From: Olavius algarvensis Delta 4 endosymbiont
GTDB taxonomy: Bacteria > Desulfobacterota > Desulfobacteria > Desulfobacterales > CAJINA01
Direction: 5' to 3'
Assembly: GCA_905176665.1 (NCBI GenBank)
Contig: CAJINA010000008.1
Span: forward strand, 276-64,275
Length of the DNA stretch: 64,000 nt
The notes under the pieces were generated by a model, which was not told the origin of the DNA, did no database searches, and saw only the letters and a program-made list of their open reading frames with translations. Each line of letters starts with the position of its first letter. Position 1 is the stretch's first letter. A program made the translations under genes and the position numbers. This document shows, piece by piece, positions 1 through 64,000 of this stretch.

Positions 1-2
1 TC

Positions 3-2069
3 GGCGGTTTGACGTTTACTTCGGGTGGGAACGGGACAGGTAGCATGAAATTTACCGGGACTGTCGCCAACATCAACACGGCAATGGATGGCATGAGTTT
101 TGATCCCACGCCGGCCTACAGCGGAGCGGCCAGCCTGCAGATCGATACGGACGACCTGGGAAATACCGGCGTTGGCGGAACAATGAGCGACAGCGACACA
201 GTGGCAATCACCGTCAATGCAACGAATACCCCGCCGAATGCTACAAACCTTAATGCAGCGGAAACATACACCGAAGATATTCCGCTCGATTTGACGAATA
301 TCGTTATTACAGATGCGGATAGCGCCAACGTCACCGCCACATTAACCCTCTCGAATCCGGCTACCGGCACACTGAACACCGATACATCCGGGCTGGTCAC
401 CTCCACCTTTGCCGCTGGCGTGTGGTCGGCCTCGGGCGCGATTGCCGATGTGAATACGTTGTTGGCCGGTGTTGCATTCACACCTACGGCCAATTTTAAT
501 GGCGGCTTTACCATCGCCACCAGCGTAGATGATGGCATTGCACCGGCCGTAACAGGCAATAAGGTTGTCACCGGCACCCCGGTCAACGATGCGCCGACCT
601 TAACATTGTTCTTAGGCCCGATTGATACGACCATAGAAGATACGCAGGGCGAGATTACATTCGCCGAGCTGGCCGCCCAAGGGGATGAGGCCGACCTGGA
701 AGGTACAGTGGGCGGTTTCGTCGTTACGGCGGTGAATAGCGGCACACTTTTGATTGGGGCCAATCCGGGCAGTGCGACGGCCTGGGCAGCCGGGACCAAC
801 GACACGATCGACGGGACCAACAATGCCTACTGGACGCCGGCCGCCGATGCCACGGGCACGTTGAACGCCTTCACAGTGGTTGCTGAAGATAATTCGAATG
901 CTGAATCGACAACCCCGATTCAGGCACAGGTGACGGTGACTGCTGTCAACGATGCGCCGACGGCTTCAAACCTGAACGCTGGGGAAGCCTATGATGAGGG
1001 GACACTCCTGAATCTGACCAACATCGTGGTCAGCGATGTGGACAGCGCCAATGTTACGGTTACCCTAACCCTGTCTGATCCGGCTGCCGGAACCCTCAGC
1101 ACCGGCACCGCCGGGCTGGTCACCTCCACCTTTGCCGTTGGGGTGTGGACGGCTTCGGGAGCCATCGCTGATGTCAATACCTTGCTGGCCGGCACGGCCT
1201 TCACCCCGGCGGCCGGCTACACCGCTGACTTTACCATTGCCACCAGTGTGGACGACGGTACGGCGCCGCCGGTGACAGGCGTTAAAAATGTATCCCCGGC
1301 TGCCCCTGCAGATCCAACCCCGCCGACACTGCCGGTGGACGACACCGACCCTGACCCCATAACCCCGCCTGATCCGGAACCCGAACCGGCACCGGAAGAA
1401 CCTCCGCCGACAGAACCCGAAGAAGATGCTTCCCCGGATGCCGATGCCTTGAACGAAGAGGAGTCGGGTGATAACGTAACGGAAATTCCACCGACAGCCG
1501 CCGGAGACGTGTCGTCACAGCAAAGGATCGGCGCGAGCACGCTGAGGGGATTTGGGCTGCGGGCCCTCCAAAGTGCAAGCCTCGCATTGGGCGCGGATCT
1601 CGAGGTGAATGCGGCCCGCGAAACAGCGCGCGAGGGTCAACCGGCATGGTCGGTAGTCCCGCCCCGGGCTGCATCAATGGCCTTCGGTACGCTATCGACG
1701 CAATTGGGCACGCTGACGGTACGTGCTATTGAATTTCTGGAAAGCTCGCTGGACGAGATGAAAAAAGAAACGGAAGAAGGGATCGCCCTCAACCAGGTGG
1801 CTGCCAGCTCAGCTATCGCCGTAACAACCGGTTTGTCCGTGGGCTACGTGGCCTGGCTGCTTAGAAGCGGCGTGCTGCTCAGCTCACTGCTGTCTTCCAT
1901 GCCGGCCTGGCGGGTTCTGGACCCGTTACCTGTGCTGGCCGGTAAACTGGGCTTTGACGAGGAGTCAGACGAAGAATCCCTGGAGAGCATCATCGAGCAG
2001 CCTTCGCCACCGTCCACCGATGACACCCCGGAAGAGGCGTCTGCCGCTTCTGAAGTGAAGGAAACGTAA
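3..2069 (+). CDS. Large repetitive surface protein/adhesin (cadherin-like/tandem-95-type repeats), C-terminal part; 5' end lies outside the window
   Basis: Frame is open from the window edge. T/A/D/G-rich VNDAP-type repeats, a Pro/Glu linker, then hydrophobic C-terminal motif GLSVGYVAWLLRSGVLLSSLLSSMPAWRVLDPLPVL and an acidic tail. Confidence 0.85.
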   Translation, partial: GGLTFTSGGNGTGSMKFTGTVANINTAMDGMSFDPTPAYSGAASLQIDTDDLGNTGVGGTMSDSDTVAITVNATNTPPNATNLNAAETYTEDIPLDLTNIVITDADSANVTATLTLSNPATGTLNTDTSGLVTSTFAAGVWSASGAIADVNTLLAGVAFTPTANFNGGFTIATSVDDGIAPAVTGNKVVTGTPVNDAPTLTLFLGPIDTTIEDTQGEITFAELAAQGDEADLEGTVGGFVVTAVNSGTLLIGANPGSATAWAAGTNDTIDGTNNAYWTPAADATGTLNAFTVVAEDNSNAESTTPIQAQVTVTAVNDAPTASNLNAGEAYDEGTLLNLTNIVVSDVDSANVTVTLTLSDPAAGTLSTGTAGLVTSTFAVGVWTASGAIADVNTLLAGTAFTPAAGYTADFTIATSVDDGTAPPVTGVKNVSPAAPADPTPPTLPVDDTDPDPITPPDPEPEPAPEEPPPTEPEEDASPDADALNEEESGDNVTEIPPTAAGDVSSQQRIGASTLRGFGLRALQSASLALGADLEVNAARETAREGQPAWSVVPPRAASMAFGTLSTQLGTLTVRAIEFLESSLDEMKKETEEGIALNQVAASSAIAVTTGLSVGYVAWLLRSGVLLSSLLSSMPAWRVLDPLPVLAGKLGFDEESDEESLESIIEQPSPPSTDDTPEEASAASEVKET
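231..1286 (+). repeat. Two ~110-aa intragenic domain repeats (approx. 231-563 and 955-1286)
   Basis: NLNAAETYTE...GVWSASGAIADVNTLLAG...FTIATSVDDG recurs as NLNAGEAYDE...GVWTASGAIADVNTLLAG...FTIATSVDDG. Confidence 0.85.
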
Positions 2070-2072
2070 TTA

Positions 2073-5000
2073 ATGGGTCGGTTGAATGTCAAATTCCGCG
2101 TGGTTATCGGCATGGTCGGCCTGGTGATCAGCCTCGTCTTTCTGGCCCTTTTTCTCGGCGTCATCCCGGACCGGATCGGCGCCGTGCGCGAGGGACGCCG
2201 TTCCCTGGCCGAAGCCCTGGCGGTGCACGGCGCGGGCCTGGTGATGCAATCCAGCTATCAGCGCTTGGAAGCCGACCTGGACTTGATCGCTAAAAGAAAC
2301 CCGGATCTGCTTTCCCTGGCCTTGAGGCGGACGGATGGCCGCAGCATCGTTTCAATCGGTGATCACGAGGGACACTGGCTGCCCATGGAAGCAAACTTCA
2401 CCCGGGCTAACCAGATCCGGGTGCCCATATCCGACGGCAAACAAAAGTGGGGGCAGCTGGAGCTGCGCTTCAAGCCCCTGCAACACGAGGGACTCAAGGG
2501 GGTTCTTCAAATTCCATGGGTCCAGATCGGGCTGTTCCTCGGGCTGGGGTGTTTTGTCGCCTTTTACCTGTATCTGGGCCGCGTGCTGCGTCAGCTGGAC
2601 CCCTCCCAGGCCATCCCCGGACGAGTGCGGGCCGCCCTTGACACCATGGCTGAGGGGTTGCTGGTCGTTGATCCGAAGGAACAGATCGTGTTCGCCAACA
2701 AGTCTTTCGCCGAAATGTTTCAACAATCGCCGGAGAAGTTTATCGGCCACAAGGCCGGCGAACTGCCCTGGATCGACACAGAGGGCAATAAGATAGAAAG
2801 AGAAAACCGTCCGTGGATCCAGGCCATGGAACAGGGGCAGCTGCAGACAAACCGCATGCTACGACTGCAGGTTTCGGACGACGAGTGGCGCACGTTCAAT
2901 GTCAACTGCGCGCCGGTACTGGGCAGTGCTGAAAAATGCGCTGGGGTGCTCATCGGCTTCGACGACGTGACGCTGCTCGAAAAAAAAGAGATCGAACTGC
3001 GCAAGTCCAAGGAAGAGGCCGAAACCGCCAACCAGGCCAAGAGCGTGTTTCTGGCCAGCATGAGCCACGAAATCCGCACCCCCATGAATTCCATTCTCGG
3101 TTTCACCGAGATCCTCAAACGCGGCTATGCCCACAGCAAGGAAGAGACCCGGCGACACCTCAACACCATTCATTCCAGCGGAAAAAACCTTTTGGCTTTG
3201 ATCAACGACATCCTGGATCTGTCCAAGGTGGAATCCGGCCACGTCGAGGTGGAAAAGACCTGGGGCGAGCCCCACCGGATTGCCCAGGAGGTCCTGCAGA
3301 GCCTGAAAGTCCAGGCGGATGCAAAAGGGCTGTATCTGCGCTTCAATGCGGAGAGTGCCCTGCCGCAAAAAACAGAGACCGATCCGGTCCGCTTCCGGCA
3401 AATTGTTTTCAACCTGGTGGGCAACGCCATCAAGTTCACGGAAACGGGGGGCGTGACGGTTGGTCTGCGCTTCGAGGACAACCGCGCCGGACCCCGCCTG
3501 ATTGTCGACATTAACGACACCGGCATCGGCATCCCGAGTGATAAAATCGAGAGCATATTCGACCCCTTTACCCAGGCGGATACCTCGATCACCCGCCGAT
3601 TCGGCGGAACGGGCCTCGGCCTGTCCATCAGTCGCAAATTTGCCCGCCTGCTGGGCGGCGATATCCGGGTGTCCAGTCAACCGGGCACGGGCAGCCTTTT
3701 CCGGGTTATCGTGGCTACGGGTGACACGACATCGATTCCTTTTCTCCAACCTGAGGAGATGGCGGTGACCCTGGATGAGATCGGTAATGACAAACCGGCC
3801 CGGTGGCGGTTTAACAAGGCACGCGTCCTGGTGGTAGAAGACGGTGTTGAAACCCGAGAACTCCTCCGGCTGCTGCTCACCCAGGCAGGCGTTGATATGA
3901 ACGAGGCGGAGAACGGGCTGGAGGGTCTCAAAAAAGCAACCGCCGAAACCTACGACGTCATCCTGATGGATGTAAACATGCCGGTTATGGACGGCTTTAC
4001 CGCGGCCGGGAAAATGCGCCAAAACGGGGTGCAGTCATCGATCATCGCCATGACCGCCAACGCCATGAAGGGCTCCGAGCAGGAATGCCTGGATGCCGGA
4101 TACTCGGGGTACCTCCCAAAGCCCATCGATATCGATCAGTTAATGCAATTGATGGCTGATCTCGTGGGTGGTGAGCAGATCCCGGAAACGGCAGACACAT
4201 CCCCCGCGTCCCCCGCACAGCAGAAACCCGCCACCCCCAGGAAGAAGAAAGGTGCCCCGGTTCCGCTCGTATCCAAGCTGCCGGGCGATAACGCGGCATT
4301 TCAAAAGATCATTGATAAATTTATTTCTCAGCTGCACAACAGGCTGGAGTCTGCCGTGCAGGCCAGACGCCAGGGCGATCTGGTTAAAGTCGCCGCCTTT
4401 GCCCACTGGCTCAAAGGGGCCGGCGGTAGCGTGGGCTTTGACGAGTTTACCGCGCCGGCCAAACAGCTCGAAGAGCTGGCCAAGGAAGGGGGCGACGAAT
4501 ACGGCATGGCCCAGGCCTGGAAAAATATTCACCAGTTGGTCGACCGCCTGAAGGTAACCGAAGATGCGCTCAGGGCGTCAGGGTCGGCCGACGGCCGGTC
4601 GGGCCCACCGCCTGTATCGACGGGCGCCCTTGCCCCGGCCGAAACCACGGGCAACAAGGTCAAACCGCTGTTTTCCCGTTATACCGAACTACCGGAATAT
4701 CAACCGACGATTCGGCTTTTCATCGAAACACTCGATATAAACATGTCAAAAATGGAGCAGGCCTTTACGCAGGGCGACTGGCAAGAACTGGTGGCCCTGT
4801 CGCACTGGCTGAAAGGGGCTGCTGGTACGGTAGGCTTTGGTGCGTTTACCAAACCGGCCGCGGAACTCGAAAAATCCGCCAAAGCACAACAGGCGGATCA
4901 GGCGGGCAGGATGTTGGCTCAGGTGAAGCGGCTGAAGGACGCGGCCCGGCCACCGGATGCAGGCGGGGGACACGACACAGAGACGGCAACTGTCACGTAG
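2073..5000 (+). CDS. Hybrid sensor histidine kinase (2 TM, PAS, HisKA, HATPase, REC, two Hpt domains)
   Basis: SHEIRTPM H-box, NLVGNAIKFT, DTGIGI, GGTGLGLSI, REC (ILMDVNMPVMDG), Hpt motifs AHWLKGAGG and SHWLKGAAG. Confidence 0.93.
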   Translation: MGRLNVKFRVVIGMVGLVISLVFLALFLGVIPDRIGAVREGRRSLAEALAVHGAGLVMQSSYQRLEADLDLIAKRNPDLLSLALRRTDGRSIVSIGDHEGHWLPMEANFTRANQIRVPISDGKQKWGQLELRFKPLQHEGLKGVLQIPWVQIGLFLGLGCFVAFYLYLGRVLRQLDPSQAIPGRVRAALDTMAEGLLVVDPKEQIVFANKSFAEMFQQSPEKFIGHKAGELPWIDTEGNKIERENRPWIQAMEQGQLQTNRMLRLQVSDDEWRTFNVNCAPVLGSAEKCAGVLIGFDDVTLLEKKEIELRKSKEEAETANQAKSVFLASMSHEIRTPMNSILGFTEILKRGYAHSKEETRRHLNTIHSSGKNLLALINDILDLSKVESGHVEVEKTWGEPHRIAQEVLQSLKVQADAKGLYLRFNAESALPQKTETDPVRFRQIVFNLVGNAIKFTETGGVTVGLRFEDNRAGPRLIVDINDTGIGIPSDKIESIFDPFTQADTSITRRFGGTGLGLSISRKFARLLGGDIRVSSQPGTGSLFRVIVATGDTTSIPFLQPEEMAVTLDEIGNDKPARWRFNKARVLVVEDGVETRELLRLLLTQAGVDMNEAENGLEGLKKATAETYDVILMDVNMPVMDGFTAAGKMRQNGVQSSIIAMTANAMKGSEQECLDAGYSGYLPKPIDIDQLMQLMADLVGGEQIPETADTSPASPAQQKPATPRKKKGAPVPLVSKLPGDNAAFQKIIDKFISQLHNRLESAVQARRQGDLVKVAAFAHWLKGAGGSVGFDEFTAPAKQLEELAKEGGDEYGMAQAWKNIHQLVDRLKVTEDALRASGSADGRSGPPPVSTGALAPAETTGNKVKPLFSRYTELPEYQPTIRLFIETLDINMSKMEQAFTQGDWQELVALSHWLKGAAGTVGFGAFTKPAAELEKSAKAQQADQAGRMLAQVKRLKDAARPPDAGGGHDTETATVT

Positions 5001-5349
5001 TGTTGTGTCCCTGAAATTTTTCATTAAAACCTGGTGTAACGGTAACATGCTTATAATACTTAAAATCCGAATATTGAAACCCGAATCAAAAAAGGTAAAT
5101 CACAATGAACTAAAGAAACATAAAAAGCCTGTCATTATAAACGTTAAGCGGCTGTTTTTGTCATTGGTCATTAGAATTTCGAATTTGTTTGCGGCGTTCG
5201 CCTTGAGAAGCTTGCGGATTTAATTAATCTCCAAAACCAGGATAGAACTGCGCCGGGAGGACGACTCCCCGAAGCTTACTGGAGAGAATGATCTGCTTTT
5301 ATACTGGAATTGTTAGACAAATGGCCTAAAATATTATAAAAGTCGACTC

Positions 5350-6204
5350 ATGATTGCCAACCTCAAATTAAGCCTGTTTCTGATCGTGGTCAGCGGGCTC
5401 CTGGCCGTCAGCCCCACCGTTTCCCATGCACTGGAAGTTCAGGCGGTAACCATGCCCAGCGCGGACATCACCCTTTCCTTCGTCATTTCCGGAAAAATCG
5501 CCGAGATTCATGTCAAAGAAGGCGATACTGTGGAAAAAGGTACCCTGCTGGCGGCCCTGGACGATGATCCCGAAAGAATTCAAACAGAGCAATTGAAGGT
5601 TCAGGCCGCGGACAAGATCCGCATCCTGTCGGCAAAAGCGGAATTGGCCCAGAAGATGGTGGACCTGGAAAAGTTTGATGCGGCCCGGCAAAAGGGTGCG
5701 GTCAGCGAATGGGAAGTCGCGCATATGAAGCTGAGTGTCCGGATGGCGAAGCTTGCGCTTCAGGCGGCGACCATCGAACATGAGCAGTTTCAGCGCCAGT
5801 ATTCCCAGGCCGTCCAACAACTCGCGCGTATGCGTATCGTGTCCCCGATTCCGGGACGCGTGGAAAAGGTCTTCGCGGAGGTTGGCGAAGGGGTTGAAAA
5901 ACTCGGACCAGTGGTTGAGTTGGTCGAGACGGATCCACTCTGGCTTGATGTCCCGGTCCCCCTGCCCCAGGCCAGGCATCTGGACAAGGGGCAACAGGCG
6001 GTGGTCCTATTTTCGGGAAATCCAACCGGTAAACCGGCTGATGGGCGGATTGTCTACATTTCATCTGTCGCCGACGCAGCCAGCGACACCCTGCGGGTCC
6101 GCGTCGAAGTAGGCAATTCTTCCGATCGTCCAGCAGGCGAACGGGTGACCGTCAGCTTTCCGCAAATCGGTAACAGCAAGGTCGCGGACAAATCCCAAAA
6201 TTGA
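5350..6204 (+). CDS. Efflux RND/HlyD-type periplasmic adaptor subunit
   Basis: Signal peptide, lipoyl-like GKIAEIHVKEGDTVEKG, coiled coil, IVSPIPGRV, beta-barrel C-terminus. Confidence 0.88.
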   Translation: MIANLKLSLFLIVVSGLLAVSPTVSHALEVQAVTMPSADITLSFVISGKIAEIHVKEGDTVEKGTLLAALDDDPERIQTEQLKVQAADKIRILSAKAELAQKMVDLEKFDAARQKGAVSEWEVAHMKLSVRMAKLALQAATIEHEQFQRQYSQAVQQLARMRIVSPIPGRVEKVFAEVGEGVEKLGPVVELVETDPLWLDVPVPLPQARHLDKGQQAVVLFSGNPTGKPADGRIVYISSVADAASDTLRVRVEVGNSSDRPAGERVTVSFPQIGNSKVADKSQN

Positions 6205-8030
6205 AAACAATGAGCGAACTGCAGCGAACCGACGGGGCACTTACCCGGATTCTCACGCGGGTTCTCGGCAGTCAGTGCCGGCAGGTGCGGGCGACTGGCG
6301 GCGTCATCCTACGATCCGTCGATAAGAAGAACCTGTCCATCCTCGCGACTTTTCCGCCATCCGACACCAATAGCGAGCGTCCCAAATGGATCTCCCCTGC
6401 CCTGGACGCCTGCCTGGAGGTCTTGTCCGTTGGTAATGCGGCGATTGTGCCGCCATCTTCGCAACAAGGCTCCGGGGCACCAAGCCGCAGCCATGCCATT
6501 ATTGCCATTCCGATTAAAAAAAAGAATAGTGTCCGAGCGGTGGCGGCGTTTCTCGTCCCCGAGAAAGACCCCCGGGAACTGGTGGCCCTAAAGGAGCAGC
6601 TGAAAAACACCTCCCTTTTACTGGACCATTGCGAGCTTATCCTGACTCTGAATAACCACCGAAAGGTGATTGATCGTCTCTCCCTGGTACTGGACGTCAT
6701 GGCGGTGTGCAACCAGGCCAGGCACTTCGCAAGCACCGCCGTGGCTTTGTGCAACGCGCTTGCCGATAAATTACGCTGTCACCGCGTCAGTTTAGGCGTA
6801 CTGGAAGGTCGCTATGTCCGCGTCCACGCCATAAGCCGCACCGAAACGTTCCGCCGGGAGATGAAGTTGACCCAGGACATCGAAGCGGCCATGGAAGAAT
6901 GCCTGGACCAGGATGTTGAGATCATGTACCCGGCGGAACCGGAGGCTGCTTTTGTCCAGCGCGCCGCCCGCCAGCTTTCCGAACAACACGGCCCAGCCGC
7001 TATTCTTACCCTCCCGATCCGACGAAACAGCCAACCAGCTGCGGTGCTTTTACTAGAACGCCCGGTCGACCATCCGTTCGCGGACCTGGATGAAATCGAA
7101 GCGGTCCGTTTGACCTGTGATCTCTGTGCGCCGCGACTTATGGAGCTTAGGGCTCACGACCGTTGGTTTGGGGCCCGCCTGGCGGCCGCGACTCGAAAGC
7201 GGGTCGGATCGATTCTCGGACCTCGTCACATCGGCCTCAAATTGGGAGCCGGTCTTGTTTTTCTCGCAGCCCTATTTCTGGTGTTTGCAAAAGGGGACTA
7301 CCGTATCGATGCACCGTTTGTTTTTGAAGCTGCTGTTAAGCAGTCCGTGGTGGCGCCATTTGATTCGTTTATCAAACGGGTTGCGGTGGATCCCGGACAG
7401 ACGGTCGAAGCTGATCGAACCATCCTGGGTGAATTGGAATCCGCTGATCAACGGCTGCAACTGGCGGCTTTGAAAGCCGAGCAGCTGGGGCACCGGAAAC
7501 AGCGCGCCGCAGCCATGCGGGACGGAAAGACATCCGCGGCCCAGATGGCTGAGGCGCAGATCGAAAAACTGGCAGCTCAGATCCGCCTGATCGAACGCCA
7601 TATCGAACAGGCTACCCTGGTGGCGCCGGTCACAGGACGCCTTGTGTCAGAGGATCTCAAACATCGACTCGGTGCTCCGGTGGAAATGGGCGCTGTTCTG
7701 TTTGAGTTCGTCCAGACCGAACAGCTGCGCGCGGAACTATTCGTACCGGAGGAGTCGATCCTCCTGGTCAACGTAGGCCAGTCCGGGGAATTAGCCGCTG
7801 TCGGCCGTCCCAATCAGAAGATCCGTTTTGTCATAGAACGCATCCATCCCATTGCCGAGGTGGTCGAACAACAAAATTCGTTCAGAGTGCGCGCCGGCCT
7901 GCTCAACCGGCCGGACTGGATACGGCCGGGCATGGAGGGGCAGGCCCGCATCGAGGTGGGGAGAAGGCACTATGCTTGGATCTGGACCCACCGGGTAACG
8001 GACTGGCTGAGGATGAAGCTCTGGCTCTAA
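6201..8030 (+). CDS. GAF-domain HlyD family adaptor protein
   Basis: N-terminal GAF-like regions, TM at ~aa 345-362, VVAPFDSFIKRVAVDPGQTV, LVAPVTG, C-terminal RPGMEGQARI. Alternative ATG at 6210. Confidence 0.85.
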   Translation: MKTMSELQRTDGALTRILTRVLGSQCRQVRATGGVILRSVDKKNLSILATFPPSDTNSERPKWISPALDACLEVLSVGNAAIVPPSSQQGSGAPSRSHAIIAIPIKKKNSVRAVAAFLVPEKDPRELVALKEQLKNTSLLLDHCELILTLNNHRKVIDRLSLVLDVMAVCNQARHFASTAVALCNALADKLRCHRVSLGVLEGRYVRVHAISRTETFRREMKLTQDIEAAMEECLDQDVEIMYPAEPEAAFVQRAARQLSEQHGPAAILTLPIRRNSQPAAVLLLERPVDHPFADLDEIEAVRLTCDLCAPRLMELRAHDRWFGARLAAATRKRVGSILGPRHIGLKLGAGLVFLAALFLVFAKGDYRIDAPFVFEAAVKQSVVAPFDSFIKRVAVDPGQTVEADRTILGELESADQRLQLAALKAEQLGHRKQRAAAMRDGKTSAAQMAEAQIEKLAAQIRLIERHIEQATLVAPVTGRLVSEDLKHRLGAPVEMGAVLFEFVQTEQLRAELFVPEESILLVNVGQSGELAAVGRPNQKIRFVIERIHPIAEVVEQQNSFRVRAGLLNRPDWIRPGMEGQARIEVGRRHYAWIWTHRVTDWLRMKLWL

Positions 8031-8045
8031 CCCGAGCATGCACCG

Positions 8046-8241
8046 CAAGGCAAAACCCTGCATCGCGCAGAGACGCAGAGCCGCAGAGAAACGCAAAACC
8101 AGGATTTGGTCGCACTGTCGTGCGAAAAACATTATTGAACTGCAGGGAATAAAAGCCTTTTGGTTTTAATCCCGCGAAGCGGAAAATATTCATGGTTTTC
8201 TCTGCGCCTCTGCGCGAGAATAGTGGTTTCACAGCACAGCC
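8046..8241 (+). repeat. Intergenic repeat family B (inverted CGCAGAG arrays)
   Basis: cgcgcagagacgcagagccgcagagaaa ... ttttctctgcgcctctgcgcgag. Homologous copies at 44619-44869 (reverse) and 63875-64000. Confidence 0.85.
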
Positions 8242-8350
8242 AAATATCTCTTTAATAGCTATCATGGCAAAACGACTGTGGCGAAGTTGAAGACCTTGCT
8301 CCCGACGGTCAAATATATAGGGGCGCAATACAAACATCTGGCAGGTAATC

Positions 8351-10528
8351 GTGACGGAAACACGCCCGACATTCAGCGAATCGTGGTACCGGGTTGCCAA
8401 CTTGACCCCGCGGCTGCTCCCTGCGGTAAACGTACACCGTCAGCACTTTCGGGGCGCCCTGTGGTACGTTCTGCAAAATCCGGCCAACAACGAATACTTT
8501 CGGCTCAACGACGGGGCCTATCATTTTGCAGCGATACTCGATGGGCGTCGAACTGTGAACCAGGTTTGGCGGCTGTCCTTGGAAGCGTTCGGCGACGCCG
8601 CACCGACCCAGGGCGAAGTCGTCGATCTTCTGACCCGGCTTTATGCGGCCAACCTGCTCCAGGGCGATGTGGCCCCGGACGCAGAAGCGCTGTTTAAGCG
8701 GCGCCAGATTCGAATGTGGCGCGAAGTAAAGGGGTTTTTGCGAAATTTTCTCTTTATCCGGATTCCCCTGTGGGATCCGGATCGATTCCTCGACCGGTGG
8801 GTTCCGGTTTTCGGAAAACTCTTCACGGGGTATGGATTCTTCCTGTGGGGCGTCATCATCGTGGCGGGATTGTGGGTGGTCGGCGGCCACACGCAAGATC
8901 TTACCCGGCAGGCCGCGGGCGTCCTGAACCCGCATAACCTGCCGTGGTTGTACCTGGCGCTCGTCATACTCAAAACTTTTCACGAAATGGGTCATGCCTT
9001 TGCCTGTAAGCATTTCGGAAAACTGACGGGTTCCGGAGGAGAGGTACACCAGATGGGTGTGACCTTGCTTGTCTTCACCCCGCTGCCCTATGTGGAAGCG
9101 TCCAGCGCCTGGGCGGTACGCAGTAAATGGCATCGGATCGTCATCGGGGCCAGCGGTATGCTGGTCGAACTGGCCATTGCGGCGGTCGCCGCCATCGTCT
9201 GGACCCTTACTGCCGAGGGGACCACATTACATGCCATCACCTACAATGTAATGTTCATCGCCAGCGTTTCCACCGTGGTTTTTAATGGTAACCCGTTTTT
9301 GCGCTACGACGCCTATTACATCCTGCTGGATCTTATCGAAATCCCAAACCTCGATTCCCGGTCAAAAGCCTACCTTGCCTTCCTGGCCAAACGCAATCTA
9401 TGGGGCCTCATAGGTGCCCATGATCCGAGCCATACGCCGGGAGAAAGGATATGGCTCGTGATCTACGCCGTTGCGGCCATGATCGTACGGATAGCCGTAT
9501 CCGCAGGGATCGTGATCTTCCTGGGAAGCCGGTTCTTTCTGCTCGGCATTGGCGTTGGGATCTTTATGGTGACCACTTGGTTATTGCTTCCCCTGGGGAA
9601 CCTGCTGCGGTACCTGGTGACCGCTCCCGAACTGTCTCGGGGGAGATCGCGGGCGGTCATGACGACCTTCGCTGCCGGGTTGCTTTTTATAGCAGTCGCG
9701 GGCTTTTTTCCGGTGCCGGATCGTTTTCGCATAGAGGGCGTAGTGGAGCCGGTCAGCTACGCTGTCCTCCATATGCGAACTGACGGATTCGTCGAAGATT
9801 TTTTAACTTCCGGCCGGCAGACCGGTCCCCAAGGTCCCGTCCTCATTGCGGCCGCATCACCGTTTCTGGCGAGTCGGCGAGACCTGCTCGCGGCCGAACT
9901 GCGCCGACTTCAAATTGAACGACAACAGGCCCGATCCCAGGAGCCGGCCGCGGTCCAGATTATCGAAGAGAAGCTGGCCGCGCTCAGAGAGCAAATTGAA
10001 CGCAACCGGGAAGAGATGGCGGATCTGATACTGCCCGCTCCCATCAGGGGCACATGGGTGGCCCCGGATATCGATCGCGTAAGGGGGCGGTACCTGAAAC
10101 AGGGGGAGCGTATCGGGACCGTTGCGGATCTGGACAGGGTGCGCATCCGGGCGGTGGCCGGCCAGACAGTCGCCACCCAGATGATCCGTGAAGCCCGCCC
10201 GGCCGTCGAAATCCGGGTCAAAGGACAGCCGGACAGATCGCTGCGCGGCCATATCGAGTCCATCATTCCGGCCGGCCAGGAACGACTCCCCTCGGTGGCA
10301 CTTGGTTTTGCCGGCGGAGGATCGATCCGTACCGCATTGGATGACCCGGAAGGGCGTCAAACGGCCGAACCGTTTTTTGAGATTCTCGTGGCCCCGGAAA
10401 TACCGGGAAACAAGCGTCTGATGCCGGGCCAGAGTATGGTGCTGCGCATTGATTCCTTCCCGAAGCCGATGTTCGTGCAAGTCTATAAAGCGTTTTTGCA
10501 GCTATTTCAAAGGAGGTTCCAGACCTGA
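8351..10528 (+). CDS. PqqD/RRE-like + site-2 protease (M50) + HlyD-like adaptor fusion membrane protein
   Basis: GTG start. N-terminal YVLQNP..YFRL..LDGRRTV winged-helix-like segment, FHEMGH zinc motif, NGNPFLRYD, multiple TMs, C-terminal coiled coil and LPAPIRG lipoyl-like part. Confidence 0.88.
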   Translation: MTETRPTFSESWYRVANLTPRLLPAVNVHRQHFRGALWYVLQNPANNEYFRLNDGAYHFAAILDGRRTVNQVWRLSLEAFGDAAPTQGEVVDLLTRLYAANLLQGDVAPDAEALFKRRQIRMWREVKGFLRNFLFIRIPLWDPDRFLDRWVPVFGKLFTGYGFFLWGVIIVAGLWVVGGHTQDLTRQAAGVLNPHNLPWLYLALVILKTFHEMGHAFACKHFGKLTGSGGEVHQMGVTLLVFTPLPYVEASSAWAVRSKWHRIVIGASGMLVELAIAAVAAIVWTLTAEGTTLHAITYNVMFIASVSTVVFNGNPFLRYDAYYILLDLIEIPNLDSRSKAYLAFLAKRNLWGLIGAHDPSHTPGERIWLVIYAVAAMIVRIAVSAGIVIFLGSRFFLLGIGVGIFMVTTWLLLPLGNLLRYLVTAPELSRGRSRAVMTTFAAGLLFIAVAGFFPVPDRFRIEGVVEPVSYAVLHMRTDGFVEDFLTSGRQTGPQGPVLIAAASPFLASRRDLLAAELRRLQIERQQARSQEPAAVQIIEEKLAALREQIERNREEMADLILPAPIRGTWVAPDIDRVRGRYLKQGERIGTVADLDRVRIRAVAGQTVATQMIREARPAVEIRVKGQPDRSLRGHIESIIPAGQERLPSVALGFAGGGSIRTALDDPEGRQTAEPFFEILVAPEIPGNKRLMPGQSMVLRIDSFPKPMFVQVYKAFLQLFQRRFQT

Positions 10529-10529
10529 G

Positions 10530-12518
10530 ATGAGTTTCGTCCCGAGTACAACCTGGCGCATGCTTTCCCAGGACCCGCCCCTGCTCGACATTTTGCGGGG
10601 ACTCGACGGTGTGTATCACCGGGCAACGGGCTGCCTGGGGAACGTCTTCCAGGGTCAATCCGTCTTTCTCCGGCGGGCCGAGCATATCGTAGCGCTGGAA
10701 AAACGTTTCGCGCACCTGTCGGACAGCGCTCTTCAGGACCTGCTGGTCGGGTTGCGAGACCGGTTTCGCCGCGGGCGGGAGACCATCGCGGACCTGGATC
10801 AGGCGTTTGCCATCGTGCGCGAGGTCGCCGACCGGACGCTTGGCCTGCGGCCGTACACCGTCCAAGTGGCCTGTGGCCTGGCCATTGAAGCAGGCTGTAT
10901 AGCGGAGATGGCCACCGGTGAAGGCAAAACCCTGGCTGCAACCATGCCTGCCATTGTGGCCGGCTGGCGCAACCGGGGGTGCCACGTCATCACAGCCAAT
11001 GAATACCTGGCCCAGCGGGATGCCGCCTGGATGGCCCCCGTCTATCGGTATTGCGGCGTGACGGTCGGCTGGCTGGAAAATGCCATGTGGCCGGCCGCGC
11101 GAAAACGGGCGTATGACGCCGACATCACCTATGGCACCAGCCAGGAGGTTGCGGCGGACTTCCTGCGCGACCGGCTCGCCCTGGGGCGGATTCGCGGACT
11201 TTCGGCAGCGCTACTGGAACAAATGACGGGTATCCGCCCCGGTCCGGTCGATCGCCTAGTTCAGCGCGGCCTCGGGTGTGCCATCGGCGACGAGGCGGAT
11301 TCAGTTCTGATTGACGAAGCGGTGACACCTTTGTTAATTTCGGGCACGGGTCCGAACCCCGATCAAGAGGTTGCCTATGTGGTAGCTGCACGAGTGGCCG
11401 CAAAGCTGGTTGCCCAGGTCGATTACCAGGAGGATCGCGGTCACCGGGAGGTGGCCCTGACGTCCGCTGGGAAAGCTCGAATTTCGCAACTGGCCAAAGA
11501 CTTCGGGAGTTTCTGGGCGGGTGCCAGACGCCGGGAGGAGCTCGTCGTTCAGGCCCTGATGGCCAAAGCCTTCTTTCTGCGCGACACACACTACGTGGTC
11601 GACAATCAACAGGTGGTCATCGTCGATGAATTTTCAGGAAGGCTCATGCCCGATCGAACCTGGCGTGCAGGCCTCCATCAGGCGATCGAAGCAAAAGAGG
11701 GGCTCGATGTTCAGCTGCCCAGGGAAACCCTGGCCCGGATCAGCTTTCAGCGTTTTTTTGGCCTCTACGCGAAGTTGGCCGGAATGACGGGAACCGCGGC
11801 GGAGGTCCGCAACGAACTCTGGCAGATATACCATCTCCCTGTAGCGGTTATTCCACCCCGACATGTATGTAAACGGTCCCTGCGGCCGGACTGTATATTT
11901 TTAAATGAAGAAGCAAAATGGAGGGCGGTCATCGCTGAAATCCGCAGCGAGCACGAGATCGGGCGCCCGGTCCTGGTGGGGACACGCAGCGTGGAAGCCA
12001 GCGAGTCCCTCAGCCGGCGATTAACCGCTGCAAACCTGGACCATGCGGTTCTCAATGCCGTCCGGCATGACGCCGAGGCGCAGATCATTGCCGGCGCCGG
12101 CCGGAGCGGACGCATTACCGTCGCAACGAACATGGCCGGCAGAGGGACCGATATCCGGCTGGGTCAGCATGTTGCTGCGCTGGGGGGATTGCATGTGGTT
12201 GCCACGGAGCGCCACGAGGCCCGCCGGATCGACCGGCAATTATTTGGCCGCTGCGCCCGCCAGGGCGATCCCGGCAGCGCCCGGGCTTTTGTGAGCCTGG
12301 ATGACGAATTGCTGCAACGGTACGCGCCGCCGGTCTGGAAAAAATCGTCGTCCGTTGCTGGAGAAGGCGCCCGGGAAATTACTTCCGTTTTTTCCCGTCG
12401 ACGGGTCGCACTGGCTCAGCGTCGCGCCGAGCGGGTCGCTTTTCGCCGTCGTAAAGAAGTACTGCACGCAGACCATTGGCTCGACGAACACCTGGGGTTT
12501 ACGCTCAAAGAAATTTAA
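10530..12518 (+). CDS. SecA-like (SecA_DEAD) ATPase paralogue, lacking the C-terminal scaffold/wing/zinc-tail region
   Basis: ATG 10530 after AGGAGG (10511-16). EMATGEGKT, NEYLAQRDA, DEADSVLIDEA, GMTGTA, TNMAGRGTDI, RRIDRQLFGRCARQGDPG. Only ~662 aa. Confidence 0.92.
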   Translation: MSFVPSTTWRMLSQDPPLLDILRGLDGVYHRATGCLGNVFQGQSVFLRRAEHIVALEKRFAHLSDSALQDLLVGLRDRFRRGRETIADLDQAFAIVREVADRTLGLRPYTVQVACGLAIEAGCIAEMATGEGKTLAATMPAIVAGWRNRGCHVITANEYLAQRDAAWMAPVYRYCGVTVGWLENAMWPAARKRAYDADITYGTSQEVAADFLRDRLALGRIRGLSAALLEQMTGIRPGPVDRLVQRGLGCAIGDEADSVLIDEAVTPLLISGTGPNPDQEVAYVVAARVAAKLVAQVDYQEDRGHREVALTSAGKARISQLAKDFGSFWAGARRREELVVQALMAKAFFLRDTHYVVDNQQVVIVDEFSGRLMPDRTWRAGLHQAIEAKEGLDVQLPRETLARISFQRFFGLYAKLAGMTGTAAEVRNELWQIYHLPVAVIPPRHVCKRSLRPDCIFLNEEAKWRAVIAEIRSEHEIGRPVLVGTRSVEASESLSRRLTAANLDHAVLNAVRHDAEAQIIAGAGRSGRITVATNMAGRGTDIRLGQHVAALGGLHVVATERHEARRIDRQLFGRCARQGDPGSARAFVSLDDELLQRYAPPVWKKSSSVAGEGAREITSVFSRRRVALAQRRAERVAFRRRKEVLHADHWLDEHLGFTLKEI

Positions 12519-12519
12519 T

Positions 12520-12634
12520 TAGAGGCTGTCTCAAAATAGAATTTTGGTTACGGCCCCGTCTTTGCTTTCCAAGCTGCGCCGGACAAGACGCCGGACAGGC
12601 AAGGCGGTAACAAGGCCTTTATTGAGATAGTCTA
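12520..12634. mobile_element. Miniature inverted-repeat element, family A (degenerate)
   Basis: tagaggctgtctcaa ... ttgagatagtcta termini match the other family A copies. Confidence 0.6.
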
Positions 12635-12660
12635 GAGGCCCTATCGAAAGGTTTAACATC

Positions 12661-14727
12661 ATGATTAAACGCTATGTTTCAGGGGTTGCCGCCGTTCTTT
12701 TTCTTTTCATTATCGTCTCAGCTGCCGGGGGAGAGACCTACCAGCCGGTCCTGGACAACTTGAAAGGTCAGGAGTGGAAGTATCGCGACACCAAAGGGGA
12801 GATCCATCTCGGCAAGGTTGCGACCCTGCGCTATCCCGCCTATTCGGTCGCGGCAAATAAACGCTACCGGACGCTCCTCGAGCAGTTGTCCGAGGCATTG
12901 AAAATAACGGCCAGAAAAGATTATAAGATCGTGTTAAGGGGATATACCGACAGCAGTGGATCGCCGTTGGCCAACCAGCGCATCTCCCTGAAACGCGCAC
13001 AAGCCCTGAAAGATTTGCTGACACAGGATCCCGCCATGGCCCTCCAGGCAGGCAGGATTCAAGTCGAGGGACCCGGCTCGGCTGACCCGGTGGCCTCCAA
13101 TCAGACTACAGAGGGACGGGAGCGTAATCGCCGGGTTGAAATCCACATTTACGGCAATGTGAGTGAGGCGGTCAGGACGATCGCTACGGCCACACCCGCC
13201 ACCGTCTCTGAAGCCGTCAAAAAGGAAAGGCCGATTGCCGGCGACGTAACATCGGCCCCATCCGCACGGCCTTTGCCAACCTCAGAGGGTGCACCACCGC
13301 CGGGATCAAAGATCGTGCGCCTGTCTCTTTTCGATGCCATCCGCCACGGTCTTGAAGAAAACCAGGAGATTCGGGTTGTCGCCTTTACCCCGCAGCAGGC
13401 TCAGGAAGGCCTGGCAGATGCCGAATCGGTTTTCGATCCCGAATTTTTTACCGAGGGGACGTTCCGGCGGGACCCGAATCTGCAATCGAGCGTAACCCGG
13501 GTGGTTATGGAAGATGACAGCCTCGTGCAAACGGGAATTCGAAAGCCCCTCGGTACCGGCGGCAGCGTATCCGGTGCACTGGCAGCGAATTATGGGGATT
13601 TGATCAACGCCGAATTTGATCGAACGTACCGATACACTTTCGCCCCGACCTTTGAAATCAGGCAGCCCTTGCTAAAAAATATCGGCGGCCGGGAGGAAAA
13701 AGCCGCCATCAAGATTGCCAACTATCAAGTCGGCATCTCGAAAGAGGCGTTTCGGCGGAAAGTGATCGACATTGCCACCCGTATCTCCAAATCCTACTGG
13801 CAGCTATACCTGCTCCGGGATTATGTGGTCATCGACCGGCAGAATTTCGAAATGGCCGATGAGGTTTTCCGACGGGAAACCGTCCGGGTCATGCAAGGCC
13901 TCTCGCAGCAGCTCGATGTCGAGCGGGCCCGCAGCCGGGCCGAAAGCCGGCGGGGAAACCTGATTAAATCCAAAGAGCGCCTCCGGGTGGGTATGGACCA
14001 GCTGAAACTCTTGATCAACTGGTCGAACTTAACTATCGACTCGGATGCAACGATTGCGCCCACCGATGAGCCGCATATGGAATATCTGGATGTGAAGGAA
14101 GCCGAAGTTATTGAAAAGGCGTTTTTGTATCGTCCGGAACTGTTGCAGGCCAAACAACGCGTGAGCATCCGCAGGGTTGAAGAAGAACTGACTGACCACC
14201 TTAAATTGCCGACCCTGGATCTGTTCGGGCGCTATGCCGTCAGCGGATACGGCCGGGAGTTTTCGACCGCAGTTGACAATACGGCCTTCAACGATGAGGA
14301 TGCCTGGGCCGCCGGATTGAACTTTGAATATCCGATCGGCAACCGATCGAACGCGGCCAAGGCCCGCCGGAAAAAACTCGAGCGCCGTCAGTCGGAAGAA
14401 CAGGTCGCCCGGTTGAGAAACCAAATCAAGCAGGAGGTCAAGGCGGTGCTCCTCGCGATCGATTACGCCAGAGGTGAAATCAAGTCCACGCAGATAGCGC
14501 AAGAATCCGCCCGGAATGTGGTCGAAGGTGAATTCACCCGGTTTGATATCGGCCAGACAACCAACGTGGAACTTTTGCGGGCCCAGGACCTGTACGCCGC
14601 CACCAGCCGCAGTTTCACCCGGGCGATTGTGGATTACAATATTGCCCTGGCGGAGCTCAAAAGGGTCCAGGGCGAGCTGCCCCAGGGGTTGTCGATCGAG
14701 GAGCTTGAAGGGCAGGCCGGAAATTGA
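12661..14727 (+). CDS. OmpA-like peptidoglycan-binding domain fused to TolC family outer-membrane channel
   Basis: Signal peptide; GYTDSSG..NQRISLKRA..NRRVEI (OmpA_C); LSLFDAIRHGLEEN, QPLLKN, RPELLQA, LPTLDL (OEP repeats). Confidence 0.9.
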   Translation: MIKRYVSGVAAVLFLFIIVSAAGGETYQPVLDNLKGQEWKYRDTKGEIHLGKVATLRYPAYSVAANKRYRTLLEQLSEALKITARKDYKIVLRGYTDSSGSPLANQRISLKRAQALKDLLTQDPAMALQAGRIQVEGPGSADPVASNQTTEGRERNRRVEIHIYGNVSEAVRTIATATPATVSEAVKKERPIAGDVTSAPSARPLPTSEGAPPPGSKIVRLSLFDAIRHGLEENQEIRVVAFTPQQAQEGLADAESVFDPEFFTEGTFRRDPNLQSSVTRVVMEDDSLVQTGIRKPLGTGGSVSGALAANYGDLINAEFDRTYRYTFAPTFEIRQPLLKNIGGREEKAAIKIANYQVGISKEAFRRKVIDIATRISKSYWQLYLLRDYVVIDRQNFEMADEVFRRETVRVMQGLSQQLDVERARSRAESRRGNLIKSKERLRVGMDQLKLLINWSNLTIDSDATIAPTDEPHMEYLDVKEAEVIEKAFLYRPELLQAKQRVSIRRVEEELTDHLKLPTLDLFGRYAVSGYGREFSTAVDNTAFNDEDAWAAGLNFEYPIGNRSNAAKARRKKLERRQSEEQVARLRNQIKQEVKAVLLAIDYARGEIKSTQIAQESARNVVEGEFTRFDIGQTTNVELLRAQDLYAATSRSFTRAIVDYNIALAELKRVQGELPQGLSIEELEGQAGN

Positions 14728-14750
14728 CAAACCACCGCGGCTCATCTATA

Positions 14751-14898
14751 GCTATAACCTATCTCTAAAAAGTCTTTTGGCCAAACTCGGCGTTGGGCGC
14801 TCGGTTCAAGTTCTCAAGATACTCGAGTATTCCTCCGGGTTAAACCACGCGGCCGCCTTGATTTTGGACCAAAATCCGTTTTTGAGATAGGTTATAGC
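14751..14898. mobile_element. Miniature inverted-repeat element, family A
   Basis: Perfect 15-bp terminal inverted repeats gctataacctatctc/gagataggttatagc. Internal sequence matches 22389-22584 in reverse. Confidence 0.85.
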
Positions 14899-14996
14899 CT
14901 GTTTCCGCGATCAGTTTATTGAGTGGTAGGTCGATACCGTAAATAGAACCTGACTGCCATCGTACTCGTCTGGACGACCGGTTACCCGGAGTTGCC

Positions 14997-15218
14997 ATGG
15001 ATAAAAAAAACAGAAAAAGCATGCAACTGGTCGGTGTATTCTTCCTGGGATGCGTGCTGTTCAACTATCCGATCATTACACTTTTCAACATTGACAAATT
15101 CGTACTGGGGCTTCCCTTGCTGTACATCTGTCTCTTCGGCAGCTGGGCGGTACTCATTGTCCTTATCCTGCTGATCATGGAAACCGGCCGGAAGCAGGAA
15201 AAATCCAATTCCCGATGA
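14997..15218 (+). CDS. Small two-TM membrane protein, likely partner of the downstream solute-symporter kinase
   Basis: 73 aa, two hydrophobic segments, GGAG before ATG, directly upstream of an SLC5-domain gene. Confidence 0.75.
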   Translation: MDKKNRKSMQLVGVFFLGCVLFNYPIITLFNIDKFVLGLPLLYICLFGSWAVLIVLILLIMETGRKQEKSNSR

Positions 15219-15260
15219 CCCTTACCGGCATTACAGTTAGCGCAGCCCGCGAGATAATCT

Positions 15261-18005
15261 ATGCTTGAAACCGGCGTCATTCTGCTGCTTTCCCTGATGT
15301 ACCTGACCCTGCTATTCGCGATAGCAACCTGGGGTGATCAGCGGGCCGACGAAGGGCGCAGCCTGATCAGCAATCCTTACATCTACGCCCTCTCACTGGC
15401 GGTGTATTGCACGGCCTGGACCTTTTACGGCAGTGTCGGGATGGCGGTCAGTTCCGGACCGCTGTTTTTGACTACCTACATCGGTCCTACCCTCATGGCG
15501 ACCCTGGGTTGGCTGGTTATCAAGAAAATCCTGCGCATCAGCCGGATCCACCGGATCACCTCCATTGCCGATTTTATTTCTTCACGGTACGGCAAAAGCC
15601 AGGTCCTGGGCGGCATGGTAACCGTCATCGCCGTATTGGGCATCATCCCTTACATTTCCCTGCAGTTGAAGGCGGTTTCCACCGGATACCTGTTGATCCA
15701 GCAATATCCGATCATATACGGCCCCACCCATTTTTCGGATATTCCCGTTCTGCAGGACACGGCCTTCTATATTGCCCTTATTCTGGCCGTCTTTGCCATC
15801 CTGTTCGGCACCCGTCACCTGGAAACAACCGAGCGTCACGAAGGCATGGTGGCGGCCATTGCCTTCGAATCCATCGTGAAACTGGTGGCCTTTCTGTCGG
15901 TGGGGCTTTTTGTGGTGTACGGCCTGAACGACGGGATTGCCGACATTTTTACCCGGGCGCGTAACATGCCCGAACTGCAGCAGGTCTTTTCGTTCGACAA
16001 CTACACCATGAACTATTCCGACTGGTTTCTCTTTACGTTTCTGTCCATGATGGCAGTCATTTTTCTGCCGCGGCAGTTTCAGGTAACTGTGGTGGAAAAC
16101 GTCAATGAGGACCATCTCAACAAAGCCATCTGGTTGTTCCCCCTGTACCTGCTGGTGATCAACCTGTTCGTAATACCCATTGCCCTGGCCGGGGTACTCC
16201 AGTTTCCGGGGGGCAACTATGAGGCGGACACCTTTGTGCTCTCCTTGCCCATGGCCGGCAATCAGGAGGAACTGGCGCTCTTTGTCTTTATCGGCGGTAT
16301 GTCCGCTGCAACCGGGATGGTCATCGTGGAAACGGTGGCCCTGTCCACCATGATCTGCAATGACCTGGTCATGCCGATTGTGCTGCGGGTTTCGTTTATC
16401 GGTATCGATCATCGGCGCGATCTCTCCCGGCTGCTGCTCTCGATCCGGCGCGGCAGCATCATCGTCGTACTGCTGCTGGGATATGCCTACTTCCGGCTTG
16501 TCGGTGAATTCTACGCCCTGGTTTCCCTCGGTATGGTCTCCTTCGCCGCGGTGGCTCAATTTGTACCGGCCATGCTCGGCGGTATTTTCTGGAAGGGAGC
16601 GAACCGAACCGGTGCCTTCTACGGTCTCCTGGCCGGTTTTTCTGTCTGGGCTTATACCCTGGTGCTGCCTACCCTGGTTCAGGCCGGTATCCTGGACAAG
16701 AGCCTGGTCACCGAGGGACCGTTCGGGATTGGTTTTCTGAAACCATTTGAACTTTTCGGCTTACAGGGCTTCAGCCATGTTCCCCACGCCGTCTTCTGGA
16801 GCATGCTGGCGAATATCTCGTTTTACATCGGCGGGTCGCTGTTTGGCCGCGCTTCAACCATCGAGCAGACCCAGGCGGCGCTTTTTGTGGACGTTTTTAA
16901 ATTCTCGGGGCTGTCATCCGGGTCGGTCATCCCCCGGGGTACCGCTTCATCCCAGGAGTTGAAATCGATGCTGGAGCGTTTTCTCGGCCGGGAGCGGGCC
17001 ACCAGGGCGACCGAGGAATACCGCCAGTTGAAAGGTGTTGACTGGGAAAGGTCGCCCATTGCCAGCGTCGATATGGTGAGTCACGCCGAGTCCCTGCTCG
17101 CCAGGGCCATCGGAACCTCCTCCGCCCACGTGGTCATCGGGACGATCATCACGGAAGAGCCGGTGCGTATCGATAAAGTGATGGAGATGCTGGATGAAAC
17201 CCGCAAGGTCATCACCTACAGCCGCGAACTGGAACAGGCCACTGCCGATCTGCAGGCAGCCAACGAGCGCCTCGAGGAACTCGACCGGCTCAAGGATGAT
17301 TTCATTTCCACGGTCACCCACGAACTGCGTACGCCCCTGACTTCGGTGCGTTCCCTAGCGGAGATTTTACATGCCACACCTGCCTTAAGCGACCAGAAAC
17401 ACAGGCAATTCACTGCCACTATCATCAAGGAGAGTGAACGCCTGACCCGCCTGGTCAGTCAGGTGCTGGACGTAGAGAAGATCGTGTCCGGGAAGATGCA
17501 GTGGCATCTGGCGCCGGTGAACATCATGCATGTCATCCTGGAGGCGGTTGAATCCACACGACGACTGATCGAGGACAAAAAAATCGAGCTGGCGCTGGAT
17601 CTGGACGACCAACTGCCCACCATCTACGGCGATCACGACCGCCTCATCCAGGTAATGGTGAATCTCATCTCGAACGCGGTGAAGTTCTGCCCCTCCTCGG
17701 ATGGTCTCATGGCCATCACCCTGCGCTCGGATAAAAGCAATATCTGCGTGGATGTCAAAGATAACGGCATCGGTATCAGCAAGAAGGACAGGGTTGCTAT
17801 ATTCGATAAATTCCAGCAGGTTAAAAACTTACGGACCGGCCGGCCGGCCGGGTCCGGGCTGGGACTCACGATTACCAAGCACATCGTGGAGTTTCACAAA
17901 GGCCGGATCTCGGTAAAGAGCAAACCGGGTAAAGGCGCCACCTTCACGTTCACCTTGCCTAAAAAAGAATCTTTGGAAATACACCAGACACCCTATGGTG
18001 TCTAA
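15261..18005 (+). CDS. Sodium:solute symporter (SLC5)-fused sensor histidine kinase (CbrA/CrbS-like)
   Basis: YALSLAVYCTAWTFYGSVG, ITSIADFISSRYGKS, LPRQFQV, then THELRTPL, NLISNAVKF, DNGIGI, GSGLGL. Confidence 0.92.
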   Translation: MLETGVILLLSLMYLTLLFAIATWGDQRADEGRSLISNPYIYALSLAVYCTAWTFYGSVGMAVSSGPLFLTTYIGPTLMATLGWLVIKKILRISRIHRITSIADFISSRYGKSQVLGGMVTVIAVLGIIPYISLQLKAVSTGYLLIQQYPIIYGPTHFSDIPVLQDTAFYIALILAVFAILFGTRHLETTERHEGMVAAIAFESIVKLVAFLSVGLFVVYGLNDGIADIFTRARNMPELQQVFSFDNYTMNYSDWFLFTFLSMMAVIFLPRQFQVTVVENVNEDHLNKAIWLFPLYLLVINLFVIPIALAGVLQFPGGNYEADTFVLSLPMAGNQEELALFVFIGGMSAATGMVIVETVALSTMICNDLVMPIVLRVSFIGIDHRRDLSRLLLSIRRGSIIVVLLLGYAYFRLVGEFYALVSLGMVSFAAVAQFVPAMLGGIFWKGANRTGAFYGLLAGFSVWAYTLVLPTLVQAGILDKSLVTEGPFGIGFLKPFELFGLQGFSHVPHAVFWSMLANISFYIGGSLFGRASTIEQTQAALFVDVFKFSGLSSGSVIPRGTASSQELKSMLERFLGRERATRATEEYRQLKGVDWERSPIASVDMVSHAESLLARAIGTSSAHVVIGTIITEEPVRIDKVMEMLDETRKVITYSRELEQATADLQAANERLEELDRLKDDFISTVTHELRTPLTSVRSLAEILHATPALSDQKHRQFTATIIKESERLTRLVSQVLDVEKIVSGKMQWHLAPVNIMHVILEAVESTRRLIEDKKIELALDLDDQLPTIYGDHDRLIQVMVNLISNAVKFCPSSDGLMAITLRSDKSNICVDVKDNGIGISKKDRVAIFDKFQQVKNLRTGRPAGSGLGLTITKHIVEFHKGRISVKSKPGKGATFTFTLPKKESLEIHQTPYGV

Positions 18006-18084
18006 AAAGGGTTTGAAGGAGTTCAAGGGCCCCTGCGGGTTTAGAAAGAATCTCGAGATAAATGCGCATGCCTCGGAGGGTTTT

Positions 18085-18107
18085 CCTTCAGTCTTCAGCC
18101 TTCGGCC
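18085..18107. repeat. Heptamer (CTTCAGY) short tandem array, family C
   Basis: ccttcagtcttcagccttcggcc between convergent genes. Confidence 0.65.
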
Positions 18108-18110
18108 TTT

Positions 18111-18986
18111 TTACCCTGCATACCCTATTATCATAATAATGACCGCGCCGGCGAGCATGAGAAGGGCCCCGGCGGCGCGGATGGGGATATTTTCCTCTTT
18201 GAAGAACAAGCCGCCGAAGAAGACACCGATGAGGATACTCAGGCGTTTGACCGAAATCATATATACGACCTTTGTCAAGGAGACCGCCCAACCATGCAGC
18301 ACTGCGTGGAAGTACAGCAATAGACCTGCCACGAGGCCCTTTACAGGATTCACGGTGAAAGTCTGCAGGTTCACTTTTCCCAACAGCCACAGGACCATCA
18401 CCATGGAAATATTCAGTGCGGTAAAAAAGAGTACGGTAAAAAACATGACCGACGAGTGGACGATGGCCACCTTGCCGATCACAACCGCAAACCCGAAAAG
18501 AAAGGCGACAATCAACATGAGGATAGAACCCGGTTCCCGGATCAAATGCGCCGACCCCAGGCCGGCCCTGGCTTCCCGGGGGTCCAGGTTGAGGACAAAA
18601 CTGCCCAGCACCGTCAGCAGAATACCGGCTCCGCCCCACATGTTCGGCAGTTCCCCGAGGAACATATAACCCGGAATCATGGCAAAGATCGGCGTAAAAG
18701 CCAGGTACGGCAGCGTCAGGCTGAGGGGCGCAATCTGAATCGCCCGCATGTAGAGGGTAAAACAGATGGCGTTCAGAGGGAGGCTGACCAGAAAACAGAA
18801 CAGGAAGATTTTATCCAGCGGCGGGATTTCCACCAGGGAAAGCGTTGCCGTGAACAGCGGCAGGCTGAAGAACATGGGGATGACCGCCATCTCATAGGAT
18901 GAAAGGTGTGCGAAATGTTTTTTGACCCAGGCGTCCTGGGAAGCGACAACCAGAGCCGTTGCGATGGCAAGCGGTATCCAGAGCAT
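18111..18986 (-). CDS. EamA/DMT family transporter
   Basis: ~10 TM, two repeats, AIQIAPLSLTLP, LGELP, FFKEE motifs. Confidence 0.9.
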   Translation of the reverse strand: MLWIPLAIATALVVASQDAWVKKHFAHLSSYEMAVIPMFFSLPLFTATLSLVEIPPLDKIFLFCFLVSLPLNAICFTLYMRAIQIAPLSLTLPYLAFTPIFAMIPGYMFLGELPNMWGGAGILLTVLGSFVLNLDPREARAGLGSAHLIREPGSILMLIVAFLFGFAVVIGKVAIVHSSVMFFTVLFFTALNISMVMVLWLLGKVNLQTFTVNPVKGLVAGLLLYFHAVLHGWAVSLTKVVYMISVKRLSILIGVFFGGLFFKEENIPIRAAGALLMLAGAVIIMIIGYAG

Positions 18987-19000
18987 TATATTAGCTGTTT

Positions 19001-19080
19001 AGGCTGAAGACTGAAGGCCGAAGGATAATCTTTCAAGGCTAAAAGCCTACTTCAGTCTAAACGCCTTCAGCCTTCAGACT
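19001..19080. repeat. Inverted heptamer array cassette, family C
   Basis: aggctgaagactgaaggccgaagg ... cttcagtctaaacgccttcagccttcagact. Confidence 0.8.
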
Positions 19081-19085
19081 TATAA

Positions 19086-19991
19086 TCATACATTCAAAAG
19101 CTTATCCGTGGTGACACTGACGATGCCCCAGATGGTATCGGCCGGCAGATGGGCATCGATACTGCGGTCGAACAGGATTGATACTTTGGCCGGGAATTCC
19201 TCGTCGGCTCCCCACAGGAGGTAGTAGACCGGTATTTTGGGAAACGGCCGTACGCAGACCGCGGCATCGGCCAACTGCAATCGGGAGCCGCCCAGCTGGT
19301 CACCGGCTTTGAACAGCAGCTCGGGGCGGCGCCCGAACTTAGCGACAAGCTTGTCGGTTTTTAATTCATGCGGTCCCTGGAAAAACTGGGCGTCTTTCAG
19401 ATCAAGGGGACCGACCATTTCGTTCCGAAAGGGATGGTCGGCCGCGTTGAGCAGATAGACCAGCAGCATCAATTCCAAAAACGGGTCCGCTGCCCGGCGC
19501 CAATGACCGGGGCCGCCTTTCTGGATCTCCTGGGCTGTGACATCCACCCGGATCTCCTCATTGAAAGCCGGCACCAGTAGCCCCCCCTCACCATCCATCA
19601 TCACCGCTGCGCGGGGGCAGAGTTCCGGCAGTTTCAAATCACGCAATTGCCGCCAGTATTCCGGAGGAACCACGACTCCGTCCCCGTAAGGTGCCCGGGT
19701 GGTCTTCTTTTCGTTGCGACGACGGGTCTGCATGTCCACATAGCCTCGGCTGAAGGGGTACTCCCCTTCTCTAAAATTTTCGCAGGGGAACATATCGCAA
19801 TCGTGCAGGCAATACGCCACTTGATTCAGCACCGCGCAGGCCAAGATGGGACAGGGCGCACCCAGCAGCTTTTCCTGGGCGGCAAGTTTGCGCTGCCCGG
19901 CCGGGCTGGTCCCGCTGCCGCAGCTCGAGCAAGTGCCGTCTGTATTCAAGCGACAGACATCGCAGTTGATACCGCAGGCACCGGTAGGCAT
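19086..19991 (-). CDS. Cys-rich (DUF3795-like) N-terminal domain + DUF3786-like putative Fe-S protein
   Basis: ATG 19991. GACGINCDVC..CSSC..CPILAC..YCLHDCDMFPC; C-terminal PFPKIPVYYLLWGADEEFPAKVSILFD. Confidence 0.75.
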   Translation of the reverse strand: MPTGACGINCDVCRLNTDGTCSSCGSGTSPAGQRKLAAQEKLLGAPCPILACAVLNQVAYCLHDCDMFPCENFREGEYPFSRGYVDMQTRRRNEKKTTRAPYGDGVVVPPEYWRQLRDLKLPELCPRAAVMMDGEGGLLVPAFNEEIRVDVTAQEIQKGGPGHWRRAADPFLELMLLVYLLNAADHPFRNEMVGPLDLKDAQFFQGPHELKTDKLVAKFGRRPELLFKAGDQLGGSRLQLADAAVCVRPFPKIPVYYLLWGADEEFPAKVSILFDRSIDAHLPADTIWGIVSVTTDKLLNV

Positions 19992-19995
19992 GGGT

Positions 19996-21390
19996 TCACC
20001 CCCTGATCCGATCAAGCCGGGCGACGGCTTCGATGTGAAAGGTATGCGGAAACATATCCACCGGCTGGACCTCCGCCACCTGGTAAGCATCCTTGAGAAG
20101 CGCTATATCGCGCGCCAGAGTGGCCGGGTTGCAGGAGACATAGACGATTCGCGGGGATCCGATGTCGAGTACTTTCTTTACCACGTCCTTGTGCATGCCC
20201 GACCGCGGAGGATCGATGATCATCACATCCGGGCGGGCGGCGTGCGCGGGCAACAACTGCCGGATGTCTCCCAGAAGAAAATGACAGTTCTCAATGCCGT
20301 TACGCTCGCAATTTTTCCGGGCATCGGCAATGGCACTCTCCACGATCTCCATGCCAACAACGGACCGGGCCCTGGCCGCCAGGCAGATGGCGATGGTCCC
20401 GGTACCACAGTAGAGGTCCAGGACTGTCTCGGTCCCGGTCAAGCCGGCATACTGACGGGCGGTTTCGTAGAGCGTATGGGCCCCGCGGGTGTTGGTCTGG
20501 AAAAAGCTGTTTGCGGAGATTTCGAACTCATATTTCCCGATGCGGTCTTGCAAGGTCCGGTCGCCGGCCAGGTGAACTTCGTATTCACCGGCCGCCACGC
20601 CCGCTTTGCGCGTGGTGACGTTGTTGACCACCGAACTTACGCTGGGAAACGTTTCCCGGAGCATGGCCGCCAGAGGATTCAGGACGTGCCGGTTCTCGGC
20701 CGCGGTAACCACGTTGACCATCCAGGTGTTGCGGTCGACCGAGTGCCGCAGCATCAAAAACCGCCAGAAACCCTTGTGGGAACGCAGGCCATAGGCGGGC
20801 TGCCCGGAGTTGCGCATATACGCTTTGACAGCATTGCGGATGGCATTGCCCTCTTCCGGGTGGAGATAGCAGGTGTCGATGTCCAGAACCTTATTGAACG
20901 TCCCGGGCACGTGCAGGCCCAGTGCAAAGTCCATTTTGATTTCCGGATTGCCCAGCTCTTCCGGCATCAGCCAGCGCCGGTCGGTACAGGAAAATTCCAT
21001 TTTATTGCGGTATCCGAACACCTTTTCCGAAGGCAGGGTCGGATGAACCGGGACATCCCTCAGCAATGCCAGGTGCGCGAGGGATTCGACCACATGCTGA
21101 CGCTTGAATTCAAGCTGACGCCGGTAATCCAGAAACTGCCATTTGCAGCCGCCGCAATAGCCGCTGTAGCGGCAGCGCGGCGGGACCCGCAAAGGGGATG
21201 GCTCCAGTGGTTCGATGACCCGCGCTTCGGCAAAGGTCTTTTTCTTTTTTACGATCCGAATAAGGGCCCGGTCGCCTGGAACAGCCTGGTCCACAAAAAC
21301 CGCCATGCCATCGATCTTGACGAGCCCCCGGCCGCCAAACGCGATATCCGCAACCGAAACTTCGAATTCCCGCCCCTTTTTAACAGTCAT
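19996..21390 (-). CDS. rlmD: 23S rRNA (uracil-C5)-methyltransferase RlmD family
   Basis: TRAM domain, CRYSGYCGGC Fe-S motif, SFFQTN, LDLYCGTG, DPPRSG, YVSCNPATLARD, DMFPHTFHIE. Confidence 0.95.
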   Translation of the reverse strand: MTVKKGREFEVSVADIAFGGRGLVKIDGMAVFVDQAVPGDRALIRIVKKKKTFAEARVIEPLEPSPLRVPPRCRYSGYCGGCKWQFLDYRRQLEFKRQHVVESLAHLALLRDVPVHPTLPSEKVFGYRNKMEFSCTDRRWLMPEELGNPEIKMDFALGLHVPGTFNKVLDIDTCYLHPEEGNAIRNAVKAYMRNSGQPAYGLRSHKGFWRFLMLRHSVDRNTWMVNVVTAAENRHVLNPLAAMLRETFPSVSSVVNNVTTRKAGVAAGEYEVHLAGDRTLQDRIGKYEFEISANSFFQTNTRGAHTLYETARQYAGLTGTETVLDLYCGTGTIAICLAARARSVVGMEIVESAIADARKNCERNGIENCHFLLGDIRQLLPAHAARPDVMIIDPPRSGMHKDVVKKVLDIGSPRIVYVSCNPATLARDIALLKDAYQVAEVQPVDMFPHTFHIEAVARLDRIRG

Positions 21391-21568
21391 AATCCCCTCG
21401 GGCAATTAAAAAAACAGTTGGAAATAATTGTCATATTTTGTTACCTTAATTAATTGTCTCCCAATAAAACAACGGCTCCCGGCCAAGACGCCGGCACAGT
21501 TCAAATATGTCCCGTTGGCCAGCGTCGAGAGCGGACCATATAAACTTTGGGCCGGTTTCCGGCGGGCG

Positions 21569-22363
21569 ATGCCCGGTGTAACACCGATATACCCTTTCAA
21601 GCAAGCAAAGAGTCACCAGGTTAAGGAATTTAAAATTTCAACTGATACCGCTGTCACTTTTCGGTCTGGGGGCTATCTTCTTAACAGTACCCTGCACCTG
21701 CCGGACGTACCCCGGCCGGCCGTCGTGATCGGGTCACACGGACTGTTCGGAACCGCAGCGTCCGCCAAGCAAACAGCCCTGGCCGCCGCCTGTTTGGGGG
21801 CCGGGATCGGCTACCTGCGTTTCGATCACCGGGGCTGCGGAGGCAGTGAAGGTGATTTCGAAAAGGTGACCACCCTGGAGGGCCGGGTGCAGGACCTGCT
21901 TGCAGCCGCGGCCATGATCCGCAGACGGTCGGATACGGGCGACCGGTTTGGATACTTCGGTAGCAGTTTGGGGGGTGCTGTCTGCATCCGGGCCTGCGGG
22001 AAGAAACCGCCGGACGCAATGGTTCTGTGCGCTGCACCGGTCCGCAGCGGTGATATCGATCCGGACCGCGCCGCCGCAACAAACGGTTCAGCGGGGCCGG
22101 CCTTGCGACCGGCGGGCCTGACATTCGATGTGGCCGTGGAAGCGGCCGCCCTTCAGGAAATTCTGATTTTCCACGGGGATGCGGATGAGGTGGTTCCCTA
22201 CCGACACGCCGGTGAGATTTACGACGCTGCGGCCGGTCCCAAAGAAATGATCACCCTGCCCGGCGGCGATCATCGGATGACGCTTGCTGAACACCAGCAA
22301 CTGTTTGTGACCGAAACGATCCGGTGGTTCCAGGACCGTCTTGCGGCCACCGATGGATCTTGA
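21569..22363 (+). CDS. Alpha/beta hydrolase
   Basis: HG, RFDHRGCGGSEG, GSSLGG nucleophile, HGDADEVVP, GGDH. Start uncertain (ATG 21569 or ATT 21635). Confidence 0.85.
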   Translation: MPGVTPIYPFKQAKSHQVKEFKISTDTAVTFRSGGYLLNSTLHLPDVPRPAVVIGSHGLFGTAASAKQTALAAACLGAGIGYLRFDHRGCGGSEGDFEKVTTLEGRVQDLLAAAAMIRRRSDTGDRFGYFGSSLGGAVCIRACGKKPPDAMVLCAAPVRSGDIDPDRAAATNGSAGPALRPAGLTFDVAVEAAALQEILIFHGDADEVVPYRHAGEIYDAAAGPKEMITLPGGDHRMTLAEHQQLFVTETIRWFQDRLAATDGS

Positions 22364-22388
22364 CTATTACTTTTCGGTAGCAATTATT

Positions 22389-22584
22389 TAGAAGCTATCT
22401 CAAAAAAAGGATTTTTGGTCAAAATCAAGGCGGCCGCGAAGTGCCCCGCGTTGCGGGACTTCCCGCTTGGTCTATTTCCTCGATGGTGGGTCGCAACCCG
22501 GAGGAATACTGGGGAGTATTTCGAGGACTTGAACCGAGCGCCCAACGCCGAGTTTGAGCTAAAAGACTTTTTTAAGATGGCTTA
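22389..22584. mobile_element. Miniature inverted-repeat element, family A, with ~50-bp internal insertion
   Basis: tagaagctatctcaaaa ... ttttaagatggctta. aatcaaggcggccgcg and ttgaaccgagcgcccaacgccgagttt match the reverse of 14751-14898. Confidence 0.85.
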
Positions 22585-22624
22585 CAGACGTTGTTGAACG
22601 AAATATGACGAACAAGGAGTTCGC

Positions 22625-23566
22625 ATGGCTGAAAAACCCCAGTTCACCGTTCTGCGAAGGTCCTTCATCCTATCGGTTGTCAGGCGCCTGGTCGCCCTGA
22701 TCGTTGTCGCCGGGCTGGTATACGGCTTGGTTGCGGGGGTCTACGCCACCCGCACGATATTCAAAGTAAAGATGAACTACGCCGTGGTGCTGGAAAAATT
22801 CGGGGGCATCCGGGAAGCCGTAACCGAAGTTGGGTGGCATGCGCGCTGGCCTTTTTTCACCAAGATCGAACAGAAAGTCACGCTGATGAACCAGCGGCTT
22901 TTTCTTGGCGGGCAACTCGAACCCATGCGGATCATATCCCAGGAAAACGTAGCCCTGTGGACATCGGCAGTGCTGACGTACCGTATCCGGGACCTGCATA
23001 CCTGGGCCATTGAAAACCTGGACCCGTTGAGCATCCTCCAGGGGGACTATGACGGCATCGTCAAGGATATTCTCCAGGCCCAGGAGGTTGATCGGCTGGT
23101 CAGCGACCGCGAATCCATCAAGGAGGAAATCTTCAGCGCGCTCAAATCCCGTCCGATCAATGAAGGCGGTCCTACGCTGGAAAAGAAATACGGGATCGAG
23201 GTGGTCAGTTTCGTGCTCAAGGAGACCCGCTTTGGCGATAAGCTGGTGGAGGCCACCGAAGAGAAAAAACGCCGCGAACTGATTGCTGAAGCAGAAAATT
23301 ATGCCGCCGACCAGGAAGCCAGCCGTATCCGCAAACTCTACGCGGCCTACATGGAAAGCATTCAACAACTCCAAAAAGCGCTCGGTCGGCCGGACCATTC
23401 CACGGACCAGGCCCTGTTGGAATTTCTGGTGCAGCAGAAATGGGCCAGTGCCTATGAAAAAAACCAGGCCGGCCAGAATACGGTCGTCCTCCAGAACACC
23501 GGGGCGACGCCCAATCTCACCCTGCCCTCACCTTCTGACATGGCACCTGCTGCGGGGAGGAAATAA
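22625..23566 (+). CDS. SPFH (band 7/HflC-like) domain membrane protein
   Basis: AAGGAG RBS, N-terminal TM, VVLEKFG..VGWHARWPFF, YRIRD, YGIEVVSF, C-terminal coiled coil. Confidence 0.88.
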   Translation: MAEKPQFTVLRRSFILSVVRRLVALIVVAGLVYGLVAGVYATRTIFKVKMNYAVVLEKFGGIREAVTEVGWHARWPFFTKIEQKVTLMNQRLFLGGQLEPMRIISQENVALWTSAVLTYRIRDLHTWAIENLDPLSILQGDYDGIVKDILQAQEVDRLVSDRESIKEEIFSALKSRPINEGGPTLEKKYGIEVVSFVLKETRFGDKLVEATEEKKRRELIAEAENYAADQEASRIRKLYAAYMESIQQLQKALGRPDHSTDQALLEFLVQQKWASAYEKNQAGQNTVVLQNTGATPNLTLPSPSDMAPAAGRK

Positions 23567-26500
23567 TGGCCCAGCGACTCACCAAAGAGATCAAGTACAT
23601 TCGTCTTCCCGAGCAACGGATCAGGGAGATCGAGGAACTGGTGAGATCGTGGCCCTATGAAACCAAGGCCTTTATGCGGGCCCGGCTGAACCAGTATCGC
23701 CCCCGTTTCACCTCCCTGCAAAACTTGCTTGACGGCCTGCGTGCGATTTTCCTGAAGCCCAAGGAACGCAAATTTGTCATCCTTAAAGATCCCAGTATCC
23801 TCACGGATTGGCAAAGGCGGTTCGAACTCTCCGGCCAGACCAACCCGCAGGAAGCCTGGCGCAAGATTCTGGAAAAAGAGGTGAGCGCTGGTGATTATGA
23901 ATACCTGCTATATTTGCTGGAAAAAGAGCTCGGTGATATCCATGTGCCCGATGAATTGAAAAAATTGTTCGACAAGATCTACCGGGCCCATATCCGTAAG
24001 GAGTATATCAGCGATCCGGAAGTGCCGAAAGCGCCCCTGCTGCTCTTCATCGGCCCCAGTGGCAGCGGCAAGACAGCCACTGTTACCGAGACCGTCGAAA
24101 AGGTGATCTTCATCAACGAGGTTCAGCCGGAGGTGGACCTGCAGCAGAAAAAAGAAGAACTGCTGGCAGGCGAACCGATCTGGAAAACCCTTGAAATGGT
24201 CGATCCGGACCTCGTCTTGGAAATAAACCGGCTAAAGAAATTGCGGTTTTATAAGCGTTTGTCAAAAATTCCCGTGGTCAACTCGCTCTTTAAAAAGGTC
24301 ATCAGCACCAACCTGTCCGACCTGGAAGAACAGAGCCTGCCGGTCGATTACGCCGTGGTGACGCCCAATGACTACCAGACCGCGCTGGCCGGTGAACCGG
24401 GCAACTATTTCAAAAAGGCATTGGGTGATGGTAAAAATACAACGATTCGGCATGTGGAGGAGGCGCACAGTGCCTTCGGCAAAGCGTCCGGCCGGGAATC
24501 CGGTGTGGAAAGACAGCAAAGAACCCTGATCGATACCTCCAACATCGTGATCGATGAAATCATCAATGGCCGTCGGGATTGCCTGCTGATCGCAACCAGT
24601 GACCAACCTGAACGGTTCGATTCCGCCATTTACCGGCGTTTTGTGGAAAAGGGTAAAATCATCGACATCTCCGATTTCTGGATGAACGCCGACAACCTTG
24701 ATGAGGTCGTGCGTTTAGAGCTGCTGCGCAGCAACATCCATGTCGGTACCGATAAAGACGCATATTGCATCGTTGAGGAGACCTGTCTCGATCCGGGGGA
24801 GACGCGGGTTGCCGTCGAAAAACTCTACACGATTTTCAAGGAGCGCAGCTTGAAGGTCATCCCCTCTTACGTGCGCAAACTGATCAATTCCATTGTCCAG
24901 ATCCAAGGCGATTTCAAACCGGAATACCTGGACGATGCTTTCCTGGTGCGCCAAGCGTTCGAACTGGTGGCCCAGAATTCCTATGGCGATCTGTATAAAA
25001 AAGTGGTGGATAAGATGGACCGGGACGTCAAGTGGCAGGATTATGTGGGCAGCGTCAAGGATGTCTTTTCAGAGATGAGCAACAACTGCCTGTATTACGG
25101 TGTCAGCGAAGAAAAAGGGGTGGTGCTCAACGGTCCCCCCGGCGGTGGCAAAACCTTTCTCGTCCGGGCCTGGCTCAGTGAAAACAGCGACATTCATGAT
25201 ATCTCCACCAGCCCCAGCGCCCTGCAGGGCCCGGTCAATCCGGTTGAAGGCGCCGTTGACAATCTGGAAAAAGTATACGACATCGCCAAGATGATCGCCC
25301 CCACGGTGATCTTCTTTGACGAAGGTGATTCCCTGGCGCCCAAGCGCAGCCAGACCGGCGGCTCACCCACCGATCGGTTGACCAACAAGTTTCTAAACCT
25401 CATCGACGGCGAGATCCCGCTCAACCAGGTCTTTACTGTCCTGACCACCAACCGGCTGGACATCCTCGACCCGGCGTTGATACGCTCCAAGAGACTGAAA
25501 GTTATGGAGATTTCAGGGCACATGGGTCGTAATGACATCAAAGATATTGTTCGGCAGGCGGTTGCGGACATTCCCTTGGCCCCCGATTTGGACGTGGACA
25601 CCATTGTGGAATCAGCCAAAGAAATCTGTAATACCCCGGCGGATTATACCGCCTTTGTTGAAAAAGCGCTGAGTTTGCGCAACACGGAATTCGAGGTGCT
25701 CACCCGCTTTCGGACGCAGGTGAGCAAGCGACTCGAAGTCCGGGAAAACTTTTTCAAGTTCAATTTCAAAACCCTTGTTGGTATTCTCGAGGCCATCCAG
25801 GCGCCCAAAGCCCTGATCAGCGGTATCAAGAAAAATCCGGCCAGTGTGGCCGAACGGTATGACGAAATTATAGACCAGACCGCCCGGGTTGACTCCATCG
25901 AGAACTACCCGGTGGTACTCTCTCACCTGAAGTCGGCGGTACGGGAGATTTCCGGCAGCCCGGTACGCAAAGGCAAAGTCCAGCTGGATAAATTCCTGGA
26001 AGCGGAGCTCAGCCAGGAACCCCAGGTGGGCTTCATTATCGGGGTGGGTGCCAATGACATGTCGGGGGTGCTGCTGCCCATCGCCACCAGCTTGACCTAC
26101 AAGCTGGGAGAAGACCGCGTCCTCGTGACCGGGGCTGTGTCCAGTTCCGGTTCCGCCACGGCCCAGATGGATATGGCGGTCAAGATGACCCAGCAATCCG
26201 CCCAGGAAGCACTCACCATGGTGAAAAACTACCTGCAGGGCCTCTATCCAAAGGTGAGCATGCCCAAGTTGCTGGGAGCATACCTCAGCCAGTACACGAT
26301 CCACCACCAGCTGCTCTCGGCCTCTTATAATGTCGGCGGCCCTTCGGCCGGCTACGCGTTGGCCATTAATACCCTGTCGTCCATTTTGCAGCTTCCGGTT
26401 TGGCACGATTTTGGAATCACCGGTGCACCCTGGACCAAAGGCGTCAAAAAGGACGAGGTCGGCGGATCGGTCATTATCGGCGGACACCGCAAAAAAACCG

Positions 26501-26964
26501 AACAGGTACTGCTGCACCTGCGCCGGATGTTCATGCCGCTGCAAAATTACTATGATTTGGAAAAAGAATTCGTCTACGGTTTCTGGGGCAGGGATAAGGA
26601 CATCCTGGGGGTTACCCACTTTGGAGACCTGGTGCCGGAGATCATCTGGCTGGACCCGGAGTGCGAAGCTGTCCAGAATGATCTGATCAAAACCCGGCTG
26701 GAATACAAGCGGAACAAATATATGAGCAGCAAGACCGATCCGGAAATGAAACAGCACATCCTCAACCGCAAGGAAACGCTACGGGAGGTGGTTGAAACTG
26801 AGATCGTAAAACGTCTGCGGTCCGTACACACCTATCTGAAGAATCCCAGCCGCGACCAGCTTCTATCGGTGTCCGAGATCTTCGCCAAAGAGGACCATGG
26901 CCGGTTTTACGAAGTTCGGATGGCCTTTGAAAAGATAAAAGAAAAAATTCGTGCCCCGGAATAG
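23566..26964 (+). CDS. Tandem AAA+ ATPase fused to a C-terminal Lon-type (S16) protease domain
   Basis: GPSGSGKT (24052) and GPPGGGKT (25132), FFDEGD, TTNRLDILDPALIRSKR, VGGPSAG..ITG..IGGHRKK. Confidence 0.88.
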   Translation: MAQRLTKEIKYIRLPEQRIREIEELVRSWPYETKAFMRARLNQYRPRFTSLQNLLDGLRAIFLKPKERKFVILKDPSILTDWQRRFELSGQTNPQEAWRKILEKEVSAGDYEYLLYLLEKELGDIHVPDELKKLFDKIYRAHIRKEYISDPEVPKAPLLLFIGPSGSGKTATVTETVEKVIFINEVQPEVDLQQKKEELLAGEPIWKTLEMVDPDLVLEINRLKKLRFYKRLSKIPVVNSLFKKVISTNLSDLEEQSLPVDYAVVTPNDYQTALAGEPGNYFKKALGDGKNTTIRHVEEAHSAFGKASGRESGVERQQRTLIDTSNIVIDEIINGRRDCLLIATSDQPERFDSAIYRRFVEKGKIIDISDFWMNADNLDEVVRLELLRSNIHVGTDKDAYCIVEETCLDPGETRVAVEKLYTIFKERSLKVIPSYVRKLINSIVQIQGDFKPEYLDDAFLVRQAFELVAQNSYGDLYKKVVDKMDRDVKWQDYVGSVKDVFSEMSNNCLYYGVSEEKGVVLNGPPGGGKTFLVRAWLSENSDIHDISTSPSALQGPVNPVEGAVDNLEKVYDIAKMIAPTVIFFDEGDSLAPKRSQTGGSPTDRLTNKFLNLIDGEIPLNQVFTVLTTNRLDILDPALIRSKRLKVMEISGHMGRNDIKDIVRQAVADIPLAPDLDVDTIVESAKEICNTPADYTAFVEKALSLRNTEFEVLTRFRTQVSKRLEVRENFFKFNFKTLVGILEAIQAPKALISGIKKNPASVAERYDEIIDQTARVDSIENYPVVLSHLKSAVREISGSPVRKGKVQLDKFLEAELSQEPQVGFIIGVGANDMSGVLLPIATSLTYKLGEDRVLVTGAVSSSGSATAQMDMAVKMTQQSAQEALTMVKNYLQGLYPKVSMPKLLGAYLSQYTIHHQLLSASYNVGGPSAGYALAINTLSSILQLPVWHDFGITGAPWTKGVKKDEVGGSVIIGGHRKKTEQVLLHLRRMFMPLQNYYDLEKEFVYGFWGRDKDILGVTHFGDLVPEIIWLDPECEAVQNDLIKTRLEYKRNKYMSSKTDPEMKQHILNRKETLREVVETEIVKRLRSVHTYLKNPSRDQLLSVSEIFAKEDHGRFYEVRMAFEKIKEKIRAPE

Positions 26965-27063
26965 ACGGCCGCGAGCCGGTAAGGACAGCGTCACAACCCC
27001 TTCGTCCCCTGCCCAACGCATGCCAGTCCCCCCGAGTGTTTTAGCAGCAATCTCCGATAACAA

Positions 27064-27912
27064 TTAATGGCGCCGACAGGTTTTGTATAAAAACGCCTGC
27101 ACAGCCTTCCGGTATCCGGGGCGGGTACTGCTGTCACTGTGTCCGGCTCCGGGGGCGATGAACAGGGTGGCCTGTTCGGGCACGAAACTCTGGTGTAGTT
27201 CGCGGGCGAAATGGACGGGAAAACGGCTGTCATTTTCTCCATGGATAATCAGAACCGGAGCCCGGACACCCGGGGCCAGGCGAGCCGGGCTCAGGCGGTC
27301 CAGGGCGCCCCGGTAGTAAAGGTTCATCCAGAACAGGATCATGGGCCCCAGCAGACTGCCGACAACCCGGTTGAACCATCGGTAGAGGCTCAACAGGGCC
27401 GGCCGGGTGTAGGCATATCCGGCTTCCAGGAAAAGCAATTGAATGTGTTCCGGTTTACGCCAGGCGGTGATAATAGCGGCGCCGGCACCGGCGGAATGTC
27501 CGTAAAGAATAATTTCTTCCCCAATCCACTCCATAACGGCTTCGATATCTTCGGCAAACCGGAGGGCTGTCATCACGCGCCGCGGGCTTGAATTGCCGTG
27601 GTCGCGTGCGCTGTGCAAAACCGTGGTATACCCCATGTCGCCGAACATGCGGGCCCGGTTGACCATCCGGTCCCGGTTACGGCCCCAGCCGTGTGCCAGC
27701 AATACGATGCCGCGACTCTTGCCGGGCGGTTCGATGCGCCACACCTCGAGTTTTCCGCCGTCAACGGCTGGTATGAATGTGTCCTCGATAGACCCCCAGT
27801 CCGGCGGATCGCTGACCGGATGTCGCGGAAACGCTTGTACCACGAAGGAAAGCACGAAGGTTAAAACCAGATAGAACGCGACCAGGCCTGATAAAACCCA
27901 AAAGATCAGCAT
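27064..27912 (-). CDS. Membrane-anchored alpha/beta hydrolase
   Basis: ATG 27912, N-terminal TM, HGWG, RDHGNS, GHSAG, HGENDS, GAGH. Confidence 0.88.
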   Translation of the reverse strand: MLIFWVLSGLVAFYLVLTFVLSFVVQAFPRHPVSDPPDWGSIEDTFIPAVDGGKLEVWRIEPPGKSRGIVLLAHGWGRNRDRMVNRARMFGDMGYTTVLHSARDHGNSSPRRVMTALRFAEDIEAVMEWIGEEIILYGHSAGAGAAIITAWRKPEHIQLLFLEAGYAYTRPALLSLYRWFNRVVGSLLGPMILFWMNLYYRGALDRLSPARLAPGVRAPVLIIHGENDSRFPVHFARELHQSFVPEQATLFIAPGAGHSDSSTRPGYRKAVQAFLYKTCRRH

Positions 27913-29156
27913 GTCTTGAGGAGCTCTTTGCGCAGTTTGTTCATGGCCACAGCGGCAAACAGTAGTTTGTTCTGTTCCCGGTTCCGCACGGGGAAATGAT
28001 ACGTGAACCCCTGCGAGGTCTCCGGCGTGGCCAGGCCCACACATAACGTACCGACCGGCTTTTCCGCGGTGCCGCCACCAGGGCCGGCAATCCCGCTGGT
28101 GGCGATGACATAGTCCGAGCCCGACACCTCCCGGGCGCCCAGGGCCATATGGCGGGCGGTTTCCGCGTGCACGGCCCCATGTTTATGCAAAATGGCGGCG
28201 GGCACATTTAAAATCTGTTCCTTGGCGGCATTGGCGTAGGTGACCCCGGAGAATAAAAAGTAGTCAGAACTGCCGGGTACGTCGGTCAATTGACTGGCGA
28301 TGAGACCGCCCGTGCAGCTTTCAGCTACCGCGACAGTGGCGTTTTTCGATACCAGCATATTCCCCAGGGACTCGGCCAGGGATTGACCGTCAGTTGAAAA
28401 GACGGTGTCTCCCAGACAGGTACACACCTGTTCCTGGGCAGCCGCAATCTGGCGGTCCAATTCGTGCGGATCGGCACTGCGGCCGTATAATTTAACCTGG
28501 ATGAAAGGAAACGAAGCGCGCAGTCCCAAACGGAGTAGGGGAAACTGATCGGGAATGGCAGCGATTTTCTCGTCTACAACCGATTCGGGCAAACCGAACG
28601 TGCAGATGGTTTTCACGGTGGTTGTCAAATGCTGTTCGCCTCTGATCTGGACAACTGCCGGCAGAACGCTGTCTGCCAACATGCGCCGCATTTCATGGGG
28701 CACCCCGGGCATGAAATAGAAGACACACCGGTCGATTTTTAGCTGAAACCCAGGTGCGGTTCCCACCGGGTTGACAATACTGACAGCGGTTTCCGGCAGA
28801 TAGGCCTGCTTGCGGTTTTGCGGGCTCATGGGCAGTTTCCGCGCTGTGAAGAAAGCGGACACTGTCTCCAGGGCGGCTGGGTCAAGCTGAAGTTCAACCC
28901 CCTTTGCCTCTGCCGCCGCCTGGCTGGTGATATCGTCCATGGTCGGACCCAAACCACCGGTAACAAGGGCGATATCGGCCCGGGCGGCAGTTTCCAGCAG
29001 CAGGCTCCGCATCTGGTCCAGGTCATCGCCCACACACACATGCCTGGACACCTCAACCCCTATTTCTTCAATTTTATCAGAAATATAGGCGCTATTTCGA
29101 TCTACCAGCGCGCCGGTCCTGATTTCATCTCCGGTTGCAATGATGTCTGCGATCAT
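27906..29156 (-). CDS. cinA: Competence/damage-inducible CinA (MoCF-like + NMN deamidase PncC domain)
   Basis: ATGDEI, TGGLGPTMDDIT, GTAPG, PGVPHEM, AESCTGG, SGIAGPGGG. Confidence 0.95.
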   Translation of the reverse strand: MIADIIATGDEIRTGALVDRNSAYISDKIEEIGVEVSRHVCVGDDLDQMRSLLLETAARADIALVTGGLGPTMDDITSQAAAEAKGVELQLDPAALETVSAFFTARKLPMSPQNRKQAYLPETAVSIVNPVGTAPGFQLKIDRCVFYFMPGVPHEMRRMLADSVLPAVVQIRGEQHLTTTVKTICTFGLPESVVDEKIAAIPDQFPLLRLGLRASFPFIQVKLYGRSADPHELDRQIAAAQEQVCTCLGDTVFSTDGQSLAESLGNMLVSKNATVAVAESCTGGLIASQLTDVPGSSDYFLFSGVTYANAAKEQILNVPAAILHKHGAVHAETARHMALGAREVSGSDYVIATSGIAGPGGGTAEKPVGTLCVGLATPETSQGFTYHFPVRNREQNKLLFAAVAMNKLRKELLKTC

Positions 29157-29198
29157 GAGGCCATCCTTACCCTTGTTTGCAAGTCCTTGCTTGTTTTC

Positions 29199-29216
29199 CG
29201 GTCATACAACTGTCAC
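29199..29216 (+). promoter_or_regulatory. Pho-box-like direct repeat
   Basis: CGGTCATACAACTGTCAC matches the E. coli PhoB consensus CTGTCATAWAWCTGTCAY at 16/18 positions. Confidence 0.4.
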
Positions 29217-29282
29217 AGTCATAAAACAACTTTTTTTCCTGAAAAATCAATATAGTCGCCCGATTTTGATTTGGCAGACAGG

Positions 29283-29311
29283 TTGACAATCGGTATTTGC
29301 TTTTATACTTT
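29283..29311 (+). promoter_or_regulatory. Putative sigma70 promoter for the lipoprotein operon
   Basis: TTGACA-17 bp-TACTTT. Confidence 0.45.
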
Positions 29312-29330
29312 AGCGGGTATGGAATACTTA

Positions 29331-29474
29331 TAGAAGCTATCGCAAAAAAGTCTTCTTGTCGGGCGAAGCTCGTAGGGCGAAGACTGATTGGCCCAATCTT
29401 CAGCCTTCGCCGAAGCTGTAGCTGGCAGAGCGTAGACGGAACCTTGACCAAAATCCCTTTTGACCTAGCTTCTA
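29331..29474. mobile_element. Miniature inverted-repeat element, family A variant
   Basis: tagaagcta ... tagcttcta termini; internal aaaaagtctt and ccttgaccaaaatcc shared with family A. Confidence 0.75.
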
Positions 29475-29502
29475 TTAACCTCGTTTATGGAAGGAAATCG
29501 TC

Positions 29503-30123
29503 ATGCGGACCAAACAATGCCTAAAAGCAGCGGCGGCGGCCGCGGTTATCCTCTCCCTTTTCATGTTCAGCGGATGTGCATCCACCAAGGTCGATCGCAT
29601 CGACGTAGATGAGACCGTTGATCTTTCCGGCCAGTGGAACGACACGGATTCCCGCCTCGTTTCCGAAGAGATGATCAAAGATGTCATGAGCCGCAGCTGG
29701 CTTGATAGATACAAGCGCGCCAACAGCGGACACACACCGGCCGTGATTGTCGGCTCCGTTCGCAATCGCAGCGACGAGCATATCAATACCCGCACCTTCG
29801 TCAAGGATCTGGAGCGGGCCCTGGTCAATTCCGGCGAGATCGACTTCGTGGCCAGCAGTGGTGAACGTGGAGAACTCCGTGAAGAACGGGTGGACCAGGC
29901 CGCGCATGCTTCGGAGGAAACCGCGAAAGAGGAAGGACAGGAAATCGGCGCGGATTTCATGCTGCAGGGCTCAATCAATACGATCACCGACCGGATCGAA
30001 GGCAAACAGGTGAAATATTACCAGGTCAATCTTGAGCTGGTGCAGATCGAGAATCATAAAAAGGTCTGGCTTGGGGAGAAGAAAATCAAGAAATTCGTAA
30101 AAAAAAGCCGGTTCGGATTCTAG
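29503..30123 (+). CDS. LpoB-like lipoprotein (PBP activator family)
   Basis: Lipobox FSGC, DLSGQWNDTD, VRNRSDEHI, GADFMLQGSI, YQVNLELV..VW. Confidence 0.82.
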   Translation: MRTKQCLKAAAAAAVILSLFMFSGCASTKVDRIDVDETVDLSGQWNDTDSRLVSEEMIKDVMSRSWLDRYKRANSGHTPAVIVGSVRNRSDEHINTRTFVKDLERALVNSGEIDFVASSGERGELREERVDQAAHASEETAKEEGQEIGADFMLQGSINTITDRIEGKQVKYYQVNLELVQIENHKKVWLGEKKIKKFVKKSRFGF

Positions 30124-30130
30124 TCCAATC

Positions 30131-31459
30131 ATGCCCCGCCTGATCCCGGCCAACCTGGTCCTGCTTACCTGGGGCCTTCTGTTGCTCAGCGGCTGTGCCC
30201 ACCGACTGGATTACAACCGCTTGTACGCGCAGCTGCAAAATGGTGAGTGCCGGGCGGCAACCCTCCATATCGAAAGCAGCCGCGACAACTACGGCAGCAA
30301 TGCCCAATTGCTCTACCTGCTGGATGCGGCCATGGTACACCTCCAGTGTGGAAATTTCGAAGCTGCCCAGAAAAATTTTCACGCTGCCGAGCGCCTGGCG
30401 GAATCACTGTGGACGGAGAGTCTCAGCCGGCAGACTGCCTCACTGGTAACCAATGAGTATCTTCTGAAATATCCAGGAGAGGATTACGAGCGCGCCCTGA
30501 TCAATATGATGTCGGCCCTCGGCTATCTGCAGAGTGAAGCGTTTGATGATGCCCTGGTCGAGATCCGGCGGCTCGATTCGCTGCTCTCGCTCTTCAATGA
30601 AAAATATGAAAAAAAGAACGTTTACAAAGAAGATGCGTTCGGCCGCTACCTCAGCGGCATTCTCCACGAAGCCGACAATGCCCTCGATGATGCCTTTATC
30701 GACTATCGCAAGGCGTTGATCACCTATCGCGATTACGAAAACTATTACGGTACCCCGGCGCCGGCAGCTTTGATCGAAGATCTGTATCGGGTTGCGGCGG
30801 CCGTGGATCGAATGGAAGACGTAGAACGCCTGCTGCCCGGGGACAGCCGGCAGCGACGGCAGGCACCTTCCCCCAACCGCGACATGGGTAAAATCGTTTT
30901 CCTGCAGCTCAGCGGGCGCGCGCCGGCCAAAACGCAGGGACAGGTGGTGGTGCCTACGTCCGGCGGTCCCGTGTCGATCGCCTACCCGCGGCTGCTGCTC
31001 CTGCCACCGGCCTGCAGCGAACATCGGGTGACCCTCACCTCACCGGACGTAGTGATCGTTGCCACCCTGGATCTGGTGGAAGATATCGGCCGGATCGCGC
31101 TTAAGAACCTGGAGGACAAAAAGGGGCGGATCATGGCCAAGACCATTGCCCGGGCGGTGGCCAAGCAGGTGATCATCGAAGGGCTGGCCAACAGCAGTGA
31201 CCAAGAGGCCGCCATGGCCGTGCGGACGGCCCTGAATATCGCCAACTTGTTTCTGGAACAAGCCGACACCCGGTCATGGCGGACGCTGCCCGGACAGATT
31301 TACATGGACCGCCTGTTCATTCCGCCCGGAGAATACACGGTTCAAAGTGCCGCGTGCGGCGGTAGCCCCCACAAATTGCAAAATATTCTGGTGAAGGCCG
31401 GAAAAACGCATTATATTGTACATGATGACCGCTTTTTAAAACCGGTCGCGATCGAATGA
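30131..31459 (+). CDS. COG3014-like TPR lipoprotein
   Basis: Lipobox LSGC, YPGEDYE, ALVEIRR, ADTRSWRTLP. Confidence 0.8.
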   Translation: MPRLIPANLVLLTWGLLLLSGCAHRLDYNRLYAQLQNGECRAATLHIESSRDNYGSNAQLLYLLDAAMVHLQCGNFEAAQKNFHAAERLAESLWTESLSRQTASLVTNEYLLKYPGEDYERALINMMSALGYLQSEAFDDALVEIRRLDSLLSLFNEKYEKKNVYKEDAFGRYLSGILHEADNALDDAFIDYRKALITYRDYENYYGTPAPAALIEDLYRVAAAVDRMEDVERLLPGDSRQRRQAPSPNRDMGKIVFLQLSGRAPAKTQGQVVVPTSGGPVSIAYPRLLLLPPACSEHRVTLTSPDVVIVATLDLVEDIGRIALKNLEDKKGRIMAKTIARAVAKQVIIEGLANSSDQEAAMAVRTALNIANLFLEQADTRSWRTLPGQIYMDRLFIPPGEYTVQSAACGGSPHKLQNILVKAGKTHYIVHDDRFLKPVAIE

Positions 31460-31467
31460 GGTAGTCC

Positions 31468-32478
31468 ATGCGAACAACATTCGCCCCTATACTGGTATTG
31501 CTGCTGTTTGTAATCAACGGTTGTGCTTCAGGCGGGAAAGAGGCTCCGGCTTTGGAAGCAGACCTTTTTCCGGAGTCCCGGTTTCTCACCGCTGAAGGCA
31601 CGGGTGAAACGGAACTGGAAGCCCGGCGCGAGGCCCTGGCGGCTCTTTCCGGTATCTTCGAATCCAAAGTACATGCCGAAACCACCTCCCGGGCCCGCTC
31701 CGCCATCGGCACCGGCGGAGACGAGGTGTTTGAAAAGCAGGTTGAATCAAGGGTGGCGGTTGTTTCCACGGTGCAGCTCACCGGGGCCAAAATAGGCCGG
31801 GTCTGGCGGTTGGAAACCGGCGCCGCACCCTATCACGCCCTGGCCGTTTTGGATCGCAACCAGGCCGGGCGGAAGTGGGCGGCCGAGCTGGCTACCGTCC
31901 AGGCCCTGGTAGCCGCCGAACTGAAAACTTTGGAACAGACATCCGGACGGGTGCAGCGCCTGGCGGCCCTCAACAAAGTCCTGGCCGGTCTGCTCCGTGA
32001 GCAGGCCCTGGAGAGCCGCCTGCGCGTATTGAACTACCCTGCCCGGGCGATGCTTGACGCGGATATGGATAAAATCGCCACGGAACTGATTCAATTGCGT
32101 TCCGAGGTCAGGCTTTTCATCGAGCTTTACGGCGACGGGCATGCATCAGCGACAGCCCGCATTGCCGACAAACTCACGACGAACGGGTTCCTGCTCAGCG
32201 CTGAGCGGCATAGCGCCGACGCGGTGATTACCGGGAGCATCAAAACCCGGCCCCTGGAACTCAATAACCCCCGGGCCAAGTTTGTCAGGGCCACGGCAAC
32301 GGTCAAGGTAATCGAAACCGATACCGGAGCGACCCTGGCCAATGTGATTGCCGATGTACGCAAAGCCCATGTGGATCCCAACGAAGCCCAGCGCAACGCG
32401 ATACGGCAGGTTGCGGACACCCTGGCCGAACGACTGACGGCCGCCATTGGTTTCAGTGCGCCGGCAGGCATGCAGTAA
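31468..32478 (+). CDS. LPP20-domain lipoprotein
   Basis: Lipobox INGC, LTAEGTG..ARREALAALSGIFESKV. Confidence 0.72.
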   Translation: MRTTFAPILVLLLFVINGCASGGKEAPALEADLFPESRFLTAEGTGETELEARREALAALSGIFESKVHAETTSRARSAIGTGGDEVFEKQVESRVAVVSTVQLTGAKIGRVWRLETGAAPYHALAVLDRNQAGRKWAAELATVQALVAAELKTLEQTSGRVQRLAALNKVLAGLLREQALESRLRVLNYPARAMLDADMDKIATELIQLRSEVRLFIELYGDGHASATARIADKLTTNGFLLSAERHSADAVITGSIKTRPLELNNPRAKFVRATATVKVIETDTGATLANVIADVRKAHVDPNEAQRNAIRQVADTLAERLTAAIGFSAPAGMQ

Positions 32479-32585
32479 GTGCTGGAACAGCCTGTGGAAA
32501 AGAACTTCCACCGGCATTCCAACAAACAAAATTACGGTACGCTCAGCACAACCTATCCGGGCGACAGTGAAAAAAGGAGGTCCTT

Positions 32586-33167
32586 ATGCTAAAACGCTTA
32601 TCCCTGTTGCTGCTGGCCCTGGCGGTCGGAGGACTGCTGGTGGCCGGCTGCGGCAAAAAAGTCAAAAAAATCGACAACGAGGCCCTCGAAGCGGAATTCA
32701 AACACGCCCCGGCCTGGGTACTGGGCAATTATGAAGAGGGCAGCATCTCTGCTGTGGGTTCGGCCGTCATCGGGAAATCCGGTATGCAGTTTGCCAAAAC
32801 AGAGGTCCTGGCCCTGGGACGCAATGAGCTGGCCCGGCAGACCTCCATTAAAGTAAAGGCGCTGGTCAACAATTTCGTACAGCAGACTGGACTGGGCGAC
32901 GAGCAGCTGGTGGACCGCTTTTCCAAACAGATGACCAAACAGATCACCAATGTCACCCTGTCCGGTTCCAGACAGAAAGATATGTGGATCTCGCCCAGCA
33001 AGGAGTTGTACATCCTGGTGGTCATGGATCCGGCGGCCGCCAAAGACACGGTTAGAAAAGAACTGACCACCTCTTATAAAAATGATCAGGCCCGCTGGCA
33101 GGAATTCAAAGCCAAGAACGGCGAGGCGGAGCTGGATCGCGAAATAGAGAAAACGTTTGGAAGGTGA
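32586..33167 (+). CDS. LPP20 family lipoprotein
   Basis: AGGAGG RBS, lipobox VAGC, APAWV, AVGSA, RNELARQ. Confidence 0.8.
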   Translation: MLKRLSLLLLALAVGGLLVAGCGKKVKKIDNEALEAEFKHAPAWVLGNYEEGSISAVGSAVIGKSGMQFAKTEVLALGRNELARQTSIKVKALVNNFVQQTGLGDEQLVDRFSKQMTKQITNVTLSGSRQKDMWISPSKELYILVVMDPAAAKDTVRKELTTSYKNDQARWQEFKAKNGEAELDREIEKTFGR

Positions 33168-33168
33168 T

Positions 33169-33223
33169 CAGACTGAAGGCTGAAGACTGAAGGGTCCTGC
33201 TAATAGTCTTCAGTCTTCAGCCT
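33169..33223. repeat. Inverted heptamer array cassette, family C (possible bidirectional terminator)
   Basis: gactgaaggctgaagactgaag ... gtcttcagtcttcagcct between convergent genes. Confidence 0.8.
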
Positions 33224-33230
33224 AAAACCC

Positions 33231-34403
33231 TCAAGTGCCCCATACCCCCGGAATACCCGTGTCGCAGTATTCACATTTGCCATTTACGATGTGAAACGCG
33301 GCAATGCGGTATCCCCGCCTGCGGATGATGACTTCACGACACTGATGACAACGGGTGTTGTTGCCCGGGTGACCCGGTACGTTGCCCAGGTAGACATACC
33401 GAATGCCTGCCTGGAGGGCAATTTCCCGAAACTCCTCCAGGGTGGAAACCGGCGTCGGCGCCAGCCGGTCGAGCTTGTATTGCGGAAAAAAACGGGAGAA
33501 ATGCAGTGGATAGTCTGTCCCGAGGTTTTCCAGAATCCAGCCGCACATGCGTTTGACCATATCCGGATCATCCACATAGCCCGGCACCACCAGGTTCGTC
33601 ATTTCGAAGTGCACCCCGTGGGCATGCAGTGTTTTGAATGTCGCGAGCACCGGTTCCAGTCGGGCGCCGTTGAGGCGGCGATACAGGGCATCGCTGAAGG
33701 ACTTTAAATTGATATTGGCCCCGTCAATGACCCGGCAGAGATCCTCCAGGGGCTTCTGGTTAATATAACCCGCCGATATTAAGACATTTTTAAGGCCTGC
33801 CGTTTTCGCGGCCCGCGCGCTGTCCAAGGTGTATTCGTAGAAAGTGACTGGTTCGGAGTAGGTATACGCCACCGAGACACAATCCATTTTCAGGGCGGTC
33901 CGGGACACATCCTCCGGGAACAGGTCGGCATGGCGCGCCTCGTGGGGCTTTTTCTGGGAGATTTCCCAATTCTGGCAATTCAGGCAGCGCAGGTTGCAGC
34001 CGGTCGTGGCAATGGAAAAACTGCGGGTGCCCGGCATAAAATGGTAGAGCGGTTTTTTTTCGATTGGATCCACGTGCACAGCACATGGATTGCCGTAAAC
34101 AAGGCTGTACAGGGTGCCGTCAATATTCACCCGGGAACGGCAGATGCTCCGATCTCCCGGTGCCAGGATACAGGTGTGGGGACAAATACCGCAAATGGTC
34201 TGTTCGTCGGCCGCTTTCTGGTAGTGGTAGGCCTCCCGCGACCATTTCCAAAGTTTGGCGGGCGCATCGGACTTGAAGACGTGCCCCCGTATGTCCTGCC
34301 CTGCCCCGGCTTCGGCAACCAGGGGCCGGGCCGCCTGAAACGGCAATTGAGCGCACAATGCCGCAGCGCTGCAGTACATAAATTGTCGTCGGGATAGCTT
34401 CAT
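33231..34403 (-). CDS. amrS: AmmeMemoRadiSam system radical SAM enzyme with Tat-like N-terminus
   Basis: CGICPHTC, DPIEKKPLYHFMPG, GCNLRCLNCQNWEISQ, YTYSEP, HFSRFFPQY, YVYLGNV; SRRQFM at the N-terminus. Confidence 0.93.
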   Translation of the reverse strand: MKLSRRQFMYCSAAALCAQLPFQAARPLVAEAGAGQDIRGHVFKSDAPAKLWKWSREAYHYQKAADEQTICGICPHTCILAPGDRSICRSRVNIDGTLYSLVYGNPCAVHVDPIEKKPLYHFMPGTRSFSIATTGCNLRCLNCQNWEISQKKPHEARHADLFPEDVSRTALKMDCVSVAYTYSEPVTFYEYTLDSARAAKTAGLKNVLISAGYINQKPLEDLCRVIDGANINLKSFSDALYRRLNGARLEPVLATFKTLHAHGVHFEMTNLVVPGYVDDPDMVKRMCGWILENLGTDYPLHFSRFFPQYKLDRLAPTPVSTLEEFREIALQAGIRYVYLGNVPGHPGNNTRCHQCREVIIRRRGYRIAAFHIVNGKCEYCDTGIPGVWGT

Positions 34404-34418
34404 GGGTGAATTGCTTTC

Positions 34419-34711
34419 GCAATTGGCTATTGGCTGTTAGCTATTAGCCTTTTAAGAGCAAGCCTTGGCCTAAATTTCAACTCCTACACCAAGTGTATCT
34501 ATCTTTAGAACGAAGGTGTCGGTTTTAGCTTACACCTAACAGCTAACGGCTAATAGCTTATTATTTTGCAATTGGCTATTGGCTGTTAGCATTTAGCTAT
34601 TAGCCTTTTATGAGCAAGCCTTGGCCTAAATTTCAACTCCTACACCAAGTGTATCTATCTTTAGACCGAAGGTGTCAATTATTTAAGCGAACACCTAACA
34701 GCTAATAGCTA
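34419..34711. repeat. Tandem duplication of a ~145-bp unit bounded by inverted TAGCTAT-type heptamer arrays
   Basis: Units 34419-34560 and 34568-34711 share gagcaagccttggcctaaatttcaactcctacaccaagtgtatctatctttaga. Confidence 0.9.
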
Positions 34712-36820
34712 ATCGCTTCGTACGGGCCTAAGCCCGACGACCATCAAACTGGACACCTTCACACCGATCAATACCAAGAGCGTTCCGGCCAGACCCAGGT
34801 AGGGAATCAACAGCACACTGACCAGCAGGGCGCCACAGGCCGCTCCGATAAGATCCGCAGAAAACGCATAGGCGACCCGGCTCTGATCCTCTCCTCCGGT
34901 TTTGAGGGCCAGGGGGAACTGGCAGCCGCATAGGATTGAGACGCAGAATCCAAAAAGCAGCAGGGAACCACTGGACGGCTGGGCGTTTTCCGGCAGTATC
35001 ATGGCAGCCAGGAGGAGACAAAGTGTGATCAGCAGGCCGTCGGTCCACTTGAGCGCCCGAGCCGCCTGCCGCCTGAGTTTATGGCCCAGCAAAGCCCCGG
35101 GCAGCAACCCGGCCAGAAAGATGGTCACGATCAGGCTGACCTGGGAATAAATGTAACCAAAAAAGATCTGAAAGGCAAAAATAACCATGATCTCGGTGCC
35201 CATGGTCATGAATCCGGTGCTGAACAGTAGATATTCTTCCTGCGACATCCGGAAGGCGTAACCGGCCAGCAGGACGCCCAGGATCAGGTATAACCAGTGG
35301 GGGGAGGTGGCAAATTTAGCAAACCAGCGGTCAAACGCCAGGCGCATGAGATATGGATCGGTATCCCGGTTCAGCGGAATGTCGGTTAAAATATGTTGGG
35401 AGAGGTCCGTGATGCGCTCGGCGGAAATATTGCCGTAAAAATAGCCGGCCACGTAATCGGTCTGAATACCCTTTTGTTCCAACCGGCCGGGGATATCCAC
35501 GTCCAGGGGATCGTCACTGCAGATGAAAAAGATCCTGCTCCCCTGCAGCAACAAGACATGGGCAAACTGCATGCGCACCGTGCGATGCAGTGAAGAGACG
35601 AAACGCTGCCGGGTTTCGCTGAGGTAGTTGGCATAGCCCTCGACGGAAAAGCTCAAGATTCCCGCCGCTTTTAAACGTTTTTTTACCAGACGGTAGAAAG
35701 CAGCGGTATAATAACGATTGGCCTGAAACGTTTCCGGATCGGAAATATTGACGATCACGACATCATAGCGTTTAGCGGTGCCGGCCAGGTAGGCGCGTCC
35801 ATCCTGGCGGATTAAATTTAACCCTTTGATATTTTTTAACAATTTAAATCGTAAGTGGGCATCTGTAATGACAGGGTTGAGTTCCACGTAGTCTACGACC
35901 AGGGGTTGATATTTCTCCAGTTCCTTGAACATGCCGCCGCCGGCCGAAATGATCAGGACTTCGGCCGGAGACCGGGTCTGGGACATGGGATAGTGTATGG
36001 CTGCCTCGGCGGCGGCCACATCCAGGCTGCTACTCAGCGGGGCACCGTCATGGAAAATGGTCACTTGCTCCCGGTCTTGAACCGCGGTCACCCGGCCGAA
36101 GCGCGATTCCTGGTACCAGGCCAGCTGGCCTTTGGTTGGTTGGAGGGACGGTATTTCCCACCATAGTCCGGCCGCCAGGCCCAGCGCTGCGGCGATGGCC
36201 GCAAAGCCTGCAGTCAGCGCGGCCTTTTCGCCTTGCCGGCCAACACTGTAGGCAGCCAGCACGAGGATCCCGGAGGCGGCTGCCATGGCCTGCAGGGGCG
36301 TGCACAGGAAAATCAAGACAAAAGCAAACAGGGCCCCACCGGCACAATCCCCGATATTGTCGAACATGTAGACCTTCGTGCCTGCGTAGCCTGGATCACC
36401 GGATCTTAAAACAGCAAGGGTATAGGGCAGTATGAAACCGACCAGGACACCATAGGGCCCCAGGGTCACAAAGACGAATGCAAAGGTCTGATAAAAACCG
36501 GTGGAGACCCCCGGGGTAAAAATGACATCCCGGCCCAGCCGGATGGCCAGAAGCGTCGCCATCGGCAGAACCGCCGTGAACAGGGAGAGCCAAGCCAGCC
36601 GGCCGATAGCGGCTGGCAAGAAACGCTTGTCGATCAGGGTGGAGAGCAAACTGCCCAGGCCACCGAGCAGCAGCCAGGCAAAGAAGATCAGGGCAATCAC
36701 GTATTCGTTGCCCTGAAACCGAGTCAGATACTCGCGGATGATCAGAAGTTGGGAAACAACCGAAGATATGCCCGTGGCCACAACCAGGGCGGCCAGGTGT
36801 TTTTCAGGGTTCCTCTTCAA
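34709..36820 (-). CDS. Membrane protein with spermidine-synthase-like (SAM-fold) soluble domain
   Basis: ~7 N-terminal and ~6 C-terminal TMs flanking ESRFGRV, VDYVELNP, DGRAYL, YDVVIVN, YYTAAFY. Confidence 0.82.
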   Translation of the reverse strand: MKRNPEKHLAALVVATGISSVVSQLLIIREYLTRFQGNEYVIALIFFAWLLLGGLGSLLSTLIDKRFLPAAIGRLAWLSLFTAVLPMATLLAIRLGRDVIFTPGVSTGFYQTFAFVFVTLGPYGVLVGFILPYTLAVLRSGDPGYAGTKVYMFDNIGDCAGGALFAFVLIFLCTPLQAMAAASGILVLAAYSVGRQGEKAALTAGFAAIAAALGLAAGLWWEIPSLQPTKGQLAWYQESRFGRVTAVQDREQVTIFHDGAPLSSSLDVAAAEAAIHYPMSQTRSPAEVLIISAGGGMFKELEKYQPLVVDYVELNPVITDAHLRFKLLKNIKGLNLIRQDGRAYLAGTAKRYDVVIVNISDPETFQANRYYTAAFYRLVKKRLKAAGILSFSVEGYANYLSETRQRFVSSLHRTVRMQFAHVLLLQGSRIFFICSDDPLDVDIPGRLEQKGIQTDYVAGYFYGNISAERITDLSQHILTDIPLNRDTDPYLMRLAFDRWFAKFATSPHWLYLILGVLLAGYAFRMSQEEYLLFSTGFMTMGTEIMVIFAFQIFFGYIYSQVSLIVTIFLAGLLPGALLGHKLRRQAARALKWTDGLLITLCLLLAAMILPENAQPSSGSLLLFGFCVSILCGCQFPLALKTGGEDQSRVAYAFSADLIGAACGALLVSVLLIPYLGLAGTLLVLIGVKVSSLMVVGLRPVRSD

Positions 36821-38297
36821 AGCTGATTACCTGATAGGTTTGGACATCCAGGGTTTCGGCCTGCCAGGTACGGGCCGGCAGGCCGGCTTTCAGGCAGAGG
36901 CGACTGAGAAAATCGTCCGGCCGGGGCAGTTGTTTCCATACCTGCGGCAAAAAAGTCGCCCGTTTGAGCCCCTTGCTGATGATGACGCCGTCCACGTTGG
37001 GCCGCAATTTCTAGACGAGGTCGTCCCCACCGTTGTATTCCAGAGGGAGCGGATCGGTCAGGACACCGATCTCGATATGTACCTGGTCCAGTTCCGTTTC
37101 CGTGAGAGGGCTGAAACGCGGGTCGTGAAAAGCAGCGCTGATGGCGTTCTGCCGCACGCCGTCGCGTAAATTAACCGTGGAACTCATGTTGCCGATGCAG
37201 CCCCGCAGCTGACCGTTGAGGGTGAGGGTCACGAACGTACCGCTTTTTGTATCGAAGCAGCTGTCCCCCAGTTTTTCCTCCAGGGCCGCAGAAGCTTCCG
37301 GATCAATCTCCCGGCCAAGTTTTTCGGTAATTGTTCGGCGCGCGTGATCCAGAAGAAGGCCTCTTTGTTCCGGGCGGTAACAATTTTCCATCGGGATTTC
37401 CCCCCTGATGTGACTGGTTTCATAAAAAGCCACGGCCGCGTAGCCCACCACCCGGGCCCTGTCGCCGGCCGTATCGCCGCTGTTGGTATAATTGAGCAGG
37501 CTCGGCTGCCATGCCTTCATCCGGGCCAAGTGCAGGATAACCGCTATGGGCGCCTTACCGCAGGCACTGTTCTGCCGCCGCATCAGTTTCTCAGGTTCCA
37601 GGTTTTTTATCAACTCCAGGGTAGCGTTATCCCAGGTCACCGCCTGCTGGTACGGCAGGTAATGGGAAAGATCGGAGCTGGCCACAAGCAGCGCTTTCTT
37701 GCTGATAAGCGGATCCAGGGCAGCCGCAATCCGTTCGGGTGCCGCGGCACCGATCACAATGGGAATCAAATGGAAGGCGCCCAAACTATATTGCAGGAAA
37801 GGGAGTACAACCTCCACACTGTGTTCGCTGCGATCACTAAACGGACTGTATTCAAAAAGTTGCGAGGCTTGCCTGAGGCGAGCAGCGTCCGGGTGCAGCG
37901 GCAGACGTCCCAGGGGCGTATCGTAGGCCTTTACGGCACTGATGGCGGCAGCTGGCAGCCCGACCCGATGGTCCGGCCCCATGACAATCACCTTCGAAAA
38001 CTCCCGACCGGTCAGGTGCCGGATGGCATGGGCGGCGGTATATCCGGAGTAGATATATCCGGCATGCGGTATGATCAGCGCCCGCAGCCGTCCCTCGACG
38101 TTCCCGTGTGAATTGGTTTTTGCGGCCGCCACGGCCAGTTCGGCGATGCTTTTATTCAGGCCGGAGCGCTGGGCCGGATAAAACAGGCCGGCGTATACCG
38201 GATCGCGGACCTGCGATGCCGCAAGGGGGGCCGCCCCGACGGTTCCCAGGATCAACAGCGTCAGAATCCCGAATTTCTTGAAGCCTTTAGCTATCAT
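36804..38297 (-). pseudogene. amrB: AmrB (MEMO1)-AmrA (AMMECR1) fusion interrupted by an in-frame TAG at 37011-37013
   Basis: PHAGYIYSG, GPDH, EHSVEV, SSDLSHY, ACG, VVGY, then GTFVTL..LRGCIG..DPRF..DDLV*KLRPNVDG..ATFLPQVW..LCLKAG in the same frame. Could be a nonsense allele, a sequencing error or readthrough. Confidence 0.75.
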
Positions 38298-38306
38298 ATT
38301 AGGTCT

Positions 38307-38335
38307 AATATACGGTAATAACAGGTAGTTGTCAA
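38307..38335 (-). promoter_or_regulatory. sigma70-like promoter of the amr operon
   Basis: TTGACA-17 bp-TATATT; the -10 element ends 9 nt before the ATG. Confidence 0.55.
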
Positions 38336-38432
38336 AGATGAAAAAGGATTGGTCTAATATGGATAGTGTGCTATCAATATAAATTCATGTTCCCAAGCAC
38401 TTTACACCCTGAAGAATGAAAATGAGGCGGCC

Positions 38433-39464
38433 ATGCTGATTTCGTTGAGAACCGGTTTCTGTGTTTCCAGAGCATTCGTTATTCTTTTCCTGGCGGCAAG
38501 CCTGCTCGTCTTGCCCGCCCCTGTAAACAGCGATGAAGAGAGCGCTTTCACCGCTTTTATCCAGAAATTCGCAACCGGGCGGATCGATTGGGACCGGGGG
38601 ATCATTTACGGCACCGGCCGGGCTTATCTGGACCAGAACGCCCACTCCATCCCCATGGCCATGCGGGCTGCCCAGCTTATCGCCGCCAGCAATATTCTAA
38701 AACTGGCCGCTGGCGTCAACCTCGATGATCGGCGCAAACTGGGCCAACTCGGAAGCGGCAACTTCGTGATTCGCTTGAAAGCGTATCTAAGGTTCGTTGA
38801 GCATGATACGCGGCTCATTGAGGATGCGCCCCGCCCCTATTATGAGGTTACCCGTAAAACTCATCTGACCGGAATCTCCGGCCTCAATCTGCAGATATTG
38901 AAACAGATACGATCCGACCCCAGCGGTTTTACATTTCCACACCAACCGGGGGAACCGATCATTGAAGAGGAGGATGCGCCCTGGCTGGTCATAGATGCCC
39001 GGAGTTTACCCGGACAGGTTAAAGTCCAGCCGGCGCTCTTTCCAAAAATCACCGCCAGCACCGGTGAGCGCGTGTATGAACTCGGCACGATCAACCCGAC
39101 GGCCCTGGAAGAGAGACCAATGGTCAGTTATGTTGAATCAGTGGCTGACATCCAGCACCTGCAGTCCCTTGGTCTCCCGGCTGCCAGCTTGACGCATCTG
39201 GCTGAACTGCTGCTGGGAGCTGCTCCGGCAGTGGCCGAAGATGGTAAACCCCGGAAAAAAAGACGCCGTTTCATAGTGAAGAAAGCCGCCGGCCTGGAAG
39301 GTCTTTCAAAAACCAACCTGGTAATTTCTCAAAATGACGCCTTGGCCCTGCAGGCCGAAGATTCGGCCAGCCGGATTCTGAAAAACTGCCGGGTCATCGT
39401 CATTGTGTCCAGCCCGGTGGGGGGCGTCGAGGGCCGGGCGCCCTTTTACCTGTCAGCTCGCTAA
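38433..39464 (+). CDS. Exported hypothetical protein (LPP20-like N-terminal domain)
   Basis: Signal peptide, GRIDWDRGIIYGTG..AMRAAQ, LVIDAR..PALFPKI. Confidence 0.7.
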   Translation: MLISLRTGFCVSRAFVILFLAASLLVLPAPVNSDEESAFTAFIQKFATGRIDWDRGIIYGTGRAYLDQNAHSIPMAMRAAQLIAASNILKLAAGVNLDDRRKLGQLGSGNFVIRLKAYLRFVEHDTRLIEDAPRPYYEVTRKTHLTGISGLNLQILKQIRSDPSGFTFPHQPGEPIIEEEDAPWLVIDARSLPGQVKVQPALFPKITASTGERVYELGTINPTALEERPMVSYVESVADIQHLQSLGLPAASLTHLAELLLGAAPAVAEDGKPRKKRRRFIVKKAAGLEGLSKTNLVISQNDALALQAEDSASRILKNCRVIVIVSSPVGGVEGRAPFYLSAR

Positions 39465-39527
39465 AACCACTTTGGAACAGGGAGCCCCTGGCCGACGATC
39501 AGCCTCCAACGCCAGGCCCTATTTTAA

Positions 39528-41627
39528 ATGAAACGTCTTTTTCTCCTGCAGCTGCTATTGACGATCTGTTGCGTGTGCCTGGTGACGGCCGCTATCGGGG
39601 CCGCGTACCATCAGGGATTTCTGCAACGGGCCGACAATTTTCTGTATGACCTGCATTTTAAATGGCGGGGTGCCCAGTCTCCGTCCGGTCAAATCACCCT
39701 GGTGTTAATGGACCAGCAAAGCGCCGTCGCGCTCAAACGTCGGCAGGGCAGCTGGTCCCGCCGGCACCTGGCACAGGCCATTGATAACTTGCGCCGGGCC
39801 GGGGCCGCGGTCATCGGTATCGACCTGATTTTCTCATCCCCCTCCCCGGATCCGCAGGATGACATCATGCTGGCCAAGGCCATTGAATCCAGTGGTAACG
39901 TTGTCCTGGCACGGATATCGTCCTCCCACGGTAAAGAGATCACCGCCTTGAATCGCTTTCAAGACGCCATGGTCGGCGATGGTTTCATCGATGTGCCCCT
40001 GGATGTGGATAACATCCTCAGGAAAGTGCGCTTTTTCAACGCCCGACGCCTGCCAGACGGTGGCCTGGAGTTGATTCCCTCTTTTTCACTGGAGCTGGCC
40101 CGCGTTTTCTATGATATTGAATTCTTACCGGATTTTTCCGGCAAGGAGTTCTTCAAGCTAGGGTCCGTCCGCGACAGAACCCTGACCCTGCCCTACCCGG
40201 AACTGTTGATCAATTTTGGCGGTAACTATACTGCCTTTCCCGCGGTTTCTTTTGCGGATGCCGTCCACAATCGCTTCGACCCCGCGACCGTCAAGGAGAA
40301 AATGGTCCTGATCGGCAGCAGCCTGGTTTTCGAAAAGGACTTCTTCAGTACCCCCTACTCGCGGTTCACCCGGCCGCCGGAAAGCCTCCAGGCCAAATTC
40401 GGTCAGGTGGAAACAGGTATTCTTGGTGACAAGGATCTGGGAATATCCTGTCACGCCTGGGCAGCTGAAACTATTTTGAGCCGGGCGTTCATCAACAAGC
40501 GCCCGCGCCGGGAAGTGCTGGCCTGGACCATGATGGCCGGCTTGGCCGGAGCGGTGTTCTATCTTCCGGTGACCGGCATTATCGGCTCCACCCTGATCCT
40601 GCTGGCCGGCCTGTCGGCGACAGTCGGTATCAACTACCATCTTTTTCTGAACAGCCTTACCTGGATGGATATCGCCCCCTTGCTGGTGGTCTGGAGCCTC
40701 CAGTTCGTGATGGGGGCAACCCTTCAAAAGAGTGTCCAGAGGAAAAAATCCTTAATGATAACCGATTTGTTTGGCAAGTACCTGGCCCCCGATGTGGTCA
40801 AGGAACTGCTCAATAGCGAACAGTCCGATCGATTGGAAGGTCGCCATTGTGATATAACCGTCCTCTTTTCGGATCTACGCGGCTTCACTTCCCTATCCGA
40901 AAAATTGGGACCCACCCGGACCGGGTCCCTGCTAAACGCCTATTTCGATGTCATGATCCCCCTGGTATTCAAACGGCAGGGGACCCTGGACAAGCTCATC
41001 GGTGATGCTATCATGGCTTTTTTCGGGGCGCCTTTGGATATCGAAGACCATCCCAATGCCGCGGCGCACTGTGCCCTGGCCATGCTGGCTGCCATCGAGG
41101 CTCTGCGGCAACAGGACATACCGGGCGCCTCCGAGCTGGACCTCGGTATCGGCTTGAACACGGGGCGGGCCATTGTGGGGAATCTCGGGTCCCAGCAATT
41201 CCGGGACTATACCGTTATCGGGGATACTGTCAATCTGTCTTCGCGACTGGAATCATTGAATAAAGTTTATGGTACCCACATCATCGTAAGCGAGCACACG
41301 GCCGACAGGATCCGCGCAGCGTTTCAACTGCGCAAGCTGGATACTGTCCAGGTAATCGGGAAAGATACACCCGTGGCAATATATGAATTGATGACCCCCC
41401 TGGAAGAGGCCGACAACACCTTGATAGACCTGACCGCCCTTTACGAGTCCGGCCTGCGGCACTATGCCCGCCGAAACTGGTCACGCGCCTTAACGGATCT
41501 CCGCGATGCCCTGGTCCTCTGCCCCGACGATCACCCCAGCCAATTATTGGTTCGCAGAATAGAAACATTTATGAAATCCCCTCCTCCGGAAGGCTGGCAG
41601 GCTGTGACCGTGTACGATTACAAATGA
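39528..41627 (+). CDS. CHASE2-domain class III adenylate cyclase
   Basis: GAAVIGIDLIF, DVDNILR, 3 TMs, FSDLRGFT, DKLIGDA, DYTVIGDTVNLSSRLE (Lys/Asp pair typical of ATP specificity), C-terminal TPR. Confidence 0.93.
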   Translation: MKRLFLLQLLLTICCVCLVTAAIGAAYHQGFLQRADNFLYDLHFKWRGAQSPSGQITLVLMDQQSAVALKRRQGSWSRRHLAQAIDNLRRAGAAVIGIDLIFSSPSPDPQDDIMLAKAIESSGNVVLARISSSHGKEITALNRFQDAMVGDGFIDVPLDVDNILRKVRFFNARRLPDGGLELIPSFSLELARVFYDIEFLPDFSGKEFFKLGSVRDRTLTLPYPELLINFGGNYTAFPAVSFADAVHNRFDPATVKEKMVLIGSSLVFEKDFFSTPYSRFTRPPESLQAKFGQVETGILGDKDLGISCHAWAAETILSRAFINKRPRREVLAWTMMAGLAGAVFYLPVTGIIGSTLILLAGLSATVGINYHLFLNSLTWMDIAPLLVVWSLQFVMGATLQKSVQRKKSLMITDLFGKYLAPDVVKELLNSEQSDRLEGRHCDITVLFSDLRGFTSLSEKLGPTRTGSLLNAYFDVMIPLVFKRQGTLDKLIGDAIMAFFGAPLDIEDHPNAAAHCALAMLAAIEALRQQDIPGASELDLGIGLNTGRAIVGNLGSQQFRDYTVIGDTVNLSSRLESLNKVYGTHIIVSEHTADRIRAAFQLRKLDTVQVIGKDTPVAIYELMTPLEEADNTLIDLTALYESGLRHYARRNWSRALTDLRDALVLCPDDHPSQLLVRRIETFMKSPPPEGWQAVTVYDYK

Positions 41628-41690
41628 ACAGTTGAACTCCGACGCATGTTTTTCTATATAGAACCTCTAAGGTAACGGAGGGAGGCGAAG

Positions 41691-42014
41691 ATGAAATCCA
41701 ATCAACTCAGACTCGGTGTGTTACTGCTTCTCCTGGCAGGAGCAACCCTGCTGGCCGGCTGTGCACCGCAGCCGGGAACAGTCACTCTGGAAAATTATGA
41801 AAAATTAAAATTCGGAATGTCATTTGAGGCTGTCGTCGAAATCCTCGGCCAGCCCCAACAGGTAAAGCCCTTTATGGGCGTCCAGCAGTGCACCTGGATC
41901 AGCGGCGAGCGCCACATTCACGCCAAATTCATGTTCAATCGGGCCGTGTATTATTCCAGTAAGGGCCTGCCGCAGAAGCCGCCACACCCAACCCGTAAAT
42001 CCGCCAGCGGCTGA
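41691..42014 (+). CDS. Small lipoprotein (SmpA/DUF3862-like)
   Basis: GGAGG RBS, lipobox LAGC, VTLENYEKLKFGMSFEAVVEILG. Confidence 0.78.
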   Translation: MKSNQLRLGVLLLLLAGATLLAGCAPQPGTVTLENYEKLKFGMSFEAVVEILGQPQQVKPFMGVQQCTWISGERHIHAKFMFNRAVYYSSKGLPQKPPHPTRKSASG

Positions 42015-42190
42015 AGGACCGGTGCATGGACAACCCGCCCGAGAAACAGGACACGAACGCCAGCACACCGAAGAGGTTTTCAAAGCCCTCTTTTCGATCT
42101 CAAATGCGGTCAATACTACTGTTGAACTGAAGAAAGTGTAGGCGAAGGTCCTGGGCGCTGCAACTTAGAACAAGGATGGCGTAAAACTGA

Positions 42191-42229
42191 AAAAGGGCCT
42201 GCAGAAATGATGTTTCTGCAGGCCCTTTC
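42191..42229 (-). terminator. Intrinsic terminator downstream of the tRNA pair
   Basis: aaagggcctgcagaaa-tgatg-tttctgcaggcccttt hairpin; U-run on the minus strand. Confidence 0.75.
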
Positions 42230-42237
42230 TTGTTGTT

Positions 42238-42312
42238 TGGAGGCGGCAACCAGATTCGAACTGGTGAATAACGGCTTTGCAGGCCGCTGCCTTACCACTT
42301 GGCTATGCCGCC
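42238..42312 (-). tRNA. tRNA-Cys(GCA)
   Basis: GGCGGCATAGCCAAGTGGTAAGGC..CTGCAAA..GTTCGAATC..GCCGCCTCCA. Confidence 0.97.
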
Positions 42313-42364
42313 GGTGGATCTCCGCGAAAGGGGTGCTGGCTAATTTCCGCGGCCCCAAAAAAAA

Positions 42365-42439
42365 TGGAGCGGGAAACGGGATTTGAACCCGCGACTTCGA
42401 CCTTGGCAAGGTCGCACTCTACCACTGAGTTATTCCCGC
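42365..42439 (-). tRNA. tRNA-Gly(GCC)
   Basis: GCGGGAATAACTCAGTGGTAGAG..TTGCCAA..GTTCAAATC..TCCCGCTCCA; same pgsA-Gly-Cys order as in E. coli. Confidence 0.97.
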
Positions 42440-42452
42440 TCAGAAGTTGTTG

Positions 42453-42481
42453 TGTATAGAGTCTTATCCTAATAATGTCAA
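42453..42481 (-). promoter_or_regulatory. sigma70 promoter of the tRNA pair
   Basis: TTGACA-17 bp-TATACA just upstream of tRNA-Gly. Confidence 0.7.
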
Positions 42482-42490
42482 TAGAAAAAA

Positions 42491-43057
42491 CTATGAGACA
42501 AACAGTTTTCGAAACCGGATAAAGTAATCCGCTCCGGACCATACCGTCATGATCAGCGCCACCCAGATATACACGCTGCCGATGGCGTGCAGGTCGACGC
42601 CGAACCAGGTGTAATGCCCCAGCAACGGGATGATTGCGGCAATCTGGAATCCGGTCTTGTATTTACCCAGGCTCGAAGCGCCGACGTCAATTTTGTTTTC
42701 GATCATGAAGTTGCGCAATCCGGTAACGGCCAACTCCCGTCCGATGATGATGCACACTACCCAGGCCGGAGCCCAGCCGTAAGAGGCGAGCATAATCAGG
42801 GCTGAGGAAACCAGAACCTTGTCGGCCAGCGGGTCCATGATCTTGCCGAAACTCGATTCCAAACCGCGCTGGCGGGCCAGAAAGCCATCAAAGAAATCCG
42901 TAATAGCCGCCGCCGCAAACAATATGGCGGCTATCAGGGTAAAGAGCCGATTGGGGAACAGCATGAGAATCACGATGACCGGCACGGCAGCTACCCGGTA
43001 CATGGTCAGGGCGTTGGGGTGGGCCGCAATTTCTTTGAGTTTTTTGCCTTTAAACAT
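42491..43057 (-). CDS. pgsA: CDP-diacylglycerol--glycerol-3-phosphate 3-phosphatidyltransferase
   Basis: PNALTMYR, TDFFDGFLAR..FGKIMDPLADK, GKYKT. Confidence 0.96.
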   Translation of the reverse strand: MFKGKKLKEIAAHPNALTMYRVAAVPVIVILMLFPNRLFTLIAAILFAAAAITDFFDGFLARQRGLESSFGKIMDPLADKVLVSSALIMLASYGWAPAWVVCIIIGRELAVTGLRNFMIENKIDVGASSLGKYKTGFQIAAIIPLLGHYTWFGVDLHAIGSVYIWVALIMTVWSGADYFIRFRKLFVS

Positions 43058-43089
43058 TCAGCACCTGCTGTTTCAGGTGTGTTGACAGA

Positions 43090-43734
43090 TTATGCCTGCG
43101 CTTTATTCCAGTCATCCAGGAACGCCTTGAGTCCTTTGTCGGTCAGCGGATGGGACGCAAATTTAGCCAGCACGCTGTACGGTATGGTGGCGATGTCGGC
43201 ACCCATCATCGCGGATTCGAGAACATGCAGCGGATTGCGGACGCTGGCCACGATGATTTCGGTCTCGTAGGCATAGTTGGCATACATATCGACAATCTGT
43301 TCGATGAGCTGCAGACCATCCTGGGAGAGATCATCCAGCCGACCCAGAAAGGGGCTGACGTATGTGGCCCCGGCTTTGGCGGCCATCAGGGCCTGCAGCG
43401 GAGAGAATACCAGGGTCACATTGGTTTTTATTCCCTCTTTGGTCAGCTGGCAAGTGGCCTTGATGCCGTCGACCGTCATGGGGATTTTAACCACGATGTT
43501 TTTATGCAGGGCGGCCAGGTGGCGGGCCTCCTTCAGCATGCCTTCAGTATCGGTGCTGATCACCTCGGCACTGATGGGACCATCCACGATCGCGCAGATT
43601 TCCTTGATGACTTCTTCAAATTCACGGCCTTCCCTGGCAATCAGGGATGGATTGGTGGTCACACCGTCGACCATACCCATGCTGTGCGCGTCCTTGATTT
43701 CATCTATGTTGGCGGTATCCAGAAAAAATTTCAT
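43090..43734 (-). CDS. fsa: Transaldolase / fructose-6-phosphate aldolase family
   Basis: [46 protein letters not shown]. Confidence 0.95.
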
Positions 43735-43791
43735 CGCGTCGCTCTCCTTAAAAGTTGTGGGGCTGATATGATAAAGTGGTTACACGGTTTT

Positions 43792-44046
43792 TTAAACGTC
43801 CGCCAGGTAAGCATCCCGGCATTTCGCGGAACAAAAATAAAACGTCCGGCCATTTTGGACCGCCTGGACGGCATCCCTTTTCGAGATATAGGTCTGACAA
43901 TTGAGATCCTGGACCATGAGATCGTCGATTTGGTCCGCCTCCCCCCTGCCGCCCGGCACGCGTGTCGAGGAGCCGTTCCCCAAGATGCGTTTGATAGATT
44001 TCAAGGCAAAATAGCCGATCAGCAGGAATATGATAAGTTTTAGCAT
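43792..44046 (-). CDS. Small membrane-anchored YHS/TRASH-like protein
   Basis: N-terminal TM, MVQDLNCQTY..FYFCSAKC. Confidence 0.75.
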   Translation of the reverse strand: MLKLIIFLLIGYFALKSIKRILGNGSSTRVPGGRGEADQIDDLMVQDLNCQTYISKRDAVQAVQNGRTFYFCSAKCRDAYLADV

Positions 44047-44549
44047 GGCAGCGGTTCGATATCCTGATCGGGGTCGTCGATAGCCTCCAGCAGGGCGTTT
44101 ACCGGCATCTTCAGCGTTGGATGTACGGCAGTGGGATCTATATCACAGATCGGACCTAGCACAAAGCGCCTTTTATGCATGCGCGGATGCGGAATCTCCA
44201 GGGTTGCGGTCCGCAACACGAGGTCGCCGAAAAATATGATATCGAGATCCAGAATCCGGGGCCCGAACCGAACGGTCTTCCGGTCGCGCCCACTGTCCCG
44301 CTCGATTTGCTTTAACCGCTGCAGCAGATCGTCCGGGGCCAGATCTGTGGCAATGCGAATCGCCGTGTTTACGAACCAGTCCTGATCGGTATAGTCCACC
44401 GGCGCAGTCTTGTAAAAGCGGGCCCGACCGGTCACTTCGATATCCGGCATGCGGTCCAGGTCGGCGATCCCTCGCAGGCAGTTTTGCCGTTTGTCACCCA
44501 GATTCGATCCGACGGCGATGATGACGCTGTTCAAAGTGCTCTGCCCCAT
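44040..44549 (-). CDS. folK: 2-amino-4-hydroxy-6-hydroxymethyldihydropteridine diphosphokinase
   Basis: AVGSNLG, QDWFVN, GPRILDLDI, PHPRMHKRRFVL. Confidence 0.96.
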   Translation of the reverse strand: MGQSTLNSVIIAVGSNLGDKRQNCLRGIADLDRMPDIEVTGRARFYKTAPVDYTDQDWFVNTAIRIATDLAPDDLLQRLKQIERDSGRDRKTVRFGPRILDLDIIFFGDLVLRTATLEIPHPRMHKRRFVLGPICDIDPTAVHPTLKMPVNALLEAIDDPDQDIEPLPC

Positions 44550-44618
44550 TTATCCAACTCTATAATACCTGGTCCTCTGGGCCAAGCCTGTCCCGTTCCA
44601 CGTGGGTCAGAAATAGTC

Positions 44619-44869
44619 GGCTGTGCCGTAAAGGCATTATTCTCGCGCAGAGGCGCAGAGGAAACCACGCATATTATCCCGCTACGCGGGATTGAAACCC
44701 AAAGGGCCTTGAAGTGGTTTTTCGCACGATAGTGCGACCAAATCCTGGTTTTGATTTTCTCTGCGCCTTTGCGTCTCTGCGCGATGCATGGTTTTGCTTT
44801 TGTGTTTTGATGGTAAAGCCCCTTTTAGGGGCGTCCCAAAGCCTGGCCCGCGGGGCCAGGATGCTTTAC
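44619..44869 (-). repeat. Intergenic repeat family B (full composite copy, reverse orientation)
   Basis: Reverse complement matches 63875-64000 (gtaaagcatcctggccc..ggccaggcttt..cccctaaaaggggcttta) and 8046-8241. Confidence 0.88.
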
Positions 44870-45702
44870 TAATACTGCCAGGCATCCGGTGTGAGCGCAG
44901 CCGTGTAGATTATTCGGGCATCGCCCTCCATGAAGACCTGCCGGCAGTTGTCCCCGTCAAGTTCATAGTGGATTGTCAACCGTTTGTTGCTCCGGGTCAG
45001 CATGTCGATGGGCGCCGGCGTGCCGTTTTCCAGGGCGTAGACCAGGGCGCCGGCCACGGCCCCGGTGCCGCAGGCCAGGGTTTCATCTTCAACCCCCCGT
45101 TCGTATGTCCGAATACCGAGCCGACTGCTATCCTCGACGGCAATGAAATTGACGTTCGTGCCGGCCGGTGCAAATTCAGGATGCTGCCTGATCGCACGGC
45201 CGAGATCGACGACCGGCGCAGTCGCCAGGTCGTCCGTGCGGATGACGGCATGGGGAACGCCGGTGTTGATGAAACTCACCTCTACCGCGTGACCGCCGGC
45301 ATTTAAGACAAATGGCGGGCGGTAGTCGAAAGGTGGGGTCATGCCAATTCTTACCCGGTCGCCGCTCACGCTGGCCTGGATGGGACCCGCATCGGTGCCG
45401 AACACCATCTCCGTTCCGGCGATGTCGTTCAGGTATGCATAGCGAGCGGCACAACGGGCGCCGTTGCCGCACATTTCCGCCCGGCTCCCGTCCGAGTTGT
45501 AAAACCGCCACTTAAAATCCAGATCCTCAGCTGCTTCGATCAGGATCATGCCATCAGCGCCGGCTGACATTTTACGCCGGCACACCTGCACGATGAATTG
45601 GTCCAGGCCGATGTCGCCCAGGATATTCTCGCGGTTGTCGATGAGGATAAAATCATTGCCGCTGCCGCTCATTTTGTAAAAGGGTATCGTCTGCATGTTC
45701 AA
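44869..45702 (-). CDS. dapF: Diaminopimelate epimerase
   Basis: KMSGSGNDF, NSDGSRAEMCGNGARC, GVPH, ERGVEDETLACGTG. Confidence 0.96.
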   Translation of the reverse strand: MNMQTIPFYKMSGSGNDFILIDNRENILGDIGLDQFIVQVCRRKMSAGADGMILIEAAEDLDFKWRFYNSDGSRAEMCGNGARCAARYAYLNDIAGTEMVFGTDAGPIQASVSGDRVRIGMTPPFDYRPPFVLNAGGHAVEVSFINTGVPHAVIRTDDLATAPVVDLGRAIRQHPEFAPAGTNVNFIAVEDSSRLGIRTYERGVEDETLACGTGAVAGALVYALENGTPAPIDMLTRSNKRLTIHYELDGDNCRQVFMEGDARIIYTAALTPDAWQY

Positions 45703-46139
45703 TACTCGAATATGATGGTTTGGGAATCCGGTCCGGTCAGCCCGCCGGCGGACGTGGCCATCATTTTAAACCCATAATGAAACCCCGGCTCCAGGGTGAG
45801 CGTCAGCGACCCTTTTCCCGGGTCCTCCGCTGGAAGGGACCGCAGCACTGTAAACAGTAGTGGGCATCCGTCGCAGGGTTTTTCAGCCAGGGGGGACCGG
45901 GTACGGTACAGGGTAAAACTCTCCGGCGGAGAACTGTCGGCGGCCATTGTCCATTCAAGGGTAAGCTGGCCGTTCTCAAAATGGTGATTAATACTTGCGA
46001 TGACGGGCGGCTTGGCATCCGGCGCAACCGGCGGAGCCTTGACGCCGCAAGCGGCGAAGACCAGCAGCAGTCCCAGGGCCACCACCAGCTGCATAAGGTG
46101 ATGGGCGTATGACTTTTTGGGCCGTTGAGATGGTTGCAT
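45699..46139 (-). CDS. Lipoprotein (LptM/YifL-like N-terminus with Fn3-like domain)
   Basis: Lipobox FAAC followed by GVKAPP, CxxC (CDGCP); lies directly upstream of dapF. Confidence 0.7.
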   Translation of the reverse strand: MQPSQRPKKSYAHHLMQLVVALGLLLVFAACGVKAPPVAPDAKPPVIASINHHFENGQLTLEWTMAADSSPPESFTLYRTRSPLAEKPCDGCPLLFTVLRSLPAEDPGKGSLTLTLEPGFHYGFKMMATSAGGLTGPDSQTIIFEY

Positions 46140-46154
46140 AGCGTGAACGCGCCT

Positions 46155-47558
46155 TTAAAAACTGGGCAGAGTTTGCTTGTCGGATTGCAGTTCCGCAGCG
46201 GCCGCCTCAATGGCTGCGGCCACACTTGTCCCGGCCGTGCCGCCATAGGAGGTTCGCCGGTTCACCACGTTTTCCGGCTGCAGCAACTCGAATACATCCG
46301 CTTTGATGCCGGGTGAGAATTTGTGCAACTCCTCCAAGGTGAGGTCGTGCAATTCCCGGCCGTTTTCGATCGCGTAGGCCACGGCCTGGCCGACGTGGCT
46401 GTGCGCCTCCCGGAACGGGACGCCCAGGCTGACCAGGTAATCCGCCAGATCGGTGGCATTTAAGAAACCGGTGTTGGCTGCCGAGCGCATGCGGTCTTTC
46501 TGCACGGTAATTTCAGGCAGCATCCGGGTGACGATATCCACGCAGGCTGCCAGGGTGTCCACCGCATCGAACAAGGGTTCCTTATCCTCCTGCAGGTCGC
46601 GGTTGTAGGTCATGGGCAAAGACTTCACCGTGGTCAGCATGGAGACCAGGCCGCCGATCACCCGGCCGGTCTTACCCCGCACCAGCTCCGGAATATCCGG
46701 ATTTTTCTTCTGGGGCATGATGCTGCTGCCGGTTGAAAAGGCGTCGGACAGCTCAATAAAGCCAAACTCCGATGTGGACCAGAGGATCAGTTCCTCGGAC
46801 AACCGGCTGAAATGGAGCATGCAGATACCGGCATCCGCCAGAAACTCCAGGATAAAATCCCGATCGGCCACCGTATCCATACTGTTGCTGCTGACCAGCG
46901 GGAAATTGAGCAACTCCGCCACGTAATGCCTGTCGATTGGGTAGGTGGTCCCGGCCAGGGCAGCTGTCCCCAGGGGCATCACGTTGATCCGGGTCAGGCA
47001 ATCCGCCAGGCGCCGGGCATCCCGGGTGAACATTTCATAATAAGCCATCAGATGATGGCTGAAAAGCACCGGTTGAGCCCTTTGCATGTGGGTGTAGCCG
47101 GGCATGATCGTATCTACATGTTCCCGGGCAAGCAGGATGAACTGTTCACGCAACCGGGCCAGACTCCGGATAAGGTCGGCGGTTTCCTTGCGCAGGTACA
47201 TGCGTACGTCCAGGGCCACCTGGTCGTTCCGACTCCGGGCAGTATGCAGCTTCTGGGCGACCTTGCCCACTTCCTGGAACAGGCGGGCTTCGATATGCAT
47301 GTGAATATCTTCAAGGCTGTCATCGTAAGCCAGCGCCCCGCTTTCAATTTCACCCTTGATAAGCTCCAGTCCGCGCACCAATTCGGCCGCCTCGTCCGCG
47401 GTGATCACGCCGCATTTGGCAAGCATTTGGCTATGCGCGACACTGCCGGCGATATCGTACGCGTACAACCGCTTATCTATCTGGATGGATGAAGTGAATT
47501 TTTCAACACGACTGCTGGTCTTTTCAGAAAACCGACCATCCCACAATTTTTCTGACAT
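46155..47558 (-). CDS. argH: Argininosuccinate lyase
   Basis: KLWDGRF, HTARSRNDQ, GSSIMPQKKNPD, PFREAH; ATG 47558. Confidence 0.97.
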   Translation of the reverse strand: MSEKLWDGRFSEKTSSRVEKFTSSIQIDKRLYAYDIAGSVAHSQMLAKCGVITADEAAELVRGLELIKGEIESGALAYDDSLEDIHMHIEARLFQEVGKVAQKLHTARSRNDQVALDVRMYLRKETADLIRSLARLREQFILLAREHVDTIMPGYTHMQRAQPVLFSHHLMAYYEMFTRDARRLADCLTRINVMPLGTAALAGTTYPIDRHYVAELLNFPLVSSNSMDTVADRDFILEFLADAGICMLHFSRLSEELILWSTSEFGFIELSDAFSTGSSIMPQKKNPDIPELVRGKTGRVIGGLVSMLTTVKSLPMTYNRDLQEDKEPLFDAVDTLAACVDIVTRMLPEITVQKDRMRSAANTGFLNATDLADYLVSLGVPFREAHSHVGQAVAYAIENGRELHDLTLEELHKFSPGIKADVFELLQPENVVNRRTSYGGTAGTSVAAAIEAAAAELQSDKQTLPSF

Positions 47559-47632
47559 GGTGCTATCCTTTGTCGATCCCAAATTGAATTTCGGGTCAAG
47601 TTTGACTCGTTCCCGGGTATCGCCAAAATTAA

Positions 47633-47726
47633 AATCGGGATCGAAATCGCTATCGAAATCGGTATCGAAAGAACGTTCTACAGATTCTTTTCGATTCCGA
47701 TCCCGAACCCGATTTCGATTTCGATT
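47633..47726. repeat. Inverted hexamer (ATCGAA/TTCGAT) array cassette
   Basis: atcgggatcgaaatcgctatcgaaatcggtatcgaaa ... tttcgattccgatcccgaacccgatttcgatttcgatt. Confidence 0.85.
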
Positions 47727-47748
47727 GAATCATTATCTGTTCCGACCC

Positions 47749-48951
47749 TTATTTATTCAAAAGACTGTTCAAGCGCAGCCGCAGGGCGTTCAGTCGGATG
47801 AACCCTTCGGCGTCTTTCTGGCTGTATACTTCGTCTTCTTCAAAGGTCGCGTGGGCTTCACTGTAAAGCGATTTGTCGGATCTGCGGCCCTGCACGACAC
47901 AATTGCCTTTAAAGAGGGAAAGGCGCACATCACCGCATACATTCCGTTGGCTGGCATCGATCATGGCCTGGACCATTTCCCGCTCCGGTGAGAACCAGAA
48001 GCCGTTGTAGATCATGGAAGCGTATTCCGGTACCAGGGAATCACGCAAGTGCATCACCTCGCGGTCCAGGGTGAGGGATTCCATGGCCAGGTGGGCCTGC
48101 CGCAGGAGCGTACCGCCCGGCGTTTCATAGACCCCCCGGGATTTCATACCGACGTAGCGGTTTTCCACGATATCAATGCGCCCTATTCCGTGGCGGCCAC
48201 CCAACCGATTCAGCTCGGTCAACATGTCGGCCGGCCCCAGTTTACTACCGTTCAGGGCCACCGGATTTCCCTCGACAAAAGAGATTTCGATCTCTTCCGG
48301 GGTGTTCGCGGCGGCCCGCAAGGAGGCCGTCATGGTATACATGTCTTCCGGCGGGGCGTGCCAGGGATCTTCCAGGACGCCGCCCTCAAAACTGATGTGC
48401 AGCAGATTGCGGTCGGTGCTGTATGGCTTGGCGTGCGACGTCGGAACGGCAATACCATGTTTCTCGGCGAAGTCCATGAGAATGCTACGGGAATTGAGAT
48501 CCCATTCGCGCCAGGGCGCTACAATCTTGATGGACGGGTCGATGGCCAGGTATCCTAGTTCAAAGCGGACCTGGTCGTTGCCCTTGCCGGTTGCCCCGTG
48601 GCTGACGGCATCGGCGCCTTCGATAGCCGCGATTTCCATCTGCCGCTTGGCGATCAGCGGCCGGGCCAGGGACGTCCCCAGCAAGTATTGTCCCTCATAG
48701 ATGACATTGGCACGAAATGCCGGATAGACAAAATCGCGCACGAATTCTTCCCTGAGGTCATCGATATATACTTTGGAGGCGCCCGTCTTCAGTGCGTTGG
48801 GTTCAATCTGGTCGAGCTCTTCGCCCTGGCCAATATCCGCCGAAAAGGTGATGACGTCGCATTGGTATGTTTCGATCAACCACTTGAGAATTACCGAGGT
48901 GTCCAAACCGCCGGAGTAAGCCAAAACTACTTTTTCAATTTTCTTTCCCAC
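47749..48951 (-). CDS. argG: Argininosuccinate synthase
   Basis: [33 protein letters not shown]; GTG start with GGAG. Confidence 0.97.
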
Positions 48952-49043
48952 TGCTCAACTCTCCTAACCAGTGTCCCTCGGTAAATGGCATCTTGGCTGC
49001 CGTTTATGATGGTCACTATACTGTATGAATTTAAACCCGTACT

Positions 49044-49099
49044 TAGCGGCTATCTCCAAAATGTCTTTTGGCCCAATCCTATTTTTGAGATAGCCTCTA
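49044..49099. mobile_element. Internally deleted family A miniature element
   Basis: tagcggctatctccaaaa-tgtcttttggcccaatcc-tatttttgagatagcctcta: both termini with the core collapsed. Confidence 0.75.
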
Positions 49100-50287
49100 T
49101 TATAGTGTCTGCAAGATTTGGTCAAGGCACTCGATGAGTGCGTCAATTTCCGCCGGGGTAACGATCAACGGTGGTGCAAACCGCAGGATGTTTTCCTGGA
49201 TACAGTTGATCAGAAACCCGCGCTCCAGGCAGGCGGTGACGATCTTGCTGCCGGGCCGGTCCAGTTTCACACCGCACAGCAGTCCGATGCCGCGGACGTC
49301 CTCGATGCAGGTATGGCGCTCCTGGAGCCAGGCAAGTCGTTTTTTGAAGTAATCGCCGTTGGCGGCACATTGGGCGATGATGCCCTCTTCGGTCAGTATG
49401 CGGACCGTCTCCAGGGCCGCCGCCGAAATTACCGGTGTGCCGCCGAAGGTGGAGGCATGGGCGCCTGGACTGAACGCCGGGGCGACCCTCTCGGAAGCCA
49501 GCATGGCACCCATGGGAAATCCGTTGGCCAGGGCCTTTGCCAGGGTCATGACGTCGGGCGCTACCTTGAAGTGTTCATGGGCAAACAATTTGCCGGTCCG
49601 TCCCATGCCCGTCTGGACTTCGTCAAAAATCAGCAGCAGGTCATGCCGGTCACAGAAATCACGCACTGCGTCCAGATATCCTTCCGCCGGGCAGACCACC
49701 CCGCCCTCCCCTTGCACCGGTTCCAGCATGACGCCGCATGTTTCCGGGGTCAGCGCGTTTTCCAGGGCCGCCATGTCATTGAAGGGCACAAAATCGAACC
49801 CGCTGAGGACCGGGTCGAAACCCTGCTTGATCTTATCCTGGCCCGTGGCGGACAAGGCTGCCATGGTACGGCCGTGAAAGGACTGCCGCATGGAGATAAT
49901 ACGAAATTTCTCAGGCTGTTTACGGTCGCTGAAATATTTCCGGGTGATCTTGATGGCTGCTTCGTTGGCCTCGGCCCCGCTGTTGCAAAAGAAGGCCCGC
50001 GCGGCAAAACAGCGTTCCACCAGAGCCCGGGCCAGCTCCGCCTGTGGACGGGTATAGTAAAGATTGGATACATGGCACAGGGTGCCGGCCTGGTCGCTGA
50101 CCGCCTGGGCAACCCGCGGATGGGCGTGGCCGAGATTACAGACCGCGATACCGGCGATAAAGTCGGTATACTGCCGGCCTTCCTCGTCCCAAACATTGCA
50201 GCCGCTGCCTTTGGCGAGCACAATCGGGAACCGGGCATAGGTCCCGGCGATATAGGTATCTGCCAGTTTTTTCGTCTCGATAGTCAT
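49100..50287 (-). CDS. argD: Acetylornithine aminotransferase
   Basis: [50 protein letters not shown]. Confidence 0.96.
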
Positions 50288-51174
50288 TTCACGATTTCCG
50301 TTCCGATACCTTTATCCGTAAAAAGTTCCAGAAGCAGCGCATGCCGGTGGGTGCCGTTGATGATCGGCACTTTTTCCACGCCGGCTTCCAACGCTTTCAG
50401 TCCGTATTCAATTTTGGGGATCATCCCCCCGGTGATTTCCTGTGCCTCGATCATGCGGCGGATGTCAGCGGTATTTACGGATGAAATGAGTCTACCGTTA
50501 CCATCGAGCACACCGTCCACATCCGTCATGAGAATCAGTCGACCGGCGGAAAGGGCCATCGCAATCCGGCTGGCGACCAGGTCGGCATTGATATTGAAAG
50601 TTTCGCCGCTTGGGCCGGTACCTACCGGGGCAATCACCGGGATAAATCCCTGTCGGATCAGGGTGTCGATGATTTCAGGATTCACATCCGTAACGTCGCC
50701 CACCAGTCCCGGATCGATGATTTCGGGAGGATCCGTCTCATTCTCCTGGTGTATAATCTGCAGTTTCTTGGCCTGAATCAGGCCGCCATCCTTGCCGGAC
50801 AGACCGGCGGCTTTACCTCCCTGGGCATTGATCTGGGCGACGATGGCCTTGTTTACCTTACCGCCGAGCACCATTTCCACCACATCCATGGTCTGGGCAT
50901 CCGTCATGCGCATGCCGCGTACAAAGCGCGATTCGATCCCCATCTGATCCAGAACGGAATTGATTTGCGGACCGCCACCATGGACGATCACCGGATTCAG
51001 GCCAATGAACTTCATCAGGACAATGTCACGGGCAAAATCGGCTTTTAACTGTTCGTCCACCATGGCGTGCCCGCCGTATTTAATCACCATGATCATCCCG
51101 GAGAAGCGCCGGATGTAGGGCAGGGCTTCGATCAGAATCTCAGCGACGTTGGGTACGGGGGTATTAGCGGTCAT
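50284..51174 (-). CDS. argB: Acetylglutamate kinase
   Basis: [33 protein letters not shown]. Confidence 0.97.
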
Positions 51175-51205
51175 ATCTCATCCCAATTGATCAGTTGTAG
51201 ATTTC

Positions 51206-51297
51206 ATCGAAATCGGTATCGCTATCAGGATCGAAATCGGATTTGCTTTTCTTGGTAGAACCTTCTTTTCGATACCGATCCCGAACTCGATTTCGAT
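51206..51297. repeat. Inverted hexamer array cassette (same family as 47633-47726)
   Basis: atcgaaatcggtatcgctatcaggatcgaaatcgg ... ttcgataccgatcccgaactcgatttcgat. Confidence 0.85.
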
Positions 51298-51331
51298 AAG
51301 GCTTGAACCTTTAAACCACCAGCGTTGCAAT

Positions 51332-52705
51332 TTACAAGATATAGCGACTCAGGTCTTCATTCTCCATGATATCCTTCAGTTTCCGGTTGACATACGCCAC
51401 ATCGATTTCCATCTGCTCGGTTTCCATGTCCGGGGCATCGAACAGGATGTCCTCAAGCAGTTTTTCCATGAGGGTATGCAGTCGGCGGGCCCCTATATTC
51501 TCCGTGCTGTTGTTGACTTCTTCGGCAATACGGGAAATTTCACGGATGGTGCCGTCGGTAAAAACGACCTCCAAACCCTCGGTGCGCAGCAGGGCCAGGT
51601 ACTGGAGGAGAAGTGCATTTTTAGGTTCCGTCAGGATTCGGTAGAATTCCGCTTTCCCCAGGGAACTCAACTCGACCCGGATAGGGAAGCGCCCCTGCAG
51701 CTCCGGAATCAGGTCTGCCGGTTTGATCGTATGGAACGCACCGGCGGCGATGAAAAGGATGTGGTCCGTGCGCACCGGTCCGTATTTGGTGGTGACCGTA
51801 CTGCCTTCCACCAGTGGCAAGAGGTCTCTTTGCACCCCTTCCCGGCTGACATCCGGTCCGGTGCCGCCGTGCTTGCCGGCAATCTTGTCGATTTCATCCA
51901 GGAAGATGATGCCGTCCTGTTCAACCTTTTCAACGGCCAGTTTTACCACCCGGTCCATATCCACCAGGCCCTGGGCCTCTTCCTGGGCCAGCAGGTCCAT
52001 GGCTTCCGGGACCTTTATTTTGCGCCGCTTGGTCGACTTTGGCATCAAACCGCCAAGCATGTCCTTGAAATTAATACCCATTTCTTCCATGCCCATGTTG
52101 GAAAACACCTCAACCATGGGTACGGATTTATCCGACACCTCCAGATCCACCGTCCGCTGATCCATTTTGCCGGAACGGAGCAGCTTGCGCAGTTTCTCGC
52201 GGGTTGCGGACCCGTCCGGGGTGCTTTCCGGTGCCGGATCAAACGGCCGGTCTACGGCCGGAGTGCTGGTCAAAGCCGTTGTCGGCTCGCTGGGAGGCAA
52301 CAGGAGGTCCAGCATTCTTTCTTCGGCGTTCTCGCGGGCCTTCACCTGGACGGATTCCTGTTCCCGCACTTTCAGGTTGTTCACCGTGAGTTCGATCAGA
52401 TCCCTGACCATCGACTCTACGTCGCGGCCCACATAACCCACTTCGGTAAACTTGGAGGCCTCCACCTTTATCAGCGGAGAGTCGGTCAGATTTGCCAGCC
52501 GCCGGGCAATTTCAGTTTTGCCGACCCCGGTGGGGCCGATGAGAATGATATTTTTAGGTGCGATCTCATCCCGCAGGTCTTCCGGCACCTGTTGACGCCG
52601 CCAGCGATTGCGCAGGGCAATGGCAACCGAGCGCTTGGCATTGTGCTGGCCAACAATGTATTTGTCTAATTCCTCAACAATTTCGGATGGCTTCAGGTTA
52701 CTCAT
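51332..52705 (-). CDS. hslU: HslUV protease ATPase subunit
   Basis: [39 protein letters not shown]. Confidence 0.97.
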
Positions 52706-52871
52706 AACAACTATTCATTTTTCCGTATTTAAAAACAGGTCCTCAGGTACAGTTGCGATATTTGGCTGTTCCATAAAAAACAAGATTCTCTGCGCCTCCG
52801 CGCGACGCTTGGTTTTTCCATGGTAATATGGCAAAGCAGCCCTTTTTTAGGGCATTCCAAATTCTGGCCCT

Positions 52872-53040
52872 CTGAGGCTGTTACGCAATTAATAAAAAGG
52901 ATCAAATGGCCGCCGTCATGCCGGACCCGATCCGGCATCCAGCAATCTATTTGCCTGAAAAACAATTGGATTCCGGATCAAGTCCGGAATGACAAAAAGG
53001 CCGAATGCCCGGTTTTTAGAACTGCGACACAGCCTCTCAG
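52872..53040. mobile_element. Miniature inverted-repeat element enclosing a GTCAT..ATGAC palindromic (RPE/dRS3-like) core
   Basis: gaggctgt ... acagcctc termini; core gtcatgccggacccgatccggcatcca..tggattccggatcaagtccggaatgac. Confidence 0.75.
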
Positions 53041-53060
53041 CGCCAGGGTATTTACAAACC

Positions 53061-53173
53061 GTTCTGGTTCCAAGGGTTTCGGTTCCAGGCATCGCCCGAG
53101 GCTGAGCCTGGTGGGCAAGGTTCAGAGGTTAAAAAGTTTCTAACCCAGAACCGGGAACCTTGAACGGGGAACC
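53061..53173. repeat. Inverted heptamer (GGTTCNN/NNGAACC) array cassette
   Basis: gttctggttccaagggtttcggttccagg ... cccagaaccgggaaccttgaacggggaacc. Confidence 0.7.
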
Positions 53174-53183
53174 TATAAAGCTT

Positions 53184-53720
53184 CTACATTTCCTCCACCG
53201 TGATGCTGTCATTGGTGTACACACAGGTGGCGCTGGCTATTGCCATGGCGGCATCCACAATCTCCCGAGCCGCCAAGTCCGTGTGGCGCGACAGGGCCAG
53301 GGCCGCCGATTGGGCGGCCACGCCGCCGGATCCAATGGCGATGATGTCCTGGTCCGGCTCGATGACATCACCATTGCCCGATATGAGAAAGATGCTGGTG
53401 TCGTCCGCAGCAATCATGATGGCCTCCAGGCGCCGCAGATACTTGTCGGTGCGCCATTCCCGGGCCAGTTCGACCGCACTGCGCATGAGTTTTCCGTTGT
53501 AGCGTTCCAGTTTCTTTTCCAGTTTTTCGGACAGGGTCAGGGCGTCTGCGGTTGCTCCGGCAAACCCGGTGATAATACTGTCATTGTAAATACGGCGCAC
53601 TTTACGGGCGTGGTGCTTGATGACCGTGTTGTTCAAGGTTACCTGACCATCACCCGCGACTGCCAGTTGACCGTTCAACCGGACGGCCAATATTGTCGTT
53701 CCGTGAAACTGCATGCGCAT
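53184..53720 (-). CDS. hslV: HslUV protease peptidase subunit
   Basis: HGTTILAV, AGDGQVT, GFAGATADA, AIGSGG. Confidence 0.97.
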   Translation of the reverse strand: MRMQFHGTTILAVRLNGQLAVAGDGQVTLNNTVIKHHARKVRRIYNDSIITGFAGATADALTLSEKLEKKLERYNGKLMRSAVELAREWRTDKYLRRLEAIMIAADDTSIFLISGNGDVIEPDQDIIAIGSGGVAAQSAALALSRHTDLAAREIVDAAMAIASATCVYTNDSITVEEM

Positions 53721-53836
53721 TCCTTCATATCAGGGAATTCGTCTTGACACGCTGAAACCATCCGCACTCATACTCCTATTTCAACAAACATGAAACCTTA
53801 AAACGACGCGGTTGATCACTTTTCCAGCCTTCCCCG

Positions 53837-54772
53837 TTATTTTCGCGGATGGGCCTTATCGTAGGTTTCGAGGAGCCGATCGATACTCACGTGGGTGTAT
53901 TTCTGGGTGGTTGCCAGGCTCTGGTGGCCCAGCAGCTCCTGGATAGCCCGTAGATCCGCCCCCGCATCCAGCATATGGGTGGCAAAAGTGTGCCGCAGCC
54001 CATGGGGTGAAATGGGCGTGGCCAGGCCGCATTCCCGGGCGATTTTCTCCAGGATGCGGGCCACCGAACGCGTGGTCAGTCTCCCGCCGTTTTTATTTAA
54101 AAACAGCGCCCCGCCCGCTTCGGCTGCCTGGCGTTGCTCTTGTTTCAATTTCCGTCGGTAATCATCTATGGCCCCTAAAGCTTTGCGGCCGATGGGAACC
54201 AGGCGTTCGCGATCGCCTTTGCCGGTAACCCGGATAATGGCGGTGGATCGGTCGATATCCGCTACATCAAGGTTGGTCAGTTCGGACACCCGGATGCCGC
54301 AGGAGTAAAGGGTTTCGAACATGGCCCGGTTGCGGGCCTTGAGCAAGGTATTCGCTTCGATTGAATCCAGCAGTCGGAACATATCATCGATCGGCAGGTA
54401 GGTGGGAATCTTTTTCTCCTGTTTTGGCGTGGTCACCGATGCAGCCGGGTTTTGATCGACAACACCCTGTTTGATCAGGAACTTGAAAAACGTGCGCAGG
54501 GCAGACAGTTTTCGGGCGATCGTCACTTTTTTGTTGCGTTTGTGTAGAGTGCCGAGCCAATACCGTACCTGAATTCCGGTGACTGTATTCGGGGCCGGCA
54601 GGCCGGTCGCTGATTCGTCCTGCGCCCCGGCCGGCCAGTTGTCTTGCAGAATCGTAAAAAACTCTAAAATATCGTGGTGATAGGAGCGGCAGGTTCTATC
54701 GGAATACCCCTTTTCCGCCGTCAGCGCGTCAACAAACAGATCAATCAGGTTTTCAGTTGTCTGCTGCTGCAT
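53837..54772 (-). CDS. xerC: Tyrosine recombinase XerC
   Basis: LYSCGIRVSE, GKGDRER, HGLRHTFATH, LLGH, TTQKY; xerC-hslV-hslU synteny. Confidence 0.9.
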   Translation of the reverse strand: MQQQTTENLIDLFVDALTAEKGYSDRTCRSYHHDILEFFTILQDNWPAGAQDESATGLPAPNTVTGIQVRYWLGTLHKRNKKVTIARKLSALRTFFKFLIKQGVVDQNPAASVTTPKQEKKIPTYLPIDDMFRLLDSIEANTLLKARNRAMFETLYSCGIRVSELTNLDVADIDRSTAIIRVTGKGDRERLVPIGRKALGAIDDYRRKLKQEQRQAAEAGGALFLNKNGGRLTTRSVARILEKIARECGLATPISPHGLRHTFATHMLDAGADLRAIQELLGHQSLATTQKYTHVSIDRLLETYDKAHPRK

Positions 54773-54802
54773 GCCATTGCTCCGCGCCGGATATCATCCC
54801 TT

Positions 54803-55153
54803 TCAGGCGGCCTGCCTGGTCTTCTTTTTCAGTCTTGAAATTTTGCGTCTGTATATGGCTGCCATTTTTTTGTCGTCGGCGCTGACAGCCTGGGCCTGCT
54901 TTTTTCGCAGTGCTTTGATGGCCTTTTTCAATGATTTGACGGACCGATCCGTTTTCTTGGGCTTTGCCTTGGATTTGGTCTTGGGTTCGTCTTTGGGGGT
55001 ATCCGTGATGCCGCGGGCTTTCTTGATAGCTTCCAACAAATCAGCCTTGATCATCCCATGGGCCCCGGTAATATCGGGTATCTCCTTGGCAACTTCACGC
55101 AACTCTTTGACGGTCATTTTATCCAGAGGTTTGTCTGTGCTGTCTGTACTCAT
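54803..55153 (-). CDS. Small basic protein with Rho termination factor N-terminal-like domain
   Basis: LDKMTVKELREVAKE..GAHGMIKADLLEAI; GGAGG RBS. Confidence 0.82.
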   Translation of the reverse strand: MSTDSTDKPLDKMTVKELREVAKEIPDITGAHGMIKADLLEAIKKARGITDTPKDEPKTKSKAKPKKTDRSVKSLKKAIKALRKKQAQAVSADDKKMAAIYRRKISRLKKKTRQAA

Positions 55154-55266
55154 ACGCCTGTTCCTCCTTCAAGTTTTTCGTAAAGAAAAGACGGGGCCGC
55201 CGGCCACCGCCAAGCCATTGCGAAGTGTTGGTTCACTGCATCCTGATTTTCCATATGGGAAGTACT

Positions 55267-55295
55267 AAAATAGACTGTTTTCAAGGGGTTGTCAA
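55267..55295 (-). promoter_or_regulatory. Putative sigma70 promoter
   Basis: TTGACA-17 bp-TATTTT upstream of the Rho-N/xerC/hslVU block. Confidence 0.5.
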
Positions 55296-55317
55296 TAGTT
55301 GATCGGGCTGCGGCAGA

Positions 55318-56058
55318 TCAATATTCGATGCCCATGCGGCCCATGAGCAGTTTCATGTCTTCCCAGACATCCCGCTTGCGCTCGGGGTTTCTCAAAAGAA
55401 AGGCCGGGTGATAGGTCGGCAGCAGGGGTATGCCCAGGTAATCGTGCAATCGTCCCCGCAGGCGCGATATCGGGGTGTCCGTGTCCAGCAGGGTACGGGC
55501 CGCAAAACTGCCCAGGGCACAGATGTACTCCGGTTGGATGGATTTTAACTGGCGTTTCAGAAAAGGTACGCACGCGCCTATCTCGTCGGGCTGGGGGTTA
55601 CGGTTGCCAGGGGGACGGCATTTGATGATGTTGCAGATGTAGACGTCCTCGCGTGTCATTTTCATGGCCTGGATGATCTTGGTCAACAACTGGCCGGCCG
55701 CGCCTACAAAGGCCAGGCCCTGGCGGTCTTCCTCGGCACCGGGCCCTTCCCCTACGAACACGAGGCGGGCCTGCTCCGCGCCCTGACCGAAGACGATGGT
55801 TGTACGGCTGTTGCAGAGTTTACAGCGGCGGCAATCACCCAGGTCAGCCCGGATATCCGGCAGGGTCTCCCGGTCGGGGTCGGCCTGAGGGGGTGCCGGA
55901 CGGCCCCAGCGGTTTATGGTTTCCAGGGATGCCGGTGCGCTGTCAAATCCGCTGCAACCGGCCTGCGCCATCTGTTTCAGCGAACGTATGGTTTCATCCA
56001 CGAGATCAGCAGGGTGCGAACGGCGGGGCGGGTTGTCATCTGGGGTGGATGGATTCAT
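55318..56058 (-). CDS. udg: Family 4 (Fe-S) uracil-DNA glycosylase
   Basis: CRRCKL, VGEGPGAEED, FVGAAG, KCRPPGNRNP, TYHPA. Confidence 0.93.
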   Translation of the reverse strand: MNPSTPDDNPPRRSHPADLVDETIRSLKQMAQAGCSGFDSAPASLETINRWGRPAPPQADPDRETLPDIRADLGDCRRCKLCNSRTTIVFGQGAEQARLVFVGEGPGAEEDRQGLAFVGAAGQLLTKIIQAMKMTREDVYICNIIKCRPPGNRNPQPDEIGACVPFLKRQLKSIQPEYICALGSFAARTLLDTDTPISRLRGRLHDYLGIPLLPTYHPAFLLRNPERKRDVWEDMKLLMGRMGIEY

Positions 56059-56061
56059 GGG

Positions 56062-57273
56062 TTAACGGGCAGGTAGCTGCCGGATATGGTCAAGGATGAC
56101 GTGGGCCAGTTGCGCCTTCTCCATGAGGGGCAAGGTCGCGTGGGTGCCGTCTTTGAAAAACAAGGTCACCTGATTGGTATCGGCCTGGAACCCGGCCTCT
56201 GCTTGCGTGACCAGGTTTCCGACGATCATGTCCAGGTTCTTTTCTTTCAGTTTTCCCGTGGCATAAATTTCCAGGTGTTCCGTCTCGGCGGCGAAACCGA
56301 TCAGCAACTGTTGTTTTTTGGCGTGGCCGGCCTCTTTCAGGATGTCCGGGTTGCGGGCCAGGCAGATCGTATCAGCCGCTTTGTCCTTTTTTACCTTCTG
56401 GTCACAACACGTATCCGGCCTGAAATCGGACACCGCCGCACTCTTGATCAGGATATCAAGGTCGGCAAAACGTTCCATCACCGCGGTATACATCTCCTGG
56501 GCGGTCTTGACCCGGACCAGTTCGACCCCGGGCGGATCTGCCAGTACGGTGGGTCCGGATACCAGGGTGACGTCCGCGCCGCGGTCAGCGGCGGCCGTGG
56601 CCAATGCAAATCCCATCTTGCCGCTGCTCGGGTTGCCGATGTAGCGGACCGGATCGAGTGGTTCGTGGGTCGGGCCGGCCGTCACCAGCACCTTCTGAGA
56701 GGCCAGGTCCTTCGGGGTGAGACCGGCAGTGACCAATGCCAGAATTTCATGCGGTTCCGGAAGGCGGCCAGGGCCCACGGTGCCGCAAGCCAGTGAACCG
56801 GAACCAGGTTCCAGGATGGCATACCCGTCCTGCTCCAGTCGGTCAAGGTTTCTCTGGACCGCCCGGTTCTCATACATGTGGGTGTTCATGGAGGGACAGA
56901 TGAACCTGGGGGCTGTCACCGCCAGCAGGAAGGTGCTCAGGGCGTCATCGGCGATACCGTTGGCCAGCTTACCGACCATGTTGGCCGTGGCCGGTGCGAT
57001 GACGACCGCATCGGCCGTTTCCGCCCATTCGATATGCTTGATAGCTGCCCCGTCATCGGCCGTTTCTGCATCGAAAAGATCGCTGCAGACGCTGGTGCCT
57101 GACAGGGCTGCCAAGGTGGCCTCGCCGATAAATTTTAGTGCGCTTTTACTCGTCATTACACGCACTTTAGCGCCTTTCTTAATGAAAAGCCTCAACAGCT
57201 CCGCACTCTTGTACGCCGCGATGCCGCCGCATACCCCGAGTACGATATTTTTATCGGCGAGTATGTCTTTCAT
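56062..57273 (-). CDS. coaBC: Phosphopantothenoylcysteine decarboxylase/ligase
   Basis: GGIAAYK, APATAN, PSMN, LACG, TAGPTHEPLDPVRY, SSGKMG, GFAAET. Confidence 0.97.
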   Translation of the reverse strand: MKDILADKNIVLGVCGGIAAYKSAELLRLFIKKGAKVRVMTSKSALKFIGEATLAALSGTSVCSDLFDAETADDGAAIKHIEWAETADAVVIAPATANMVGKLANGIADDALSTFLLAVTAPRFICPSMNTHMYENRAVQRNLDRLEQDGYAILEPGSGSLACGTVGPGRLPEPHEILALVTAGLTPKDLASQKVLVTAGPTHEPLDPVRYIGNPSSGKMGFALATAAADRGADVTLVSGPTVLADPPGVELVRVKTAQEMYTAVMERFADLDILIKSAAVSDFRPDTCCDQKVKKDKAADTICLARNPDILKEAGHAKKQQLLIGFAAETEHLEIYATGKLKEKNLDMIVGNLVTQAEAGFQADTNQVTLFFKDGTHATLPLMEKAQLAHVILDHIRQLPAR

Positions 57274-57391
57274 CTAATCTATTTAGTATCTGCCGTTCAT
57301 AGCCTCGGAACGAACGTTTACCGTTTGAGTCTGCTCACAAATGGTAGCTTTTGGTTCTGGGCAGAAAACGCCGTTTGTGGGCTGATCCAGT

Positions 57392-57877
57392 TTATTTCAT
57401 AAGACCCGTATCCGACTCAGTCATGGTCGGTGCAACCCAGATTTCAACACTGGTTGTGAAATCGCCGTCGGTAATGTTGATGACACACCAGCGGTTTTCC
57501 TTCTGGAACATCAAAATGGTGCGGGGCGATTTAAATGAGCTCACCTTTTTCCAGGCATCCTTGGCCATGTTGTTTTCAAAAAAAGCGATCAGGGAGCTGC
57601 CTTCAACCCGGCCTTTCAAAGAGAGTACACCGGCAGAAAGACCCGGCGTTTGAAACACAAAAGAGGTTTTTTTGTTGATCTTCAGCTCACTCGGAACCAG
57701 CACGTCCCCAAAATCGTAGTAAAGCGGTACCGGACCTTCATCTTTTTTAGTAGCAGCGGATGAAGACGGCTCACTCTTTTTGGTCTGCATTCCGGTGCAG
57801 CCGGAAACGACCAGTAAAAAAGCGAGCCCCATGGCCGCAAGCATCATCAGAGTAAGGTTTCTACGGGTCTGTTTCAT
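57392..57877 (-). CDS. Hypothetical lipoprotein
   Basis: GGAGG RBS, lipobox VSGC, YYDFGDVLVPSEL. Confidence 0.8.
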   Translation of the reverse strand: MKQTRRNLTLMMLAAMGLAFLLVVSGCTGMQTKKSEPSSSAATKKDEGPVPLYYDFGDVLVPSELKINKKTSFVFQTPGLSAGVLSLKGRVEGSSLIAFFENNMAKDAWKKVSSFKSPRTILMFQKENRWCVINITDGDFTTSVEIWVAPTMTESDTGLMK

Positions 57878-58010
57878 CGGTATACCTCCTGGATCGGTTT
57901 ATGCCCTGATTGTTTAGAGTTGACTTTAACAGCGGTCATCTGCCTTGCCGGTTACAGATTATTACACCCTATTCCGGCAGGTTGTCAATCGTTATAAGCA
58001 TCTGCACGGA

Positions 58011-59222
58011 TTATGATTTTTCCGGAACCGCCGCTTTGTGAAGCGTCGCCGTTCCGTCAATTTGAAATGCCGGAGCCGCTGCTTTTACCAGCAGGCAGTC
58101 TCCTTTCTGAACGGTCATTTTGGCTGAGTCATCGGCACGGCTAACCGTAGCCCGACCGGCCGTGCAAAGTAACAGCTGGACGGCGTCGCGCTGACCATTG
58201 ACATGTGGTTGCGCCGGTGTGGTGGAGATGACGGAAAGTTCAAATTCATCCGCTTTCGTCTGAAAAACGTGCTCGGTAGCGCTTACGGCTTCCGGGGCGA
58301 GGACATCAAGCGTGGTCGTTTCGAAATTCAATACCCGCATCAGTTCCGGAACATCCACGTGCTTGGGGGTCAGGCCGCCGCGCAGAACATTGTCCGAATT
58401 GGCCATCAGTTCGATGCCCACACCTTCCAGGTAGGCATGCAGCTGCCCGGCCGGCAGGTACATGGCCTGACCAGGGGCCAGGCACACCAGGTTCAATATG
58501 GCGGGAGATAATACACCGATATCATAAGGATATACATTTTGCAGGGCCCTGACCCAACGGCCGACTTCTTCCGGGTTCGGTTGGGCCTCCAGGGTATTCA
58601 GGGCTTCATCGATGACCCGCCGGCAGGTGTTTGCATCCAGCGACAGCAACGCGTTGAAAAGCGCACGCAGGTCAGGCGCCGCATTCATCGGGAGTGTCTG
58701 CGCAACCAATTCGTGGAGTGTCCGGGGGCACAGCGCATTCAACTGCCGGGCCATGTCCCCGCTATCCCGGAAACCGTTCATGGCCCAAAAATCGGTCAGG
58801 GCACAGATGCACTCCGGCTTGTGGTTGGCATCCCGATAATTGCGTTCCGGCGCCTTGATATCGATACCGGCATCGTTTTCCCGGGCAAAGCCTTCCCGGG
58901 CCTGCTGGAGATTGGGATGCGCCTGTATGGACAGCGGCTTGGACGCGGCCAGCACCTTGAAAAGAAACGGCAGCCGACCCTCGAAACGTTTTGCTGTTTC
59001 AAGGCCCAGCACGCCCGGCGGATCGGCCGCGATAAACCGGTCCAGAGTGATGGCTCCGTCCGGCAGAAGAACCTCGGAAGGGGCCTTGGGATGGGCCCCC
59101 ATCCAGAGTTCCGCCTGGGTTGTGTCGGAAGGCGATGGGTCGCCGATGAGGTCGGCGATAGCCGTTTTTGATCCCCAGGCGTATTCTTGAACTGGATTTT
59201 TAAGCGTGTAGATTCCGTCCAT
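58011..59222 (-). CDS. manA: Mannose-6-phosphate isomerase, class I
   Basis: QEYAWGS, AELWMGAHP, PFLFKVL..PLSIQAHP, NHKPE, HAYLEG, MANSDNVLRGGLT; ATG 59222. Confidence 0.95.
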   Translation of the reverse strand: MDGIYTLKNPVQEYAWGSKTAIADLIGDPSPSDTTQAELWMGAHPKAPSEVLLPDGAITLDRFIAADPPGVLGLETAKRFEGRLPFLFKVLAASKPLSIQAHPNLQQAREGFARENDAGIDIKAPERNYRDANHKPECICALTDFWAMNGFRDSGDMARQLNALCPRTLHELVAQTLPMNAAPDLRALFNALLSLDANTCRRVIDEALNTLEAQPNPEEVGRWVRALQNVYPYDIGVLSPAILNLVCLAPGQAMYLPAGQLHAYLEGVGIELMANSDNVLRGGLTPKHVDVPELMRVLNFETTTLDVLAPEAVSATEHVFQTKADEFELSVISTTPAQPHVNGQRDAVQLLLCTAGRATVSRADDSAKMTVQKGDCLLVKAAAPAFQIDGTATLHKAAVPEKS

Positions 59223-59354
59223 GTAATGTTTCCTTTGAACTGGCCGAATGAGGGAATGAATTTTATTTTTAAATAATTCCGGCTTATTAATCAACCGGCT
59301 TTTTTTTTCCGTGCGAAAGTCTTTACTAAATCTATAGCGGCTGTTATACAGTCC

Positions 59355-59394
59355 CTAACAAATATTTAACATAGCTCTAACATACCGTATAACC
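59355..59394 (+). promoter_or_regulatory. 11-bp periodic YTAACA direct repeats (PhoB/PhoP-type box)
   Basis: TAACA at 59356, 59367 and 59378 (TAACC at 59390) upstream of a phosphate transporter. Confidence 0.55.
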
Positions 59395-59499
59395 ATTTGT
59401 TATTTTTGTAAATTTTGCAATATAACACGGGGCCTATCTCAACAAACACCATAAAGCCAAACCACCATACCAGATTGCCAATTCCGCAGGAGTCATGAT

Positions 59500-61176
59500 T
59501 TGAGCATTTCAGGCGTACTTATACAGACACTGGGGGGCCTGGGGTTGTTTATCCTCGGCATGAAAATGATGACCGACGGCCTGCAGATGACGGCCGGCGA
59601 CCGGATTCGCAGAATCCTCGGTGCCGTTTCTGCCAATCGCTTTGTGGGCTGCGGCACCGGGGCCATGGCAACCGCCATCGTCCAATCCTCATCAGCCACA
59701 ACGGTCATGCTGATCAGTTTCGTGGGGGCCGGCATGATGACCCTCCAGCAGGCTGTTGGCGTTATCCTGGGCGCCAACGTAGGGACGACCGTAACTGCCC
59801 AGATGATTGCGTTTAAACTCACCAAGGCAGCTTTGCCGGCCATTGCCATCGGCGTCTCCTTGAAATTTTTTTCTAAAAGACCCAGCCGCCGCTATCTGGG
59901 TGATGTCATTCTTGGATTCGGACTGCTTTTCTACGGCATGACCGTCATGAAACTCGGGCTCAGTCCCATCAAGGGCGATCCGGCCTTTATTGACTTTTTC
60001 ACCCGCTTCGATCCTTCTACGATCGGGGGCCTTTTGCTGTGTGTGGCGACCGGTGCCATTCTGACCATCATGGTGCAATCCTCATCCGCAACCGTCGGCC
60101 TTACCATGACCCTCGCCATGCAGGGCCTGCTCTCTTTTCCGGCTGCCATGGCCCTGGTGCTGGGCGAAAACATCGGTACGACCATTACGGCCGAACTGGC
60201 CACCATCGGGGCCACCAACATCAACGCCCATCGGGCAGCCAGGGCGCATACCATGTTCAATGTGCTCGGGGTCTGTCTGATGCTCATCATCTTTCCCCAC
60301 TTCGTCAAAATGATCGAATTCATCACCATGGCCATGGGATCCGGTCCTGTGGACCTGGTAGAAAATGGGGAAGTGGTCAATATCTCGCGTTTTATAGCCA
60401 ACGGGCATACGACCTTCAATGTTGTTAATGCCCTGTTTTTCCTATGCGTTCTGCCCTGGCTGATCAAGGTGGCCATCTGGCTGTCACCCAAGGAAGAAGA
60501 GGAAGATCTCGATTTATTTCGAATGCCCTCATTTGACGACCGGTTCATCGACAACCCCATTGCCGCAATTACTCAGGTAAAAAGCGAAATTGTCCGCATG
60601 GCGGATATCGCCTTGATTACCCTGAAAAACACCCTGGCGTCCATGCAGGCCCGAGATGCAAAAAAATTAAGCAAATGGAGGCGTTACGAGGACCATCTCG
60701 ATGCCATGCAAAAGGAGATCGTGAGGCACCTGACACGTATTTACCAGAGCGACGTCAGCGAAGCCGAAGCCAAGGAGCTCTCCAGCATGATCCGCATGAC
60801 CAACAATATCGAGCGGGTCGGGGATGCCGTTGAAAACTTGGCGGAAATGACGGAAGACATCATAGACAAAGATATCCAATTTTCCAAGGATGCCCTCAAG
60901 GACATCCAGGTCATCTCCAACCAGGCCGTGGCGTTTCTCATGCTGGTGCAGGACGGCATGCAGAACCTCCAACCCAATTTCATGTCTGATGCCCAGACCA
61001 TCGAGGACAACATCGATTTCATGCGGGATGAAATGCGCACGCATCACATCTACCGCCTCAGAGAAGGTGTCTGCAGCAATGAGCCCGGCTTGATATTCAG
61101 TGATATTCTGTCTAATTTCGAGAAGATAGGCGATTACTGCTATAATATTGCCCAGGGTGTGGCCGGAATAAAATAG
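59500..61176 (+). CDS. Na/Pi cotransporter family protein with PhoU-like C-terminus
   Basis: GGLGLF, VQSSSAT twice, GANVGTT/GENIGTT, IERVGD/FEKIGD; TTG start after AGGAG. Confidence 0.95.
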   Translation: MSISGVLIQTLGGLGLFILGMKMMTDGLQMTAGDRIRRILGAVSANRFVGCGTGAMATAIVQSSSATTVMLISFVGAGMMTLQQAVGVILGANVGTTVTAQMIAFKLTKAALPAIAIGVSLKFFSKRPSRRYLGDVILGFGLLFYGMTVMKLGLSPIKGDPAFIDFFTRFDPSTIGGLLLCVATGAILTIMVQSSSATVGLTMTLAMQGLLSFPAAMALVLGENIGTTITAELATIGATNINAHRAARAHTMFNVLGVCLMLIIFPHFVKMIEFITMAMGSGPVDLVENGEVVNISRFIANGHTTFNVVNALFFLCVLPWLIKVAIWLSPKEEEEDLDLFRMPSFDDRFIDNPIAAITQVKSEIVRMADIALITLKNTLASMQARDAKKLSKWRRYEDHLDAMQKEIVRHLTRIYQSDVSEAEAKELSSMIRMTNNIERVGDAVENLAEMTEDIIDKDIQFSKDALKDIQVISNQAVAFLMLVQDGMQNLQPNFMSDAQTIEDNIDFMRDEMRTHHIYRLREGVCSNEPGLIFSDILSNFEKIGDYCYNIAQGVAGIK

Positions 61177-61316
61177 GGCCCTTCAAACAGGCATCTTTTG
61201 GCCCTGGACGGCGTTCTCACGGTTTTATTATCCTCAACATAGGAAAACCTATGCCTCCGGTATTAAAGTCGCTCGGGCCTTGACCAGGAACAAAATCTAC
61301 CTGTTTGAAGCCCCTA
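61174..61316. mobile_element. Miniature inverted-repeat element related to family A
   Basis: taggg-c-cttcaaacagg ... cctgtttgaagccccta termini; internal cttttggcc, cggcgtt, cctccgg, gccttga, caaaat motifs as in 14751-14898. Confidence 0.72.
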
Positions 61317-61469
61317 TGCTTTAATGGAAACCAATCCCAATTAAAATTAAGCCAGCAATCTTTTACCCCTAAACATACCCACCTGAGTATTTTTCATTTA
61401 AATACTGATTAAAAGCGTTCTTCGATTTACGATTGCATTTGCCGGGATTCCCAGCTAATCTTTTTTGGT

Positions 61470-62879
61470 ATGAAAATCGCCTACATGCACTTTCATTTGA
61501 AGACCGGCGGGGTCACTACGGTGATCCGCCAGCAGGTGGAAGCCCTGCAGGGAACCTGCGAAACGCTGGTTCTGGCCGGGGGGTTGCCGGAAGGCGATTT
61601 CCCCTGCCCGGTCATCGTCGTCCCCGGTATCGGGTATGACACGGACAGCGACCAACCGTCGACGCCGGTCGCGACGGCCCAGGCCGTTTTCCAGGCCATA
61701 AAAGGCCACTGGCCGGGGGGCTGCGATGTGCTGCATGTCCATAATCCCACCCTGGCAAAGAACAAAAACTATCTAAAAATACTTAAGATATTAAAAGAAA
61801 AGGGCATACGGCTCTTTCTGCAGATTCACGATTTCGCCGAGGATGGACGACCCGGGGTCTATTTCCATGAAAATTACCCGGCCGACTGTCACTATGGCGT
61901 CATCAACTCGCGCGACTACGCTATCCTGATAAAAGCCGGTCTTACCGCAACGGGTCTGCATCTGGTCAGCAACATGGTAACCCCCCTGCCCGTTTCCCCC
62001 GGTCCGCAAAAATCAGGTAGCCATATCCTCTATCCCATCCGGGCCATTCGGCGTAAAAACATCGGTGAAGCAATCCTGCTCTCCATTTTTTTCCCGGGCA
62101 ACAAGCCGCTGCTCCTAACCCAGCCGCCCAACAGCCCGGCTGACTTTCCGGCCTACGAGAGTTGGAAACAGTTCGTCACGCGCCAGGGCCTCAATATCGA
62201 ATTTGAAGCAGGACAACGCGAATCTTTCGTGACCCTGGTGCAAGACGCAGAATTACTGCTGACGACCTCCATCTCCGAAGGGTTTGGCTTTTCTTTTATG
62301 GAACCCTGGACCGCCGGCAAACGACTCTGGGGGCGCGATTTGCCCGGCATCACAGACGATTTTAAAACATCGGGAATAAAACTGAACCATCTGTATACCC
62401 GGCTGCGAGTCCCCGTAAAATGGACGCAGGCTGGCGACTTTCGCAAAAGCTGGATAGTGGCTGTCCGCAGCAGCACACAGGCTTTTCAGCTCGAAATAAG
62501 GGAACGGGATATCCTGGCTGGATTCGAACGGATGACCGCCGACGGGACCTTGGATTTTGGCCTTTTGAATGAAAGACACCAGCAGGCGGTTGTGGCAACA
62601 GCTATCGAATCGACCGCCAACAAGGCGATGCTTGTCGACCTTAATCCTTTTCTGGCAGATTGCGGTCGTTCGGCCTTTACAGACGAACAGACTGAAAATA
62701 ACCGCGAACGGGTCCTGGAGCACTATTCCCAGACTGCTTACAGACGTCTGCTGGAGAAACGCTACACCCAGATCAGCACCACGGATCCAGTCCAGGCCAT
62801 TCACAAGGACCTGCTGCTGGAAAAATTCTTTAACTTAAACAATTTCAGTTTATTGAAGTGGGGATTGCATGATTCCTGA
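61470..62879 (+). CDS. GT-B fold glycosyltransferase (GT4-like)
   Basis: HFHLKTGGVTTV, HVHN, RAIRRKNIGE, TSISEGFGFSFMEPW. Confidence 0.85.
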   Translation: MKIAYMHFHLKTGGVTTVIRQQVEALQGTCETLVLAGGLPEGDFPCPVIVVPGIGYDTDSDQPSTPVATAQAVFQAIKGHWPGGCDVLHVHNPTLAKNKNYLKILKILKEKGIRLFLQIHDFAEDGRPGVYFHENYPADCHYGVINSRDYAILIKAGLTATGLHLVSNMVTPLPVSPGPQKSGSHILYPIRAIRRKNIGEAILLSIFFPGNKPLLLTQPPNSPADFPAYESWKQFVTRQGLNIEFEAGQRESFVTLVQDAELLLTTSISEGFGFSFMEPWTAGKRLWGRDLPGITDDFKTSGIKLNHLYTRLRVPVKWTQAGDFRKSWIVAVRSSTQAFQLEIRERDILAGFERMTADGTLDFGLLNERHQQAVVATAIESTANKAMLVDLNPFLADCGRSAFTDEQTENNRERVLEHYSQTAYRRLLEKRYTQISTTDPVQAIHKDLLLEKFFNLNNFSLLKWGLHDS

Positions 62880-63717
62880 CCACCTGACGGCCTGGTTCCA
62901 GCCACTGGAACCGATTGCCACAAAGTTGTCACCACGACTACCGTCGCGGTTGCAAATAGACGCGATCTTGTTTGACGTGTACGGCACCCTTTTTATCAGC
63001 GGTTCCGGTGATATCAGCCTGACAAGGTCTATCGGCAGCCCCGCAGAAAATCTATCCGCTTTGCTGGAGAAATACGGCATCGCCATTGGCGGGGACGCGC
63101 TGCGCGAGCAGTTGTTTGCAGCCATTGAAAAAGCCCATGGGCACAGCCGGGATAAAGGCATCGCCTACCCGGAAGTGCAGATCGACAGCATCTGGCAGGT
63201 CATTACCGGTATTCAGGACTATCAGACCATAAGGGATTTTGCGATCGAGTATGAATTGCTGGTGAATCCGGTCGGCCCCATGCCCCACCTGGCGGAGTTG
63301 CTGGCCGCCTGCCGCAGGGCACATCTTGCCATGGGCATCATCTCCAATGCCCAGTTTTTTACCCCGCTCCTGTTCGATTGGTTCTTAGATAATTCTCCGG
63401 AAAATTTAGGATTCTCTGAGGATTTGTTATTCTACTCGTGGCGTTGGGGCTGTGCCAAGCCATCGGAAATTCTGTTTCAAGCGGCGGCCCGCCGCCTCGC
63501 CGACCGGGGCATCGACCGGCAACGGGTGCTTTTCATCGGCAATGACATGCGCAACGACATGCTGCCGGCCCGGGACACCGGATTTCGAACCGCGCTTTTT
63601 GCCGGCGATCAGCGCTCGCTGCGTTTGCGCCGGGATGATCAGCGTTGTGCTGATCTGGCACCCGACCTGATCGTTACAGACTTGATTCAGCTTGCAGAGT
63701 TAATCGATATCCTTTAG
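62869..63717 (+). CDS. HAD family hydrolase
   Basis: FDVYGTL, ISN, KP, IGNDMRND. Confidence 0.9.
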   Translation: MIPDHLTAWFQPLEPIATKLSPRLPSRLQIDAILFDVYGTLFISGSGDISLTRSIGSPAENLSALLEKYGIAIGGDALREQLFAAIEKAHGHSRDKGIAYPEVQIDSIWQVITGIQDYQTIRDFAIEYELLVNPVGPMPHLAELLAACRRAHLAMGIISNAQFFTPLLFDWFLDNSPENLGFSEDLLFYSWRWGCAKPSEILFQAAARRLADRGIDRQRVLFIGNDMRNDMLPARDTGFRTALFAGDQRSLRLRRDDQRCADLAPDLIVTDLIQLAELIDIL

Positions 63718-63872
63718 AGCTATTACCAAAAATATGTTCCGATTGGTCTATCATGTCATTCTGAGGAGTGAAACGACGAAGAATCCCTTTCGATGAAAGG
63801 TGGCCCTGGAATGCGGGGGGCTCTTCGCTACGCTCAGAGTGACAAAGTTACGGAAAGTATTTATGGCAATCG
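63715..63872. mobile_element. Miniature element with a GTCATTCTGAG..CTCAGAGTGAC palindromic core
   Basis: attaccaaaaata ... tatttatggcaat outer inverted repeats; core tgtcattctgaggagtgaaacgacgaagaatc..ctcttcgctacgctcagagtgaca. Confidence 0.7.
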
Positions 63873-63874
63873 GT

Positions 63875-64000
63875 GTAAAGCATCCTGGCCCGGAGGGCCA
63901 GGCTTTAGGACGCCCCTAAAAGGGGCTTTACTATCAAAACACAAAGGCAAAACCGTGCATCGCGCAGAGACGCAAAGGCGCAGAGAAGATCAAAACCAGG
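63875..64000 (+). repeat. Intergenic repeat family B (runs off the window end)
   Basis: Near-identical to the reverse complement of approx. 44745-44869. Confidence 0.88.

Follow-up and report, generated by a model that had tools for sequence, protein, structure and literature searches.

The window, a stretch of 64,000 nucleotides from the Olavius algarvensis Delta 4 endosymbiont, carries at positions 3-14,727 seven genes on the forward strand, which were annotated by Pfam and NCBIfam profile searches (Table 1). Reading-frame coordinates and Pfam matches bear out the same-strand run of adhesin, kinase, adaptor, GAF-adaptor, RRE-M50-adaptor, SecA and OmpA-TolC that the first-pass annotation had read at this site.

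Table 1. Genes of the cluster, with positions in the window.
Position	Strand	Product	Profile matches
3..2069	+	C-terminal 688 aa of a giant surface protein with LEPR-XLL leader	Cadherin_4 (26.4 bits)
2073..5000	+	Hybrid sensor histidine kinase	PAS, HisKA, HATPase_c, Response_reg, Hpt (Pfam)
5350..6204	+	Small membrane-fusion periplasmic adaptor (HlyD/RND_mfp-type)	HlyD_D23, HlyD_3, Biotin_lipoyl_2
6201..8030	+	GAF-HlyD protein	GAF (25.8 bits), HlyD_3, HlyD_D23
8351..10528	+	RRE(PqqD)-M50-HlyD fusion	PqqD (29 bits), Peptidase_M50 (20.8 bits), HlyD_D23
10530..12518	+	Short SecA-like ATPase, 662 aa	SecA_DEAD (310 bits), SecA_PP_bind, P-loop_SecA
12661..14727	+	Outer-membrane factor OmpA-TolC	OmpA (56 bits), OEP (120 bits) (Pfam)

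The first product consists of cadherin-like and tandem-95 repeats (the latter an NCBIfam match), a proline/acidic linker and a conserved C-terminal hydrophobic domain, which is kept in all six aligned giants from two phyla; its 688 residues include no cysteine. The reading frame is open at the 5' end, and the contig begins 275 bases upstream of the window. Another contig of the same genome, C156, encodes the N-terminal part of a giant, comprising the leader, DUF4347 and a beta-helix-like region. The match to the LEPR-XLL domain on C156 (NF012209, 28.7 bits against a cut-off of 17), the only one above cut-off in this genome, opens a frame of at least 1090 residues that runs off the contig. Both the sequence after the motif and a divergent upstream REC-kinase gene have orthologues at locus L004/L105; there, a single 1376-aa gene that immediately precedes the hybrid kinase and the module unites the C156-type N-terminus with the window-type C-terminus. 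Complete orthologues on G001:C23 (1376 aa) and G165:C21 (1858 aa) have both ends in one gene beside the module. In this genome the giant gene is broken up between two or more contigs, so that its continuity is deduced from these orthologues, and the adhesin of the window appears to be the C-terminal end of a giant protein that bears a LEPR-XLL motif at its N-terminus. LEPR-XLL corresponds to the planctomycete N-terminal motif RRLxxExLExRxLLA (Studholme et al. 2004, cited in PMC8567305), which has been put forward as a novel export signal, and the window's giant bears it too. No assignment of export machinery to this motif was found in the literature.

The remaining genes represent the conserved module of Kamneva, Poudel and Ward (2015; PMC4452313). 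A link between secondary SecA_DEAD proteins and T1SS-related genes, credited to that study in the first-pass annotation, is indeed its content as far as the available part of the paper goes. The same part describes an identical set of four core proteins (SecA_DEAD, Peptidase_M50/HlyD, GAF/HlyD and HlyD/Biotin_lipoyl), a SecA without wing and scaffold and no ABC transporter, all as in the window, with an OEP gene sometimes adjacent and a patchy distribution over Planctomycetes, Verrucomicrobia and Proteobacteria-type lineages. There, the M50 protein is discussed only as a possible pore, neither cargo nor signal is named, and the Methylobacterium extorquens SecA-like, M50 and HlyD genes are silent or weakly expressed in exponential growth (PMC4452313). 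No mechanism or cargo has been published for the module, and no paper linking LEPR-XLL to it was found.

Synteny was surveyed in 80 related loci, which were taken together with flanking sequence of up to 10 kb and come from records of Desulfobacterota, Acidobacteria, Chloroflexi-type, Planctomycetota, Verrucomicrobiota and Victivallales bacteria. The short SecA gene lies directly downstream of M50-HlyD in 68 of the 71 loci with at least 1.5 kb of downstream sequence, and GAF-HlyD directly upstream in 65 of the 66 with at least 1.5 kb of upstream sequence, an arrangement far from chance. A tblastn search of the window with 28 ABC proteins encoded by this genome (E ≤ 1e-6) found no ABC ATPase, and 79 of the 80 related neighbourhoods lack one as well; the exception, L015, encodes a 654-aa protein with a Walker A motif near its N-terminus on the opposite strand. 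Because only 275 bases of contig precede the window, the upstream region was judged from orthologous loci and from C156, where a T1SS-type ABC exporter was likewise not found. These counts sustain the earlier proposal of a distinct, conserved TolC/HlyD-type module that has a SecA paralogue and no ABC pump, and an adjacent cognate transporter, which would have spoken against it, was not found in the window, in the orthologous loci or on C156.

The small adaptor, with an N-terminal hydrophobic segment, exceeds the cut-off of TIGR01730 (122.4 against 94.9 bits, NCBIfam) and clusters with genes from 40 of 81 sources, that is, the 80 loci and the first 25 kb of the window. In GAF-HlyD, a cytoplasmic N-terminal region with the GAF domain is followed by one TM-like segment (residues 344-362, TM scan) and a periplasmic HlyD adaptor. 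In the outer-membrane factor, a TolC-like OEP channel is preceded by a fused OmpA-type domain for peptidoglycan binding; a TolC homologue lies within the sequence covered in 11 of the 29 loci having at least 8 kb on each of the two sides, and full-length matches including the OmpA part come only from the close relatives L004 and L005. The hybrid kinase has two TM-like segments (10-28 and 150-168, TM scan) and two Hpt domains (Pfam). Its orthologue immediately follows the giant gene in L004, L035, the second giant of G002 (L098) and G165 (L102) and was not found beside the module in planctomycete loci; as a regulatory partner of the giant gene, the kinase is specific to certain lineages.

Alternatively, the module could be a processing or regulatory device, in which the RRE-M50 protein cuts the giant's leader or C-terminal anchor by regulated intramembrane proteolysis, SecYEG or an ABC-type T1SS encoded elsewhere carries out export, and the SecA-like protein only unfolds or presents the substrate. 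Site-2 proteases act by regulated intramembrane proteolysis, and such cleavage is the best-known role of M50 enzymes. No channel-forming inner-membrane subunit was identified among the cluster genes by Pfam and TM scan, the locus comes with a kinase and a GAF domain, and three fused TMD-NBD-type ABC candidates are encoded elsewhere in the genome, on contigs C75, C108 and C282. Moreover, a Vibrio LEPR-XLL giant has been reported with C-terminal RTX domains, which suggests that some LEPR-XLL proteins, at least, leave by a classical ABC T1SS. However, three HlyD-type adaptors and a TolC in one operon are hard to explain without transport, the neighbourhoods are nearly devoid of ABC genes, the LEPR-XLL leader has no hydrophobic Sec-type core, and no RTX repeats (HemolysinCabind, Pfam) were matched in the giant's last 688 residues. 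We regard this account as unlikely.

For the SecA-like protein, the ATG at 10530, one base past the M50-HlyD stop, is the most likely start, rather than the TTG at 10449. The protein retains NBD1, the preprotein cross-linking domain, NBD2 and the first scaffold helix, has intact GEGKT and DEAD motifs, and is devoid of the wing domain, the remaining scaffold and the C-terminal tail, aligning to residues 25-607 of Bacillus subtilis SecA (chain 3jv2_A, a 783-residue construct). A full-length secA, the presence of which elsewhere in the genome had been proposed as a check, was found on contig C259; it encodes a canonical 839-aa protein with a C-terminal zinc-finger tail. Across motor and clamp, the short protein is 41.7% identical to residues 26-608 of this SecA, and it ends where residues 609-839 begin, a region that we take to hold the two-helix finger entering SecY, the wing domain and the SecB-binding tail. 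Such identity, together with strong but partial matches to NCBIfam SecA2 models, would suit an accessory SecA2 that exports the giant or the adaptors through the normal SecYEG, with HlyD and TolC serving a second step from periplasm to outside; the available part of Kamneva et al. (PMC4452313) also places the clade next to actinobacterial SecA2. Nevertheless, no NCBIfam SecA or SecA2 model reaches its cut-off, the counterpart of residues 609-839 is missing, no Sec signal peptide was found on LEPR-XLL substrates, and no secY2 or asp genes were found in the related loci. A SecYEG-coupled role is thus judged quite improbable.

The presence of LEPR-XLL proteins is associated with that of the module in two phyla, although imperfectly. 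Among 201 Planctomycetota genomes (M50-HlyD at E ≤ 1e-30, LEPR-XLL at E ≤ 1e-3), M50-HlyD was matched in 56 and the motif in 22, all of them within the 56, so that the motif occurs in none of the 145 genomes lacking M50-HlyD (Fisher p = 1.7e-14, related genomes not being independent); 34 of the 56 have no motif match. The motif gene adjoins the module in only two of these 22 genomes (G394 and G360), and the planctomycete evidence is at the level of genomes only. In 251 Desulfobacterota genomes (motif at E ≤ 0.05, M50-HlyD at E ≤ 1e-30), the module was found in 17, the motif in 20 and both in 10 (odds ratio 32), seven of the 17 having no motif match and two genomes, G129 and G152, giving a good motif match without the module at that threshold. 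In six of the ten (G165, G206, G039, G171, G244 and G021), the giant gene ends or starts at most about 8 kb from M50-HlyD on the same contig. All ten module-bearing genomes examined through loci have an above-cut-off LEPR-XLL match, and the motif lies in the first 90 residues of an ORF of at least 300 aa in 9 of the 80 related loci, against none for the reversed motif.

The RRE-M50-HlyD protein belongs to a family of at least 2564 members. Its Peptidase_M50 match stays under the Pfam cut-off of 27.2 bits, and its PqqD match is above cut-off. The daptide-type RRE-M50 protease model (NF041824, NCBIfam) covers residues 20-408 at 142.9 bits (cut-off 300), HEMGH is intact at residues 211-215, and all 13 aligned homologues share H211, E212, H215, N312-P315 and D320; the M50 identity rests on the NCBIfam match, this motif and the invariant N312-P315/D320. 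The YydH/LiaK model (NF058609) matches the N-terminal half at 40.3 bits (cut-off 225). With these RiPP proteases as the best NCBIfam matches of that half and a PqqD domain present, the module might export a small RiPP-like peptide, the RRE serving to bind its leader and the M50 protease to cut it, as in daptide or epipeptide maturation, the giant being a mere neighbour. Both models remain far under their cut-offs, however, and clustering of 1106 ORFs from the 81 sources yielded no conserved small precursor-like ORF or modification enzyme; the sole recurrent small gene, DUF3467 (19 loci), is absent from this genome.

The complex of RRE-M50 residues 1-460 with the 89-aa leader was predicted alongside three controls. 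Scores of 0.71, 0.67 and 0.65 (median 0.67; best control 0.00) passed a mark that 58 of 80 solved complexes attain, as do 2 of 110 mismatched pairs; because RiPP RRE-leader complexes have been solved, part of this pass may reflect likeness to them. At least 50% of the contacts were common to the runs. Leader residues 41-60, exactly the LEPR-XLL motif, are predicted to contact RRE residues 48-53 and 83-100 as well as M50 residues 211, 212, 215 and 317-320, the invariant positions of the two alignments. The motif is thereby predicted to sit on the RRE strand and at the HExxH site, and the RRE-M50 part, to which the first-pass annotation ascribed no function, is probably the unit for signal recognition and leader cleavage. 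The complex score expresses the model's own confidence; the partner's fold is uncertain (pLDDT 47-56, below 50 in two runs). Co-occurrence and predicted contact both point to LEPR-XLL proteins, and a RiPP-like cargo seems very improbable indeed. Because the C156 protein carries the motif at its N-terminus, motif and module co-occur in two phyla and binding of the motif to RRE-M50 is predicted, the neighbouring giant surface protein is likely the cargo, in agreement with the role first ascribed to the adhesin.

Three groups of known systems resemble the module in part. T1SS, including PCAT (colicin V CvaAB-TolC) and LapBCE-LapA, are tripartite, with an HlyD-type adaptor and a TolC channel, and the module shares with them these components and a giant, repeat-rich, cysteine-poor surface cargo. 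As in PCAT, the inner-membrane unit includes a protease that may recognise an N-terminal leader and probably removes it; the cargo may also be held back by its last-translocated part. In contrast to T1SS, the module has no ABC transporter, a SecA-family ATPase and three adaptor-bearing proteins rather than one; its protease is an RRE-guided M50 metalloprotease and not the C39 cysteine protease of PCAT, and its signal is N-terminal, whereas that of RTX adhesins is C-terminal. SecA2 of Gram-positive bacteria and mycobacteria is a second SecA paralogue for a few unusual, often large, surface proteins. The SecA-like protein would be likewise dedicated, but it falls below the cut-offs of all SecA2 models (TIGR03714, TIGR04221, TIGR04397, NF012136), is truncated after the first scaffold helix and has no SecY2 or Asp partner in the loci, its partners being HlyD and TolC proteins of a diderm envelope. 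In M50 RiPP leader peptidases, a PqqD-like element also precedes an HExxH intramembrane protease, and the leader is predicted to bind the RRE beta-strand in the window protein; unlike them, this protein is fused to a periplasmic HlyD and linked to a SecA-like ATPase and TolC, and its predicted substrates have hundreds to ~19,000 residues instead of being short peptides.

The reading favoured here as reasonably probable is that LEPR-XLL proteins are exported along a leader-guided route linked to TolC, with a SecA-like ATPase in place of the ABC engine; the earlier interpretation of an export machine, with a SecA-type motor energising a channel of adaptors and TolC, is partly supported. In the proposed mechanism, the cytoplasmic PqqD-like RRE may bind the N-terminal leader, in which FEALEPRLLLSA follows a basic stretch, as an added beta-strand and hand it to the neighbouring intramembrane HExxH site, which would cut it off. 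The SecA-like ATPase, with its nucleotide-binding domains and preprotein clamp kept and the SecY- and SecB-engaging parts lost, could then push the polypeptide, unfolded and nearly devoid of cysteine, into an assembly in the inner membrane, its N-terminus leading; this assembly is proposed to combine the membrane domain of the M50 protein with the anchors of the adaptors. From there, the HlyD domains of the three adaptor proteins would span the periplasm to the OmpA-TolC channel. The C-terminal hydrophobic domain of the giant, translocated last, may tether the protein to the cell, and the GAF domain and hybrid kinase may gate or regulate export. To the account in the available part of PMC4452313, the present analysis adds the RRE domain, the link to LEPR-XLL cargo, the contact predicted for the leader, the fusion of OmpA to TolC, and two companions of the giant gene, the hybrid kinase and the C-terminal domain. 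The cluster of this endosymbiont is a genuine member of a widespread export-type gene set with a shortened SecA in place of an ABC pump.

The seven-gene cluster in this window belongs to a module that was described in silico in 2015, and the link drawn here between its cargo, signal and receptor is new as far as the literature found and is directly testable; a literature search, with most subscription journals outside it, returned no mechanistic study of the module and no paper tying the LEPR-XLL motif to a SecA-like module. The first-pass annotation had described a same-strand set of seven genes, and ORF calling with Pfam and NCBIfam scans located all of them on the forward strand at window positions 3-14727, in a genome of 286 contigs that is 96.95% complete and whose homologues bear Desulfobacterales-type labels. 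The RRE-M50-HlyD fusion protein (M50-HlyD) carries HEMGH at residues 211-215 and an NPFLRYD motif ending at D320, and all 13 aligned homologues keep H211, E212, H215, N312-P315 and D320 unchanged. Promoter and terminator scans of window positions 1900-15400 did not differ from shuffled sequence (7 versus 5.9 and 21 versus 17.2, respectively), and nothing notable was found in the 320-base gap at 8031-8350. Farther downstream, a 914-aa histidine kinase (15261-18005, forward strand), the N-terminal half of which is long and multi-TM with about a dozen hydrophobic segments, begins 530 bases 3' of the TolC gene and is not conserved beside the module elsewhere. A DUF3786-domain protein (129 bits; 19086-20090, reverse strand) overlaps two long ORFs (19846-21453, forward; 19996-21405, reverse) for which Pfam gave no match, and gene calls are uncertain there. 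An unusual pair, a 313-aa SPFH/Band 7 protein followed immediately by a 1132-aa protein with AAA ATPase and Lon_C protease domains, occupies 22625-26964 on the forward strand.

Features of the gene cluster and of related loci (L, loci fetched from relatives)
Feature	Coordinates	Strand	Remarks
Giant surface protein, last 688 aa	window 3-2069	+	Cadherin-like/tandem-95 repeats, Pro/acidic linker, moderately hydrophobic C-terminal domain; frame open at window start
Hybrid histidine kinase	window 2073-5000	+	Two TM-like segments, PAS, HisKA, HATPase, REC, two Hpt
HlyD/RND_mfp-type adaptor (small adaptor)	window 5350-6204	+	284 aa
GAF-HlyD	window 6201-8030	+	One TM-like segment at 344-362
M50-HlyD	window 8351-10528	+	PqqD-like RRE, M50 and HlyD
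Short SecA-like gene	window, from 10530	+	Plausible start ATG, one base past the preceding stop
OmpA-TolC	window 12661-14727	+	
C-terminal domain of giants	window 1700-2069; L004:3303-3860; L035:787-1191; L098; L102:11711-11977; L104:1760-2008		
DUF3467 gene, examples	L025:1492-1872; L068:7839-8198; 17 more loci		Planctomycete-type

A 2015 paper by Kamneva that the first-pass annotation had cited does exist (PMC4452313), and its accessible portion describes secondary SecA_DEAD proteins beside T1SS-related genes. In that portion, SecA_DEAD proteins without wing and scaffold adjoin proteins of the types Peptidase_M50/HlyD, GAF/HlyD and HlyD/Biotin_lipoyl, in loci that in some cases include an OEP and that lack an ABC transporter; the authors suggest that the SecA_DEAD protein supplies ATPase activity and that the M50 protein may form a pore, and call the biological role "completely unknown". 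They name Methylobacterium extorquens AM1 (META1p2399-2402) as one carrier. The present locus belongs to this module and likewise combines a wingless second SecA with adjacent M50-HlyD, GAF-HlyD and HlyD/Biotin_lipoyl proteins and is free of ABC genes. The M50-HlyD family comprises at least 2564 proteins at E ≤ 0.001 among 8000 scored candidates. A pattern scan with one genome per species confirmed at least 591 relatives from 600 stretches, and the best 80 were kept. Among these best 80 of at least 591 loci, the short SecA lies directly 3' of M50-HlyD in 68 of the 71 with at least 1.5 kb downstream and GAF-HlyD directly 5' in 65 of the 66 with at least 1.5 kb upstream, while the small adaptor (at least 35% identity) and TolC occur in 14 and 11, respectively, of the 29 with at least 8 kb on each side. 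In the same best 80 of at least 591, no SecA stands directly 3' of M50-HlyD in L028, L029 and L070. The 582-aa ORF found there in L028 matched no NCBIfam family, the opposite-strand ORF of L029 matched sortase-target/VWA-type families and that of L070 a PEP-CTERM domain (NCBIfam); no substitute ATPase was recognised in the one ORF scanned in each. In some planctomycete genomes (G396, G267, G399, G354), RRE-M50-HlyD paralogues and short SecA genes each number up to four, certain of them lying next to each other, and one genome has four of both kinds.

Between the small adaptor and GAF-HlyD, 19 of the 80 loci (best 80 of at least 591) carry a gene for a DUF3467 protein some 120 aa long (Pfam E=5.3e-18), a family not found in the window's genome (96.95% complete). 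In its predicted fold (pLDDT 71.5), a long helix accompanies four strands. Reading it as a SecB-like chaperone is unsupported, since the model had no Foldseek match against the PDB at E ≤ 0.001 and the best Z in a wide VIA-align search was 3.0. SapC, suggested in a preprint as an extra component, was set aside on the finding of no PF07277 match in the window's genome.

The 662-aa SecA-like protein contains SecA_DEAD (310 bits), the preprotein cross-linking domain and a second P-loop domain (Pfam), with GEGKT and DEAD motifs. A canonical full-length SecA of 839 aa ending in a Cys-rich tail is encoded elsewhere in the genome, on contig C259, a point that the first-pass reading had set as a check. 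The short protein covers residues 26-608 of that SecA at 41.7% identity and, in the 783-residue construct of Bacillus subtilis SecA (chain 3jv2_A), residues 25-607. It has nothing equivalent to residues 609-839 of the full-length protein, the stretch with the wing domain, two-helix finger and SecB-binding tail. Short forms from different phyla share 46-73% identity, above the identity of the short SecA to the SecA of its own genome. The protein falls under the cut-off of every NCBIfam SecA and SecA2 model, with bits against cut-off of 546/1085 (TIGR04397), 479/930 (TIGR03714), 455/725 (TIGR04221) and 422/1100 (NF012136). In contrast to accessory SecA2 systems, it thus misses all curated SecA2 cut-offs, and no SecY2 or Asp genes were seen among the recurrent neighbour clusters of related loci.

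Giant ORFs adjoin many related loci, and the giant of the window appears to be split between contigs. The sole match above the cut-off of the LEPR-XLL model NF012209 in the window's genome is at C156:3086-3127 on the reverse strand (28.7 bits; cut-off 17), where the N-terminal motif, at about residues 47-58, starts a large frame of more than 1090 aa that runs off the contig and continues with DUF4347 (176 bits) and a beta-helix-like region. In the closest relative (G001), a single 1376-aa gene on contig C23, directly 5' of the hybrid kinase and module, has the same leader and post-leader sequence and ends in the window-type C-terminal domain; the divergent REC-kinase-REC gene 5' of this giant is also upstream on C156. 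A complete orthologue of 1858 aa in G165 (contig C21), located 3' of the SecA-like gene and followed by the kinase, contains LEPR-XLL, DUF4347, cadherin repeats and the C-terminal domain. From these two orthologues and the shared REC-kinase-REC gene, we infer that window 3-2069 and the C156 frame are probably two ends of one gene broken by assembly. Cysteine is absent from the 688 aa of the window fragment and occurs twice in the 1090 aa of the C156 fragment. Among related giants, NF012209 matched the N-termini of three of the four scanned (L068, 27.2 bits; L063, 20.1; L079, 19.7) and not that of L072 at E ≤ 0.001. At about 537000-566000 of contig C2 in another relative, G002 (L087, L093, L098, L035), two tandem LEPR-XLL giants with frames of 4997 and 3434 aa, each followed by its own hybrid kinase, lie 5' of one module.

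Instead of RTX repeats, the giant ends in a conserved hydrophobic domain. This domain spans some 90 aa, changes from hydrophobic to acidic, follows the pattern GYV-W-hR-G-LL-x-LSS-P-W-x-DPLPVL in an alignment of six giants from Desulfobacterota and one planctomycete, the latter with a frame of 11,600 aa, and has no Pfam or NCBIfam family match. It may correspond to the "MtxA-like" C-terminus of the Chlorochromatium preprint. As a signature of all loci the domain was rejected: tblastn with the last 189 aa found it in L004 and L035 alone (best 80 of at least 591). It was later located in the second giant of G002, in G165 and in planctomycete G459, and is therefore read as the mark of a subset of cargos.

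The likeness of the locus to type I secretion lies in its three HlyD-domain proteins and OEP protein (Pfam), and peptidase-containing T1SSs resemble it further in having a leader, a built-in protease, an adaptor and TolC. However, the T1SS-specific models TIGR01843 and TIGR01844 are below cut-off here (NCBIfam), and the HlyB-type fused TMD-NBD ABC transporter that accompanies the adaptor in classical T1SSs is absent from the locus. In agreement with the ABC-less cluster described at first pass, tblastn with 28 ABC ATPases encoded in the same genome as queries (E ≤ 1e-6) found no ABC domain in the whole 64-kb window. It found one in a single locus (L015) of the best 80 of at least 591, a 654-aa protein on the opposite strand with Walker A near its N-terminus. 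An ABC transporter hidden 5' of the giant gene was also sought, with none on C156 or in the related locus L105. In another such locus, L106, a standalone 252-aa ABC ATPase, not a fused exporter, lies 3-5 kb 5' of the giant, and its neighbours look Mla/MCE-like, presumably, from their N-termini. This ABC, in the stretch L106:2734-6688 upstream of the giant genes of G002, is the only one near any Desulfobacterota giant-plus-module locus examined. Three fused-type ABC candidates are present on other contigs of the window's genome, and an unlinked ABC transporter may therefore still take part. The RTX nonapeptide repeats that, with a C-terminal signal, mark classical T1SS substrates were likewise not found in the last 688 aa of the giant (HemolysinCabind/RTX, no match at E ≤ 0.01). 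Because both the ABC test and the C-terminal RTX test failed, the locus is not regarded as a member of the T1SS.

Co-occurrence across genomes connects the motif with the module. LEPR-XLL is above cut-off in 10 of 10 module-bearing genomes reached through the loci, three planctomycete genomes having 10-18 such proteins apiece. Of 201 Planctomycetota genomes sampled (M50-HlyD profile A1 at E ≤ 1e-30; LEPR-XLL at E ≤ 1e-3), 56 have M50-HlyD and 22 have LEPR-XLL, all 22 within the 56, and the motif occurs in 0 of the 145 genomes without the module. When this set is split at 490 bits, a division made post hoc after seeing the data, the motif is present in 21 of the 25 genomes with stronger M50-HlyD matches and 1 of the 31 with weaker ones. 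The weaker matches are paralogous RRE-M50-HlyD genes, some beside a short SecA (G399, G267, G396), and other leader types besides LEPR-XLL may exist, since genomes with only these paralogues mostly have no NF012209 match. Among 251 Desulfobacterota genomes, 17 have the module, 20 the motif (E ≤ 0.05) and 10 both; at E ≤ 1e-3, the motif is in seven genomes, five of which have the module. In six of the ten Desulfobacterota genomes with both, giant gene and module are neighbours on one contig, and the frames of two such giants reach 19,211 and 9,417 aa. Fisher tests gave p=1.7e-14 for Planctomycetota and p=1.2e-8 for Desulfobacterota, values that overstate the case because related genomes are not independent. 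On the contrary side, 34 of 56 Planctomycetota and 7 of 17 Desulfobacterota genomes have the module without a motif match, and the reverse, motif but no module, is seen in two Desulfobacterota genomes. A motif gene adjoins the module in only 2 of the 22 motif-bearing Planctomycetota genomes. At the level of loci, 9 of the best 80 of at least 591 contain an ORF of 300 aa or longer that carries the motif within its N-terminal 90 residues, and none contains such an ORF with the reversed motif.

The leaders consist of a basic N-terminus followed by F-E-x-L-E-P-R-x-L-L-S-[AG], in which all 11 aligned sequences agree at E48, L50, E51, R53, L56 and S57, and no hydrophobic Sec-type core was seen in the leaders aligned. 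In RiPP systems with RRE-M50 leader peptidases (daptide, NF041824), the architecture of an RRE and an HExxH M50 domain is shared, although M50-HlyD matches NF041824 at 142.9 bits against a cut-off of 300, and no conserved RiPP precursor or modification genes were present among the recurrent neighbour clusters of related loci. Complexes of RREs with leaders have been solved for peptide natural-product systems. Complex prediction with RRE-M50 residues 1-460 (13-row alignment) and the 89-aa leader (11-row alignment) scored 0.71, 0.67 and 0.65, and all three controls scored 0.00; likeness to those solved complexes may account for part of the score. Of solved complexes, 58 of 80 attain the mark set for such predictions, as do 2 of 110 mismatched pairs. 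The partner pLDDT was 47-56, and contacts agreed between runs by at least 50%. On the leader, the confidently predicted contacts fall at residues 41-60, exactly the motif, and on the enzyme at residues 48-53 and 83-100 of the RRE and 211, 212, 215 and 317-320 of the M50 site. The models thus support binding of the LEPR-XLL leader by RRE-M50.

Based on the gene content and the predicted complex, a possible mechanism can be proposed. The RRE would capture the leader, which M50 could then remove. The short SecA, with motor and clamp intact and the parts that engage SecY and SecB gone, may thread the unfolded cargo N-terminus first, and the three HlyD-bearing proteins could link to OmpA-TolC. Finally, the conserved C-terminal domain of the giant may tether the cargo. 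LapA-type adhesins are retained by their N-terminus; tethering by the C-terminal domain would be alike in kind, with the polarity reversed. Export may also be regulated. In all Desulfobacterota loci found to include the 3' end of a giant gene (L004, L035, L098, L102 and the window), the hybrid kinase comes next, and a REC-GGDEF-EAL gene lies between the hybrid kinase and the small adaptor at L035:4444-6246 and L009:344-2125, with none at the corresponding place in the window. These insertions hint at c-di-GMP control of the module and, together with the hybrid kinase and the GAF domain, suggest regulated export. Computation backs the recognition step alone, and cleavage, motor, channel, polarity and tethering are what we infer. 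We give about an even chance, taken jointly, to a distinct diderm secretion type in which LEPR-XLL is read by the RRE and cut by M50, a wingless SecA without any ABC transporter drives export through three adaptors and TolC, and cargos of up to about 19,000 residues leave N-terminus first, some being retained at the surface by their C-terminus. The SecA-driven adhesin exporter envisaged at first pass is partly supported, with a conserved ABC-less module and a sharper link of cargo, signal and receptor, its motor and channel standing as proposals.

In previous work, Studholme et al. put LEPR-XLL forward as a signal for export in 2004, as cited in the accessible text of PMC8567305. A 2026 preprint, in the part available, describes LEPRxLL giants of Chlorobium chlorochromatii without known transport signals and proposes SapC, TolC and HlyD for their export, and the available part of a 2023 preprint reports SecA-like domains without wing and scaffold inside giant Omnitrophota proteins and suggests self-export. 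LEPR-XLL need not always mean a SecA-like route, since a Vibrio paper, in its accessible part, describes a LEPR-XLL giant with RTX ends. Export of the largest proteins, the role of the N-terminal LExRxLL in giant surface proteins of planctomycetes and other bacteria, and the orphan "secondary SecA" loci have been three separate threads in the literature, and if the module exports LEPR-XLL proteins, they would merge into one testable system, with six invariant leader positions as the signal, RRE strand 48-53 and the HExxH site as the receptor, and the short SecA as the motor. A SecA-family ATPase would then for the first time be seen to power protein export linked to TolC, and recognition by way of a leader, so far a feature of small peptide natural products, would apply also to proteins with thousands of residues. 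The machinery missing so far for the 2004 planctomycete "export signal" and for giant LEPR-XLL proteins, among them those from phototrophic consortia, would thereby be supplied, and in practice the motif and module could help to predict which proteins are secreted or displayed at the surface in Planctomycetota, Desulfobacterota, Verrucomicrobiota and their relatives.
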